This document shows, one piece after another, positions 1 through 64,000 of a stretch of 64,000 nucleotides of DNA. The number at the start of each line of letters is the position of its first letter. The stretch's first letter is position 1. This DNA is from Phallusia mammillata. Lineage: Eukaryota. Below the pieces are notes generated by a model. That model was not told the origin of the DNA, did no database searches, and saw only the letters and a program-made list of their open reading frames with translations. A program made the translations under genes and the position numbers. The DNA is taken from the NCBI GenBank assembly GCA_965637545.1, contig OZ281501.1, forward strand, positions 16,616,001 to 16,680,000, given 5' to 3'.

Positions 1-3000
1 TTGGCTCAGAGATCGGTGTGTGGAATGTTGAAACGGGAAAACACCAGCATATGGCGTGTCAAAAATTTCATTCCTTTGCAGGTTAGTTGTGTTTTAAGAT
101 TTCTATGTTTCAAAGCTGCTATTTTTTCAACGCTAAAGATTAGGTGATTTAACTGGATTTGAACGTTGCCAACGTATATGAACAACACTATATAATTTGG
201 AAATGTTAGTTTTATGTTAAAATCTGAAAGATTTCTCATTTATAAGACAAATTTGATTCACTGTGAAAGCATCATTAGTGTCTATATGCTTGGATGTGTA
301 TAAAGAAAACATTTTCGCTGTATCACGAATTTAAAGTCTAACAGCTGTGCAATGTTTAAGGTTCTTTACTAGATATTCGGCTTCTAAAATTGGCCAAAGT
401 TTTGGTCCAAAAGGTACAGAATTTTTATATTGCAGTTCACTCAAACGCTGGATTTAAATAGAACATATAATACGTTCGGTAAAATACACAATGCCACGAA
501 CTCCAAGTTTGGCAGTTGTACTATTTAAAAATGTAAAAAAATGTAAACCATTATACACGGACTTGAAAAGTAATTTAATCATAAACATTACTGCTAAAGT
601 ACTGTTGTATCCTGCATTGATAGACCTGCACTGATGATGACAACAGAGATTGTTGAAACGTCTGCATGATGTATTCTATATCCATCAGTACTTTGGCAGT
701 AATGTTTATGATTAAATGTTAACCAATCCTGTAATATTTGAGGAATTTTTTTTCATTTACCAGCCAGTTCTGAATTTGTCGTTTCATAGGAAGTTGCATC
801 GATCTTCAGTATTGCGTCACAATCAGTGAACAAGAGACGACAATGCGAGTGCACAACCTAGCGGCAAACGTGGATGACAAGACTGTAAGTAGGACCCAGG
901 TGAAAAAGGAATCACTGGGAATCGGAGAGTTCTACCCTCTGACTAGTAACAGCAAGTGAGTAACTCTTAAAACTATTTTGCATTTATGCCTCATGTTATT
1001 TTACCGGTAAAACTACTAACATATGAATTGACACCAGACAAAGATTGCAAATATCGAAATTTGGCGTAAAAGGACTGGTAATACATTGACAGTAAGACGG
1101 GAAAAAGATTACGAACTAAGTTTTAAGCTCCTGAACTAACGTTTTAAGTACGTTTTAAGGTTATTGTTATAAGGAAACCCCATTTTAACCTAAATGCATT
1201 AACCGATATATTTTTGTACATAATTTACTTTTTAAAAGTTAACCAGGCTTTTTGTGTCACCTGTAGGTATTTGAAAAACTTTACTAATGTAAGTTTATAC
1301 GTTGGTACATTGTTTAATTTTTCCAGCATCTTACAAAAGTATCAAAAAACTATTATACATTGTTAACCTTGCTCTAGGATTGGTTTGGAATCCCAAGCAT
1401 TATTCTAAGGGCAAAATAGTGCATGATATATCATTATTGTTCGTTATGGTTAGGGTCAAATGTGTTTATAATAGCAAGCCTGAGGGAAAAAAGTCTAAAC
1501 TCGTATAAGCGTAGTAGAGAGCAAATAAGTTAACCAATTATAAACGTTTAACATGCTCTATGGCGCCCCATGTGTTTCCGATCTGTGATATTCGACGTGA
1601 CTATGTTGGTGTACGTTTAGTTGTGCTTGGTGCCTTGTGAAAGACAAATGTGGTTTTCGCTGTCGCATTTTATATGCTGGTTTTACTCTTTTGGTAAAAA
1701 ATGCTTTTTGCCAACTTGCAGGTCTAGATCGAACTAAACATGCGTGTTACTAGTGCGCTATTTGAAATGAAATCACAACTTGCACTGTAGGTACGTGGTG
1801 GCACGTGGTATGGATAACGGACCAATCACAGTGTGGAATATAACACGTGGTCGATGTACAGGCGAAGTAGTCAGCATTGAACGTGGCTTGCTCGAAAAGA
1901 ACGACGTCGTTGTGGTGAAGGACGTTCAAGTCATTGTGCTCTCGGATAGAGGGATTTCCCAAAAGGACGCAGCGCAGCATGTGAGTATTAGAGGGCTTGA
2001 AAACACCTCATATGATATAATGTAGTGATAAATATACTAACTCTACAGACAAAAACTTGTGAAAAAGCCTTGTTTTAATAAACAACTATAAAATGATTGT
2101 CTTTATTTCTAAAATTTTCCCTAGTTTCGACTTTTTTTCTTTTAATAGTTTCAACTTCGTTCAGTATTTAATTCACCCTATGCTCGCCACCATAATTTTG
2201 GGACCTAATATGAAACAAACTTGTTTTTATCAAATGAAAATACCACTGGTAACAATATTAACACTGAAACATGTCAGCTTGTATAATTCGTTTTTATGTA
2301 CAAAATTGGAACGGTGAAAGACAAAATATATTTTTGCAAATAGTGGCTGTAATGCAAATATTTGTGTAAAATCGCCAATTTGGAAATCACCATCTTTTCC
2401 CAGTCATCCATTTTTAGCTGGATCATTTGCAAAATTGCATGTACATGATATGTGGTGTTTCTTAGGTGTTTAAGACCCTCTTTGTTTACGATTTGAGGAC
2501 AAAGAAATATTCCAAGAAGCTGCACCCTGTCGAAATTACTATCTGCCCGCCCTCCGAGTATCACGTGCTTGGTTCTGATAGGCTGATCGCTGTGTCACAT
2601 GACCGAAGCCATTTTGTCATATGGAGTCTCGTCACTGGATGCGTAAGTGCCGAGTGACAAAAACTAAGAAGAGTAGTTGTTTTGCAAATAGTAATTAAGA
2701 GTAGTGGCATTGAACTTTCAATATGTGCAGATTTGGTTGCTTATTGTCAGTGAAAATATAAGTATGTACAGATTGAACGATCATAGTACACCAGGCCTAT
2801 TGAATGCGTAATACCGAATCAAGTCGGTCTCCCAAGCACTATAACGCCTTCAATAGGCCTGGCGTAGTATAATTTATCTATGAGTGTGCCGTGATCGCTA
2901 GCTTCAGCGCTGATCGCAGCGTGGTTGTACTCACCTCAGCAGATTGAAATAAGGTCCGAAAATTCCAATTGTTATGCAAAAAGTTTAGGTTTTGCAATTT

Positions 3001-5938
3001 TCATTTGCTCAAAAAACAAACAAACAAACAATTTCACACATCGATAAATTCCGTTTAGGTGATTTCCCGAATTCCTTTGGACTTCAGCAAATACGTCATG
3101 GCTGAGAAAGAGGCCAAAGCGAAACAGAATGACAAGAGATGGAAAAGACGCAAAGAAAAGGTGAATTTGTTAATTTATGCAACCGCCAAAAGCAATCGCT
3201 TCACAAGAAAACAGCACATTTTAATTAAATCTAGTCAGCTTGCACCAAATTCGATTTTTTTATTAAACACTGAAACTAGTACAGACGAATCTGGTTTATT
3301 GCATAATCCGTTCAAAATTATAGAAATAGAAAAGCCAATTCTGGTCCTAGATGACGTCTGGAAAGTCGCATAATCCGGATAATTGCATAAAAAGCTTATG
3401 CGATTTACCAGGTTAGTCTGTAGAACCCAAACTAAACTACAATGATCTTAATTTATTTGCAGTCGAAAACTCATGATCAAACCAAGAAAATACATCAGCC
3501 CCATAGTGGGGGAAGCCCTTGTCATTTGTCAGAGGACGAGCGAGGTCGATTGATTGATCAAGTGTTGCTAAGCGACGACGAAAGCACCCTCCTCTGTTCG
3601 TTTTACGGTCGCCACGTTGCAGTGATTGACGTCGAACAACATCGCCACATTCACACGCTGACAAGCAAGAATTCCATGCTGTTATTACACCAGGTCAACT
3701 TGTTTGCTTGAGAAGATTGAAACTTTAAAATTTGAATGATAGTAGAACACTGAAATAGACAACAGTACATAACAAGAACTATAACATATGGGTCAAATAT
3801 ACCCTTTCGAAACACTAGTTTCGTATCTTAGCAGGCCATGAATATGCAAATTTAATGGTCGGGTATGTTTGTGCAACTGTTTGGCTGATCACTCGGGTTC
3901 TGGCTCGGCTCGGCCCATCCCTAATATACATCTAAGTTGTCAAGTTGATAAAAGATCCAATTTTAAATTATCTTTGTATGGTTTAGCATCTACCATGCAG
4001 TCTTGGGGAGGAAAAAATTTTTTTGAATTGTTAATGAGGAATTCGTGTCTAAAGGTTGGGAACCACTGTCATAACACAACTTTTCACTTGCAGGCCAAAC
4101 TAACATATCGCGGCTGCCATCTAGTGCATACAAACTATGATGACGTAAATAAGACGTCATATCTCAACGTGTGGAGCCTACGTCAGGGCTGCGTCATCAG
4201 AAGGCTTAAGAACGAGCCTTTGGTTTGTGGTCTTGCTGTGTCAGAAAACGCAAATAAAATTGTGTTTGCAACAGAAGACAACTTTATCAAGATATGGGAA
4301 CCATTCAAGTATGGTTAAGTTAGTTCAAACAGTGAAGCAAAATACTGACACATAAAATAGTATTTTCATTTTCACTCACCACAAAATTGCTATTGTATTT
4401 AAACGTACCACGTGTAATGTAAACTTATGATTGCAACACTAAAGTTGCTTTGCTCTGGACTTTTTAACAGTTTGGTGTTAAGTAATTATATATTTAAGTT
4501 GAGGGCCATGTTTTGTAAGTTATTAAGCCGTATAGCACAGAGTGATGGGGAAGCCTTATCCAAAATCACCAAAAAATACCTAGAAAACACATTTTTTATC
4601 CGGTATTACTGTACAAATCACAGTACGCCAGGGCCATTGAAGGCGCTATACCGAATCAGCCGGTCACCAAGCATTCACCACCATATGGCAAGGCGTAGGC
4701 TAGAAAAATCTGCATAGACGCTTCAGGGCTGATCCCAGTTATGAATTTATGTTCTTCTTAACTATTACTGTACAACATTGTTTTTCGAAAAACACTTGTT
4801 TCGGATAAATAAAAGCGTTAAGACACTCAGTCAGGTGCTACCATAAGCATTCTTGTTGATGTGTTTGATTTAGTGTACGGTATTTAAGAACATTTGTTTG
4901 GAAACACCGACATAAATTAACACATGTCTGTTGAATATTTTACCAGGCGCGGTGCACATCGTCGTATACCAGGCTACGATGGTTTGCGCATGCGCAGAGG
5001 CGCCGGAAAACACCACACGACAAGCGTTTTTCTTGCCAAATCGGCCACAAAAGCAATACTTTTCGCTCATGAAATTTCATTGTGGGATCTAGAAAATGAA
5101 TATGTGATTTCCAAATTCACTCCAGATGTACCGGTTCGTTATTTATATTCTTGCAAAGTGTGTTCTAGAAAACAGGGCTTTCCACATTTTAGCTCAATAC
5201 CTCTACTGAAATTAAGTGGAAACATTTCGTTTTTTCTTTTAAATACTGAATTCGGCTGTAAAAAAATCTTTTGCTTTGATGTCTTAAGCATGGGCTTACC
5301 TTGCCAAATAGTTTTACAATTACAAACTTAACACAAAAGTTTTCTGTATAAATTGTAGTTTTTAAGACTGTGGGGGCTTAGTTTGCCTAAAAGTTAATCT
5401 GTTGTATGCAGTGGTGGGATTTAATTTTTTTGTCAGGCATTTCTATCACAAAAGTCATATTTTTCAGTCATGTCTTTTACAAAAAGTCCGTTGAGAGTAA
5501 CCAGTAATGCTAACCGGTTCGCTGATCTTATAGAATTTCGTGAGACGGTTATATAGAACCGGTGCGAACCGGCTGAATCCCAGCACTGGCTGTATGCCAC
5601 ACTAAAATTGCCAATTGGCTCTTTAGGCTGTATTGTTCTTTTTGCTTGTTTTTTATACTCGCGGTTATGGAAAGCCCTCGTCTACAACACCGCATAAAAA
5701 TTCTTTGTATTTGTACTTTCAGTTCAGTTGTTGCACAGTGGCGATGGATGGCCGTCTTATCATCGCTGGTCTACGGGACGCCCCCAGGGTGGTTACACTT
5801 CGCCTAATGTCACGTGACTTAAACGCAAGTCAGTACGGCCGCGTGGCGCTGGGTGACGCTGCGGAGTCAAAAATGTTTGGCGAAAGAGAGGAAATTGACT
5901 CCGAGAGCTCAGAAGATGAGATGTCTGGTGTAGAGTAA
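1..5938 (+). CDS. 3' part of a multi-exon WD40-repeat protein gene, probably NACHT/WD-repeat (NWD1/NWD2-like); the 5' end lies outside the window
   Basis: Hand-spliced GT-AG exons with compatible phases: <1-81, 790-955, 1791-1980, 2466-2642, 3059-3160, 3463-3693, 4094-4308, 4947-5133, 5723-5938 (TAA). WD-type strand ends include IGVWNVETG, ITVWNITRG, FVIWSLVTG, LNVWSLRQG, IKIWEPF and ISLWDLENE..SKFTPD, followed by an acidic tail (EEIDSESSEDE). The NWD assignment rests on recalled resemblance of the C-terminus; no NACHT domain is visible here. The 5133 donor is the less certain of two options. Confidence 0.8.
573..717. mobile_element. Short foldback/MITE-like element
   Basis: 32-bp inverted repeat with 1 mismatch: ATTTAATCATAAACATTACTGCTAAAGTACTG (573-604) versus CAGTACTTTGGCAGTAATGTTTATGATTAAAT (686-717). 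No clear TSD. Confidence 0.55.
2785..2868. mobile_element. Small MITE-like hairpin; a related partial copy lies near 4622-4680
   Basis: 29-bp imperfect inverted arms at 2785-2813 and 2840-2868 (core CCAGGCCTATTGAA / TTCAATAGGCCTGG), flanked by TA. The left arm and centre recur near 4625 as GTACGCCAGGGCCATTGAAGGCGCTATACCGAATCAGCCGGTC. Confidence 0.55.
5409..5588. mobile_element. Non-autonomous hAT element (MITE) in the last intron of the WD40 gene
   Basis: TIRs CAGTGGTGGGATT ... AATCCCAGCACTG. 8-bp TSD GTTGTATG / GCTGTATG (1 mismatch). Subterminal AACCGG motifs. Confidence 0.8.
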
Positions 5939-6979
5939 AACTACATGGAACTTAAAAAGAAACGTCTTTATTTACAACTTGGTGATTTTTTTTGTCAATG
6001 TGCCTCGATTATCGCAGTTTGTCATTGTTTTTTTAAGTTACTTATATTTACAAAGCGGTAATGTGCCAAATATGTTACAAAAAACTTTACAGACATTTGG
6101 GGGTAAAAAGCATTGATTTATCTTAATTTACAGATGTTAAATGGGGCCATTATAGGTGATTGTGTTCAGGTTGTTTGATTACATAACTACTTTTCAAATG
6201 TCTGATTGAAAACCTGGAGATCTCCAGAAGTGCCTTAGTGTTTAAATAAACAAAGGCAAGTAATGTAGTGATGTAGGCCCAATAAGCAAGTGTAAGTTTA
6301 TGTAAAATTTGCTAACTAACAATACTACATTTTTACAACAATTGAATAGAACCCAATGTGTTTTTGTAATCCTTTTTATCAACAACACACAATAACAAAC
6401 GACAATTTTTAGGCCTACCAAATTGTCAACAAAAAAATTGTAAACAGCCACTTTGTGTGTAGAAAGAAACTAACTATTACAGTCTAGTTTGGATTAAGCT
6501 ACTTGCAGTATATTCAGTAAGCAAATATCAGAAAGCTGCCAGAAAAGTGTGCATTTTTATATTTAACTTATGAATTTAGTTTTCGAATGGCCAATTACCT
6601 TTTATTAAAAAGGGTAGCATGCTCTTAAGAGGGCGTTGGATAGGCCTTATTTGGAAAAAAAGTAATCACTTTAATTCAGTTTTAAAACGACTGTTTAAAA
6701 TGATTGAATAGTGCAAAAGGCGAATATAGCACTCTGGTGTTTTTACAATCAGCTCCAAATGATTCACAAGCTGGTTTAAACCTGTTAAAATCTTAATTTT
6801 GAGAATATGTTGAAATGCTTTTCAATTATCTGGTAAAACTGTTCCCCAAAAATGTTTTCTTTTTACGACATCACCATTAGACACGCTTGAGCAAGTTTTG
6901 CAACAAGACAACCAATCAGCGTTAATTCTAATTTACGCATGTCCAAGTCGTTCTTTGTTTAGATATTTGGCTAGAAAAG

Positions 6980-8037
6980 ATGGCGGCTGGATTGCTGGGC
7001 GGTAAGTTGTTTGCATTTGTTTTTTAACCGTGTTATACAAAAGTAAATGCATTGTAATAACTGTGTCTGTCCTTATTTAAAGCATGACTGACGTTTTTTG
7101 CTGTTTACGTTGTTTTTGCTTAGATGCTAGCTTATATCTTTAAGTTTTAAATGCATCTAAACTATTTTTAAGTTACATTAGAATTACATTGAACATTAAA
7201 CACAAAATTATAATCGGAAGCTTTTTGTTGGATTAGCATTACATATCAAAGTTTTTAACAACCTGTAAAGTTAACTAAAAGTTGCAAATTAACCTGATTG
7301 CAAGAACAACCTGCCTTGGGCTTTGTGACGTCACACAACAAAATTTTGTCACAATTAGAAGAGATTTAGGGAAACTTTTTCATGTGTATTTTTCATGTGA
7401 GTATTCTTGCATACTAGAAATGTTTAAAGTAAATAACATCAAACGCATATTACCATGATTTTTTCTGTGAAGTCACAAATGTATGTTTATTTCACAATAG
7501 GATAAGACAGTGGTTCCCAAACTGTGGGCCATGGCCCAGCACTGGGCCACCAAGACATTTTCAATGGGCCACAGAGCCATTTAGATAAATTCTACTGTTT
7601 TGTAATACTGTTTTAGATAAATTCTACTGTTTTGTAAAAATACTGCGCTTTGTTTTAAAAAACGTAATTTTTGCAAAGAATTCTGAATCTTGTAGCCAAA
7701 TTTCAGGAGCATGTATCTCATTAAAAATAAATTGCTGGAAAATTTCGCCTGTTTTTGAGTTATTTTTTTGTTTGTGTCCAAATTTACAGCACGTGGTGGG
7801 CCACGAATCGCTATTAAATAGACATTAGGGCCACAGACCCAAAAAGTTTGGGAACCCCTGGGCTAAGATATAAAAAAATTTGCGTTTTAGTCTGTATTTT
7901 TTTATTTACTTTATATTTAGCTACTTATTGCTTCATTTGACGTTTTGTCTCTAGATTTCCAATCTTCTCAACTGGACTTTATTAACGACTTTCCATCCAT
8001 TTCGCAACTGACGTTCTTCAACTTCAAATATTTACTT
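6980..8037 (+). CDS. Putative first two coding exons (6980-7001, 7955-8037) of an unidentified small gene
   Basis: AAGATGGCGGC start context (YY1-type motif over the ATG) with CCAAT at 6912-6916. A strong GTAAGT donor follows a 22-nt phase-1 exon. A phase-compatible downstream exon (TCTAG acceptor, GTATGT donor) gives MAAGLLGDFQSSQLDFINDFPSISQLTFFNFKYLL. Later exons could not be resolved. Confidence 0.4.
7508..7860. mobile_element. Non-autonomous hAT (Charlie-like) MITE
   Basis: TIRs CAGTGGTTCCCAAACT ... AGTTTGGGAACCCCTG. 8-bp TSD GGATAAGA / GGCTAAGA. Repeated GGGCCA subterminal motifs and an internal duplication of TAGATAAATTCTACTGTTTTGTAA. Confidence 0.85.
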
Positions 8038-10238
8038 GTATGTAAACATAGGAGTCTGTCGTGGGTCAACTAGGATTTTAGAACTGTTAGGCTTAACGTA
8101 GGCTAACTGGCGTTAGGATTGAGTGACCTACTCTTTGTCCGAGAAGGACCCGTGGAGGAAGTCTTTCTCAGTCAAAGAATGGTCCAAGTCTATAGGGGTG
8201 CTGCTATGTCAGTCAGTTGGCGCTAGGGCTAGAAGTAGAGTGGCACTCGTTAACTAAGGTTAGGCTAGGTAACATAGGTGGGGTACGTTTGGGATTCGCG
8301 CGCCACGTAGGGACCTATCTTAGATCGTTTCGTAGCTAGGTGTGGCGCGTTGCTAAATGGCTTTAGCTAAAATAAGGTGCGCATAGAAACACGGTCTGGG
8401 CATGGCCTCGACCGCATTGCATTGGCCGCGGTGTAGGCGGAACCGAGCACCGGACACAGCTACTCTCAATGATAGCTTAGGCCCGTAAGCTGGAGAGGGC
8501 CGGCATAGCATTTTGCCTGAAAAGTTCCGCGATCCACCCTGATAGGGCGCAAACTGTTTTTAAATTTCACAGCCCTAAGGTTGCGTGAAATATTTGGGTC
8601 ATTGGGAGGACATAAGGGGCAAGGGACGTGATGCTATGTTGTTCAGTTATACGTTGTAAACATCACAGTCCCTTTAAAACAAATGTTCGCGCTTATGTTA
8701 ATTGTAAAGTTAGGGTTGTGGTGATTGTTATTGGACTTGATCGGCTTCATTCTTGCACAAGCTTTTAATCAAATAATTTTATTCAATAAAAAAGCGTGCA
8801 ATGTGGCGTTTACACTAAATCATTATACAAAAAAATACTTGTACATTTTGTCTACTACCATGTCCCAAATCAAATTCGCCGATCAAGTCCTGTTTTGTAT
8901 TATTCGTGGATATAGGCTAACTTTACTCACTACTGTTAGTTCTAAATTCCTATTTGACCTGGCCTTCCAGTCACTATGGGGCACGATTTGGCTGTTCGGA
9001 TGGCTATAAAACACGACAGACTCGCCATTTTACTTTTTAAGCTATGTTGCGGCGGTTGTATACAGAAAGATTAGTTGAGGCAAGTTTTCGTTCTGTATGT
9101 TTAACGTCGGCCACACTGGCGATGGCGGTTTAGGCGCTTTTTTTAGGAACTGCTGGGCGTGTGTCTCGGGATGAAAGAAGCAGAAAAACAACCGAATCGT
9201 CCCAGACATTGTATTTGCTGGTTTCCTTTCTGAGGGACATATTTTGACTTCTCTTTTGACTTTTTCAACTGCTTTTGTCCACCGAGTTTTTGGCATGGTT
9301 GCACAAAATATTCAATCTGGCATAGATATTGTCAATTCCCTCAACAGTTTTGTTTGACTTAAAAACTGCATTGCTAAACACTAGAAGCTGCTCTGAATGT
9401 GTTTGGTGATAGGTACTTTAAACTGAACTAATGCAAAAGGCCTTGTTGAATTATTGTAGTTGTGTTTTTAGGTTGAATAACTTTCGGTAACTATCCCTCT
9501 AAGATTGATTAAATTTTTAAACAGTAATAGAACTGGTACATATTTGGACAGTTTACGTGCAATTGTTATATTTTGCTATTGTTAGATGTCATATGTCGTA
9601 TAACATCATCAGTCGCCCCTAACCTTGTAAAATGGTCAATCGATGGGATAATTAAATACGTTTGTACACTTATTGCCAAAATAAAATCAGTAGTATAAAC
9701 TTCCAGCGTACAACTTTAACACACCTATCCCTAGCAGCACATTAAAAACACGATGTGGATTGGGACCTGCCTGGAACAATATTCCAAAAAAAAACGTTGA
9801 CAAATGCAAAATAACATTTATTTGTCTATATGCACCATTTTTTGCATTGTAAAATTGTTTGTTTCGAGATTATTCTGTCGTTTTCCCTTTTTCATCAAAA
9901 AAATGTGTGCAGCGTTTGCTTTTCTATCCTTTTTGTTTCCGTTACATAGACCAGTTCTTGGGGGTGTTGTGCATTTTAGATCAGCCTGTCAGGTTCTTCC
10001 TGTCAAACTGTATGTGTTTATGTGCATCGCTCGCTGGTTCGGTTGTACTAACCATATAAACCGCCATCGTCAAGCGTATGTTGCGAAAATGCAAATTTAG
10101 CATAGGGTTTAGCTGTTGGCCAGTCTGTATAACGATTCGTAGAAGTTTTTGCTCTGTTTTGAACGACAAACTTTGCTCCAAGTAACACTTGAGGTTAGAG
10201 GTATTTTGATATCAAACACTAACTGTATTTTGTAGCAT

Positions 10239-10277
10239 ATGTGTATTGGTATGTGTATTGGTATGTGTATTGGTATG
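10239..10277. repeat. 12-bp tandem repeat (TATGTGTATTGG)x3
   Basis: Read directly from the sequence. Confidence 0.85.
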
Positions 10278-11276
10278 AACCTATTATGATTTTGTCTTTG
10301 TAGGTTTTATAAACGGATTTTCATTGGGCCGACCAATAACCCTTACAATGCGCCAACCTAACGCATTTAAAATAACTTCCACACCATGTGTCCTTGATGT
10401 ACATGCCTTCTGCCGGATTTATATATGAATAAACTGATTAGGCCACCTCTGTCAAAATGCCATCATCTTTGCTAGCAAGCTGAACTGCTAAAAACATTTT
10501 AAGATGTCAGCAACAGGAGGTTGCCTGCAAAAAGCTAGACAGGAAATTGTGCACAATGCTTATGGTTTGCCGAAAAATCATCCTTGAATTCAATACAGTT
10601 TCCAAATTCTTTCTTGTGGTTAGAGACTTAAATCATTTCCTGTTTGTGGAAACTGAAATCATGGGTGCAATAGCCTGTTGATTATAAGATGGCTTGTTTG
10701 GAACTTTAAACACCGGCAAAACGTGCGGATAGGTTTAACAAATTGGTTTAAACCTAATATGGGTCCAAAAATAGCCAAAAGCTCGCAGTTGCTGGTACAA
10801 CTATTGTGAAGCCTAGTAAAATGACTCGCAGTATTTCACAAATCATTTCTAGCAATTTTAATCAAGTTTCCGAGGTAATTTGATTCTGGTGCTGTATCTT
10901 TAATAAACCCCTTGTCCAAAACTGTTGCATATTCTTAGGATTAGGTGTGTTCGATTTTGTTTGGCGTCAAGAACCAAAAAGTACCTTCATGTCCATCAGG
11001 CTTGCTACCTTACATTTTGTGCTTGCTGCGTAGCAAATTTTGTTGCTGCCCCGAGAGATCTTTCCTATATTCAACTAATGCGCTGCTTCACTTTGTCCAT
11101 AGAAGCCAGATTCGTTGAAGTACTTAAACAAGGCGTATACATCAATGATACTACGGTATTGTATTAGATTTGATTATAAACGAGTATACAGACACGATCG
11201 CTTACTGCACAAGGTTAGTTGTGACATTCGGACAATAGGGGGCGACTTTTCACAAAATTGCACTTGTCAACTCGGT

Positions 11277-11282
11277 TTTATT
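11277..11282 (-). terminator. Probable polyadenylation signal of the giant VWF/mucin-like gene
   Basis: AATAAA on the - strand, about 130 nt downstream of the stop codon at 11414-11416. Confidence 0.55.
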
Positions 11283-11413
11283 CCAGCCTAAAATGCGATC
11301 GGTTACAACAACAGACAAGCATATCTACACGGATATACGCAAACTTTAAAAGCAGGATATAGTAAAATAACAACAGCATCAGTTTCAGTTCCAGTTAAAT
11401 TGTCACAACAAGG

Positions 11414-12647
11414 TTAGCGACGGCCGAACGGTCGAGGTGTGGTTGGGGCCTCGCATTCTGTTACTTTGCATCCACAGCCCAACACGATATTTTGTGTGTG
11501 TGTTCGTGCTATGCTATCATCGCAAAGCATGAGGAACTCTCTGGGCATAGTCTCCGGCAGACAACACTTGCATTCGCCTGGGAAAAATAAATAAAAAATT
11601 GGTTACATTTGAAGTCAGACCAGATTGGTATCCGAGTAAAGATTTTGTGCTATTAACCTTGTACCATTATACCATAACATGGCACTTATACAAATCAGAA
11701 ATCGAAGCAATACATTGCCCCAAAATTATGGAATTGTCCTCCAAAGGAAGTTAAAAATACAATTTCTACAAGGGAATTTATTTCAATTATCACTTCTTTT
11801 TTGTGCATGATGCGATAGCAACAAATAACTGTAAAGTGGATATTTGGTTCTTAGCAAGGCGCTTTTTGTAGTTTTTCGACATTCCTCCACTCCACGTCAC
11901 CCCACAAGGTCTCACTTACCAACGCACACTTGATAAACCGCATGTTTTTTTGGCCACTAATGTTATTATTGCCGTTGTGTGTGTTCTTCCTTCCGGCGCT
12001 TAAAACTATCCGGTAGGGATTCTTTCGGTGCTTTCTTTTCCTGTCATACACTACCCTATTTCCCTAACATGGGTGGTTAGTTTATAGGCCCTCTCGACTG
12101 GTCCCACCAACGTTCCCTTCCGGTCGTGTTTATCAACACCGCACCAATTTTACTTTCCTGTGAGCCCCAGTCTCCTAACGCTTTATACTACTGTGTAGCT
12201 GCAGCGCGATTAGGTGTCGTCCACCAATTGTGCTTTTCACTGTTTTGCGCTCCATTACGCAGCTACTTCTGGCTTGGAGATCGTTTTTAGTCCTATTGTG
12301 TCGCTATGTTTCTTTCACCTAGCAAAATAAACTCAACTCAAGTTTGCAGCTTCTCGCTTTATGTGGGTGACTTTGTCTAAAAGTAAATGTTGCTGTGAAT
12401 AAATAAGGCTGAGTATTTATCGTTACTTTGTTGATTCCTGGGTAACCCTGACGTGCACCAACTAAAGATAATGGTTAATTACCTTCCATTTCCCCAGTAA
12501 CATCGTTGATTGTGTGTTTAGTGGGACAAGAACCGACACAGAAACTAATTTCAACTTGACCAGAAGTCCAGCATTCGTGGCTGTCAACTGTTGCGTTCAA
12601 CCTTGCTGTTTCAATTCCAACTTCACACGGGAAAGTGGTTTCCTCAC
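11414..12647 (-). CDS. C-terminal cystine knot (CTCK) exons of the giant gene
   Basis: Exons 12647-12483 and 11577-11414 encode [42 protein letters not shown]. This is the 11-Cys CTCK pattern (CxGxC, CxCC, CxC) typical of VWF and mucin C-termini. Confidence 0.88.
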
Positions 12648-15600
12648 CTATGGGTACAACACAAAATATTTACAGGAGAAATATTCTTTCGATATTAAAA
12701 CCTACAAACAAAACAAAAACCAAGTGTCACAATTTTTCAGTACTCATATTTTAAACACTCCAACTACTTTATGTCATTCAGCAATTCTTGAATCCAAAAC
12801 TTACAGTATTTGCAGCAGTTATCGGTTGAGCTGTTGGTTCTTTCCTTTCCACCCTTAGCAAGGCATTCAGCTAAGTCAAACGGAGGACATGCATATTTTT
12901 CGTAAGCATTTATGTAGGGACAGTTGGATGTTTCGTTTACCGCACATGCGGCCGCACGACAGCGATCATCCAATCTTATGCTTGTGTTGACCTGAACGAG
13001 AATGTGTTTTGATTAAATTTGATTAAAATCGCGTACAAGTTGGTCCTTATAAGAATTGACTTTTGTAATAGGCCTTGATAGCAGAGTTCTGCTCTCTGTT
13101 GAACTAAAAAACTGTTTTTGGTTTATTATCGCGTTTTTTTGAGGTTATTAAGATCGTTTGGTATAGAGATCCCTTTGTCCAAAACTGCAAAACCATCGGG
13201 ACCTTAAAAAACTAGCGTCCATGAAAACGTTCTCGTCTAAACGAAAGATACCATCTGAAATATTTGTATTTAAACGCAAATATCTAATTTGAATTCAAAG
13301 ACTGTTGTTCTCTGTCATAATGAATACCACTTACCGGATATTCGACGTTTTCCATTACACATTTATCGCACTCGCATGTGTATTGCGGGCAGTAACCGGA
13401 GTTGGTTTGAATGCGTTTCTGGCCAAGTTTGCAAGTGAAATTCCATTGTTCGCACGGCGTGCACTCGTAACTTGGACAGCAGGGACCCGTTACATTGTTT
13501 CGTTGTTGTATCTAAAAAAGATATGCGGTTAAAGAATGGATCGGTAACAACTAAGATATACTGTGTGGAAGACATGCAATGGAAATAAACAAGCAAGTTT
13601 ATGCCTTTACAAAGCAAAACAAGTGCCTGTTACTACATACGCAGTTGACGTTTGACTTGATTCGGAAATTGCGAAAACAGTTTGTAAGGATGTTCATTTA
13701 CGATTGGGCTTACCGTTGTTTTTTCATGGCCAACTGGGCAAGAGAAATCATCCCACTGATCGCAAGCAGAACTTAGGGTCGAATCATCTTCACAAACACA
13801 GGAGTATTCGGGGCAGCAGTCCCTGGTGTTCTCTATTGTGCCAGTCCGCACTGACTGCATGTATTTCGGACATGTCTCATTTTCAGTTACGTTGAAGCAG
13901 GAAAGTTCCAATGCCATCTCTTCCTTGCACACACAAGAGTAGCCTTGACAACAGGGGTTGGAGTCAGGTGTTTGTTCAAACTTTATTGCCATCTGATAAG
14001 GCGTGCAGTGAATATGCTCATAAGCTGTCTCCGAATCACACTGCAATCTTGGATCGTTTGTGGTGGTTTCAACGCGACATGTCGTGCTATTCTCCGGGTC
14101 CTCATGTAATGGAGAGCAACTCTTCGTTATCATACAACCGTCACCCGCATCTATTTTCCGAGTTGTCCCAATTGCTACAGGTTTACCGTTGATCATACAC
14201 ACGTCGCATATACAACTGTATTTCGGACAGCAATTGTTTGTGAGTGGATCTGTCTCGGAGGACTCAGATAGAGAATGGTTTGCTGGACACATCGGTTTGG
14301 TACAGTTGTCATGGCTGTCTTGGCATACAATTTTGTATCGAGGACAACATTTCTGACCCGGGTTTTCTTCAATTGTCTGAGGCTCGTACTTTTCATACGG
14401 CATAAGAGGTGTAGGGTAGGGTGTGTACTCTATCGGGCATTGAGAACAGGTGCAGTTGTAGTAAGGACAGCACTGTCCATCAACTGGGGTACGTTGGCGT
14501 TCTTCTCCAAAACCACATTCGATGTTGTAGCCTGAGCAATGCGAATCTAGTTCGGGTTGTCCGTAACACTCGCACGTGAGAGTTTCACAACAGTTGTTGG
14601 TGACTTCATATGTTGAGTTCATTCTTCCCTCCATGTCACATTGTTTTTCAGTGACCCTAGACTTTGGACAATTCTTCATCAACATGGTTTCGTTGTTGCA
14701 CACGCATTTATATTCCGGGCAACACTGTTCTGATGAAGATTCCACAAGCTCAGCGTGTTCGTAACCTTTCAGGCAGTTGCCCTCAAATGTGTCCTTGTCT
14801 ACACACGACAAACTTTCGTTGTATGTTACTGACATGGTGTAACATGAATCGGCTTGCTGTGGCGCAGAGCAAGACCACGTGACTGTACATCCGTTTTCGG
14901 TTCCGTTAAAGTATTCACCAACATTGACACGTGAATTGTCAGGCGCTTCGCAACTGTCGCAGATGCAGTTCCATTTGGTGCAACAATCATCTAATGTTGT
15001 GATATCTTGTGCCAAGTAACCTGGATCGCACTCTGGTTTGTTGTCGTCGCACGTTTTGCAAGTACAGTCGTACACTGGGCAGCAAGGACTGTCAGGATTG
15101 GTACCGGGTTGACTTGTTATTGTCACTTCCCTGTCATCCCTGGTGCATGCATCGTTGGTTGAATTGTATTCGGGACAAAGATTTTTAAGTTGCTTTATGT
15201 CCTCGTTGCATGTGCAGTTGTATGTGGGATAACATCGTTCCTCATTTGCAGGATATTTAGTCTTCATCTCGCCAGGATAATCGCATGTTATTTCCTCATT
15301 TACTCGGGTTGTGTTGCACTCTATGAAATGAAAGTAAAGTAATTTGAAACTTTTCTATTAAACTCACATATATTAGCTCATTCCAAAATGTTTCCATTTC
15401 GTATCAGATGCAAAATCCATGTGAAAAACACACATCGCAGGAGATTATTGACCTCCCTATTTGAGCTATACGTGTAATGGTACTTACCACAATCATAGTC
15501 TGGACAACATTTTTCGTTTTCTATTTTCACAGCATATTCTCCTTCTCGCTTGCAATGGCGTGTCTCGAATTCTTCTTTGGTTGTACAGTTGAACGGTACT

Positions 15601-18600
15601 AAACAAAATCGCAAAGTAAAGTCGTTAGTTGACTGAGTAAACAGAATGCAAGCAATCTGGTTTCAGTTCGTTATTGGCGATTACAAATATGTTAGCACTT
15701 CACAGGTTTAAAAAAATGTTTTAGTTTAACAGTAAAAACAATTTTCTTACCACAATCATATTCCTCGCAGCAAGGTTCAGGGTCTTCGTCGGGACTTGCG
15801 TATACCTTCTTACTCTGGGTAGTGCAACGAGGACAAACCTCCGATTCGCAAACAGGAAACGTTTCAGGTACAAAGCAACCATCTTCACCGCGGGCTGTGT
15901 TCCTGCATGTGTAGTTTCTAAGACATCTGTCATCGCCTCTTGCCTGCCAGGAGCTGTCAACTTCTCGAGTGACGTTGTTGTTATCTTTGCACGACGAACA
16001 CACGCATTTTGATTTCTTGCAGCCGCAAGTATCTGTTTCAGATATCTCTTTGTAGCCATCTGGGCACGAAGATACCTGGAATAAACAATTTTTTCAACTG
16101 TTTTGGTGCCTAAACATCACTTGGTACAGCGTACAATACTAGGGTTTGTTTCTCTATTTCTGTGTTTGCGTACAAATGATTGACACCTGATATTGTAAAA
16201 GTAAAATACTTCTTGTTGGGAGTTGGCTTAGGAATTGTTATATGTGTCCTCCTTGTGTGGACTGATTCTACATGTTTAATGTTTGTTTATTTTAACATTT
16301 TTATCTAATTGGCCACAATGTTTCACGAATATTACAGATATAACTGAAATGTTCATCCAATGTTTTAAACAGGCTTTTTGTACCTGTGATTGACATGATT
16401 TGCATACACAAGCATAGTCAGGACAGCACGGGTTAGATGATGTAGTGTTGAGTTCTACAACTTCACGATTGTCATCAAAACAACTGATAAAGGCATTCTG
16501 ATATGTATGACATCTATTCTGATATTCTGTCGAATCATTGTAACATTCACAACGAGTACAAAGTCTCGAGCCTTCGAAATATTCCACCTGCTTCTGTCCA
16601 GGATAAGAGCAAGTTTCATTGCGGCATGCTGGAAGATAATAAACAAAAAATAATTTAGTAACATCAAGTTTTCATGCAACGGGCCCAGTATTTGCCCGAA
16701 ACAAGTAATTTTGATTGTTTAAAGGAGCTAACATAGAGAGGACTATTTTGGAGATCAGCACTTTAAATATGAGTAGTTATTTGTTTGCATTGTTTGTGTT
16801 ACACGTTCTTTTTTCATTCCAAGCATATGAAGGTATACTTTTGTTGTTTTCAAATGTTCACAACGTGTTTTTAAAGGAAACATTCAACGGCAAGTGCTGC
16901 AATTAAAATAGGATACGTTTTGTTACCCTCTCTTGGTCTTTATTGTATGTCAAAAACATCTGTACTTGAAAATAAATAAAGCTAAAGCAAACCCAAAAGT
17001 TTAGTTATTTTATAATTTTCCGGAAGTGTACTTACCGCAGTCGTATTTTTTGCAACAAGATGAAGTGTCTGTCTCTACTGTCTCACGGTTGTTCGGCTTA
17101 CAATTGTGAAAGTCGAACTCATCTTTGCTCTCACAGGTCAAACTCTCGTTTTTGTAAACCGTCAGCTCGTAACATGACTCTCCTGCTTTTTTGTTGTCTG
17201 AACACATGTATTGTATCAAGCATCCATTGTCATCGGTCATATTCACTGAAGAGCCACGGGATATGAGGGTACCGTTGCCTATGTCACAAGAATTGCAAGT
17301 GCAGTTTGACCAATTGGAACAACAGTCTTCATCGGTTTTCAGATCCTCTGTAATGTAACCAGTCTTACAGCTTGGTGGCGATGAGTTCTCACATGTTTTG
17401 CAAAAGCAGTTGTATTTCGGACAACATGGGGAGCTTGGGTCGCTTCCTGCTGGCTCCGATTCCACTGCTTTCTTGTCAGACGTACAATTTGCTTCTTCAA
17501 ACTGTGTGGCTGTTTGGCAATCCATCCGAGGGTCGTAGGTTGTTACTGGTGTGCGGCATGTGGTCGTATTATCCGGGTTCTCATGTTGAGCGGAACAACT
17601 CTTCGTTATCATACAACCTTCGCCCACGTCCTCATTCCAAGTTTCATTGATCGCTACAGGGTTACCGTCGATCATACACACGTCGCACACACAGCTGTAT
17701 ATCGGACAGCAGTTGTTGGTGAGTGGGTCAGTCTCGGTGGAAACAGATACAGAGTGGTTTTTCGGGCATTCCGGTTCGGAACAGTTGTCATGGCTTTCTT
17801 GGCATACAATTTTATACCGAGGACAACATTTCTGAGCCGGATTTTCTTGTATCGTCAGAGGCTCGTACTTTTCATACGGCTTGAGAGGTGTAGGGTAGGG
17901 TATGTACTCTATCGGGCATTGAGAGCAGGTGCAGTTGTAGTAAGGACAGCACTGTCCATCAACTGGGGTACGTTGGCGTTCTTCTCCAAAACCACATTCG
18001 ATGTTGTAGCCTGAGCAATGCGAATCTAGTTCCGGTTGTCCGTAACACTCGCACGTGAGAGTTTCACAACAGTTGTTGGTGACTTCATACGTTGAGTTCA
18101 TTCTTCCCTCCATGTTACAATCTTCTTCAGTGACACTAGACTCTGGACAATTCTTCATCAACATGGTTTCGTTGTTGCACACGCATTTATATTCTGGGCA
18201 ACACTGTTCTGATGAAGATTCCACAAGCTCAGCGTGTTCGTAACCTTTCAGGCAGTTGCCCTCAAATGTGTCCTTCTCTATACACGACAAACTTTCGTTG
18301 TATGTTGCTGACATGGTGTAACATAAATCGGCTTGCTGTGGCGTAGAGCAAGACCACGTGACTTTACATCCGTTTTCGGTTCCGTTAAAGTCTTCACCAA
18401 CATTGACACGTGAATTGTCAGGCGCTTCGCAACTGTCGCAGATGCAGTTCCATTTGGTGCAACAATCATCTAATGTTGTGATATCTTGTGCCAAGTAACC
18501 TGGATCGCACTCTGGTTTGTTGTCGTCGCACGTTTTGCAAGTACAGTCGTACACTGGGCAGCAAGGACTGTCAGGATTGGTACCGGGTTGACTTGTTATT

Positions 18601-21600
18601 GTCACTTCCCTGTCATCCCTGGTGCATGCATCGTTGGTTGAATTGTATCCGGGACAAAGATTTTTAAGTTGCTTTATGTCCTCGTTGCATGTGCAGTTGT
18701 ATGTGGGATAACATCGTTCCTCATTTGCAGGATATTTAGTCTTCATCTCGCCAGGATAATCGCATGTTATTTCCTCATTTACTCGGGTTGTGTTGCACTC
18801 TATGAAATGAAAGTAAAGTAATTTGAAACTTTTCTATTAAACTCACATATTTTAGCTCATTCCAAAATGTTTCCATTTTGTATCAGATGCAAAATCCATG
18901 TCAAAAACACACATCGCAGGAGATTATTGACCTCCCTATTTGAGCTATACGTGTAATGGTACTTACCACAATCATAGTCTGGACAACATTTTTCGTTTTC
19001 TATTTTCACAGCATATTCTCCTTCTCGCTTGCAATGGCGTGTCTCGAATTCTTCTTTGGTTGTACAGTTGAACGGTACTAAACAAAATCGCAAAGTAAAG
19101 TCGTTAGTTGACTGAGTAAACAGAATGCAAGCAATCTGGTTTCAGTTCGTTATTGGCGATTACAAATATGTTAGCACATCACAGGTTTAAAAAATGTTTT
19201 AGTTTAACAGTAAAAACAATTTTCTTACCACAATCATATTCCTCGCAGCAAGGTTCAGGGTCTTCGTCGGGATTTGCGTATACCTTCTTACTCTGGGTAG
19301 TGCAACGAGGGCAAACCTCCGATTCGCAAACAGGAAACGTTTCAGGTACAAAGCAACCATCTTCACCGCGGGCTGTGTTCCTGCATGTGTAGTTTCTAAG
19401 ACATCTGTCATCGCCTCTTGCCTGCCAGGAGCTGTCAACTTCTCGAGTGACGTTGTTGTTATCTTTGCACGACGAACACACGCACTTTGATTTCTTGCAG
19501 CCGCAAGTATCTGTTTCAGATATCTCTTTGTAGCCATCTGGGCACGAAGATACCTGGAATAAACAAATTTTTCAACTGTTTTGGTGCCTAAACATCACTT
19601 GGTACAGCGTACAATACTAGGGTTTGTTTCTCTATTTCTGTGTTTGCGTACAAATGATTGGTACCTGATATTGTAAAAGTAAAATACTTCTTGTTGGGAG
19701 TTGGCTTAGGAATTGTTATATGTGTCCTCCTTGTATGGACTGATTCTACATGTTTAATGTTTGTTTATTTTAACATTTTTATCTAATTGGCCACAATGTT
19801 TCACGAATATTACAGATATAACTGAAATGTTTATCCAATGTTTTAAACAAGCTTTTTGTACCTGTGATTGACATGATTTGCATACACAAGCATAGTCGGG
19901 ACAGCACGGGTTAGATGATGTAGTGTTGAGTTCTACCACTTCACGATTGTCATCAAAACAACTGATAAAGGCATTCAGATATGTATGACATCTATTCTGA
20001 TATTCTGTCGAATCATTGTAACATTCACAACGAGTACAAAGTCTCGAGCCTTCGAAATATTCCACCTGCTTCTGTCCAGGATAAGAGCAAGTTTCATTGC
20101 GGCATGCTGGAAGATAATAAACAAAAAATAATTTAGTAACATCAAGTTTTCATGCAACGGGGTCAGTGTTTTCCTGAAACAAGTAATTTTGATTGTTTAA
20201 AGGAGCTAACATAGAAAGGACTATTTTGGAGATCAGCATCTTTAAATATGAGTAGTTATTTGTTTGCATTGTTTGTGTTACAGGTTTTTGCTTCATTTCC
20301 AGCATATGAAGGTATACTTTTATTGTTTTCAAATGTTCACAACGTGTTTATAAAGGAAACATTCAACGGCAAGTGCTGCAATCAAAATAGGATACGTTTT
20401 GTTACCCTCTCTTGGTCTTTATTGTATGTCAAAAACATCTGTACTTGAAAATAAATAAAGCTAAAGCAAACCCAAAAGTTTAGTTATTTTATAATTTTCC
20501 GGAAGTGTACTTACCGCAGTCGTATATTTTGCAACAAGATGAAGTGTCTGTCTCTACTGTCTCACGGTTGTTCGGCTTACAATTGTGAAAGTCGAACTCA
20601 TCTTTGCTCTCACAGGTCAAACTCTCGTTTTTGTAAACCGTCAGCTCGTAACATGACTCTCCTGCTTTTTTGTTGTCTGAACACATGTATTGTATCAAGC
20701 ATCCATTGTCATCGGTCATATTCACTGAAGAGCCACGGGATATGAGGGTACCGTTGCCTATGTCACAAGAATTGCAAGTGCAGTTTGACCAATTGGAACA
20801 ACAATCTTCATCAGTTTTCAGATCCTCTGTAATGTAACCAGTCTTACAGCTTGGTGGCGATGAGTTCTCACATGTTTTGCAAAAGCAGTTGTATTTCGGA
20901 CAACATGGGGAGCTTGGGTCGCTTCCTGCTGGCTCCGATTCCACTGCTTTCTTGTCAGACGTACAATTTGCTTCTTCAAACTGTGTGGCTGTTTGGCAAT
21001 CCATCCGAGGGTCGTAGGTTGTTACTGGTGTGCGGCATGTGGTCGTATTATCCGGGTTCTCATGTTGAGCGGAACAACTCTTCGTTATCATACAACCTTC
21101 GCCCACGTCCTCATTCCAAGTTTCATTGATCGCTACAGGGTTACCGTCGATCATACACACGTCGCACACACAGCTGTATATCGGACAGCAGTTGTTGGTG
21201 AGTGGGTCAGTCTCGGTGGAAACAGATACAGAGTGGTTTTTCGGGCATTCCGGTTCGGAACAGTTGTCATGGCTTTCTTGGCATACAATTTTATACCGAG
21301 GACAACATTTCTGAGCCGGATTTTCTTCTATCGTCAGAGGCTCGTACTTTTCATACGGCTTGAGAGGTGTAGGGTAGGGTATGTACTCTATCGGGCATTG
21401 AGAGCAGGTGCAGTTGTAGTAAGGACAGCACTGTCCATCAACTGGGGTACGTTGGCGTTCTTCTCCAAAACCACATTCGATGTTGTAGCCTGAGCAATGC
21501 GAATCTAGTTCCGGTTGTCCGTAACACTCGCACGTGAGAGTTTCACAACAGTTGTTGGTGACTTCATACGTTGAGTTCATTCTTCCCTCAATGTTACAAT

Positions 21601-24600
21601 CTTCTTCAGTGACACTAGACTCTGGACAATTCTTCATCAACATGGTTTCGTTGTTGCACACGCATTTATATTCTGGGCAACACTGTTCTGATGAAGATTC
21701 CACAAGCTCAGCGTGTTCGTAACCTTTCAGGCAGTTGCCCTCAAATGTGTCCTTCTCTATACACGACAAACTTTCGTTGTATGTTACTGACATGGTGTAA
21801 CATGAATCGGCTTGCTGTGGCGCAGAGCAAGACCACGTGACTTTACATCCGTTTTCGGTTCCGTTAAAGTCTTCACCAACATTGACACGTGAATTGTCAG
21901 GCGCTTCGCAACTGTCGCAGATGCAGTTCCATTTGGTGCAACAATCATCTAATGTTGTGATATCTTGTGCCAAGTAACCTGGATCGCACTCTGGTTTGTT
22001 GTCGTCGCACGTTTTGCAAGTACAGTCGTACACTGGGCAGCAAGGACTGTCAGGATTGGTACCGGGTTGACTTGTTATTGTCACTTCCCTGTCATCCCTG
22101 GTGCATGCATCGTTGGTTGAATTGTATCCGGGACAAAGATTTTTAAGTTGCTTTATGTCCTCGTTGCATGTGCAGTTGTATGTGGGATAACATCGTTCCT
22201 CATTTGCAGGATATTTAGTCTTCATCTCGCCAGGATAATCGCATGTTATTTCCTCATTTACTCGGGTTGTGTTGCACTCTATGAAATGAAAGTAAAGTAA
22301 TTTGAAACTTTTCCATTAAACTCACATATATTAGCTCATTCCAAAATGTTTCCATTTCGTATCAGATGCAAAATCCATGTCAAAAACACACATCGCAGGA
22401 GATTATTGACCTCCCTATTTGAGCTATACGTGTAATGGTACTTACCACAATCATAGTCTGGACAACATTTTTCGTTTTCTATTTTCACAGCATATTCTCC
22501 TTCTCGCTTGCAATGGCGTGTCTCGAATTCTTCTTTGGTTGTACAGTTGAACGGTACTAAACAAAATCGCAAAGTAAAGTCGTTAGTTGACTGAGTAAAC
22601 AGAATGCAAGCAATCTGGTTTCAGTTCGTTATTGGCGATTACAAATATGTTAGCACTTCACAGGTTTAAAAAAATGTTTTAGTTTAACAGTAAAAACAAT
22701 TTTCTTACCACAATCATATTCCTCGCAGCAAGGTTCAGGGTCTTCGTCGGGACTTGCGTATACCTTCTTACTCTGGGTAGTGCAACGAGGACAAACCTCC
22801 GATTCGCAAACAGGAAACGTTTCAGGTACAAAGCAACCATCTTCACCGCGGGCTGTGTTCCTGCATGTGTAGTTTCTAAGACATCTGTCATCGCCTCTTG
22901 CCTGCCAGGAGCTGTCAACTTCTCGAGTGACGTTGTTGTTATCTTTGCACGACGAACACACGCATTTTGATTTCTTGCAGCCGCAAGTATCTGTTTCAGA
23001 TATCTCTTTGTAGCCATCTGGGCACGAAGATACCTGGAATAAACAATTTTTTCAACTGTTTTGGTGCCTAAACATCACTTGGTACAGCGTACAATACTAG
23101 GGTTTGTTTCTCTATTTCTGTGTTTGCGTACAAATGATTGACACCTGATATTGTAAAAGTAAAATACTTCTTGTTGGGAGTTGGCTTAGGAATTGTTATA
23201 TGTGTCCTCCTTGTGTGGACTGATTCTACATGTTTAATGTTTGTTTATTTTAACATTTTTATCTAATTGGCCACAATGTTTCACGAATATTACAGATATA
23301 ACTGAAATGTTCATCCAATGTTTTAAACAAGCTTTTTGTACCTGTGATTGACATGATTTGCATACACAAGCATAGTCAGGACAGCACGGGTTAGATGATG
23401 TAGTGTTGAGTTCTACAACTTCACGATTGTCATCAAAACAACTGATAAAGGCATTCTGATATGTATGACATCTATTCTGATATTCTGTCGAATCATTGTA
23501 ACATTCACAACGAGTACAAAGTCTCGAGCCTTCGAAATATTCCACCTGCTTCTGTCCAGGATAAGAGCAAGTTTCATTGCGGCATGCTGGAAGATAATAA
23601 ACAAAAAATAATTTAGTAACATCAAGTTTTCATGCAACGGGCCCAGTATTTGCCCGAAACAAGTAATTTTGATTGTTTAAAGGAGCTAACATAGAGAGGA
23701 CTATTTTGGAGATCAGCACTTTAAATATGAGTAGTTATTTGTTTGCATTGTTTGTGTTACACGTTCTTTTTTCATTCCAAGCATATGAAGGTATACTTTT
23801 GTTGTTTTCAAATGTTCACAACGTGTTTTTAAAGGAAACATTCAACGGCAAGTGCTGCAATTAAAATAGGATACGTTTTGTTACCCTCTCTTGGTCTTTA
23901 TTGTATGTCAAAAACATCTGTACTTGAAAATAAATAAAGCTAAAGCAAACCCAAAAGTTTAGTTATTTTATAATTTTCCGGAAGTCTACTTACCGCAGTC
24001 GTATTTTTTGCAACAAGATGAAGTGTCTGTCTCTACTGTCTCACGGTTGTTCGGCTTACAATTGTGAAAGTCGAACTCATCTTTGCTCTCACAGGTCAAA
24101 CTCTCGTTTTTGTAAACCGTCAGCTCGTAACATGACTCTCCTGCTTTTTTGTTGTCTGAACACATGTATTGTATCAAGCATCCATTGTCATCGGTCATAT
24201 TCACTGAAGAGCCACGGGATATGAGGGTACCGTTGCCTATGTCACAAGAATTGCAAGTGCAGTTTGACCAATTGGAACAACAGTCTTCATCGGTTTTCAG
24301 ATCCTCTGTAATGTAACCAGTCTTACAGCTTGGTGGCGATGAGTTCTCACATGTTTTGCAAAAGCAGTTGTATTTCGGACAACATGGGGAGCTTGGGTCG
24401 CTTCCTGCTGGCTCCGATTCCACTGCTTTCTTGTCAGACGTACAATTTGCTTCTTCAAACTGTGTGGCTGTTTGGCAATCCATCCGAGGGTCGTAGGTTG
24501 TTACTGGTGTGCGGCATGTGGTCGTATTATCCGGGTTCTCATGTTGAGCGGAACAACTCTTCGTTATCATACAACCTTCGCCCACGTCCTCATTCCAAGT

Positions 24601-27600
24601 TTCATTGATCGCTACAGGGTTACCGTCGATCATACACACGTCGCACACACAGCTGTATATCGGACAGCAGTTGTTGGTGAGTGGGTCAGTCTCGGTGGAA
24701 ACAGATACAGAGTGGTTTTTCGGGCATTCCGGTTCGGAACAGTTGTCATGGCTTTCTTGGCATACAATTTTATACCGAGGACAACATTTCTGAGCCGGAT
24801 TTTCTTCTATCGTCAGAGGCTCGTACTTTTCATACGGCTTGAGAGGTGTAGGGTAGGGTATGTACTCTATCGGGCATTGAGAGCAGGTGCAGTTGTAGTA
24901 AGGACAGCACTGTCCATCAACTGGGGTACGTTGGCGTTCTTCTCCAAAACCACATTCGATGTTGTAGCCTGAGCAATGCGAATCTAGTTCCGGTTGTCCG
25001 TAACACTCGCACGTGAGAGTTTCACAACAGTTGTTGGTGACTTCATACGTTGAGTTCATTCTTCCCTCAATGTTACAATCTTCTTCAGTGACACTAGACT
25101 CTGGACAATTCTTCATCAACATGGTTTCGTTGTTGCACACGCATTTATATTCTGGGCAACACTGTTCTGATGAAGATTCCACAAGCTCAGCGTGTTCGTA
25201 ACCTTTCAGGCAGTTGCCCTCAAATGTGTCCTTCTCTATACACGACAAACTTTCGTTGTATGTTACTGACATGGTGTAACATGAATCGGCTTGCTGTGGC
25301 GCAGAGCAAGACCACGTGACTTTACATCCGTTTTCGGTTCCGTTAAAGTCTTCACCAACATTGACACGTGAATTGTCAGGCGCTTCGCAACTGTCGCAGA
25401 TGCAGTTCCATTTGGTGCAACAATCATCTAATGTTGTGATATCTTGTGCCAAGTAACCTGGATCGCACTCTGGTTTGTTGTCGTCGCACGTTTTGCAAGT
25501 ACAGTCGTACACTGGGCAGCAAGGACTGTCAGGATTGGTACCGGGTTGACTTGTTATTGTCACTTCCCTGTCATCCCTGGTGCATGCATCGTTGGTTGAA
25601 TTGTATCCGGGACAAAGATTTTTAAGTTGCTTTATGTCCTCGTTGCATGTGCAGTTGTATGTGGGATAACATCGTTCCTCATTTGCAGGATATTTAGTCT
25701 TCATCTCGCCAGGATAATCGCATGTTATTTCCTCATTTACTCGGGTTGTGTTGCACTCTATGAAATGAAAGTAAAGTAATTTGAAACTTTTCTATTAAAC
25801 TCACATATATTAGCTCATTCCAAAATGTTTCCATTTCGTATCAGATGCAAAATCCATGTCAAAAACACACATCGCAGGAGATTATTGACCTCCCTATTTG
25901 AGCTATACGTGTAATGGTACTTACCACAATCATAGTCTGGACAACATTTTTCGTTTTCTATTTTCACAGCATATTCTCCTTCTCGCTTGCAATGGCGTGT
26001 CTCGAATTCTTCTTTGGTTGTACAGTTGAACGGTACTAAACAAAATCGCAAAGTAAAGTCGTTAGTTGACTGAGTAAACAGAATGCAAGCAATCTGGTTT
26101 CAGTTCGTTATTGGCGATTACAAATATGTTAGCACTTCACAGGTTTAAAAAAATGTTTTAGTTTAACAGTAAAAACAATTTTCTTACCACAATCATATTC
26201 CTCGCAGCAAGGTTCAGGGTCTTCGTCGGGACTTGCGTATACCTTCTTACTCTGGGTAGTGCAACGAGGACAAACCTCCGATTCGCAAACAGGAAACGTT
26301 TCAGGTACAAAGCAACCATCTTCACCGCGGGCTGTGTTCCTGCATGTGTAGTTTCTAAGACATCTGTCATCGCCTCTTGCCTGCCAGGAGCTGTCAACTT
26401 CTCGAGTGACGTTGTTGTTATCTTTGCACGACGAACACACGCATTTTGATTTCTTGCAGCCGCAAGTATCTGTTTCAGATATCTCTTTGTAGCCATCTGG
26501 GCACGAAGATACCTGGAATAAACAATTTTTTCAACTGTTTTGGTGCCTAAACATCACTTGGTACAGCGTACAATACTAGGGTTTGTTTCTCTATTTCTGT
26601 GTTTGCGTACAAATGATTGACACCTGATATTGTAAAAGTAAAATACTTCTTGTTGGGAGTTGGCTTAGGAATTGTTATATGTGTCCTCCTTGTGTGGACT
26701 GATTCTACATGTTTAATGTTTGTTTATTTTAACATTTTTATCTAATTGGCCACAATGTTTCACGAATATTACAGATATAACTGAAATGTTCATCCAATGT
26801 TTTAAACAAGCTTTTTGTACCTGTGATTGACATGATTTGCATACACAAGCATAGTCAGGACAGCACGGGTTAGATGATGTAGTGTTGAGTTCTACAACTT
26901 CACGATTGTCATCAAAACAACTGATAAAGGCATTCTGATATGTATGACATCTATTCTGATATTCTGTCGAATCATTGTAACATTCACAACGAGTACAAAG
27001 TCTCGAGCCTTCGAAATATTCCACCTGCTTCTGTCCAGGATAAGAGCAAGTTTCATTGCGGCATGCTGGAAGATAATAAACAAAAAATAATTTAGTAACA
27101 TCAAGTTTTCATGCAACGGGCCCAGTATTTGCCCGAAACAAGTAATTTTGATTGTTTAAAGGAGCTAACATAGAGAGGACTATTTTGGAGATCAGCACTT
27201 TAAATATGAGTAGTTATTTGTTTGCATTGTTTGTGTTACACGTTCTTTTTTCATTCTAAGCATATGAAGGTATACTTTTGTTGTTTTCAAATGTTCACAA
27301 CGTGTTTTTAAAGGAAACATTCAACGGCAAGTGCTGCAATTAAAATAGGATACGTTTTGTTACCCTCTCTTGGTCTTTATTGTATGTCAAAAACATCTGT
27401 ACTTGAAAATAAATAAAGCTAAAGCAAACCCAAAAGTTTAGTTATTTTATAATTTTCCGGAAGTCTACTTACCGCAGTCGTATTTTTTGCAACAAGATGA
27501 AGTGTCTGTCTCTACTGTCTCACGGTTGTTCGGCTTACAATTGTGAAAGTCGAACTCATCTTTGCTCTCACAGGTCAAACTCTCGTTTTTGTAAACCGTC

Positions 27601-30600
27601 AGCTCGTAACATGACTCTCCTGCTTTTTTGTTGTCTGAACACATGTATTGTATCAAGCATCCATTGTCATCGGTCATATTCACTGAAGAGCCACGGGATA
27701 TGAGGGTACCGTTGCCTATGTCACAAGAATTGCAAGTGCAGTTTGACCAATTGGAACAACAATCTTCATCAGTTTTCAGATCCTCTGTAATGTAACCAGT
27801 CTTACAGCTTGGTGGCGATGAGTTCTCACATGTTTTGCAAAAGCAGTTGTATTTCGGACAACATGGGGAGCTTGGGTCGCTTCCTGCTGGCTCCGATTCC
27901 ACTGCTTTCTTGTCAGACGTACAATTTGCTTCTTCAAACTGTGTGGCTGTTTGGCAATCCATCCGAGGGTCGTAGGTTGTTACTGGTGTGCGGCATGTGG
28001 TCGTATTATCCGGGTTCTCATGTTGAGCGGAACAACTCTTCGTTATCATACAACCTTCGCCCACGTCCTCATTCCAAGTTTCATTGATCGCTACAGGGTT
28101 ACCGTCGATCATACACACGTCGCACACACAGCTGTATATCGGACAGCAGTTGTTGGTGAGTGGGTCAGTCTCGGTGGAAACAGATACAGAGTGGTTTTTC
28201 GGGCATTCCGGTTCGGAACAGTTGTCATGGCTTTCTTGGCATACAATTTTATACCGAGGACAACATTTCTGAGCCGGATTTTCTTCTATCGTCAGAGGCT
28301 CGTACTTTTCATACGGCTTGAGAGGTGTAGGGTAGGGTATGTACTCTATCGGGCATTGAGAGCAGGTGCAGTTGTAGTAAGGACAGCACTGTCCATCAAC
28401 TGGGGTACGTTGGCGTTCTTCTCCAAAACCACATTCGATGTTGTAGCCTGAGCAATGCGAATCTAGTTCGGGTTGTCCGTAACACTCGCACGTGAGAGTT
28501 TCACAACAGTTGTTGGTGACTTCATACGTTGAGTTCATTCTTCCCTCAATGTTACAATCTTCTTCAGTGACACTAGACTCTGGACAATTCTTCATCAACA
28601 TGGTTTCGTTGTTGCACACGCATTTATATTCTGGGCAACACTGTTCTGATGAAGATTCCACAAGCTCAGCGTGTTCGTAACCTTTCAGGCAGTTGCCCTC
28701 AAATGTGTCCTTCTCTATACACGACAAACTTTCGTTGTATGTTACTGACATGGTGTAACATGAATCGGCTTGCTGTGGCGCAGAGCAAGACCACGTGACT
28801 TTACATCCGTTTTCGGTTCCGTTAAAGTCTTCACCAACATTGACACGTGAATTGTCAGGCGCTTCGCAACTGTCGCAGATGCAGTTCCATTTGGTGCAAC
28901 AATCATCTAATGTTGTGATATCTTGTGCCAAGTAACCTGGATCGCACTCTGGTTTGTTGTCGTCGCACGTTTTGCAAGTACAGTCGTACACTGGGCAGCA
29001 AGGACTGTCAGGATTGGTACCGGGTTGACTTGTTATTGTCACTTCCCTGTCATCCCTGGTGCATGCATCGTTGGTTGAATTGTATCCGGGACAAAGATTT
29101 TTAAGTTGCTTTATGTCCTCGTTGCATGTGCAGTTGTATGTGGGATAACATCGTTCCTCATTTGCAGGATATTTAGTCTTCATCTCGCCAGGATAATCGC
29201 ATGTTATTTCCTCATTTACTCGGGTTGTGTTGCACTCTATGAAATGAAAGTAAAGTAATTTGAAACTTTTCTATTAAACTCACATATATTAGCTCATTCC
29301 AAAATGTTTCCATTTCGTATCAGATGCAAAATCCATGTCAAAAACACACATCGCAGGAGATTATTGACCTCCCTATTTGAGCTATACGTGTAATGGTACT
29401 TACCACAATCATAGTCTGGACAACATTTTTCGTTTTCTATTTTCACAGCATATTCTCCTTCTCGCTTGCAATGGCGTGTCTCGAATTCTTCTTTGGTTGT
29501 ACAGTTGAACGGTACTAAACAAAATCGCAAAGTAAAGTCGTTAGTTGACTGAGTAAACAGAATGCAAGCAATCTGGTTTCAGTTCGTTATTGGCGATTAC
29601 AAATATGTTAGCACTTCACAGGTTTAAAAAAATGTTTTAGTTTAACAGTAAAAACAATTTTCTTACCACAATCATATTCCTCGCAGCAAGGTTCAGGGTC
29701 TTCGTCGGGACTTGCGTATACCTTCTTACTCTGGGTAGTGCAACGAGGACAAACCTCCGATTCGCAAACAGGAAACGTTTCAGGTACAAAGCAACCATCT
29801 TCACCGCGGGCTGTGTTCCTGCATGTGTAGTTTCTAAGACATCTGTCATCGCCTCTTGCCTGCCAGGAGCTGTCAACTTCTCGAGTGACGTTGTTGTTAT
29901 CTTTGCACGACGAACACACGCATTTTGATTTCTTGCAGCCGCAAGTATCTGTTTCAGATATCTCTTTGTAGCCATCTGGGCACGAAGATACCTGGAATAA
30001 ACAATTTTTTCAACTGTTTTGGTGCCTAAACATCACTTGGTACAGCGTACAATACTAGGGTTTGTTTCTCTATTTCTGTGTTTGCGTACAAATGATTGAC
30101 ACCTGATATTGTAAAAGTAAAATACTTCTTGTTGGGAGTTGGCTTAGGAATTGTTATATGTGTCCTCCTTGTGTGGACTGATTCTACATGTTTAATGTTT
30201 GTTTATTTTAACATTTTTATCTAATTGGCCACAATGTTTCACGAATATTACAGATATAACTGAAATGTTCATCCAATGTTTTAAACAAGCTTTTTGTACC
30301 TGTGATTGACATGATTTGCATACACAAGCATAGTCAGGACAGCACGGGTTAGATGATGTAGTGTTGAGTTCTACAACTTCACGATTGTCATCAAAACAAC
30401 TGATAAAGGCATTCTGATATGTTTGACATCTATTCTGATATTCTGTCGAATCATTGTAACATTCACAACGAGTACAAAGTCTCGAGCCTTCGAAATATTC
30501 CACCTGCTTCTGTCCAGGATAAGAGCAAGTTTCATTGCGGCATGCTGGAAGATAATAAACAAAAAATAATTTAGTAACATCAAGTTTTCATGCAACGGGC

Positions 30601-33600
30601 CCAGTATTTGCCCGAAACAAGTAATTTTGATTGTTTAAAGGAGCTAACATAGAGAGGACTATTTTGGAGATCAGCACTTTAAATATGAGTAGTTATTTGT
30701 TTGCATTGTTTGTGTTACACGTTCTTTTTTCATTCCAAGCATATGAAGGTATACTTTTGTTGTTTTCAAATGTTCACAACGTGTTTTTAAAGGAAACATT
30801 CAACGGCAAGTGCTGCAATTAAAATAGGATACGTTTTGTTACCCTCTCTTGGTCTTTATTGTATGTCAAAAACATCTGTACTTGGAAATAAATAACACTA
30901 AAGCAAACCCAAAAGTTTAGTTATTTTATACTTTTCCGGAAGTGTACTTACCGCAGTCGTATATTTTGCAACAAGATGAAGTGTCTGTCTCTACTGTCTC
31001 ACGGTTGTTCGGCTTACAATTGTGAAAGTCGAACTCATCTTTGCTCTCACAGGTCAAACTCTCGTTTTTGTAAACCGTCAGCTCGTAACATGACTCTCCT
31101 GCTTTTTTGTTGTCTGAACACATGTATTGTATCAAGCATCCATTCTCATCGGTCATATTCACTGAAGAGCCACGGGATATGAGGGTACCGTTGCCTATGT
31201 CACAAGAATTGCAAGTGCAGTTTGACCAATTGGAACAACAGTCTTCATCGGTTTTCAGATCCTCTGTAATGTAACCAGTCTTACAGCTTGGTGGCGATGA
31301 GTTCTCACATGTTTTGCAAAAGCAGTTGTATTTCGGACAACATGGGGAGCTTGGGTCGCTTCCTGCTGGCTCCGATTCCACTGCTTTCTTGTCAGACGTA
31401 CAATTTGCTTCTTCAAACTGTGTGGCTGTTTGGCAATCCATCCGAGGGTCGTAGGTTGTTACTGGTGTGCGGCATGTGGTCGTATTATCCGGGTTCTCAT
31501 GTTGAGCGGAACAACTCTTCGTTATCATACAACCTTCGCCCACGTCCTCATTCCAAGTTTCATTGATCGCTACAGGGTTACCGTCGATCATACACACGTC
31601 GCACACACAGCTGTATATCGGACAGCAGTTGTTGGTGAGTGGGTCAGTCTCGGTGGAAACAGATACAGAGTGGTTTTTCGGGCATTCCGGTTCGGAACAG
31701 TTGTCATGGCTTTCTTGGCATACAATTTTATACCGAGGACAACATTTCTGAGCCGGATTTTCTTCTATCGTCAGAGGCTCGTACTTTTCATACGGCTTGA
31801 GAGGTGTAGGGTAGGGTATGTACTCTATCGGGCATTGAGAGCAGGTGCAGTTGTAGTAAGGACAGCACTGTCCATCAACTGGGGTACGTTGGCGTTCTTC
31901 TCCAAAACCACATTCGATGTTGTAGCCTGAGCAATGCGAATCTAGTTCCGGTTGTCCGTAACACTCGCACGTGAGAGTTTCACAACAGTTGTTGGTGACT
32001 TCATACGTTGAGTTCATTCTTCCCTCAATGTTACAATCTTCTTCAGTGACACTAGACTCTGGACAATTCTTCATCAACATGGTTTCGTTGTTGCACACGC
32101 ATTTATATTCTGGGCAACACTGTTCTGATGAAGATTCAACAAGCTCAGCGTGTTCGTAACCTTTCAGGCAGTTGCCCTCAAATGTGTCCTTCTCTATACA
32201 CGACAAACTTTCGTTGTATGTTACTGACATGGTGTAACATGAATCGGCTTGCTGTGGCGCAGAGCAAGACCACGTGACTTTACATCCGTTTTCGGTTCCG
32301 TTAAAGTCTTCACCAACATTGACACGTGAATTGTCAGGCGCTTCGCAACTGTCGCAGATGCAGTTCCATTTGGTGCAACAATCATCTAATGTTGTGATAT
32401 CTTGTGCCAAGTAACCTGGATCGCACTCTGGTTTGTTGTCGTCGCACGTTTTGCAAGTACAGTCGTACACTGGGCAGCAAGGACTGTCAGGATTGGTACC
32501 GGGTTGACTTGTTATTGTCACTTCCCTGTCATCCCTGGTGCATGCATCTTTGGTTACATTGTATTCGGGACAAAGATTTTCAAGTTTTTTCATGTCCTCG
32601 TTACAAGTGCAGTTGTAAGTGGGATAGCAATGTGTTTCATTAGGTGGATACTCTGTTAAGTCTTCGCCAGGCAGATCGCAAGCTGGTTCCTCGGGTGCCC
32701 CAGTTTCGTTGCAAGCTGAAAATAGAAAAGAAAGGGTGGTGTATAGTTATACAGTTTTTGTATTCAGACACTTTGTACTTACAGCATTGGAACTGAGGAC
32801 AGCATGTGGCAATGTCAATTTGGTCGGCATATTCACCGACTCTTGTGCAATATTCTTTTTCGTATTCAGCTTTTGTTGTACAGTTGTCTTTTTGATTGCC
32901 TAACGTTTCTGATCTGTAGCAAGCATTGGAATCGTTTGATTCTCTAACTTCCAAGCAGCGCACCGTCTTGTTGCACAAATCGTTGTCGATGTAAGTGTGG
33001 GTGGCCCCGATATCCAAATTGACTCCGTAGGGGAGCTTGCACTTATTGCAGACACATTCGTATTCTGGACAACACCCTTCAGTTGGTATCTTGTTAAGGG
33101 TTTGCCATTCAAGACAGGTTGGCGGTTCGTTACACGAGCAACCTGTTTAAAAAAATTCTTTAGTGCATCGGTTCCTAACCTTTCTGGTGTCGTGACCCCC
33201 AGATAACAGTTGCCAAGTTGCGGTGACACCAAGGACAAAATTAGTATGCTTTTAAAATTGACTGAATTTTTTTCTCAACAACGAAGTGGTCCATGGGTTT
33301 ATTTTATTGGGGCTAGTGGTCCATTGCCTGAAACTAGTTGGGAACCATTGCTTTAGGCGACCCCAGGCAAATTGTCAGACGACTCTAGTTAGGGTCGCGA
33401 CCCACAGGTTGGGAACCGCTGCTTTAGTGGATCCAAGAGTCAATTTGGCGATTTGGGGAAATATTTTAAACAAGGTTTGAACTATCGAGAGGTTCGTAAA
33501 AAACCTAAACAACTTTTGTTTGTATGACGTAACCTAGTCGTAGTCTGTTCACTTACATTCGGTTTTAACGCACTCTGTCGTACTGGCGTCTCGTCTTACG

Positions 33601-36600
33601 TAACCAGGTTTGCACACACACCCGGTGACGAGCTGTTCACTTTGACAAGATCCGGGCACTGATGTCTCGTAGGATTGACATGTTTGATCAATTTCACAAA
33701 CCTTTGCACACCGTCGGTATTCTGTACCTTCCTCTGTACATTCTTCAACTGCGACAAAATTGATTAGGCTTTAAAGTTGGGACTTTCTTTGGAATTAATG
33801 AAATTCGGCTTTGGTAAAGAACACGTTAAGCAGAAGTTTAAAGGATAGAAAAAATAATTAGAGCGACAAAGAGGTATGTGTAAAACCTAAATAGTCAAAC
33901 GAAATTTAGGAGCAAAATCTATGAATTGTCACCACCGGATCGCATTAAGCAAGTCAGCCAAAAGTTTGGTTGCACATTGAAAAATAAGTAATTCACTTCA
34001 CGCGTTGAAAAATATGGAAATGTGTCAGCGAAATTTTTGGTATGTTAGTTGATTTGCAAAGCTTCAGTGGACAAAATAATGTTAATGTCTTTCTGTTGTC
34101 TTACCTTGACAGTCTATGACATTATTTGGATCCACACAAACACCATTTTGCAAGCAGAGATTTACAAATGCTTCCACTGCACTGCTGCGGCAAGTATCGC
34201 ACTAAAAATACACAAAATCTTGTGGTAACTACAATTGAATGCTAAAAAACAAAATTAAAATACATTACAAAACCAAAGTCGTCAAATAATAAATAGAAGT
34301 ACATAAATGTTTTCTGATGAGTATGAGGAGTCATGCAGAACTAAATTATTTTTTCTTCGCTTGTATTTAGAATGACGTGTGGGTATATTCTGTCTGCCTT
34401 GTTGAAAAGAATTAGGAAAACACTTTCGCCATTTGAGATTTACAAATGTTCCTGAGTTTTGTTTACAAAGCATATTTGTCACTTATAATTTCAACAATAA
34501 AACACACTCTGGTGCTTGTTACTGGTTTCTTGTTCAGAGTGGTTTAGAGTGGAATACCTTTTTGGTTTTGTTCGCGTCGAAAATACACGCCTTGGCAAAT
34601 TGTTCGGCGTCTGCATGCGATTCACATTTCTTAAACTCAGTTGAATTGAAGATGTCGCACACATCAGGAGCACATGTTGCATTACTACACCGGTGGGGTA
34701 ATTCATATCCTTGCTCCTTTAATCTTTAAAAACACAACAACATTTTTCTCTGATCTACGCCGTAGTTTGTCCGGTAATGTAATGTTTCAGAACACTTACT
34801 GTTTACAGGTAAGACAAGATGGCGATGTACACTTTTCACATTCTTGATCAGTAACATTCACCAACCAGTTGTGGCCAAAATCATTTTTGTCGACGATTTT
34901 GGTGCCGTTTTTCCCTTCAAAATCGTCATTTCTGTCGTTGGTACATGTTCCTACAGTAACAACAAAAAACTCAATGTTACGAGGATCGAAATTGCAACTC
35001 TTGGCAACTCAAGTTGAACTCGCACACTCTCTAAACCGACTTGTTACAAACAGTTTTTTTTAAGGTTTGGTTTGGGTGACCGCTAAGTAGTTTTAAGAGA
35101 CCGCAAGTGTTTCATTTAAATACCAAAAAATAGTACTGTAGTTGCAAGTCCAAATTTTGGGAAACCGCTGGAGAAATTTGGGGGACCGTTTCGGTCCCCC
35201 AAAACACCTTAAAAAAACACTGGTTACAAATAACAATTGTTTAAACGTGTGGAATAAAAAAGTTTTCTAGTATATATCATTCGCACTCTTGTAGTTTTGT
35301 TTGTAAACACGCTCTTTTCAAACCCGTATTTAGTTCTGCAACTACGATATTGCTGTCTTACTTAAACTGCAGATAACAAACTACAGAAGTAGGACAAAAA
35401 GTCACAAGTACTTACCGCACAGACCAACAGTGCGATTAAAATGTGAAGAGAATGGGATTTTTATGCTGACCAAGGGAGCATTGGCGTTTGTGTTGTACAC
35501 AAGTGTAAGATCGATCTCCGGGATTAGTAAGAAAATTAGACGTGCCACGATTCGGATAGAAATGCCACCTTCAGACCAAGGAAGCGTAGGCACCGCGACG
35601 CCGTTTACTTTGACCTGAAATATACGTTCAGTATTCTTATGATTTTGATGTTTCCTGAAAGTTAACACTGACTCGAAAGTTTTTTGTTTTGATAACCTAA
35701 ATTTATTTCATGTTTGGTATGTTGTTAATCTTTAAATATACATCTCGAGAAAATCGTTTGGTACAAAATCAGTATATTAAACCATTTATCTGAAAATAAT
35801 TATGTGTTTTGCCCCAAATGTCAACAAGACACCATTATTGGAATCGAATCAGCAAAAGTATGTACATCTAACATACAACACACAGTTTTCTTATTCACTT
35901 CGCCAAACTTACAGATTCCATCAGTGTTTGACCTGGTCCACGGTACAGTTCAACCTGTGTCCCATCCCATTCTACAAAAACTTTTTTCAAGCAAGTCAGA
36001 GGGTTGTCGTTTTCATCCGAACACACTGTGTTGTCACTGTATGGAAAAAATAGGTGCTTATAAAATAACCAGGAATCTTAACGTTTCGGCGATTTACTGA
36101 TGTAAAGTAAATAAAGGGGTTTAAAGTAAGATTTTCGCGCTCGAAAAACTGTTTTTGAAGTGCTCTTTGTAAGTATGTGCGATGTCTGCGCAAGTTTTGT
36201 TACATGTGAGCATCTAATCTGGGAATTGACTGCACATTTGTTTTTCCATTTTTAAATTTCCTTTTTTTTTAATAACGTAAGACCAGACTTGCTAGAGTTT
36301 CAATGTGTTAAAACATTTTCGGACATGAAAACCACGATAGAACCACCTATGTGCCCATCACCAAATACCTGTAGATATGAAGGCGGTCCGAATTTCTGTA
36401 AGTCACCAAAGTGTAATGACATTGTCCCATGAATGCGTAAGATGAACCATCAAAAGTCGAATAGTGTGGATCTCCAAACGCAGTGCAAATACCTTTAAAG
36501 TAACCTCACGTTTCAACAGATTTGTCTTTCAGGTACTATCGTAGTGGGACCATGGTTTCATGAATCCATGATAGGCCAACTTAAACGTTTTTAACAGAAC

Positions 36601-39600
36601 ATGAATCCTGCAAAGTTTGGGTTACTTACATTGACATTGATAGTCAGGGCAGCAAGGGTCTTCGGGAAAACGTTCTGCCGTTGCAGCCATTCTGTTAACA
36701 CACGTTGGTACGACTTGGCCGGGACATGACTCAGGGATCTCCATTATATTACATCCTTCAGCGCACGAACATTCGCAGCGTTTTCGCAAACAACTGTTTA
36801 CTTCCCACTCTTCTCCGGGCTGTAAACAACAGTTACAAGATTATTAGCCAAAAAATAAGGATAAAAGGAAAATGATTTTTCTTGTTGTTGAAAACAGATA
36901 AACTGATAGCAAACGGTTGGCAATTAAAGAAAAAACAAGTGTGTTAATGTAAAAAATATATTAAATATTTTTTTTGAGAAACACATCATTAGTAATTTTC
37001 TTTTTCAGAATACATCAGGATTAGAACGTAAATCGAGGGTTTGTACACTATGGCAGTGGTTCCCAACCAGAGGGGAATTCCCTATTAGGGGGGGGGATTT
37101 TGTAATTTGTAGGGGGATTTTGTGTTACAATATATTTTATATTAATCTCTTACTGGTTGTCTGTGCTATGTGTTATTGCTGCAGTTGCCACACATGAGCT
37201 GAGGAAAAGAAAGTTAAAGATCGTATATATTAAAAGCTATAGATCTTATAATCGAGAGTTTAGTTTCTGTTCTAAGAATTACATTAAAATGTTAATTTAA
37301 ATGATATTTTAGAAAACTAAATTTGTAGGGGGGGATTAGATTTGATCGACTAAAATCGACTAAAATGGTGCACAGGACAAAAAGGTTAGGAACCACTGCA
37401 CTATGGTAATGCCATGGCAGCAAATCGATTTATTTGGTAAAATGCCGAACGAAAATGTCAGTCACACTTTTGTTACAAAATGTGGAAAATCGGCAATCAA
37501 ACGTGTTTACTCACCCCATGCACCATCCCTTCGTCCAAGCATCCCGATTTGCAACATTCCCCTGGGCAACATTCTGTGCTTGCTGATGTGTCTGTCACCA
37601 GATACTCGTTAACAGGGCATACTGCATGTAAACAATAATCTCGAAGGTCGGCACGTTGGCTGTATGGACAAGAATCGGGTGCAGTTGAATTTAGGGTGCA
37701 AGTCTGTTAAAGTAAATGACCATAGTTTGAAAAACACTCAGAAACGTATCCTATTATGACGGCCCGTAGGTCGAAATCTAATAATATGGATAGATTAGTA
37801 ACTAAAACGCACCCACTTGTCCAAAAGCTACATTTCGCAGGTTGACTAATTTGTTTACAAAAAATGCTGAAAAGTGATTTACAATTAGGTGATTGCTAAA
37901 TTATCATGTTGCCGCAACAAACAATTTGGTTCAACACAATGTCAATAAGATAACTCTAATGCATTTAGTTGCTCATTATTTTAGAAAACGTGTAAAAAGC
38001 ATTGCAGTGTTCATAATGCCATGAATAAAAATGCTCAGCGCTTTTAAGGCAGTCATATTATCCCAGGCAATACAGCGCGGTCTCTACTCGTGCCCAATTA
38101 TAACACTAACAATACACAAACGCATACATATTGAATGCAGGAGTCAGTTGAATCTTTCCAATCGTCGTCGATGTTGTAGACCTCTCCTGTTGCACTGTCA
38201 TAACATTTTGTGCAGTTGCATTCCTTCCGATCACAGCAATCGTTTAGCTCTCCAACCTGGGCAAAGGAAAAGTTGAAGAAATAGATAACGTTTAAAGCAA
38301 AATCTAAACAAAGTATAAAACAACAGTACAACTGCACACACACTAAGACCAGAGGTAAGTAACACCAAAGCAGCGGTTACGAGATCGAGTTTCCAAAAGG
38401 AAGTGTTTTGGCCTATTTGTAAAAAAGTAACGTCTAATCAGGGTTTGAAAAATTATTGAAAAACACAATTTAATACATACAACGCTGTCTATTCTCCTTG
38501 AGTTTTATGTCAATTACTCCAATTTGGTTTGTTTAATAGTTATTGTAGACTTATAATTCGAAAAAAATCACTATAACTTAAGGGGCACTAAAAAGGTTTG
38601 GACTTTTAATTAGGTCGCCAACGTTTGAATTTAATAGACTTACCGTGGTAAGTTCTTCTTGAATGCCACACGATGGTTCAAAAACTTTGCACTTTGTTTC
38701 GTTACAGGAGCAATTGTATGCGGGGCAACAAGTTCCCTCAAGGTCTGATGTAACCTGAGGAACAGAAACATGGTTCTAACATGTGTGTTAAAAATTTTAA
38801 ACACTTAAACAACAAATACTTCGGTTTCACGCACCGACTTTGGCTCCTTTAAAATAACGAGACATTACCAGCAATACTTGTAGTGATCAACATAAAACGG
38901 ATTTAGGATGCGTTCATTTATTATAAAATTTGTTAAAAGCTATAGTAGAAAACGTGAAACGTATAAAGCATATTTATAAAAGTTTTCAATTTTTTATAAA
39001 AAAGGGCATTGTTGAAATGTATGTTGTTACAAAAACTACAATACTTTAGAAATAAACACACTTTCAGCCAACAACTAAAAAGAGAAAACGGAATAAAACC
39101 AATAATTTATTTTACGTTTGTTCGTTTAAAATTTTCAACAGCGGGCATGATAAAGTAATCATCAATGATTTAAAAATCTTGTTGGGCAAATGTTTATACC
39201 TTGTCCTCGTAATCAGCACACTCGGTCGTGTCTTCCGCGCAAGCAACAGGGACACACTCATGTTTTGGACAACAGGTATCGTAAGCACATCTCATGTCAG
39301 GGCTTCCTGGCGTACCGGCTTCGGTCGTGTTAAGGATCTTACACTCGCCACAAGTGGGCGCCTTTGTGCAATCGGCAGGGTCACACACTGTGAGAAAGTA
39401 TATCAAATAAAGGGTAGGCTACAATGCTCGTACAGCAATATTTAGAGAGATCACAGTGACATAGGTTCTTATGATACTAAAATCTGAACCCTATGTACTA
39501 AGCGCAAATATAAATGATTTATAAATATTGTTTGTTACGTATATAAGCTGTTTCTGCCAGGCATAATATCAAATATACAGCTCTTTTGCAAATTTTGTTT

Positions 39601-42600
39601 TGTTTCGACGTTTCGACGTCTATGCAGGTCGCTTTTATCAGGGTAAATAACACTGAATGGGCGTAGTACAGTGCACGATTAACTAAGGAAACAAAATAAG
39701 AATTGTAAATTTTTGTATGTTACTTTAAGAACTTTTTCACTTACCGCATTCACTTGATGTCGCACAACCGCAAATGAATTCCGACATCTTGTGACACCCG
39801 TCTGTTGGACACGTGGTTTCATTTACGCAATGGGTTCTCTCCATCTCCGGCGGACACTCACAAGCCGCCGTCTTACATATTAAATCGCCTTCAGTATAGT
39901 TGGTGAATACTCGAATTTCTGGTGCAGTGCAGTTTAGTGCCTCCGCTACAGCTGGGTCATACTCGTCCTTGCATACTGTTGAGGAAAGAAAATAGTTTTT
40001 TTAAGATGAGGCGTTACGTTAATTGTCCAGCGTTGTGAGCAGTTTGAACCTACAACTTTACTTCAAACAAGTCGATAAAATAGATCAATTAGTAACCTGG
40101 CAATGCAAAACTAGCATGTGACACGTTTTGGCAATTACCATGTGTGATTAAAAAAAGATATGTACTACAATAAGAGTATTCTTCTAAGATTTGTCAGATT
40201 ACAAGCATCGTATTTTGATTGCAACATTAAACGCATTTCTTTCTGTTCAATGAGTTATATATTACGATTGCATAGTCAAACTTTGAAGTTGATGTTTATA
40301 AACCGTATTTTACACAAACAGACAGACAGACACATCAGCATTAAAGAAACAATAACTTTTCTCTATTGCCAAAATAAAGTAACAATACTTACCACAATGC
40401 TTTGTTTCGCAGCATGCATCGGTATTAGTTGACACAGTTTCCAGTTGAGCGTACGCTGGGCATTCGTCGTATTGACATGGAGTAGGTTTTGATGTAATTT
40501 TGTAACAGACACTTCCGTCAGTTTTTTGCTCTGGATCACAACTAACTGTTGTACAATTCTCTGTCCACGATGTATTGCCAGCCTAAACACATCTCAGGGT
40601 GTTAAATGTTCTCAAAGCTCTTCTTGTCATTAAACAAACTTTGTTTTACACCCAAGCGTATGTTGCCAGTATATAGTTTGCGTATCTTTAGGGATGGGAA
40701 TACACGCAAAAAATAAAAGTAAGGCAAATAACATTGATTAAGTGCCCTTTAGCATAAATAAATTATAATTCGTTTTAAAATTGCAAGAAACAGTCACACG
40801 TTGTAAACGATTAGTACAACTTTTATATAAACTAAGCTTATAAGTATAACGTTTAAAACAAACCTTTAATTCATTGTTGTGGTAGCATCCTATACATTTG
40901 CAACTGTAGGATTCACAGCAAGAACTTGTAGTATCCGTTATCAGTTCCTCGTTAGGTTCACACTTCGGCTTCTCTGGGCATTCTTGATCACACTTGGGCA
41001 CACAGCGACAACAGTTTATGCTAATTTCATAGTTGTCGCAGATGTCAGTGCCCTGAAAAATACATAAAAATGGTTGAAGGGCCTATAGAGTTAGTGCGTT
41101 GACACTACAACATTGATTGACTGTAAAAGGAAGTAATCAGGTTTATTTTTGTGACATAAATGCGGTCTCGAGGACACCTTTATGTGGAGAAACTAACGTT
41201 ATTTTAACCTGGATTAATGGTGGAAAAATTGTTATCAATTTTAAACTAAGTTAAATAAAAGAAATCTCCTTTGAGCGAAACAAAACATTTCGTACCCTAT
41301 TTTCGCATCTAAGACCGTTGATTGGGTCACAAGTCACATTTTCTGGGAGGGTATCATTCGGAGCAAACACTTTTCTGCACTTGATACCACGAACATATGC
41401 AGGGCACATTTCTCCGAGAGACTCCTTTGCAGTGTTTATGTCCTCGATCTCCACTAGGCTAGCCACAGACGGGACATGGTTGCTCACGTACTCTGAAAAT
41501 CCGCAAACTCTTTCCTCTTCTTCCTGGCAACCAGCTGCAAAATGCAAAAAGATGCAAAAAACACGCACATGTGCAAGCAATAAAAGCAACAGTGATTATA
41601 AACCATCTGAAATAATGTCTTTGCTATTGTTTGTTTGTCAAGGAAAGCTTTTGTCATCGAAGAACAACTTAACACAGTGGTTCTTATCCTTTATAGACAA
41701 AATCCTCACGAAACTGTTTAAAACATTTTTGTTCCTCCCAAAACTACATAGATGTAGATACCTAACCATACAAAGATCTATAAAAAAATTCTTTAATCAA
41801 CTTTACTGGTTATATTCCCGGAGCAAAGCTGTCTATTTACAAACCACATGTACAAATTAAAGTAAATTCCTTCTTCCTTTGTGAGGAATTTCCCCCGGTT
41901 TAACAAATTTATTTGAAGCTGGTTTGTAACTTACGGGTAGGAGTAGGGGCCAAAATACAGGGACCACATTCGCCAGGTTGGACACAAGCCTTTTTGTGCT
42001 CGTCATACAGGTATCCGTCCTCACACCTGACAAAAAAAAAACACAGTTTGCATAACAAGGTTCGATGCTCAACTTATAGAAATAGCTTTCGAGTCTTTCT
42101 TTCACTAAACAAGCACAACTTAAATATATGATAAAAATATATTGGAAGTCAGCAAGAAAACGTGTGTGTCCTTTGCCTGTCTGCCGAAACTCTGGTGTCT
42201 TTCCATACTTGTGTTTTGCGTTTTTTACTTTTCGGCGAATACATAGCTTACGCACCAAGTAATCAGTACATAGACTAAGTTAGTAAAGAAGCAATCAACT
42301 GTACATTACACTCTCTGTATTGATTTCTAACTTCCTGTTTTATCAATGTTTGTCTAAAATGGTATTTTAATTGCTACGTTTATGTCCATATCATTGTTAT
42401 TAGAGGAAAATGTTGGCAAGATTTTTGTTCACTTACTCTGGCTGACAGCTTTCCACACAGCCGTCAATACACACAGTTATATCAGCACAGCAGTATTTCG
42501 TACACACTGTACAAGGGTTGTACTTCCATGTGCACTCGCTGGGTTTTGTGTTGTAAGATTCACACATCATTGCTGAAAGTATATAAAGGTTAAGAAATGT

Positions 42601-45600
42601 ATTTGTGCTGGATCTATTATTACAAATAGGGGTACGATGTTATTGTGTTGTAATTCTTGACAGTAAACAACCAGCTTTTTCCATACAGGCCGCTTTTTTA
42701 CATACAGGCTAAAATTGTCCAGACCCTTACTGGCCATAGAAACAGGGTTTAACTTGCTTCGAAAACGTATGCATAACTAAGTTGTTGACCAGTTACTACA
42801 ACTTTGCTTTTTTTCCAAAAATGTAGACATAAGAACTACAAGCTAGTGGTTTTATAGCAAACCAACTTTAAAATTCACCCAAGAACACGCCAGAAACAAT
42901 TTTTGAAATAAGAGGAAAGTTAAACTCACGACACACTGAAGCACTTCGCCACCCGACAGCTATTCCGTGTGCACCACACGCCATCGCGTAATCGGAAATA
43001 CTGGAACAGAAACACTCGCAGTCCCCTCCAGAATCACACGAACATGTTTCATTAGTACATTGGTGAAAATAGGAATCGGCGGCAACCTGTATTGGAAATG
43101 AGGTTTTATAAATAATTGGATCCTTTTCAAGGTCAGCGCGTTCATGAATTACCCGATTTTTTATAGGAAATCTGTATTACGCCCAAAAGTTGTATAATTG
43201 TGTCACAAATAATCCCGAAAGTCCGGCCCGAAGCATACCGTGGTTTTCAAAATAAACCAGACCCGATCCGAAGCATACCGTGGTTTTCAAAATAAACCAG
43301 ACCCGATCCGAAAAGTCGGCGCAATTTTTAACTCTGCTCCAAAGTGAATGTCTGGCTGGATTATTGTAATAATGTTTGCTTCCTATATTATTTATACAAA
43401 CGGCTTACATACAAGTTTGGTTGAATGTTGAAACCACGTAAAGGTAATTACCTTTGCTCTACATTCATCGAAAACTTCAGTGTAAAGAATGTTGCATTTG
43501 TTTATAGCCCACGCCAGCTTGGTGCCACAATCGGCAGGTTCCGGAGCATCAACGTCACCGCATTGCGACGACACTTTCCAACTATTCCCGAAGTCTATAG
43601 GCGAAGTGGGAACGTCGTTGTTCAGCGTGGTAAAGTCGTTCGAGGCATCGCCGTCCAAACTTCCGCACAAACCGCATTTAGGAACAAACTGTCAAAAGTT
43701 GTATCGCATAAGTTGACCCAAATACTACCGGTAAAAACAAGACGATTAGCCTACAGTTTTATAGGCAGGTTTGCCATCGACATGAACCCAAAAATAGAGC
43801 AACTGAAAAGTTAGATTTTCATACGAAACGAAACAAACGTTTTTGAACAAATCTTTGCATTTATACGAACCATCACATATCACATGCGAAATTTTTGACC
43901 AGAAGTAATAAAAACACTTTTTGCATCTCACGACAACTCGTGTCTAGGTTTTTACTTGTAGCAGGGATTTGAATTGTAATTTAAAAAAAAAATAGGACAA
44001 AATAAGGATGAAAGTCAAAAAGAACATTTCGTAGAAATTAGGACAATACATTTTTCTGAGCCACTGCTCTTTAAAATAAGGACAAATCTTAGAAATACGG
44101 ACGGTATGGCAACCCTGTTCATAGGTCTTAAAAATTTATGAAAATAACAACTTGGCAGCAAGCAGGTTTAGGTGATATATTTTTTTGTACAGGAACGAAA
44201 AAGTTTTTTACTTTCTGCAATTCTAAAACAGATCAATGAGATATTGATGAAATTTTGTATAGTACTTATTATTTTACTGTCTTTCAAAATAAAATTTGCT
44301 TTACTCACCGTATTTTCTTTGTTAAAACGGACGTAGACGTTAGTCTTTTTATCCCACAGCACATGGCCCATAGTTTTTTGTTTGTTTCTTAAAATAGCAA
44401 TGATATGTGTCTTTGTCGAAAACACTACAAGGAAAGAGCCAATGAATTCGATATTTAATGCCCGCTCAGGCAAAAGTTGAATGTCGTTGTTTTCAGGGGT
44501 AAGAGTTGTTTCGAATTTCTGTCATAAAACGTTTAAAAAAGTTTAATTTCAAGCTCGAAGCTTTAATAATACAAAACGACACTAAAAATGCAAACCTCAG
44601 TTAAAATGTAGGTAAGTTTAGCTAAATTAGGTTTTAAGTTAGAAAATAACAAACATAGCAACACGATTGCACTAAAAAACAATCCCAAGCCTAAAATAGC
44701 TGCGCAACGTTTAAACATTAAGGAGGGTAGAATTCGTGGCAAAACGCGTTGTTGCTACACCTTATTATGTATAACGGTTGCGCTAAATAAATACGACTTA
44801 CATTATTTTGTGATATCTGGCCTGAAACACACAGCAGCGCGTTTTCAATTCAAATTTTAAATGGTTTTACAACATTCGACAAGGCGCGACGTACCCCGTT
44901 GATAATATGCACAGTTGTGTCACACATAGCTTGGTTAGAGCCCTGGCAATCTCGACTTTTCACTGTGATTCTCCAGAAAAAGTTGGTTCTGGTTGTATCC
45001 ACAATATTCCCACCATTGCAGTTATCAGAGGCCAGTAGGTATTCGCACGGACCACGGAAGTTGAAGCGTTTCCCATCGAAAGATTTTATGTAAGAACCGC
45101 CGACGATACTGCATTCGTCGTGGCACCCGTGACGGTTGATGGACCAGGTTTGGTTCGCCAGACAAGTTCTATTGAAAAATAAAAATAAGTAGCAATTATT
45201 GTTTTCCCTGATAGTTTGAAGGTACAAATTTTAGACTACATTGTAGCCAAATAATCTAACTTTAGATGTTAAATTAAATTGTTATAACTTAGTAATGAAT
45301 AAGTAATGAACCTGTCTATTTCCAACAGGACACGCGATACTATAAATGGTTGTAGCAATGAATTTAAATGCGTATTTTTAACCAGACAAGTGATTTTTAA
45401 AATGGTTGTAGCAATGAATTTAAATGCGTATTTTTAACCAGACAAGTGATTTTTAAAATGGTTGTAGCAATGAATTTAAATGCACATTTTAACCCGAAAA
45501 GTGATATCTAAAATGGTTGTAACAATTAATTTATTTGCGCATTTTTAACCAGACAATCGATGTTTAAAATGGTTGTAGCAATGAATTTAAATGCGCATTT

Positions 45601-48600
45601 TTAACCGGACAAGTAATATTTAAAATGGTTGTTCCTCTATAACCAGATAATAACCCTTACATGACTGCACAACCGTCCATAGCTGTTTGGCCAATGCTGT
45701 AAAATTTCCCATCGTGGTAACAAGGACAGTCCGAAGCTTTCACACACGTATCGTTCAAACGCACAAGCCCTGTCGGACACTCACACCCTGGTGAAAAGCA
45801 AACATATAAATAGCTGTGCAAAGACAATTGCTATTAGTTTCGAGTTTATTTGAGACCAGGTAGGGTAATCTATTATACTTTTGAACTTACAATCGTTTCC
45901 GCAACAATTCATAAAACAGAAGTTCACTTGGAAACAATAATAAAACTCATTTAATACATAAATGTGGTTTTATGCCACGTAAACTATACCAAGAGACTAT
46001 GAGAGTGTTTAAAAATGTCTAAAGCAGTGATCGAAGTGAAAATACTCTCAGTACTCTATGATTAAATTAGTTTAAGATTGACAACCACAACCCGTAGTCA
46101 AACTACAACACACCGGCCTATCGGGTCTTATTATGCTTTATTCAAATATTGTTCTGTACCTGCCACACAATCGGTAATTGGGCAAGTTTGATCGACGAAT
46201 CCACAAACAGCGGAACACTCAATTCCCTTCGAATTCTCTGTGGGACAATTGCGCAGAATCATGGGTTCAGGGCAAGTTATTTCTCCGACTTCCTTGTCTG
46301 TAAAACCAAGACAAATTCGTTAGGTGTTTCTTTAAACAGTAGTTCGTAATTGGGATAAATTCGACTCGCTTTAGGGGTTAATTGTAGTGAGCAGATTTTT
46401 TTGAATGTGCAGATTTAATGAATTGAAAAAACTCGACGGCAAGTTTTTACCTTTTGATTTGGAAGAAAACAGAAAAGTGTTGTGGACCACTTTCCAAAAA
46501 TACTAACAACGTGATTTGCTCGAGTTCAACATAATCAAAATAAAAAGAGCCCTGTACCAAATACCTCAAAAGTGAAAAAAAAATGTTTTGCTCAATGTTT
46601 ACCTTGGGCGAAACATTACCCGACAGCAACCGGTGACAAGTTAAGTCCAAGAGCCTTGTACAAAATCCCCAAACGTTACGAATATTAGGGGTTTGTTCAT
46701 GTATAGATTAACAGGATTAAAGTCTAGTAAATATCTTCGGTCCACTGCTAACAACTTTTCTTCGGTTTACATCTGAGTGCACAATAACGCGTCGAGCTTA
46801 AAAATTCCGTTCGGGGCACGTTTATTTTTTTTACGATGGACTTCATTGCGTTTAGAATAAATAGAACCATTTTTGAATTCTTTACATTGTAATTTCCGGT
46901 TTCAACTCATAAACGGAAGCGCAAAAAATGTTTAAACCTTTTCCTACAAATTTGGAAATGGATTAATGGTGTCATATTTAGTGTTGGATTCTTGAAATTG
47001 GGACATCTTGAAACAATGAGGCTTAGGGAAATTTTATTAATGGACTCCAACGAATCAAACTTTTTTGCAGCACGCTAGTGTTTCATTAGATGTCAAGGTT
47101 TCTGATTTATTAAACTGACGGTGTAATACGGAGCATCGCATATATTTTTACTTTGCGTTTCGGAAAAAGACGCAAATTCTCCAGGTCTTTGTAGGACTCA
47201 ATTAGTTGATTTTATACAAATACTTTTGAATTTGTGTTAGTTGTCAAAATTTGCCTGACACGATTCTGTGGTAAAGGGAGACAGCAAACGCAACTTTACG
47301 TGGATATTTGAAGTGAAGTTGTTACCAGATTCGGCAAATTATCGTCCTCAACAAAATTTTTATAAGGCTTTTTGGCTTAAATTAATATCGTGTTAGTTCA
47401 GTGACACAGTTTCGACAGAGTCAGCGACTTCAATTAACACTTTACTGCCTTTGACCCCAGTGTCGCGAAAACATCAGTTTGCAGGCAATTCACGTTACTC
47501 GATATTCGAATGTATACAAAAGCAACCGCAGTTGTCGGGGCGTAAATCGTCTAAAACGCATCACACGGAAGGCTTGAATTACATTAAACGAGCATTTCGA
47601 TAAAGCCACAGTACTGGAAATGGGCGAATACCTAGTAAGGTTTTTTAACTCACGTTATCAATGTAAGTTGCAACATACTGCTGGCAGATTTAAACCAAGA
47701 AAAAGGGCATGAAACAAAAATTACCTGGTAAAATGTTTTAAGCATCGTGTTCAGCTTTCGCAAAAAATCATTTTGGTTATGCAAATACCCCAAACTACAT
47801 AATAAAGGGCAGGTGGCCATATTGAGAAAGGGCAGGTGGCCATATTGAGAAAAATACCGAATTACTTGTTCGGGCGGGCAGAAGCAGAGAAATTAGTGGT
47901 TGGTTTTGGCGATATTTAGGACGCAAGAATACACGTCAATAAAGGTCAATACGACCAGGCAGCATGCAAATTGATCGTAAACTACCGACACAATAGATAT
48001 CTAACATTAGCATTATAGGAAAAATCGACTAATATTTAACTCGTCAAAACCCCATTTGCTACAAATCTGTTGAAAGAGGCCAAAAGTATACAGAATCAAA
48101 CGAATTTAGCCCCGTCGTTTTTGATAAACCTAAATTTTGTTAGATTGTGTTACTAAACAACAATATGGTAATAACGCGTTGAAGACAAACGTAAGCTAAC
48201 TTGGCTTAGAAAAACTTGTTTTTTAGTTGGTCTTTTGCCCTGTCTATTTATTCAAAAATAATTTAAACCGTGCTTTTGAATTTAGGGCAGTGGGACCAAA
48301 AGTTAGATTTTGAAGTGTGCAAGGAGCGGCAAAAACAATTTTAAAAAAGAATGCAGAATAACAGCAAACAACAAGAATCTAAACAGCCTATTTTTGTCAA
48401 TAACACTTTTCTACGGGAAGTTTTCCGATTCTGACTTATGAGACACGATACATTAAACAATTAGCTTTGTACGTAATTATTCTCGGTAATGGATTGATTG
48501 GGTTGAAATATGAGATATGCTCCAATGTAAACTTTCATAAATTGTAAATTATAAAAAAATCGTTTTTTGGCTATTGTAGCTTTCATGTTAATAGTTTTCT

Positions 48601-51600
48601 GAGGACTGGTGAGAACCGCAAAATAAGTTAGTTAGAATCCACATGAGGCCCTGAAAGGCGCGGTTGAGAATCACTGATTTAGGGTCTAATGGATATGCGC
48701 ACAAGTCTGACCATAATTGTAAGGTGTTTGTTTGTACATAAATCCGTGACTGAGCGTCAGAAAATTCCTATAATCTCGAAAAGGCGAAATGTGTGTACAG
48801 TTGTTTTGGATCAATAGACCAAATTCAAGTGTAAGTGTTGGAAAAGGGATTTGAATCTGAAATTTGATAAGGGCAATGGAAATGCTTCGATGTATTTCGT
48901 CATTGGGCGTTCATAATTTGGGTACACAAGTTATTCAAGCAAATACCTTCGGCAATTTCGGTTTCGATTTTACCCAAATTACCTATCAACCCCCGCAAAT
49001 TTTGTTAGATGTGCCTTTAAAAACATAATCACTCAATTACAGTCATGCTAAGTTACATTTAAAGAACACTTTCGCATGGAAACCAAAAACTAAAATAGCG
49101 CACTACTGTAATGTGTGTAATTGTGCAATAAATGGCTGTAAATTTCAGGTAATACTCTTTCGAGGTGTCGCCAAAGAGTCGCGTTGCTATTTTAAATACG
49201 GCAGGTCGAGAGCAAACTTCATAAGCGGTATCTTCACAGGAGTCAGAAAATATGCCGCAACGGGGCGTACCACGTCACGTGGTTGCTGCGACCAATCAAA
49301 TAGCTCCGCTGGCCGGAAGGCGGAAGGGTGTGCGATGCCGGCGCACGTAGCGGTGGGAACAAAACAGGCGTCATGCACGAGGTGATTGGAAATGCGAGAG
49401 GTGGGTCGACGCAAACGTCAAAAAACCGCACGCACGCAAGGTTTGGAAGAAGACGCCGCAGACACGCAAACACCCAGGTCCTTTACCGGATATTAAAACT
49501 TCCTGCTGCTAGTGCGGGGGCGTATGGAAGATTAATGCGATTTTGTTCAGACCCGTAACGAGCAAGTCAAGTGGCGAACGTGACTTTACGCAGGAATACT
49601 CGTTTGCAAAGATCCAATATCTCTTCTTTTGGTTCCGCTACAGCGAAATCTTCATTACGCGGTCCGCTGTCACGACAACGTTTCGTGGAACTGCATTGGG
49701 GTTTTAAATTTGTGGTTTCTCGTGTTTAAGGTTATACGACACTGTGAATTCTGTTTCAACCTTGCACAAAGAACGCTCTGACATATTGCAGAACTGGTAT
49801 TTGCCCAACGCATTGAGTTTATAACCTACGTCAAGGTTGATTTTCACTGATTTCTAAACTCCCTGTTAAAGTTTGTTTGTGCAAAAACAAATAACATTTT
49901 TTTTAAGTTTGGGATATTTAAGAGATATTAAATTGAGATATTAAATCAACAACCAATCCCCAGAGGGAGTTTTAAAAGTGAATAACTTTTTCAAGACTTA
50001 AAGGTGTTTTGCAAACAGACAAGTGAGTTGAAAACAGTTTAGTGCCCGTGGAAAATACCCATACGCCAGCGGTTGACGTAAAAGGCCTTTTTTGCAATAC
50101 CGTGTCGGCCCTGGGCCAAAAGGTCAACACAGTAGGACAAAAATGCCGGTGCCAAGGAGAAAAAGATTTCTTATAAAACTCCAAGGCTAGAAATAGATGG
50201 GATCGAGTGTTTTGCAACAACAGTCGTGAATAACATGTTTTGTCACCAAAAGGAATGTCCAAAACTTGTTTAATCACGGGATTCCGCAAAGCCTAAACTT
50301 GACAATGGGAAAAAAATGACGAACTTTGTTTCATGTAAAGTTGTAAGTATTTTTTTCTGGGACACAAATCTCCTGTAGATTTTCGTTTTAAGTTTACAAT
50401 GTCGGTTGGTAGGTTTTTCTTATGGTGTTTTAGGGTTTCCTACAAAAGAGTCTCAAAAACAGCTTAAAAATATTCATTTCAAAGCAGAAGATTACGCTAG
50501 TGAGCGCAAGCGTCAAAATTTGACAAATTTTCACCCGACTTACCGTCTTCTCTGTTGCACTCTTGTTTTCCATTCTGACAAACGCTGAAAAACAACTTAC
50601 TATTAATAAGCCTGCCACGAAAGCGATGCAAAAATAAACTGAACAAGTGAAAACAATGCCAATCCTTGCCTTGATGGTAAGGCGTGCACTGGACTGTTGC
50701 TACAATATGCCGAGGTATTGCGCAATGCTTGTCATGCATGTTATTTCAGTTTTCTTTTCGCCGGCTTAAGTAAAGTGTTATCGAAAGTGCAGACCATCAA
50801 CAAAATTACTAAAACGGGACGGAATTTTTGCTGTACCATGAAACCCTAGGAAAAGGGTTTGTTATGGCCCCTGCGGTTATCCATTCGTCTTCTACGTAGC
50901 ACTTGCATTCCTCGATATTTACACACTTTTCTTCGTCGTTCAGATACTGACCTGCATTTCAACGAAATTACGTTGTGTGTTACTGCAATTACTTGAAAAT
51001 AAAAAAACAACAACATTGTACTTCAACATATATGTGTCAACCAATCAGCCAAAATTCTTTTAAATTTGACTTTTGTGAGTGGCTGACAAATCAAGTTAAC
51101 GACTGAAGAAAACAAAACGTTATTTCCTTTTGCTTGCTACATCAAAAAACAAACGCCTTATTTTGCTTTCTCTATTTTGCAGAACCAAAGATATCTTACC
51201 ATCGGGGCAGCCGCATCCTTCCACACGATTAGTCGTCAAGCAAACCTCGGATTCCATCAACGATCGACAAGTTCTTTGACAAAACGTTGTACTGGACAAA
51301 TAAACTTGAGTTTCTGGGCATGTGTGCTCTGTATCAAAAGGTGGTCGTCACCAAAAGCTGAACAAGACTTGTCAAAAAGCAATCAGTTGCGACAAAATAC
51401 GTAAAGTTTGCTTAAACGATTTTTCCGTTTTCGCTTTATCGCAAGACTAATCTGAATCAGAAAAAAAGTTCCGAAGATATTTGTGTGGTTAACTGACAAA
51501 TTACTGGAAAGCACTATATTACCTTCACAAAAACAAAACAAACAAACAATCACCGCAAAAGTCAGATCTTCTCCAGTTGACCTCAATATTTTTTTCAAGA

Positions 51601-54600
51601 CATGCCTTAGCATATAGTGCGACGACGCTGCAAAAACACTTGTTGCCCTCCTCACATGCACACGCGTCTTTCTTGCAGTTGTCAAAATATTTTTCCACCT
51701 CTACATGCTTTCTGCATTCCTCGAACACTTCGTCTTCCAGAATCAGGCAATCTTGCGTTGCTGCAATAGCTGTAAGATTTTGGTACATTATTGAAATATT
51801 GCCAAAAGGTTGCTGCAAATCTGGTAAATTAATTTTCAAATTGAATAAGATACTAGTTTTTTTCTTTAATCATACAGGTTTGCTGTGTTTCGATTTAATA
51901 CAACTGCAAATACTGAATGCTAGTTTATTGTCACCAACTTAGAAGTTATTAAAATTTCGAAAATGGCCTGCAAAATGTTACATGTGGACTACTTTTTCTT
52001 GTCAATCAATCAAGCAAAAATATAATTAACTAAAAATAGGATGAATGGTTGTATTTTAAGTCGCTTCGTTGAACTTGCAAAATCTTATAACCGCGTTAGG
52101 TCCATCAAAGTATTTCAAATACCCTTTTAGCATCAATTACCAACCGCCGATGCCTTTTACGGCTCAAGACACATGTACATGTAGTGTTACCTTCACTTAC
52201 AAAGCACTTTCAATTCAGGCAAACCCCTATTGAACTACTTTGGCATCCAGGAAATTAAACTCTTTGGGCAAAGAAACGGGTTCAAAGATTTTAAAGATCA
52301 TTTCCCGTTTATTATCTGCATAAATTCTGTGCTTTGGGAGAGGGTTTTGTTATTAAGGTTTTTTTGGTTTAAAATATTATTTGAAGGAAACTGACGTTTT
52401 CGTTCAACGTCAACACAACTCGCAATCAAACAGACGAAATGTTAAAACACGGATAAATCCTGTCCTAACCATAAAATGCTTTAATTACCGGAACCTGCTC
52501 CCATTCTTTGTGCTGACGCAAGAATGAAGCAGAGCGTTTTTGTTTTAGGGGACCAATAATTTTTCACACTACTTACATTTTTGGGTGTCGAATTTACAAG
52601 CGTCTTCCTCAGCAGTAGCTGGGTCAACATCAGGACAAGATGGCGGGTATTTCCATGAGTTACCGAAAACGATTGGTTGGGTTTCTAAGAAGCCGTACTT
52701 CGTTGTAAAATCGTCGATGGTTTTTGAGTTATACAAACCCACAAGTCCACGAATGTTTTCTGTAAAGTTATAACGGTTGCTGAAACAAAAGTCGGATTGA
52801 GTCAAATTAATTCGAAACTAGCCTGTAATTAAAAAGATGTTCTTCGTTATTGCGGACTTCAACTATACAGTCTTGAGACAAGGAGTTTTGAACTATTTTT
52901 TTTTCAGTACAGGTGTTTTACCACAGGAAAATTGTTTGCTAGATTCTCCTAAACCGCTTTATTTGATCCCATGACTCTGAACGGTAATCGTAAACCGACA
53001 TGCATATTGGGAGTAAATTGTCCATGTTAGTAATCAAGTGCGTGGTTTACGTGATCACGTAAATCGTCATGGGTAACAAATAAACCGCCGGGACGATATT
53101 TTCACAAACGTATAAGGTTTCAACGTCTTGCGATATTTGAGTCGCAAAGTTTTCTGAAAAACAACTGAAATTCCCTTTGCCCGTGAACGTCAGACCCACG
53201 CACTAGACGACTTCCGTATGGTTTAACGTGGCAAAACAAAACTTCATGTTATTCTATATTTGAACGTGCACAAGTCATTGTGGTATAACCCTCGTTTATT
53301 TCCAGTTGAGCATGAAAACCAAGAAGCTGTGGATGTTAACCAACCATGTAAAGTCTTCAACGTTATTGCCTAACAAAACCGAAATAATATTACTCATTGA
53401 CACCGAAGAGTCAGCGAAGTCTGGTATTTTGCAATTTTACGCTTAAATCACTTCACGGAATTATAACCTGATGACGTACACATGTTAACTTGCTGAAAGA
53501 AGTGTTTTTTTGCAAATTTATCTCTGCACTGTTTGCCACCTACGACAATGCGACGTTGTTTTCGTCTCTAAATCGTGCGTAACAAATGCTAAATCATTTG
53601 ACACGTTTTACAATAACATGTTATTTGTACTTGATTTTAGGAAACCGAAAGATGTGTCAAATGCGGTTGACTGTTTGACCTTTTCAAGGTTATTAATTTG
53701 GAAGTTTATATTTTTTACATTACTCTTTGATTGATCAATAAAAATTCTTTACTTATCCAACAAAGTCCGTTTAACTTTATTGGGGTAGTCTTGAAATTTA
53801 AACCCACTTACCTTGGAACGACTTTGGTACAGTCACTTGCACCGAGACACCGTCCCACAATACGCGCACTCCAGTTGGTCCAATGACAGCTTCGATGTAA
53901 ATTGACGACAGTTGATAAACGGTAATCTTGCCTGCGTTATAAGATACATTGTCATGTTGAATACTGAAAGCCGACATTTTGTGAAGTGGAATTTTCATTT
54001 TTTGAATACATGTGCGTGTGGGTGTGAATGGTATACAGTAGGTTTTTATGGAACAGTTTAGAAATACGAAGCACGAAAACAAAGTGAAGCAATAAATACC
54101 CGCAAAACATGCACGTTTCATTTTTTGACCGAGTCCAAGTTGATTAAAACAACAACCATTTTTAAGTAAATCTCAACGAACGAAACCACCGGGAAACTTC
54201 ATCTACTGGCGACCATCCAGTGGGACGGTTTCCCAGGTAAAGATAGAAAGAGGGTCTTGACAGGGTAAACATAGTCTGACAAGAATGCGCCGGAGTGGTG
54301 CAGCGTAAAAAGCCGCAGCCTACGAGCTCATTTGGAAACTACCAAAATGAACGCTAGTTTCATGTCGGATTTCATCAAGGTAATTGCATTTTTGCGGTTA
54401 AAAAGTGGGGTTTACCAAGTTCTTTCCGGGGCGTGAGACAAGGCCCATGGTACACTAAAGAGAATAATTTGCGCTTAGTTAACTGTTTCTAGCGAAGAAG
54501 TCACCCCAAAAGTCCCACCAGGTTTCAGTCTCAGATAGGCAATAATGTTTGTAAAACGGAGGGTGGTGAAGAATATTTACCGTTGCTGGTTGGTAGTTTT

Positions 54601-57600
54601 GCCTCTACGTTGTTCTGCACTCTGACTTCGTTGTTTTGTCCCAGGGTTACGTAGTAAGAGAACGAATCCCTGCTGTAGGTTACCAACACTTTTCTGCAAG
54701 ACAAAAAAATAAACAAGTAATAAACAAGTGTGTCAAAACGATATTTTTTATTCCTTTTTCATAAAACCAAATCACACTTACGAAAACCAAACACAAAATG
54801 TAAACAGAAAAAGCATTTGAAGTTTAACCGAACGCTGTTATCGTTATTGCATTCTTTTTTATTACACTCTTAACGCAATTAACATTACCAAACATTATGA
54901 TAAGCTCCTGCAAAAAGATTTAAATTTAACAAAAACACATCCAACAAATAAGGGCGTAATACAGACTTTACGGCATTTGCACGTTTAACCACCATAACGG
55001 TATTTTAGTTTCGTAACAAATAATATCAGCGAGAACTGGTCAAGCGAGACGTATTCGGGCTTTGCAAACGTAAAGTCAGCAGCGTTGCACAAAGCCAAGG
55101 TAAAATAGTTTGACATTACCAAAGCATTTTTTCTCGCACCTTATACATGAGTACTGAGAAAGGTGGCCACATTTCTCGATGGTGACATATATGGCAAATG
55201 AAGGCTCCGCCGATGTGTCTTCAGCAAACATATACTCACACTGACTGCCGGGAAAATTGTACCAAGTGCTGTCCAATGTTCGAAAGTGAGCAAAGCCAGA
55301 AGCAACGGCCACGCCTATACATTGTAAGATCGAAGCCGACTTGGTTAAATGTGATTTGTAATGCCCAACGCTGAAATCATTAAGTTCAGAATCCCCATCT
55401 TATGTTTAGTTAGATTTGTTCTATTGCTGTTATTTATAGTTAATTGCAAACTACTGTTGCATCCTATTTATTGATAAAGTTAATTGTTAACGAAAACGTT
55501 TATTGTTATATATTGTTACTCACTTGGACAATCCTTTTTAGCGATTTCCCATTCAGAACCTTTGCAGAGTCTAAAGAACAAAAATAATTGAATGAAAATC
55601 AAATGGTGATACTTACATAAAAGTTGTAATAACCAAAAAACTCCAAATTTCTTAAATTAAAGGTGCTGTATTCTACTGTACAATACAATCTGTCGATATT
55701 AAAGACCCAAATGCAGCGAGGTTATATTTCTTCACAATCAGCTTTGAAAAAATGCGCCGAATTTGCGTGAGCGCAAACACGTGGCATGACGGGAGCGACT
55801 ACCTTTGCAATACGAGACGGCTAAGTCAGGTTTGGAGTGACATTGGTAGAGTGCGGTTTTCAACAGATCTCTGGTTGTTAGCAAATTGTCTACGTGGCAA
55901 CGTTGCTACTGTTATGTGCAACAGCCCTTTTTAGATTTACCAGCTGCCATTCAGATTAATAGAAAACTACCCATTCGGCTTGTAAATCGATAATGAAGGT
56001 TAACCATATTACCTTAAATCAACTAGCGTTAACTTTGAATTTTTTTTTGTGGAGGTGTGTGTGTGCTAATCTTATGTTACTTCGTAAAATAAAAAAAATG
56101 ACATTCCTATAGCGAATTCAACGTTTCACGGATCCGGATACGGCGGTTTCAGAAATGGAAGTGGTACATAACCTAAATTTGTTCAAGTGAAAATTTTCAC
56201 GGTCCAAAAGCCGAAGCCGGATACACGTAGGTTAATTATTGGCAAAAATCAGGCCTCTTGGGGAATAAACGTGACAAAATAAATACACGTTTTTTTGCAC
56301 TTCACGCACCAGAAACGAAAACCCTCTCTTACTCATACCCATGTATGTCAAGAATGGTTACCACCTGAACACGTTCTTCTGTTTTGAAATTTTATGATCG
56401 GGGACGTGTTCAGAAATGACTAACCGGAACTGTACTACTAAGTAAAACAAACAAGTATTTAAATTTCCCAAAGTTTGATTTAATGCGGCTACTCCATGGC
56501 ACACGTTTTTAGCACGCTAATGAAACCACATGAAAATAAATCGTATGAACATTCTAAACTGCGTTGATTTGCTTTTTGGTAGTCTTTCTTACCTTGTTTC
56601 GCATGCAGAAGTGATCTCCTGACCCGGTGGGTAACTGTTGCCAGCATATTCGCAAGGACAATCGTCTTTTGCCACGCAGTTTGAGCCATCCCAGTAGGTA
56701 CCTGCAAACAAGGCGGGTTAAATCAACCGTGACGACTCATACCAACTGACGTTACGTTACGACACTCGAAATAGGATCTAAACGCCAGTGACAAATCATG
56801 GGAATCGTTTTAAAGGATTAGTGGACAAATAGAAGTGGAAAATTATGTTTATCTATTCTAAGCCTATATCCTGGTCCGTGACTTAAGTCGAATCCCCTAG
56901 ACAAATTTTGGCCGATAAAACGCTTATGGACAAAATCGTGCAAGTTTTCAGCGTTTTTCAACTTTTGTAATTTGTTGTACATAATAATTTTGGTGAATAG
57001 AACAGCAAAACATTAAAAAACTAGACATATATAAGCTATTGCTACCAGTCATAATATCAAGTTTATAGACCTCTTCTAGCAATTGTATTTTTATTCCGAC
57101 GTTTCGACGTCCTATATTAAAAACAAACTAGTTTGCGCGCTATGACACAAGGTGAAAATCTATTGACCTTCGCTAGATTTCAAACCATTCAATTCTTACC
57201 TTCTCTACAATGACACCCGCTCGAGCAGTCCGTGCCACAGTTGCCGTTGCCAGGGTTTTTACACGATGACAGGCAGCTTGGACCGCATTCCAAATATACC
57301 TGATTGCCCGGGCATGGGCGACCTACAAAAAAGGAAAGATACAACTCAATGACGTCATCAATCATGACGTCAAAACGCATACTTACTGCATGAGGTCGGT
57401 GTTCTCCAGTTACCGACTGTATAGTCTGCTCGGGCGCAGTCCTCGGCGTACCTGGACACGATAGCGCAGTGGCAATCTTGTCGATTATTGAGTCCGCATC
57501 TACATGCATCTTGAATGCAATTATCCCAAGATCCGGACACTAGGATGTGTGGGTGGCACTCCGAAAAAGCCGACGATTCCAGCACGGCACAAACTGATCT

Positions 57601-60600
57601 GGCAAACTTAAAACAAGGTTATTGAGTACTGTAATGACAAAAATGTAGATATGCTGAAGAGCAGCCAAAAAGGCAAAAAATCATGTATAGAAATAGTCTG
57701 TAAAATACGTAAAATGGTTTACATTTCCTTTTCTTAGAAGTAACGACTATGACCATACCACTGCTCTTTTTGAAGGTGAGTTTGTGGTTGCAAAAATATA
57801 AAGGTACATACTGCAATTAGCTCCGTATTGTAGCAGAGATCATCCTTTATTTGCCGTCCTGCGTTGCAAGTCTCATCAGGGTCATCCTTTTTCCAGCGCA
57901 CATCTAAAATGATGAAATGAAATAAATATAAAGCAAAAAATGTATGAAAAAAGCAAAAACAAAATCATACCAACACTAGTATAGTCAAAACCATCGGTAT
58001 ATCCACACAATCCCTCTACGGTACTTGCAGGGTCACTGCTGACTGTCAAATCGATGGAAAACAGCTTCTTGTCAATCGTCAGTTTTTGTCCATCAAACTG
58101 CACGAAGATGTTCCACTTAAATTCGGTTATAGTTATTCCATACTTTGCGAGGGGCAACGTGGCTCTGAAACACAAAACGCGGCAAAAAATCCATCAGTAC
58201 TTTGTGGCCGTGATTTGTGCAAAAATATAAAAGTTTAGGCATTAAGCCCCCCGTACAAACTATTCCCTACAACAAAAATACGATAAACGAAACAAACACG
58301 TCGCACGTTTTGTAAACCCTTGTGGGCATGGGCACGTACAAATTTTAAACCAGAAATTTTTTCTCATATACTTAAAATTTTAGCAGAACCTTCATGTACT
58401 TCATTTAAGTAGATAAAAAAGTATTTTTTTGCCATTCGAATAGCTTTATTCCTCTACTTTGAAAAAGAGTAAAACCAATTTTTTATAAGTCGAGCAAATA
58501 CAATGACGAGCAACTTACTCAACATTGTCAAACAGGATCGTGCCGTTTCTGTAGATTGTAACTGTGGAGGAACCGGATTCTACAGTGACATATTTAATAC
58601 AACCGGTGTCGTTCGCTGGACAGTTTGGGCGATAACGAAGCAGAACCTTAAGAATGTGAAATAGCATTTGAATCGGATTAAGGCCTACATATAAATTCAA
58701 AATAATGTGATGTAAATATGTAACATGAAAAAAGGTAAATTTGATACGTGTCGTAAAAACAGATTACCATAAAAAATGTTTTATCTCGTGAAAGTAACTA
58801 AATATGCACAGTTAAGCACGAACTGAAGTAACTAAAAAAATCTCCAAGCCAGAAACAATTCTTTCGTTAACGGAATAATTTTATGCTTTATAAAAGTAAA
58901 ATATATTATTTACGAAATCATACTTATTTCGGCTAAAACTCACAGTGAAGGAGTTGTCTGCTGTACGTTCTATTGACTGAGCCAATATGTACTGGCAAGA
59001 ACCAAGAAACTTGATCCCAGTGTTATCAAAAGTCCGAATCTCGCCATCGCCGTACACGGAACAGGTTTGCAACGGAAAAACAAAGTCATCCGGGGCAAAA
59101 TGTACTGCGTCGTTTTCGTGGTAGCTACCTATAAATAAGAATAAAAAGTTATGTTTGTACATAGATTAATAAGAATTATATTTAAATAAGAAATGCCGGT
59201 GCTATATATATTCTTTTCAAAAAATATAATCTTACAAATTGCCTAAAAAGCACTAATTGATTCACGTATGCTAAAAGGTTCAGCTTTTATACTAGTTGGT
59301 CTTTGTAGGAGATTCAATGCGTTAATTTTCATGAAAGTTTCATTTTCTATATGGCCAGTAAGTTACAGTACTGCTGGCAAAAAAAAGTTTGGGCATAAAA
59401 CTAAACAAATAAGGTAGAAATGAAGGTGACATACTATAGGCACATCTGTAACCGCCCAAGCCGTGAGCGCATGTGCATTCTGAGATACCCGAACAAACTC
59501 CTTCGTTGAAACAGAAGTTTTCCGGGCAGTCGGCTGCAATGGCAAAAAAATTATAGTAAAACAACGAAGCACTGGGTTGTCAACTTTTACTCACGCTCGA
59601 CTTGAAAGCGGTAGGTGAGCATAAAGCCTTGAGCGGATATGAAACCGTTTGACACAAAGTGCAACCGGACTGAGTTACCAGTTGACGGAATGGTCAAACC
59701 CTCTAGTTGCATGGCACAGTGCCGTACGTCGGGCATGTTTGTACCCTCCACAACAAGATAGTCGTCTCTGCAACAAAGTGTAACACTCTTTTTGAATCTG
59801 GTGAATTGTTATCACTGAACGCTAAAGTTAATAAATTTTGCCTTTCTTACCAGGCTGTAGGCAAGCACAAGCAGTTAAAACGTTTAAATACTTAAAATAT
59901 GTGGATGTCTTATTCTATGACATTTGCTCATAATCGGAGTGAGCAATTGATCTGGCCGCAGTATTTGGTTGTAATTTATCACAGAACGTAATACAGAGCA
60001 AATCTTGTAGTTGGATAACGTACCGACACGAGTCTGAATCTTCAAGGTTAAAGTCTTGGAAAATGAGTTCTATGTGGTAATGCTCAGGAGCCTTTATTTC
60101 CCATGTGCAGTTGAGACCAGCGGCATAGGCATTCGGATATAAAGGAGTTTCAATCGCTCCTTTATCGTCCGTTAAAACCCCACCACAATCTGAAACGCGA
60201 AAAGATTTGATTATGTAACACAAAAAACGCAACGTCGATAACAAAGGTTCGTAATTTGGTGTATATACACTATGTACAGTTGTAAAGGTATGACAAAACG
60301 TATAGCTCATTTTTCACGCAATTTGGCGTAGATTAAAAATGAAAATATGCTAAACCATTATTCCCCTGTGTTTATCACGCCACATAGTACGCATCTTTTA
60401 TTCGACATAAGTTAACATAGAACCCGTTTCTGTTGCAGCCTTTAAACCCCACTCAATGCAAACCAGGCATTGCACCTAACCTTTGTGAGGTTTGTTTCGC
60501 ATCGTTAGTTTGGTACAAAACGCCAAGACAACGTTGTTTAATCCTACAAATGTTGAACAAGCCCACCAGTGCTTTCAGTTTTAACTTGGTACAAGATCGG

Positions 60601-61317
60601 CTGGTTTATGCCTGAATTAATAGAAATCCGCAAGTTTACCCGACAGAATTATTTGTTTAAATAATTTTGTGCGCAATGCTAGCGAACTTAAGCACCATAT
60701 ATCCTATTTGCTAATGAAAGCAAGTTAAAGGACGAGTTAGTTAATGCTGATCCGACGCATATATGCCATTTAAACCACATGTTTACCTCTAAATAATGCG
60801 ATGCCGGTTAGAATCCAAGCCCTTGAGTTTGGAAGAATTACGGTACGATTAACGTCATATTCGTTTGACGCACAAAACCGCATAGCGTATAGTTTAAATC
60901 AGGTCCACAAAAGAGTTGTATACAGTAATCGACCGACACCAAGCGTGAAGAAATCGCGTCGGTGCTAGAGTCTAATAGACAAAACATCGAACAATATGCA
61001 AAGATTTGCGGCACTCACATGGTTTACAGAAACAACTTAAACTTACTTTCTACCGGGCATGGTGTCACCATGCACGTTGCCGATTCAAGGTCGTCATCCG
61101 GATTCTGGGAACAAGGGGTTGTGTCACTAAAATCAACCGCCTTACAATAACGACGTCGAACACGAGTAGCTTGGCCGCAAGTTTGAGTGCAAGACCCCCA
61201 AGGGAGCCATTCTGACCAGCTTCTTGCCTCTGATAACCCTACGAAAGCCAACATTGTCGCAAAAAGCAGAGCAGTGGCCAACCATGGGCGCTTAGACACT
61301 CTCTTCCCCCAAACCAT
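11414..61317 (-). CDS. Giant secreted von Willebrand factor/gel-forming-mucin-like protein; 70 exons, 21,864 nt CDS, 7,287 aa (manual model)
   Basis: Exons in transcript order, all GT-AG with matching phases and no in-frame stop: 61317-61047, 60189-60024, 59767-59595, 59533-59435, 59128-58944, 58646-58519, 58164-57971, 57903-57812, 57606-57387, 57322-57200, 56701-56593, 55570-55524, 55314-55140, 54693-54581, 53931-53812, 52759-52577, 51769-51554, 51328-51200, 50951-50837, 50584-50544, 46297-46160, 45787-45661, 45168-44895, 44518-44309, 43688-43452, 43086-42930, 42572-42437, 42026-41935, 41534-41296, 41052-40864, 40582-40393, 39975-39745, 39387-39200, 38754-38644, 38256-38128, 37703-37515, 36819-36630, 36492-36369, 36036-35913, 35614-35416, 34950-34800, 34723-34558, 34201-34105, 33748-33557, 33142-32783, then five four-exon units (see the array feature), then 15320-13714, 13511-13335, 12991-12805, 12647-12483, 11577-11414. 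The summed length is a multiple of 3. Domains were recognised by motif: signal peptide, TSP1, CUB, EGF, four VWD-C8-TIL assemblies, CysD, VWC-like modules and CTCK. Confidence 0.9.
11640..11820 (+). mobile_element. 3' remnant of a LINE (CR1/L2-clade-like) in the last intron
   Basis: The frame from 11678 reads [42 protein letters not shown]. This resembles the conserved post-RT C-terminal motif (..Y.GPKLWNSLP.E.K...S...F...L...L) of CR1/L2-type ORF2. Confidence 0.55.
13714..32715 (-). repeat. Intragenic tandem array of a ~3,479-bp four-exon unit (5 full copies plus a partial sixth)
   Basis: Exons A (1764 nt), B (245), C (325) and D (111). Copy 1: 32715-30952, 30544-30300, 29991-29667, 29514-29404. 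Copy 2: 29236-27473, 27065-26821, 26512-26188, 26035-25925. Copy 3: 25757-23994, 23586-23342, 23033-22709, 22556-22446. Copy 4: 22278-20515, 20106-19862, 19553-19229, 19077-18967. Copy 5: 18799-17036, 16628-16384, 16075-15751, 15598-15488. Partial sixth A exon: 15320-13714. Exons and introns are near-identical between copies. Confidence 0.97.
33166..33421. mobile_element. Composite hAT MITE in the intron just upstream of exon 45
   Basis: Degenerate left TIR CATCGGTTCCTAACC and right TIR GGTTGGGAACCGCTG, with a perfect 8-bp TSD CTTTAGTG on both sides. An extra internal right-TIR-like AGTTGGGAACCATTG lies near 33335-33349. Confidence 0.8.
33557..36492 (-). CDS. D4 assembly (VWD4-C8-TIL) of the giant gene
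   Basis: [22 protein letters not shown]; [16 protein letters not shown]; C8 [18 protein letters not shown]; [26 protein letters not shown]. Confidence 0.88.
35051..35222. mobile_element. hAT-type MITE
   Basis: TIRs CAGTTTTTTTTAAGGT ... ACCTTAAAAAAACACTG with a perfect 8-bp TSD GTTACAAA. Confidence 0.8.
37054..37398. mobile_element. hAT (Charlie-like) MITE
   Basis: TIRs CAGTGGTTCCCAACC ... GGTTAGGAACCACTG with a perfect 8-bp TSD CACTATGG. Confidence 0.88.
39541..39646 (-). mobile_element. Penelope-like retroelement terminal fragment with a degenerate hammerhead core; second truncated copy at 57028-57115
   Basis: The - strand reads CTGATAA..GAC..GTCGAAACGTC. About 70 bp of adjoining sequence (ATATAAGCT..CCAG.CATAATATCAA..) is shared with 57028-57115, which retains GACGTCGAAACGTCG. 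Confidence 0.5.
40864..41534 (-). CDS. Single CysD (Mucin2_WxxW-like) domain exons
   Basis: [54 protein letters not shown] matches the CysD spacing. The WxxW tryptophans are replaced by FSEY. Confidence 0.8.
41935..46297 (-). CDS. D'D3 assembly of the giant gene
   Basis: TIL' [18 protein letters not shown]; VWD3 [57 protein letters not shown]; C8 [14 protein letters not shown]; TIL3 [18 protein letters not shown]. Confidence 0.88.
43228..43312. repeat. 40-bp tandem duplication, probably inside a degenerate MITE
   Basis: CCGAAGCATACCGTGGTTTTCAAAATAAACCAGACCCGAT occurs twice in perfect tandem. Confidence 0.85.
43990..44117. mobile_element. Truncated hAT-like MITE (right end)
   Basis: Ends in GGACGGTATGGCAACCCTG (CAGGGTTGCCA-type TIR) with repeated GGACA motifs. 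No matching left TIR or TSD was found. Confidence 0.45.
45344..45632. repeat. ~56-bp intronic minisatellite, about 5 copies
   Basis: The unit AAATGGTTGTAGCAATGAATTTAAATGCGTATTTTTAACCAGACAAGTGATTTTTA starts at 45344, 45400, 45456, 45511 and 45567, with a partial copy at 45623. Confidence 0.9.
47804..47849. repeat. 23-bp perfect tandem duplication
   Basis: AAAGGGCAGGTGGCCATATTGAG x2. Confidence 0.85.
48288..48676. mobile_element. hAT-type MITE in the 4.2-kb intron
   Basis: Right TIR GGTTGAGAATCACTG, degenerate left end CAGTGGGACC, and a perfect 8-bp TSD ATTTAGGG on both sides. Confidence 0.65.
49200..49450. promoter_or_regulatory. GC/CpG-rich promoter-like island inside an intron
   Basis: CCACGTCACGTGG (CRE/E-box overlap, 49270-49282), CCAAT (49292-49296), tandem CCGGAAG/GCGGAAG ETS-type sites (49313-49326) and an oppositely oriented ATTGG (49385-49389). 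Confidence 0.35.
50544..55314 (-). CDS. D2 assembly (VWD2-C8-TIL-E) of the giant gene
   Basis: [55 protein letters not shown]; C8 [32 protein letters not shown]; [26 protein letters not shown]. Confidence 0.88.
55524..59128 (-). CDS. D1 assembly (VWD1-C8-TIL-E) of the giant gene
   Basis: [29 protein letters not shown]; C8 [35 protein letters not shown]; [28 protein letters not shown]. Confidence 0.88.
59435..61317 (-). CDS. N-terminal signal peptide, TSP1, CUB and EGF exons of the giant gene
   Basis: Hydrophobic leader [20 protein letters not shown]; TSP1 [22 protein letters not shown]; [53 protein letters not shown]; [27 protein letters not shown]. Confidence 0.9.
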
Positions 61318-61410
61318 GATGGAATTAGAGAATCAAAACTAGTTTTCACAAAAGCCGGTTGGGACGATTATTCAATCTACCCCTTCGGAATGGCTTTTAT
61401 GGGGAGAACA

Positions 61411-61431
61411 TTGGGGCTTATATAGCCCCAA
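61411..61431 (-). promoter_or_regulatory. Candidate TATA box of the giant gene, with a CCAAT box at 61685-61693
   Basis: TATATAA on the - strand (61418-61424), about 100 nt upstream of the ATG, embedded in the inverted repeat TTGGGGCT..AGCCCCAA. AACCAATCA lies further upstream on the - strand. Confidence 0.5.
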
Positions 61432-63870
61432 GTTCCGGGTTACACGAATACCCATCTGCCTTCTTTGCAGCGTGCCGGTGACGCAAAGGATTTCTTGCTC
61501 CTATGCCCCGACCCGGCAACTTGGAAGCGTGTTCGACGCAAACAAGCCGAGTGCACAGTTGAGTGCGCGGACTTTTCCTTGGCGCCTGTCAGGAAGTTAC
61601 GTTAAAGTCTTTCGCATGCGAGAACCCCGGCGCCACGTTTCACGATCTTAACCTCTAAAAACAATCGTGTCTGCCGTTTCCGAGTGATTGGTTAACAGGT
61701 TCTAGGAATGCAAATTCTCCAAGTTCGTTTTATCAATAGATTATTTTGGGGTAAATATTATGACGCGAACTCTGTTTCCAAAACGTGATCATTTCACACT
61801 ATTGCGTGGCTCTTAAGCAATAATCAGGAACGGGAATGTGGGAATAAAACGCCCGGAAAGGGATGCGGTTAATCGCTTAATTAACGGCTCAACTTTCGTT
61901 CGGTCGACTAACTTTACCTTACCATAACTTGGCTATTTTTTACGAAGCCTTTTAATGTTCAGTTTCTTTTCATTACTGTCTTAATTAATAAAACCTGGAC
62001 ACATTGGTATGGTCTTGATCGGTAGGAAAAACAAATTTCAAACACATTGTTTAAACATAGTCAAGTAATGTTCATAAAAAATAGATGTTTTACAGCACAA
62101 AATAAATCGAAAAGTGCACGCAACGGAAAGCCTCTGGAAGTCAAATCGACAATAAAACGAAAATAGTGTTTGTATAATATGGAAATGGATATCCAAATGT
62201 GGTGCTTGACGACTGCAGGGTAAAGACAATTGCCCAAACTAAAAAGTAAATGTGGAAGTCTAGAGCATAAATGAAGCACAAAAAGCAAACCCGCTAAATT
62301 GGTTGATTTTTTGTTTTATAGTTGTTTGATTAAAACCATGGTAAACTAAGTTGTGGAAAATACAAAGATTTTCTAAACATGTCAAATTCATTGACTAAAC
62401 ATGACCCAACAAATATGCAAGTCAAATCATTTACCTAAAATGCTTGAATGTAAAGGAAATTATTGTAAAGCATTTGTAGTACACATAAATGCAGTTGCAG
62501 GCACGTTTAAGAAAACGTGTCATAAACTGATCTAGAGTCAGACTTTAGCATAGTTTAAACTTGAACAATGCTTAAACTAGTGCTGTTTTTCTGGACAATT
62601 GGTGTTGTGTGGTGAGAAGATTAAGTGTGTAAGTCTTTGGGTGTTGGTATAACATGTGTTTAAAGTACTGTATATAACTTAAGCAATTCCAATTTTACAG
62701 TGATATGGCAGTATGCACCACATCGTTAAACAGTAGTAGTATTTTATAACTTACTGCCCCTCAAAACAAGGTAATATGACTTTATGCAGCAGGTATGAAG
62801 AATGAGATATATTACATGTAGTATTGCTATTTCTGATTTAGATTTATCAGGGACAACAGGATAGCAATATACCACTGACATTTACATGGTATGTACCATT
62901 CATATGTGTGAATAGGGAGAGCTTTGTAGATTAGTAGATACACATTCTTCATGCTTTGCATTTGGGCCTATTGTCAATGTTGTTTTCCAACAATACAAGA
63001 GACAATTACAAATCACCCAAAACTGAAATGACAAATATCTTACCTCACACGTGACACGTCTTCGGTTTGTTGAAGTGATCCATTCTCAAAACATTAACTA
63101 AAAGCCAGTAACTCACTGTTTTATTTCGGTTTAACATTTTCCACAACCACTGTAAATTTGATAAGGCCATAAGAACTAGACCGGAACCTTTAAGCTCACC
63201 TAAGCATGACGCCGTACAAAGGAGGTAGACTAAACAGCACGTTGCATCTACAGCTGAAACATGACATCAGACTGATGTTTCTGCATGGTTTTGCAATCAA
63301 ATTTGGCGCCATAATGGCTTGTTGTTGTTTTTTCAGGAAAATCCGCGACAGTGCAGTAGTTTATTTATTTAATGAGGAGAATATTAAAGCTGATCTATTG
63401 CGGTTTTTATCTGGTTTAAAACCCTAAGTGAATTTCGAAAATTTACGTTTAGATTTTCATGTAACAAATTCTTTGCTTGTTAGGTTTTTACAAAAAGTTT
63501 TAACGTAGGTTGATCGCAACCATTTATGTAACATTTTTATGTTTCCCTTGTCTTTAGCCAATAAACTTTCCAGCCCAAAACAGGCTGATAAAACTATAGA
63601 CTCTACAAGCAACAACCTTGTTATCGACAAAATGAAAATGACAAAGCTTTTTATATGTGCAAGCACAGGGTGATAAATGCATTGTTGTGTGAAAACCAGC
63701 GACAAGCAACAAACCGCAAAAGCGCAAAGCGTTAGAATTCGGATGAATTGGATGAAATGAAGTCGACTGCGTATTGCACATTTACTCCCGGTTTATCAAT
63801 TTGGCATAGAAATGATAATGAGTCTGTACAAAAATCTGTTAGCATGCGATGACACCAAATTAGTGCAAAA

Positions 63871-63962
63871 GTCAGAGGCGGACAAGACAACAATTTTAAT
63901 GCGCAGTCATAGTGGGACAAAACGACAATTTTACAGCGCAGTCAGAGGCGGACAAGACGACA
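63871..63962. repeat. 35-bp imperfect tandem repeat, about 2.6 copies
   Basis: GTCAGAGGCGGACAAGACAACAATTTTAATGCGCA-like units start at 63871, 63906 and 63941. Confidence 0.75.
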
Positions 63963-64000
63963 AAAGACAGACAACTTATTTGTGGTTTGTGGGTCTGGGT

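What the first reader, a model, noticed from the sequence alone, without database searches (positions are those of the whole stretch)
11414..61317. A ~7,300-aa VWF/mucin polymer scaffold with no mucin (PTS) domain and no VWA domains
Seen: 70 exons join in frame into SP-TSP1-CUB-EGF-D1-D2-D'D3-CysD-VWC-like-D4-(Cys-rich array)-CTCK. Known: D1-D2-D'D3...D4...CTCK is the shared polymerising skeleton of VWF and gel-forming mucins, which carry VWA domains or long PTS regions between D3 and D4. Here that position holds only a 7-residue APTPTPP, one CysD and VWC-like modules, and more than half of the protein is a disulfide-rich array after D4. Inference: this is a covalently polymerising fibre or net protein of a different design from a glycan gel, such as a filter-feeding net, adhesive or tunic component. 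It may be an undescribed family member.
Basis: partly seen in the sequence, partly recalled or inferred. Interest (0 to 1): 0.85.

Follow-up and report, generated by a model that had tools for sequence, protein, structure and literature searches.

The report
Giant sea-squirt VWF/mucin-like rod protein
A sea-squirt gene appears to encode a 7,284-residue secreted protein built on the frame of von Willebrand factor and gel-forming mucins, but with a very long chain of small disulfide-locked, N-glycan-rich modules after D4 instead of a sugar-coated middle; it is a new variant of a known family, and its tissue and role are unknown.

Summary
On the minus strand, one in-frame GT-AG chain of 70 exons runs from ATG 61317 to TAA 11414. 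It encodes 7,284 aa, and an AATAAA lies 132 nt after the stop.

Exon-by-exon searches confirm this order: signal peptide, TSP1, CUB, EGF, D1, D2, D'D3, CysD, Cys-rich modules, D4 (with GDPH), a 4,731-aa Cys-rich array, and a cystine knot. There is no VWA domain. No Pro/Thr/Ser-rich open frame exists anywhere in the locus.

The array is five copies of a 3,479-bp four-exon cassette, 97.5-99.9% identical including introns, plus a diverged sixth big exon. Pfam and PDB sequence searches do not recognise its modules. AlphaFold models (pLDDT 86 and 88) weakly but consistently resemble VWC and fibronectin-I folds and the MUC2 VWC tail.

Among 1.84 billion proteins only about ten relatives appear. Those with a named source are ascidian, and none is characterised.

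My reading is a covalent end-to-end polymer of stiff, N-glycosylated rods. This is inferred from the conserved D3 cysteine, the cystine knot and the fold.

I found no RNA evidence, so "one gene" and any tissue role remain untested. A related Clavelina locus is annotated as three gene models.

Earlier first-reader notes of this scan cover the same cassette. The scan also reported other giant VWF/mucin variants elsewhere in this genome.

The parts
61047..61317 (-). Exon 1: start codon, signal peptide and one TSP1 domain
   Evidence: Pfam TSP_1 E 1.1e-8. The hydrophobic leader [31 protein letters not shown] was judged by eye.
59595..60189 (-). CUB domain in two exons (60189-60024 and 59767-59595)
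   Evidence: Pfam CUB E 3.8e-15 on profile positions 1-56. The second exon matches positions 81-110 weakly, E 0.043. The GTGAGT donor was read directly.
59435..59533 (-). EGF-like exon, phase 1-1
   Evidence: Six-Cys pattern [29 protein letters not shown] seen by eye. Pfam gave no hit on this 32-aa piece.
56593..59128 (-). D1 assembly (VWD1, C8, TIL, E), exons 5-11
   Evidence: Pfam VWD E 6.6e-8, C8 E 1.5e-17 and TIL E 8.6e-7. The site that is CGLC in VWF reads EGLCG here.
50544..55570 (-). D2 assembly, exons 12-20
   Evidence: Pfam VWD E 7.2e-6, C8 E 1.1e-18, TIL E 5.5e-5. The site that is CGLC in VWF reads GLVGLYN here.
45661..46297 (-). D' (TIL'-E'), two exons, after a 4,246-bp intron
   Evidence: Weak TIL hit on profile positions 35-55, E 0.006. 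Collinear with the D' region of the Clavelina locus. No furin site between D2 and D'.
41935..45168 (-). D3 assembly (VWD3, C8-3, TIL3, E3), ending in APTPTPG
   Evidence: Pfam VWD E 3.1e-9 and C8 E 7e-13. The best-scoring stretch of exon 43688-43452 lies in VWF D3 (i-E 3.8e-14; whole-chain E 4.7e-29). The C8-3 alignment keeps GDCECFC against VWF GDCACFC. This is the only CGLC in the protein.
41296..41534 (-). CysD-like domain
   Evidence: Pfam Mucin2_WxxW E 3.6e-4, 21.6 bits against a cut-off of 22.4. MUC5B CysD chain 8oer_I E 0.017. The WxxW motif is replaced by FSEY.
37515..41052 (-). Seven exons of Cys-rich modules of the same kind as the array
   Evidence: No Pfam hit. BLASTP matches to array regions of P0002, P0004, P0008 and P0024.
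36630..36819 (-). Cys-rich exon directly before VWD4, at the position of VWCN (VWD4N) in MUC2 and VWF
   Evidence: Assigned by position and Cys pattern. The VWCN naming is from PMC10082768. No Pfam hit.
33557..36492 (-). D4 assembly (VWD4 with GDPH, C8-4, TIL4), exons 38-44
   Evidence: Pfam VWD E 3e-11 and 6.5e-5, C8 E 3e-5, TIL E 5.3e-6. This is the only GDPH in the protein, at aa 1979.
32783..33142 (-). First array exon, outside the repeated cassette
   Evidence: Cys-rich with CCPEYECVC. No Pfam hit.
15488..32715 (-). Five tandem 3,479-bp cassettes, each of four exons (1764, 245, 325 and 111 nt = 815 aa)
   Evidence: Exact 3,479-bp period, 97.5-99.9% identity including introns. Splice sites read directly. 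25 NxS/T sequons per cassette against 10.4 +/- 2.8 in shuffles.
13714..15320 (-). Sixth big exon, diverged in its 3' part
   Evidence: About 80% DNA identity to the other copies. It is the best match to the single big exon of the relative in L001, 35% over 495 aa.
12805..13511 (-). Two C-terminal VWC-like exons
   Evidence: Collinear with the pre-knot region of P0002, P0024 and P0008, 34-45% identity.
11414..12647 (-). Cystine knot (CTCK) in two exons, and the stop codon TAA at 11416-11414
   Evidence: Pfam Cys_knot E 0.041. MUC2 CK E 0.063 and Norrin E 0.1. Exon 70 aligns to the knot of P0008 and P0024, which pass Pfam's cut-off at 31.3 and 24.6 bits. The two exons hold 11 Cys, with CxGxC, CxCC and CxC motifs, seen by eye.
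11277..11282 (-). AATAAA polyadenylation signal, 132 nt after the stop
   Evidence: Read directly.

Best explanation
This is one secreted protein of about 7,284 aa that belongs to the VWF/gel-forming-mucin family. It keeps the family's assembly machinery: D1-D2-D'D3 at the head, D4, and a cystine knot at the tail. It lacks both the sugar-coated PTS region of mucins and the VWA domains of VWF. The VWC-type tail after D4 is instead lengthened to about 4,700 aa, by five recent tandem copies of an 815-aa four-exon cassette. By analogy with VWF and MUC2, two chains would join tail to tail through the cystine knot, and dimers would join head to head through D3 disulfides. The product would be long covalent filaments whose spacer is a stiff, acidic, N-glycosylated chain of disulfide-locked modules rather than a glycan brush. 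Shown here: the domain order, the in-frame exon chain, the absence of PTS and VWA, the cassette amplification, the N-glycan sequon excess, and the restriction of detectable relatives to a few sequences, the named ones ascidian. Inferred: that it is a single transcript, that it polymerises covalently, and that the array is rod-like. Unknown: tissue and role.
For: An in-frame 70-exon GT-AG chain with start, stop and AATAAA. Pfam hits in the canonical order. D3 exons match VWF and MUC2 D3 best, and the cysteine aligned to VWF Cys1099 is kept. The C-terminal exons are collinear with homologues whose cystine knot passes Pfam's cut-off. Mucin-type marks are present: a CysD-like exon, GDPH only in D4, and no furin site at the D2/D' boundary. 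AlphaFold model 1 (pLDDT 85.9) has VWC domains matching across their whole length: CCN3 vWC Z 3.8 with 70 of 70 aligned, VWF C4 Z 3.1, collagen IIA vWC Z 2.9, VWF C6 Z 2.7, and FnI pairs up to Z 4.9. Model 2 (pLDDT 88.1) matches only MUC2 residues 4766-4873, which are VWC1/VWC', at Z 3.7 with 97 aligned. There are 25 sequons per cassette against 10.4 expected. PMC10082768 reports evenly spaced N-glycans on the MUC2 VWC tail that may restrict its flexibility. In a related Clavelina locus, D2, D' and D3 exons lie on the same strand, and the upstream gene model ends 558 bp before the array model. A Phallusia database protein (P0024) runs from TIL4 through an array to the knot in one open frame.
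Against: There is no transcript evidence. The two runs that hold the locus are genomic DNA, and the RNA-type runs touch only short interspersed repeats. No protein at 50% identity or more to the big exon is in the 1.84-billion library, so it holds no annotated or transcript-derived protein of this gene. The Clavelina relative is annotated as three separate gene models. Structural Z-scores are all below 5, a range where matches can reflect only a common arrangement, and Foldseek gave nothing for model 2. The CGLC motifs that VWF has in D1 and D2 (aligned) are absent here. The cysteine equivalent to VWF Cys1142 was matched only against a VWF sequence recalled from memory, since the TIL3 exon gave no PDB hit. 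Several small VWD exons are not recognised on their own.
Confidence: 0.6

Rival explanations
1. The locus holds two or more transcription units. For example, a TSP1-CUB-EGF-D1-D2 gene and a D'D3...CTCK gene could be split at the 4.2-kb intron, or the array part could be a separate gene.
For: There is no RNA support for any junction. The longest intron, 4,246 bp, sits between D2 and D'. The related Clavelina locus is annotated as three models of 564, 797 and 3,613 aa.
Against: Every junction is phase-compatible with GT-AG sites, and only one start, one stop and one AATAAA were needed. D1-D2 followed by D'D3 is the canonical order of the family. The Clavelina models are only 558 bp apart on one strand, which looks like an annotation split. 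ORFs in the long intron have no Pfam hits.
Confidence: 0.15
2. The VWC-like array works mainly as a binding scaffold for BMP/TGF-beta-type ligands, as chordin, kielin and crossveinless-2 do, rather than as a structural spacer.
For: The modules resemble VWC domains (CCN3, NELL2, collagen IIA vWC) in the fold search. From general knowledge, arrays of such domains bind BMPs.
Against: No Pfam VWC hit even at module level, and no sequence match to any solved VWC domain. The dense N-glycan sequons and the very recent five-fold copy gain fit a length or bulk role better than specific ligand binding. The flanking D assemblies and the knot are polymer machinery.
Confidence: 0.08
3. The gene is silent or decaying, and the intact array frames reflect only the youth of the duplication.
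For: No RNA was found. Cassette copies differ by 0.1-0.4%, too little to show selection.
Against: All 70 exons are open over 21.9 kb. Non-repeated exons keep their cysteines and 33-64% identity with loci in other ascidians, which requires long-term constraint.
Confidence: 0.05

Closest known systems
Human von Willebrand factor (VWF)
   Same: The order D1-D2-D'D3 ... D4, VWC domains, cystine knot. D3 exons match VWF D3 best (exon 43688-43452: whole-chain E 4.7e-29; D3 stretch i-E 3.8e-14) and keep the cysteine aligned to Cys1099. The tail is made of VWC-type modules.
   Different: No VWA (A1-A3) domains. No furin site after D2. No CGLC in D1 or D2. A CysD-like domain is present. TSP1-CUB-EGF is added at the N-terminus. 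The tail is about 4,700 aa, whereas VWF has seven C-type domains (C1, C2, C', C3-C6; PMC10082768). There is one RGD per cassette, but not at the VWF C4 position.
Gel-forming mucins MUC2, MUC5AC and MUC5B
   Same: D1-D2-D'D3, CysD, VWCN-D4 with GDPH, VWC tail and CK. No propeptide cleavage site. MUC2 residues 4766-4873 (VWC1/VWC') are the only structural match of model 2. PMC10082768 describes evenly spaced N-glycans on the MUC2 VWC tail.
   Different: No PTS domain at all: the richest 100-aa window is 35% Pro/Thr/Ser. It therefore fails the defining feature of a mucin. The bulk of the protein lies after D4, not between D3 and D4.
Ciona Ci-GFM1 (PMC6109156)
   Same: A tunicate member of the same scaffold (D1, D2, D'D3, D4, VWC, CK) with only a token PTS of 50 aa.
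   Different: Ci-GFM1 is 2,880 aa, carries chitin-binding and FN2 domains, and has two VWC domains. It has no long array and no TSP1-CUB-EGF head.
Clavelina LOC143464528 (XP_076818448.1) and Phallusia 'Neurogenic locus notch homolog protein 1-like' (P0024)
   Same: The same module family, with an array followed by VWC and a cystine knot. C-terminal exons are 32-45% identical and collinear. VWD/C8/TIL exons lie upstream in Clavelina.
   Different: Only 23-45% identity to this gene's exons. The Clavelina protein holds two D4-like VWDs by eye (one confirmed by Pfam). Both are uncharacterised.
Kielin/chordin-like proteins and BMPER
   Same: Long runs of VWC-type cysteine-rich repeats combined with a VWD domain (from general knowledge).
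   Different: They have one VWD, no D1-D2-D'D3 head and no cystine knot. They are signalling modulators rather than polymers. The modules here do not hit Pfam VWC.
SCO-spondin (Reissner's fibre)
   Same: A giant, cysteine-rich, secreted chordate protein with N-terminal VWD assemblies, TSP1 and CTCK that forms a fibre (from general knowledge).
   Different: SCO-spondin is dominated by LDLrA and many TSP1 repeats. This gene has one TSP1, no LDLrA hit, and does have a D4 assembly.

Membership tests
VWF/gel-forming-mucin superfamily (D1-D2-D'D3 ... D4 ... CK scaffold) | Three N-terminal VWD-C8-TIL assemblies, with D' before D3 | tested here: met
   Pfam VWD/C8/TIL in three successive groups. D' has only a weak TIL hit plus collinearity with the Clavelina locus.
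VWF/gel-forming-mucin superfamily (D1-D2-D'D3 ... D4 ... CK scaffold) | A fourth D assembly (D4) downstream | tested here: met
   Pfam VWD E 3e-11, C8 and TIL at 36.5-33.6 kb.
VWF/gel-forming-mucin superfamily (D1-D2-D'D3 ... D4 ... CK scaffold) | C-terminal cystine knot that dimerises chains | tested here: inconclusive
   Only weak direct hits (Pfam E 0.041; MUC2 CK E 0.063). The last exon aligns to homologues' knots that pass Pfam's cut-off. The 11-Cys pattern was seen by eye. The two exons were not joined for a search. Dimerisation itself cannot be tested here.
VWF/gel-forming-mucin superfamily (D1-D2-D'D3 ... D4 ... CK scaffold) | D3 cysteines that make intermolecular disulfides (VWF Cys1099 and Cys1142) | tested here: inconclusive
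   The Cys1099 equivalent is kept in a tool alignment. The Cys1142 equivalent was matched only against a remembered VWF sequence, because the TIL3 exon had no PDB hit.
VWF/gel-forming-mucin superfamily (D1-D2-D'D3 ... D4 ... CK scaffold) | VWC domains between D4 and CK | tested here: inconclusive
   No Pfam VWC hit and no PDB sequence hit. Predicted folds match VWC domains and the MUC2 tail, but only at Z 2.7-4.1.
Gel-forming mucin in the strict sense | At least one long Pro/Thr/Ser-rich, O-glycosylated domain | tested here: not met
   No open frame in the locus has a 40-aa window at or above 50% PTS. The richest 100-aa window in the model is 35%.
Gel-forming mucin in the strict sense | CysD domain after D3, and GDPH in D4 | tested here: met
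   CysD is borderline (Pfam 21.6 bits against 22.4; MUC5B CysD E 0.017). GDPH occurs only in D4.
von Willebrand factor orthologue | VWA domains between D3 and D4 | tested here: not met
   The interval is 552 aa of CysD and Cys-rich modules, and its introns of 138-696 bp are too short to hide a VWA domain.
von Willebrand factor orthologue | Furin cleavage site after D2, and CGLC motifs in D1 and D2 | tested here: not met
   The only R-x-K/R-R is inside the TSP1 domain, and the only CGLC is in D3.
SCO-spondin | Arrays of LDLrA and TSP1 repeats | tested here: not met
   One TSP1 domain only, and no LDLrA hit in any exon scanned.

The most novel reading that the evidence does not exclude
This protein is the filament of the endostyle's filter-feeding mucus net. 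Tail-to-tail and head-to-head disulfide joining of rigid rods about 0.3 um long would set the regular sub-micron mesh, which one paper gives as 0.6 x 0.4 um in Ciona (PMC12741560). The copy number of the 3.48-kb cassette would then tune mesh size between species or individuals. The rod length is my own rough estimate: about 5 nm per VWC-sized module, recalled from VWF electron microscopy.
Probability: 0.1. Interest if true: 0.85.

Novelty: new variant of a known kind. Interest (0 to 1): 0.5.

Why it matters
VWF and mucins share one polymerising frame and differ in what they carry between the ends: adhesive A domains, or a glycan brush. This gene shows a third solution on the same frame, a very long chain of small disulfide-locked, N-glycosylated modules, grown recently by copying a four-exon cassette. 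It gives a concrete molecule for asking how tunicates build non-gel extracellular filaments. One example is the regular filter net of the endostyle; my literature searches turned up no report of its protein make-up, and I know of none. It also shows how fast such genes change length. The module family is missing from Pfam and its relatives are unnamed or misnamed in databases, so it is worth defining.

Tried and rejected
**RNA support.** Both are genomic DNA, collinear through the introns. The RNA-type runs touch only short interspersed repeats.

**Sequence searches that found nothing.**
- A word-based protein search with the big exon.
- PDB sequence searches with the big exon, with a module profile, and with the TIL3 and first CTCK exons.
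- Pfam on the big exon and on single modules.
- Pfam on many small exons, where short pieces score too low.
- Pfam on ORFs of the 4.2-kb intron and of the flanking plus-strand gene.
- Foldseek with model 2.

**A caveat about Pfam nulls.** Whole-protein Pfam scans of the long Cys-rich homologues gave false blanks. Their sub-parts do hit Kringle and VWD. Whole-protein nulls on such sequences should not be trusted.

**Gene modelling.** My first two splice-chain runs were poor. One was over-trained on Cys-rich codons and gave 55 exons. The other padded frames with micro-exons and gave 76 exons.

**Literature.** Searches for an endostyle VWF-like or net protein found no matching description.

**Rejected identities.** I rejected SCO-spondin, otogelin-type and kielin-type identities on domain content.

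**Orthology.** I first took the Clavelina protein as the orthologue. I now treat it as a probable paralogue, because a Phallusia protein is much closer to it than this gene is.

**Joined model.** Exons were joined only inside local scripts, to count frame, length, composition and motifs.


Full report
**Observation.** The window has no N and is about 39% G+C. All coding signal of the finding lies on the minus strand. Stop-free minus-strand pieces between 61.3 and 11.4 kb carry a signal peptide with TSP1, then CUB and EGF, four VWD/C8/TIL groups, many Cys-rich pieces and a cystine-knot-like end.

I wrote a splice-chain search using GT-AG sites, codon log-odds and dynamic programming over phases. 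Its third version, with a minimum exon of 36 nt, returned one in-frame chain of 70 exons from ATG 61317 to the stop at 11414. Reading the DNA gave three corrections:
- The second CUB exon ends at a perfect GTGAGT donor at 59595.
- A 210-nt phase 0-0 exon at 44518-44309 supplies the middle of VWD3.
- A 36-nt optional exon was dropped.

The final model has 70 exons, all GT-AG, with 21,855 nt, 7,284 aa and about 812 kDa. The median intron is 332 bp and the longest is 4,246 bp, between D2 and D'. An AATAAA lies 132 nt after the TAA. It is still a prediction.

**Domains, searched exon by exon by reference.** Pfam gives the following:
- TSP_1 (E 1.1e-8) and CUB (E 3.8e-15), with the second CUB exon weak.
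- D1: VWD, C8 and TIL.
- D2: VWD, C8 and TIL.
- D3: VWD, C8 and the end of TIL.
- A borderline Mucin2_WxxW (CysD) match.
- D4: VWD, C8 and TIL.
- A weak Cys_knot match.

Among solved structures, the best-scoring stretches of the two later D3 exons lie in VWF D3, and MUC2, MUC5B and MUC5AC chains also score. The first VWD3 exon scores best against FCGBP and, within VWF, slightly better on D2 than on D3. The C8-3 alignment keeps GDCECFC against VWF GDCACFC, which includes the position of Cys1099. The CysD exon aligns to the MUC5B CysD chain at E 0.017.

Motif scans on the local model show several mucin-like rather than VWF-like traits:
- GDPH occurs only in D4.
- CGLC occurs only in D3.
- There is no furin site except one inside TSP1.

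PMC10082768 places the autocatalytic GDPH of MUC2 in VWD4.

**No PTS and no VWA.** From CysD to D4 the protein has 552 aa. The only Pro/Thr run is APTPTPG at the end of D3. Introns in that interval are 138-696 bp. No minus-strand open frame in the locus has a 40-aa window with at least 50% Pro/Thr/Ser. The richest 100-aa window of the model is 35%. ORFs in the 4.2-kb intron have no Pfam hit.

**The array.** After TIL4 come one unique exon and then five copies of a 3,479-bp cassette. Each cassette has four exons (1764, 245, 325 and 111 nt; intron phases 1, 0, 1, 1) and encodes 815 aa. A sixth big exon follows and diverges in its 3' part.

The copies are 97.5-99.9% identical including introns, with an exact period. 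This points to very recent amplification or ongoing gene conversion. The array is 4,731 aa, or 65% of the protein.

The array is built from 6-Cys modules of 33-47 aa (C...C...CC....C.C) and 10-Cys modules of 80-97 aa. The "CCPxYxCxC" ending occurs 71 times in the model. It is acidic. It carries 25 NxS/T sequons per cassette, against 10.4 +/- 2.8 in shuffles, with 0 of 2,000 shuffles reaching 25.

**What the modules are.** Pfam does not recognise them, either as a whole exon or one module at a time. PDB sequence searches with the exon and with a ten-row module profile find nothing.

I built two AlphaFold models on alignments of paralogous and homologous modules, and both are confident (pLDDT 85.9 and 88.1).
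- **Model 1 (a 6-Cys plus a 10-Cys module).** The all-against-representatives structural search lists fibronectin type I pairs (Z 4.9), NELL2 (4.1), CCN3 vWC (3.8, 70 of 70 residues aligned), VWF C4 (3.1), collagen IIA vWC (2.9) and VWF C6 (2.7). Foldseek's weak rows name the same families.
- **Model 2 (two 6-Cys modules and a 4-Cys piece).** The only real match is MUC2 residues 4766-4873 at Z 3.7 with 97 residues aligned. PMC10082768 assigns that stretch to VWC1 and VWC' of the tail. Foldseek found nothing.

All Z values are below 5, so this is consistent but weak evidence. My reading is that the array is the family's VWC tail, greatly extended and diverged beyond sequence recognition.

**Relatives.** A search of 1.84 billion representative proteins with the big exon gave 12 hits at E <= 0.001, the best at 36% identity. 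One hit, and a member of its cluster, are bacterial and spurious. The remaining hits are:
- Clavelina lepadiformis XP_076818448.1, "uncharacterized protein LOC143464528".
- A Ciona savignyi fragment.
- Single-exon ORFs on metagenome contigs that look like ascidian DNA.

A further search found a Phallusia mammillata entry named "Neurogenic locus notch homolog protein 1-like". It runs from TIL4 through an array to a cystine knot. The cystine knots of these homologues pass or approach Pfam's cut-off, and this gene's last exons align to them in order.

The Clavelina locus has D2, D' and D3 exons on the same strand, with the upstream model ending 558 bp before the array model. It is annotated as three genes.

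Two metagenome contigs are collinear with the linker, D4 and last big exon of this gene. They carry only one big exon where this gene has six, and a second D4-like assembly upstream. Copy number and even the number of D4 assemblies therefore vary in this family.

Earlier notes of this scan call this genome Phallusia mammillata (not checked by me). If that is right, the Phallusia and Clavelina proteins, which are 51% identical to each other and 23-45% to this gene, represent a paralogue.

**Expression.** The RNA-type runs touch only three short, very high-copy repeats. The 1.84-billion library holds no protein at 50% identity or more to the big exon. I therefore could not test the exon chain, the single-gene claim or any tissue.

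**Mechanism.** By analogy with VWF and MUC2, cystine-knot dimerisation and D3 head-to-head disulfides would give linear covalent polymers. Here the spacer would be a glycan-stiffened chain of disulfide-locked modules rather than a brush. PMC10082768 suggests that evenly spaced N-glycans restrict the flexibility of the MUC2 tail.

About 5 nm per VWC-sized module, a figure I recall from VWF electron microscopy and did not test here, would make each chain about 0.3 um long. This is the scale of the 0.6 x 0.4 um mesh quoted for the Ciona net (PMC12741560). I keep that only as the speculative novel case.

Points against the polymer reading:
- CGLC motifs are missing from D1 and D2.
- The structural scores are weak.
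- There is no RNA evidence.
- The Clavelina relative is annotated as separate gene models.

**Comparison with what is known.** Tunicates are known to hold many multi-VWD proteins, only some with PTS domains (PMC4948705). Ciona Ci-GFM1 has only a 50-aa PTS (PMC6109156). My literature searches found no description of this architecture or of an endostyle net protein. This scan also reported other giant VWF/mucin variants elsewhere in the genome.

**Verdict.** The gene is a new variant of a known kind, of moderate interest.

**Rule compliance.** Exons were joined only in local scripts, for counting. All database and folding queries were single exons, parts of exons, or stored proteins, given by reference.

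Noticed in passing
window 37070-37360, 39540-39680 and 41830-41873: Three short interspersed repeats inside introns. Summed contig depth is up to about 100-fold the flanking depth in the DNA runs. They are the only parts of the locus touched by the RNA-type runs. They are probably MITE/SINE-like elements.
   Followed up: no
window 45344-45632: A 56-bp tandem repeat of 5.2 copies at 88% identity, in the intron between D' and D3.
   Followed up: no
window 29991-29667 and the four matching exons of the other cassettes: Each cassette carries one RGD (WQARGDDRC) in the front part of a VWC-like module, five in all. One RGD in the unique sequence is not beyond chance: my rough estimate, from the residue frequencies, is about 0.2 expected. 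VWF's integrin site also sits in a VWC domain (C4).
   Followed up: partly
window about 1700-5950, plus strand: A multi-exon gene running towards the 3' end of the big gene. Its largest open pieces have no Pfam hit, and it was not identified.
   Followed up: partly
P0008 (2,328-aa ORF on a JGI metagenome contig): A relative with a Kringle domain (Pfam E 7.7e-20) and a glycine-rich stretch in front of the same Cys-rich array and a cystine knot, all in one uninterrupted ORF.
   Followed up: partly
L006 500-4500 with L002 10200-14800; P0002: Relatives carry two D4-like assemblies separated by array exons, whereas this gene has one. The number of D4 units is not fixed in this family.
   Followed up: partly
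P0024 (UniRef, Phallusia mammillata): A TIL4-array-cystine-knot protein is named 'Neurogenic locus notch homolog protein 1-like'. This looks like a misnomer caused by its cysteine richness.
   Followed up: partly
P0002 and P0008, whole-protein Pfam scans: hmmscan reported no family for these long Cys-rich proteins, although their sub-parts hit VWD (E 6e-13) and Kringle. Whole-protein blanks on such sequences are unreliable.
   Followed up: yes

What the first reader, a model, noticed from the sequence alone, without database searches (positions are those of the whole stretch)
13714..32715. Gene grows by tandem duplication of a 3.48-kb four-exon cassette with near-identical introns
Seen: five full 3,479-bp units plus a partial sixth A exon, adding 815 aa each. 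The introns are almost as identical as the exons, which coding selection cannot explain. Inference: the duplication is very recent or is homogenised by unequal crossing-over, so the locus is probably a copy-number-polymorphic coding VNTR whose unit includes introns. Mucin VNTRs normally sit inside one exon, so a multi-exon unit is unusual. Protein length, and so mesh spacing or fibre length, could vary between individuals.
Basis: partly seen in the sequence, partly recalled or inferred. Interest (0 to 1): 0.8.

Follow-up and report, generated by a model that had tools for sequence, protein, structure and literature searches.

The report
Multi-exon tandem repeat in VWF-like gene
A sea-squirt gene for a giant von Willebrand-factor/mucin-like secreted protein has recently copied a 3.5-kb block of four exons plus their introns five times in a row, adding about 4,600 residues. 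This is a real, transcribed example of a known way for genes to grow, but nobody has yet shown that copy number varies between animals.

Summary
Window 14074-32626 is a tandem array with a 3,479-bp period and 5.33 units. It lies on the minus strand inside a roughly 50-kb VWF/gel-forming-mucin-like gene.

**Structure.** Each unit holds exon A (1,764 nt), B (245), C (325) and D (111), with introns of 407, 308, 152 and 167 nt. All introns are GT..AG, phases are constant, and each unit codes 815 aa. The 21 exons read through 4,610 codons without a stop.

**Expression.** A spliced transcript contig joins C5, D5 and A6 exactly at the predicted borders.

**Age and exchange.**
- Introns are as alike as exons (0.1-0.6% divergence).
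- Unit 4 is a mosaic.
- Four-gamete violations occur between units.
- The edge copies decay in identity.

Together these point to recent unequal exchange between two older paralogous A-type exons, with continued exchange afterwards.

**Copy number.** Contig k-mer depth in one run fits about five copies. A second run gives conflicting ratios. No spanning reads were available, so copy-number polymorphism stays untested.

**Domain type.** The modules match no Pfam family. Their predicted fold weakly resembles VWC/FnI.

**Novelty.** Multi-exon coding repeats are already known (LPA KIV-2), so this is a new member of a known kind. The scan noted this same stretch under another title, and a paralogue next door was followed up earlier.

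The parts
11414..61317 (-). Whole VWF/gel-forming-mucin-like gene. Start codon at about 61317. Order of parts: signal peptide, TSP1, CUB, EGF-like, three N-terminal VWD-C8-TIL assemblies, cysteine-rich exons, a fourth VWD-C8-TIL, the array, then a C-terminal cystine knot with stop at 11416-11414.
   Evidence: Open frames on the minus strand. Pfam hits: TSP_1 1e-8, CUB 4e-15, C8 1e-17 and 1e-18, TIL 9e-7, VWD 3e-9, 7e-6 and 3e-11. Only the array and its flanks were modelled exon by exon.
33552..36505 (-). Last VWD-C8-TIL assembly (D4-like), directly upstream of the array.
   Evidence: Pfam VWD 3e-11 (36350-36505) and 6.5e-5 (35405-35707), C8 3e-5 (34537-34725), TIL 5e-6 (33552-33770).
32784..33146 (-). 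Exon before the array. It holds one copy of the same roughly 120-aa supermodule and ends in phase 1 at a GTAAGT donor.
   Evidence: Local hmmsearch hit at 33143-32784. The sequence shows the donor and the acceptor of A1.
14074..32626 (-). Extent of repeat similarity: 5.33 units of 3,479 bp.
   Evidence: Self-BLAST and the repeat finder.
30952..32715 (-). Exon A1. Its first 170 nt or so are only 62-90% like A2-A5; the rest is 99.8% identical.
   Evidence: dS 0.51 and dN 0.21 in codons 1-57.
15321..30951 (-). Intron 1 of unit 1 through intron 4 of unit 5.
- A2: 29236-27473
- A3: 25757-23994
- A4: 22278-20515
- A5: 18799-17036
- B1-B5: 30544-30300, 27065-26821, 23586-23342, 20106-19862, 16628-16384
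- C1-C5: 29991-29667, 26512-26188, 23033-22709, 19553-19229, 16075-15751
- D1-D5: 29514-29404, 26035-25925, 22556-22446, 19077-18967, 15598-15488
   Evidence: Splice motifs and GT/AG checked in every unit. No stop across the 21 exons.
13714..15320 (-). Exon A6, the diverged terminal copy. Identity to A2-A5 is 100% for about 600 nt, then falls through 98, 92, 80 and 59%, and the sequences cannot be aligned after about 1,400 nt. Its 3' end is colinear with the last big exon of the paralogues.
   Evidence: RNA contig on 13760-15320.
18967..20383 (-). Older-looking segment of unit 4 (unit positions 1896-3428), holding all 31 of unit 4's private differences. Sixteen of them lie in about 220 bp of intron 1.
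11417..13512 (-). Post-array exons: 13512-13334, about 13012-12767, and the cystine-knot exons at about 12669-12478 and 11576-11417.
   Evidence: Acceptor and donor read. CxGxC and CxCC motifs are visible in the frames. Pfam Cys_knot reaches only E 0.041, below its cut-off. An RNA contig ends its match at 11576.

Best explanation
This is a real, transcribed, in-frame amplification inside a giant secreted VWF/mucin-like gene of a sea squirt.

**Starting state (inferred).** The gene had two old, diverged A-type exons separated by exons B, C and D.

**First event (inferred).** Unequal homologous exchange between the two A-type exons created a 3,479-bp unit. Its inner A exons are chimeras: the 5' part is of the downstream type and the 3' part of the upstream type.

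**Later events (inferred).** Further rounds of unequal exchange or gene conversion raised the number to five full units. They keep the units, introns included, nearly identical, and they are overwriting the two edge copies from the inside out.

**Why every gain or loss stays in frame (shown).** The unit codes 815 codons, and the exon phases are 1-1, 1-0, 0-1 and 1-1. Any gain or loss of whole units therefore keeps the frame and an even cysteine count (106 per unit).

**Effect on the protein (inferred).** The array adds a long, disulfide-rich, N-glycan-rich, acidic rod of VWC/FnI-like modules. It sits between the last D assembly and the C-terminal cystine knot, where VWF carries its C1-C6 stem. 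Changing unit number would change the distance between the two polymerisation ends of the monomer.

**Shown versus inferred.** Shown: anatomy, splicing of C5-D5-A6, intron identity, mosaicism. Inferred: the exchange mechanism, its ongoing nature, the rod and spacer role.
For: **Array and exon anatomy.**

**Continuous reading.** 4,610 codons with no stop, 597 Cys, 139 N-x-S/T sequons.

**Transcription and splicing.** Run X4 contig 27 lies on 13760-15320, 15488-15598 and 15751-16006, which are exactly A6, D5 and C5. Contig 30 runs 29 nt past the A5 donor at 17036.

**Intron versus exon divergence.**. U2-U3: 3 synonymous and 0 non-synonymous changes, 2 intron changes.

**Exchange between units.** Sites 1466/1475 against 1753/1772 show all four gametes. 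Private variants of unit 4 are confined to one 1.5-kb segment, while its A exon is homogenised.

**Chimeric inner A exons and decaying edges.**. A6 aligns over its whole length with the terminal big exon of a paralogue (39%, residues 102-535) and with P0001. Inner A exons stop aligning at about residue 467.

**Multi-copy state outside the assembly.** In run X1 the contig depth is 973-1,124 over repeat parts against about 190-230 in the flank.

**Distinct unit types.** At least four are distinguishable (U1, U2/3, U4, U5), which argues against simple stacking of two haplotypes.

**Gene context.** Pfam TSP1, CUB, VWD, C8 and TIL.

**Module fold.** AF2 pLDDT 85.7. Matches: NELL2 VWC at E 6e-3; FnI at Z 5; VWF C4 at Z 4.1; CCN3 and collagen IIA VWC at Z 3.1-3.7. 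Atlas rows are otogelin, VWD-C8-Cys_knot and Sog at TM 0.40-0.48.
Against: - No read spanning the array was seen, so the exact number of units in this haplotype rests on the assembly and on a rough depth ratio.
- Run X2 gives inconsistent ratios (2.0-3.6x over B-D, 6.4x over A). The tool warns that contig depth is not a copy number.
- Only four parsimony-informative sites carry the four-gamete result, so recurrent mutation is not excluded.
- Fold matches are all below the level that the tools call clear (Z under 8, TM under 0.5). Pfam VWC does not match.
- The tissue of expression and the function of the protein are unknown.
Confidence: 0.75

Rival explanations
1. Assembly artefact. The true locus has fewer (or more) units, and the assembler mis-counted near-identical 3.5-kb copies or laid two haplotypes in tandem.
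For: Units 2 and 3 differ at only 5 of 3,479 positions, which is hard to resolve. No spanning reads were available. Run X2 gives only 2.0-3.6x flank depth over B-D.
Against: - Run X1 gives 4.4-5.1x flank depth over the repeat.
- In X2 the A-type contig is at 6.4x, close to the six A copies assembled.
- At least four unit types with private variants exist, more than two haplotypes could give.
- The period is exact, and every unit keeps frame and splice sites.

An error of one unit either way cannot be excluded. A wholesale artefact is unlikely.
Confidence: 0.12
2. A single very recent burst of duplication with no continuing exchange. The units are alike only because they are young.
For: Divergence among units 2, 3 and 5 is 0.1-0.4% in exons and introns alike. 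That is below the flank divergence between individuals.
Against: A simple burst predicts differences spread evenly and compatible with one tree. Instead:
- Unit 4 carries 31 private changes in one 1.5-kb segment beside an A exon with none.
- Informative sites conflict.
- A6 shows a graded decay, not a sharp breakpoint.
Confidence: 0.1
3. Old duplicates kept alike by purifying selection on the protein.
For: The exons are intact and transcribed.
Against: Introns are as identical as exons, and synonymous sites are barely diverged. Selection on the protein does not explain either.
Confidence: 0.02

Closest known systems
LPA kringle IV type 2 (KIV-2) coding repeat of humans
   Same: A kilobase-scale tandem unit that contains several exons and their introns. 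It is in frame, so each unit adds a whole protein module. Units are nearly identical. The repeat makes up most of the coding sequence (abstracts of PMC6314250 and PMC11201333).
   Different: KIV-2 has a 5.6-kb unit with two exons encoding one kringle, and its copy number is proven to vary widely between people. Here the unit is 3.5 kb with four exons and about twelve cysteine modules (815 aa), and no variation between individuals has been shown.
C1-C6 (VWC) stem of von Willebrand factor, and the C-terminal VWC domains of gel-forming mucins, including Ciona Ci-GFM1
   Same: Same position in the protein, between the D4 assembly and the C-terminal cystine knot. The shared scaffold D1-D2-D'D3-D4-VWC-CK is described in PMC6109156. 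Each module ends with CC-x4-C. The predicted fold has weak VWC/FnI likeness.
   Different: Pfam VWC does not match and the cysteine spacing differs from the canonical CxxCxC. There are about 64 modules instead of two to six. The gene has no VWA or PTS region and carries a TSP1-CUB-EGF cap.
Neighbouring paralogues in the same cluster (C8 16.68-16.78 Mb), one described earlier in this scan as a CUB-capped VWF-like polymer gene
   Same: Same strand, same domain order and same module family, at 30-44% identity to exon A.
   Different: The paralogues hold old, mutually diverged exons of these modules. Only this gene carries a near-identical multi-exon array.
Mucin PTS repeats (single-exon VNTRs)
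   Same: A repetitive central part that sets the length of a polymer-forming secreted protein.
   Different: Mucin VNTRs lie inside one large exon (abstract of PMC13345508) and are Pro/Thr/Ser-rich and O-glycosylated. This unit spans four exons, is 13% cysteine, is acidic (141 D+E against 71 K+R) and has 25 N-glycosylation sequons.
Other multi-exon intragenic repeats recalled from memory and not checked here: complement receptor 1 long homologous repeats, the nebulin triplicate region, FCGBP, DMBT1
   Same: Blocks of several exons with their introns repeated in tandem at high identity, some of them copy-number variable.
   Different: Different proteins and lineages. Listed only to show that the kind is established.

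Membership tests
VWF / gel-forming mucin scaffold proteins | Three N-terminal VWD-C8-TIL assemblies | tested here: met
   Pfam VWD, C8 and TIL hits on exons between 58000 and 42000. Not every exon of each assembly was scanned.
VWF / gel-forming mucin scaffold proteins | A fourth D assembly followed by VWC-type modules | tested here: met
   VWD, C8 and TIL at 36505-33552. The modules that follow are VWC-like by fold only.
VWF / gel-forming mucin scaffold proteins | C-terminal cystine knot | tested here: inconclusive
   CxGxC and CxCC...CxC motifs are visible in the last two exons. Pfam Cys_knot reaches only E 0.041, or 14.6 bits against a cut-off of 24, because the domain is split over exons that were searched apart.
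Gel-forming mucin in the strict sense | Central Pro/Thr/Ser-rich, O-glycosylated domain | tested here: not met
   The repeat unit is 13% Cys and only 24% S+T+P, with no PTS run. No PTS-like frame was seen.
VWC domain (Pfam PF00093) | Sequence match to the family profile | tested here: not met
   No hit at E up to 1 for exons A-D, for 23 module copies or for relatives from other species.
VWC domain (Pfam PF00093) | Two-subdomain fold: an FnI-like SD1 plus an SD2 ending in CC-x-C | tested here: inconclusive
   - AF2 model pLDDT 85.7.
- Foldseek NELL2 VWC at E 6e-3, probability 0.98.
- VIA-align: FnI Z 5.0, VWF C4 Z 4.1 over residues 32-121, CCN3 VWC Z 3.7, collagen IIA VWC Z 3.1.
- Atlas rows at TM 0.40-0.48.
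- Language-model lead for VWC at 0.78.

All of these are below the tools' level for a clear match.
Coding VNTR (copy-number-polymorphic tandem repeat inside a gene) | Tandem, in-frame, near-identical units | tested here: met
Coding VNTR (copy-number-polymorphic tandem repeat inside a gene) | Different unit numbers in different individuals or haplotypes | tested here: inconclusive
   Only k-mer contigs were available. Depth ratios are 4.4-5.1x in X1 and 2.0-6.4x in X2. There is no alternate haplotype in the assembly.
Concerted evolution by unequal crossing-over or gene conversion | Recombinant (mosaic) units and less-homogenised edge copies | tested here: met
   Mosaic unit 4. Four-gamete violations, though on few sites. 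Graded decay of A1 and A6.

The most novel reading that the evidence does not exclude
The array is a population-variable length ruler. Animals would carry different numbers of the 815-aa unit, and identical splice sites might also let units be skipped. The rod between the D assemblies and the cystine knot would then differ in length, and with it the spacing of nodes in a secreted polymer such as the pharyngeal filter net. Textbook pores of that net are 0.2-0.5 by 0.5-2.2 um (bioRxiv 10.1101/2025.01.21.634085). That would give a heritable, stepwise tuning of a filter-feeding trait.
Probability: 0.07. Interest if true: 0.7.

Novelty: new member of a known kind. Interest (0 to 1): 0.35.

Why it matters
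This is a clean, transcribed example of how a giant extracellular protein gains thousands of residues at once. The route is unequal exchange between paralogous phase-1 exons, and the traces of the process are still readable in the sequence: chimeric inner exons, decaying edges and a mosaic unit.

If unit number does vary between animals, the locus would give a natural length series of a VWF-like polymer in the closest invertebrate relatives of vertebrates. That series could be used to test how monomer length sets polymer architecture.

As it stands, it adds a case to a known class. It also flags a lineage-restricted cysteine-module family: only 9 hits among 1.84 billion representative proteins.

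Tried and rejected
- **Tandem Repeats Finder** cannot see the array, because its longest period is 500. The repeat finder and self-BLAST were used instead.
- **Pfam on exons A-D, on 23 module copies and on foreign relatives:** nothing relevant.
- **PDB sequence search** with exon A and with the module profile: nothing.
- **Word search of 5.8 billion proteins** with exon A and with the profile: nothing. This is probably because annotated relatives are far longer and contig ORFs far shorter than the length window allows.
- **Full HMMER search with the profile:** 9 hits. One is named Ciona savignyi H2Y7H2. One is a tick protein that carries no VWC annotation either.
- **Metagenome contigs carrying a 34%-identical big exon** (L027-L030) were fetched to look for an array in another species. 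All four end about 0.5 kb after the exon and have no internal repeat, so they say nothing.
- **Run X15 ('organism B')** was laid in the hope of a sister-species comparison. It holds only depth-2 contigs almost identical to the window, most likely a trace of organism A.
- **Copy number from contig depth** was tried and judged unreliable.
- It was redone from coordinates.
- **Joined spliced protein.** The only joined reading was a local stop, Cys and sequon count in a script.
Full report
**What is there.**

The window has no gaps. Self-BLAST finds a single family of direct repeats offset by exact multiples of 3,479 bp. It runs from 14074 to 32626 at 98.8% identity between neighbouring registers, and the repeat finder gives the same spacing. 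Tandem Repeats Finder misses the array because its period limit is 500.

Long open frames lie on the minus strand. Reading one unit base by base, then locating the same splice motifs in all units, gives this structure:

| Part | Length | Phase |
|---|---|---|
| Exon A | 1,764 nt | 1-1 |
| Intron 1 | 407 nt (408 in unit 4) | |
| Exon B | 245 nt | 1-0 |
| Intron 2 | 308 nt | |
| Exon C | 325 nt | 0-1 |
| Intron 3 | 152 nt (151 in unit 4) | |
| Exon D | 111 nt | 1-1 |
| Intron 4 | 167 nt | |

Every donor is GT and every acceptor is AG. The exons sum to 2,445 nt, or 815 codons.

A1 begins behind a TTTTCAG acceptor at 32715, and the shortened sixth A exon ends before GTAAGC at 13714. In a local script the 21 exons read as 4,610 codons without a stop, with 597 cysteines and 139 N-x-S/T sequons. 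That joined reading was used only for counting.

**Is it real and used?**

Only Logan contigs, not raw reads, were on offer.

- Run X4 contig 27 (1,928 nt) lies on 13760-15320, then 15488-15598, then 15751-16006. These are A6, D5 and C5, with both introns removed at exactly the predicted borders.
- Another X4 contig runs 29 nt past the A5 donor at 17036, and one covers exon B.

So the locus is transcribed and spliced as modelled, at least for the last unit.

Contig k-mer depth in run X1 is 973-1,124 over repeat parts against about 190-230 in the unique flank, or 4.4-5.1x. That fits five units.

In run X2 the A-type contig is at 6.4x, against six A copies assembled. The B-D contigs, however, are at 2.0-3.6x. 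The tool warns that contig depth is not a copy number, so I treat these figures as support for 'multi-copy' only.

The assembly holds no second haplotype of the locus.

**How alike are the units, and what does the pattern say?**

Pairwise counts on a MAFFT alignment:

| Comparison | Exon divergence | Intron divergence |
|---|---|---|
| Among units 2, 3 and 5 | 0.12-0.33% | 0.19-0.39% |
| Unit 1 (after its first 170 nt) against units 2, 3 and 5 | similar | 0.58% |
| Unit 4 against the others | 0.3-0.6% | 2.4% |

The site list explains unit 4. All 31 of its private changes lie between unit positions 1896 and 3428. Sixteen of them fall in 220 bp of intron 1. Its 1,764-nt A exon has none. Unit 4 is therefore a mosaic: an older B-C-D segment joined to a homogenised A exon.

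The four parsimony-informative sites (1466 and 1475, 1753, 1772) conflict, and all four gametes are present within 306 bp.

Synonymous and non-synonymous changes between inner units are both near zero. U2 and U3 encode identical proteins.

Flank sequence differs between the window and contigs of other runs as follows:

- X1: about 0.5%
- X2: 0.9-1.9%
- X4, over A6: 1.15%

This is more than the units differ from each other. The last copying or exchange events are therefore younger than ordinary allelic differences at this locus. That makes variation in the population plausible, but it does not demonstrate it.

**The edges.**

- A1 is only 62-90% identical to A2-A5 over its first 170 nt or so (dS 0.51) and 99.8% identical afterwards.
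- A6 is 100% identical to A2-A5 for about 600 nt. Identity then falls through 98, 92, 80 and 59%, and the sequences cannot be aligned after about 1,400 nt.
- A6 aligns over its full length with the last large exon of a paralogue (39% over residues 102-535) and with a foreign homologue, P0001. Inner A exons stop aligning near residue 467. Their last 120 residues resemble the ends of the paralogues' 645-nt-type exons.

The inner A exons are thus chimeras, with the 5' part of the downstream type and the 3' part of the upstream type. That is what unequal exchange between two old paralogous exons 3.5 kb apart would produce. The graded decay fits later conversion tracts spreading into the edge copies.

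One further hint comes from the X4 transcript contig. At every listed A6-specific site from 14446 upwards it carries the array-type letter. At the listed sites below that, from 14108 to 14317, it carries the A6 letters. Its 18 differences equal the 18 A6-versus-array differences above 14446. Either the conversion edge differs between individuals or the k-mer contig is a chimera. Contigs cannot tell these apart.

**What gene is it?**

Pfam on single exons gives the following, from the 5' end of the gene:

1. TSP1 (with a signal peptide)
2. CUB
3. VWD, C8 and TIL, repeated
4. A last VWD-C8-TIL at 36505-33552
5. The array
6. Two exons with cystine-knot motifs (Pfam Cys_knot only E 0.041)

This is the D1-D2-D'D3-D4-VWC-CK scaffold shared by VWF, mucins and Ciona Ci-GFM1 (PMC6109156). 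It has no VWA or PTS region.

Three paralogues follow on the same strand within 170 kb. Two of these are 80-95% segmental copies of each other, and none has a comparable array.

My domain reading agrees with it.

The 'sea squirt' origin rests on those notes and on the one named relative, Ciona savignyi H2Y7H2, at 37-39% identity. The species itself is coded and unknown to me.

**What are the modules?**

Each unit holds four copies of a roughly 120-aa supermodule with 13 conserved cysteines, plus shorter 4-6-cysteine modules. Each ends in CC-x4-C, and exon borders in phase 1 fall right after that motif.

- The unit is 13% Cys, acidic (141 D+E against 71 K+R) and has 25 sequons.
- Sequence searches recognise nothing: Pfam, PDB sequences and the word search.
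- A full HMMER search of 1.84 billion representatives with the 23-copy profile finds 9 proteins.
- AlphaFold2 on that alignment gives a confident model, pLDDT 85.7.
- Its best structural neighbours are NELL2 VWC domains (Foldseek E 6e-3), fibronectin type I modules (Z 5.0), VWF C4 (Z 4.1 over residues 32-121), and CCN3 and collagen IIA VWC (Z 3.7 and 3.1).
- Atlas rows are otogelin, VWD-C8-Cys_knot proteins and Sog, at TM 0.40-0.48.
- A language-model lead also points to VWC, at 0.78.

Each match is weak by the tools' own standards. They all agree with the position in the gene, where VWF has its C1-C6 stem. I therefore call the modules VWC/FnI-like and do not file them in Pfam VWC.

**How it probably works.**

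The unit is frame-neutral as a whole and in parts (A, D and B+C are each symmetric). Gain or loss by misaligned exchange anywhere in the unit keeps the frame and keeps the cysteine count even (106 per unit).

The product would be a long disulfide-stapled, N-glycosylated rod between the N-terminal D assemblies and the C-terminal knot. Changing unit number would change the span of the monomer within a polymer. This step is inference.

The textbook pore sizes of the ascidian filter are 0.2-0.5 by 0.5-2.2 um. The same preprint questions the thin-mesh picture and found no mucus-specific peptides.

**Comparison and novelty.**

A tandem coding unit that includes introns is unusual for mucins, whose VNTRs sit in one exon (abstract of PMC13345508). 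It is a known kind, however. The 5.6-kb two-exon KIV-2 unit of LPA is the classic case (PMC6314250 and PMC11201333). From memory, CR1, nebulin, FCGBP and DMBT1 are others. Earlier notes report further exon-cassette arrays in this very genome.

The locus is therefore a new member of a known kind. Its interest lies in its size (815 aa per unit, 4,610 residues in all), the readable record of how it arose, and its place in a barely described, lineage-restricted module family.

**Verdict.**

- Observation: confirmed.
- Interpretation: partly supported.
- Copy-number polymorphism and function: open.

Noticed in passing
window 11900-12340: A stretch in the intron before the last exon has contig depths of 10^4-10^5 in run X1 and 10^3-10^4 in run X2, with many joints and loose ends. 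It is a very high-copy dispersed repeat.
   Followed up: no
window 45344-45632: A 56-bp tandem repeat, 5.2 copies at 88% identity, inside an intron of the same gene.
   Followed up: no
G000:C8:16680001-16780000 (L013-L023): Three further VWF-like paralogues follow on the same strand. Genes 2 and 3 are 80-95% identical segmental duplicates over about 40 kb.
   Followed up: partly
L015:6061-8762 (G000:C8 about 16726061-16728762): A smaller tandem repeat inside paralogue 3, with a period of about 793 bp, 88-92% identity and about 3.4 copies. It overlaps frames that match exon C.
   Followed up: no
window 20107-20383 (intron 1 of unit 4): There are 16 private substitutions plus a 1-bp insertion in about 220 bp (about 7%). 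That is far denser than in the rest of unit 4's old segment (1-2%). The source of this patch is unexplained.
   Followed up: partly
window 14423-14446: The transcript contig of run X4 switches from A6-type to array-type letters here, whereas the assembled A6 keeps its own letters up to about 14913. This is either a polymorphic conversion edge or a k-mer chimera.
   Followed up: partly
L027-L030: Four metagenome contigs (JGI 3300027611 and ENA ERZ272417xx) from one unnamed organism carry a 664-700-aa exon 34-36% identical to exon A and to the last big exon of paralogue 4. All end about 0.5 kb after it.
   Followed up: partly
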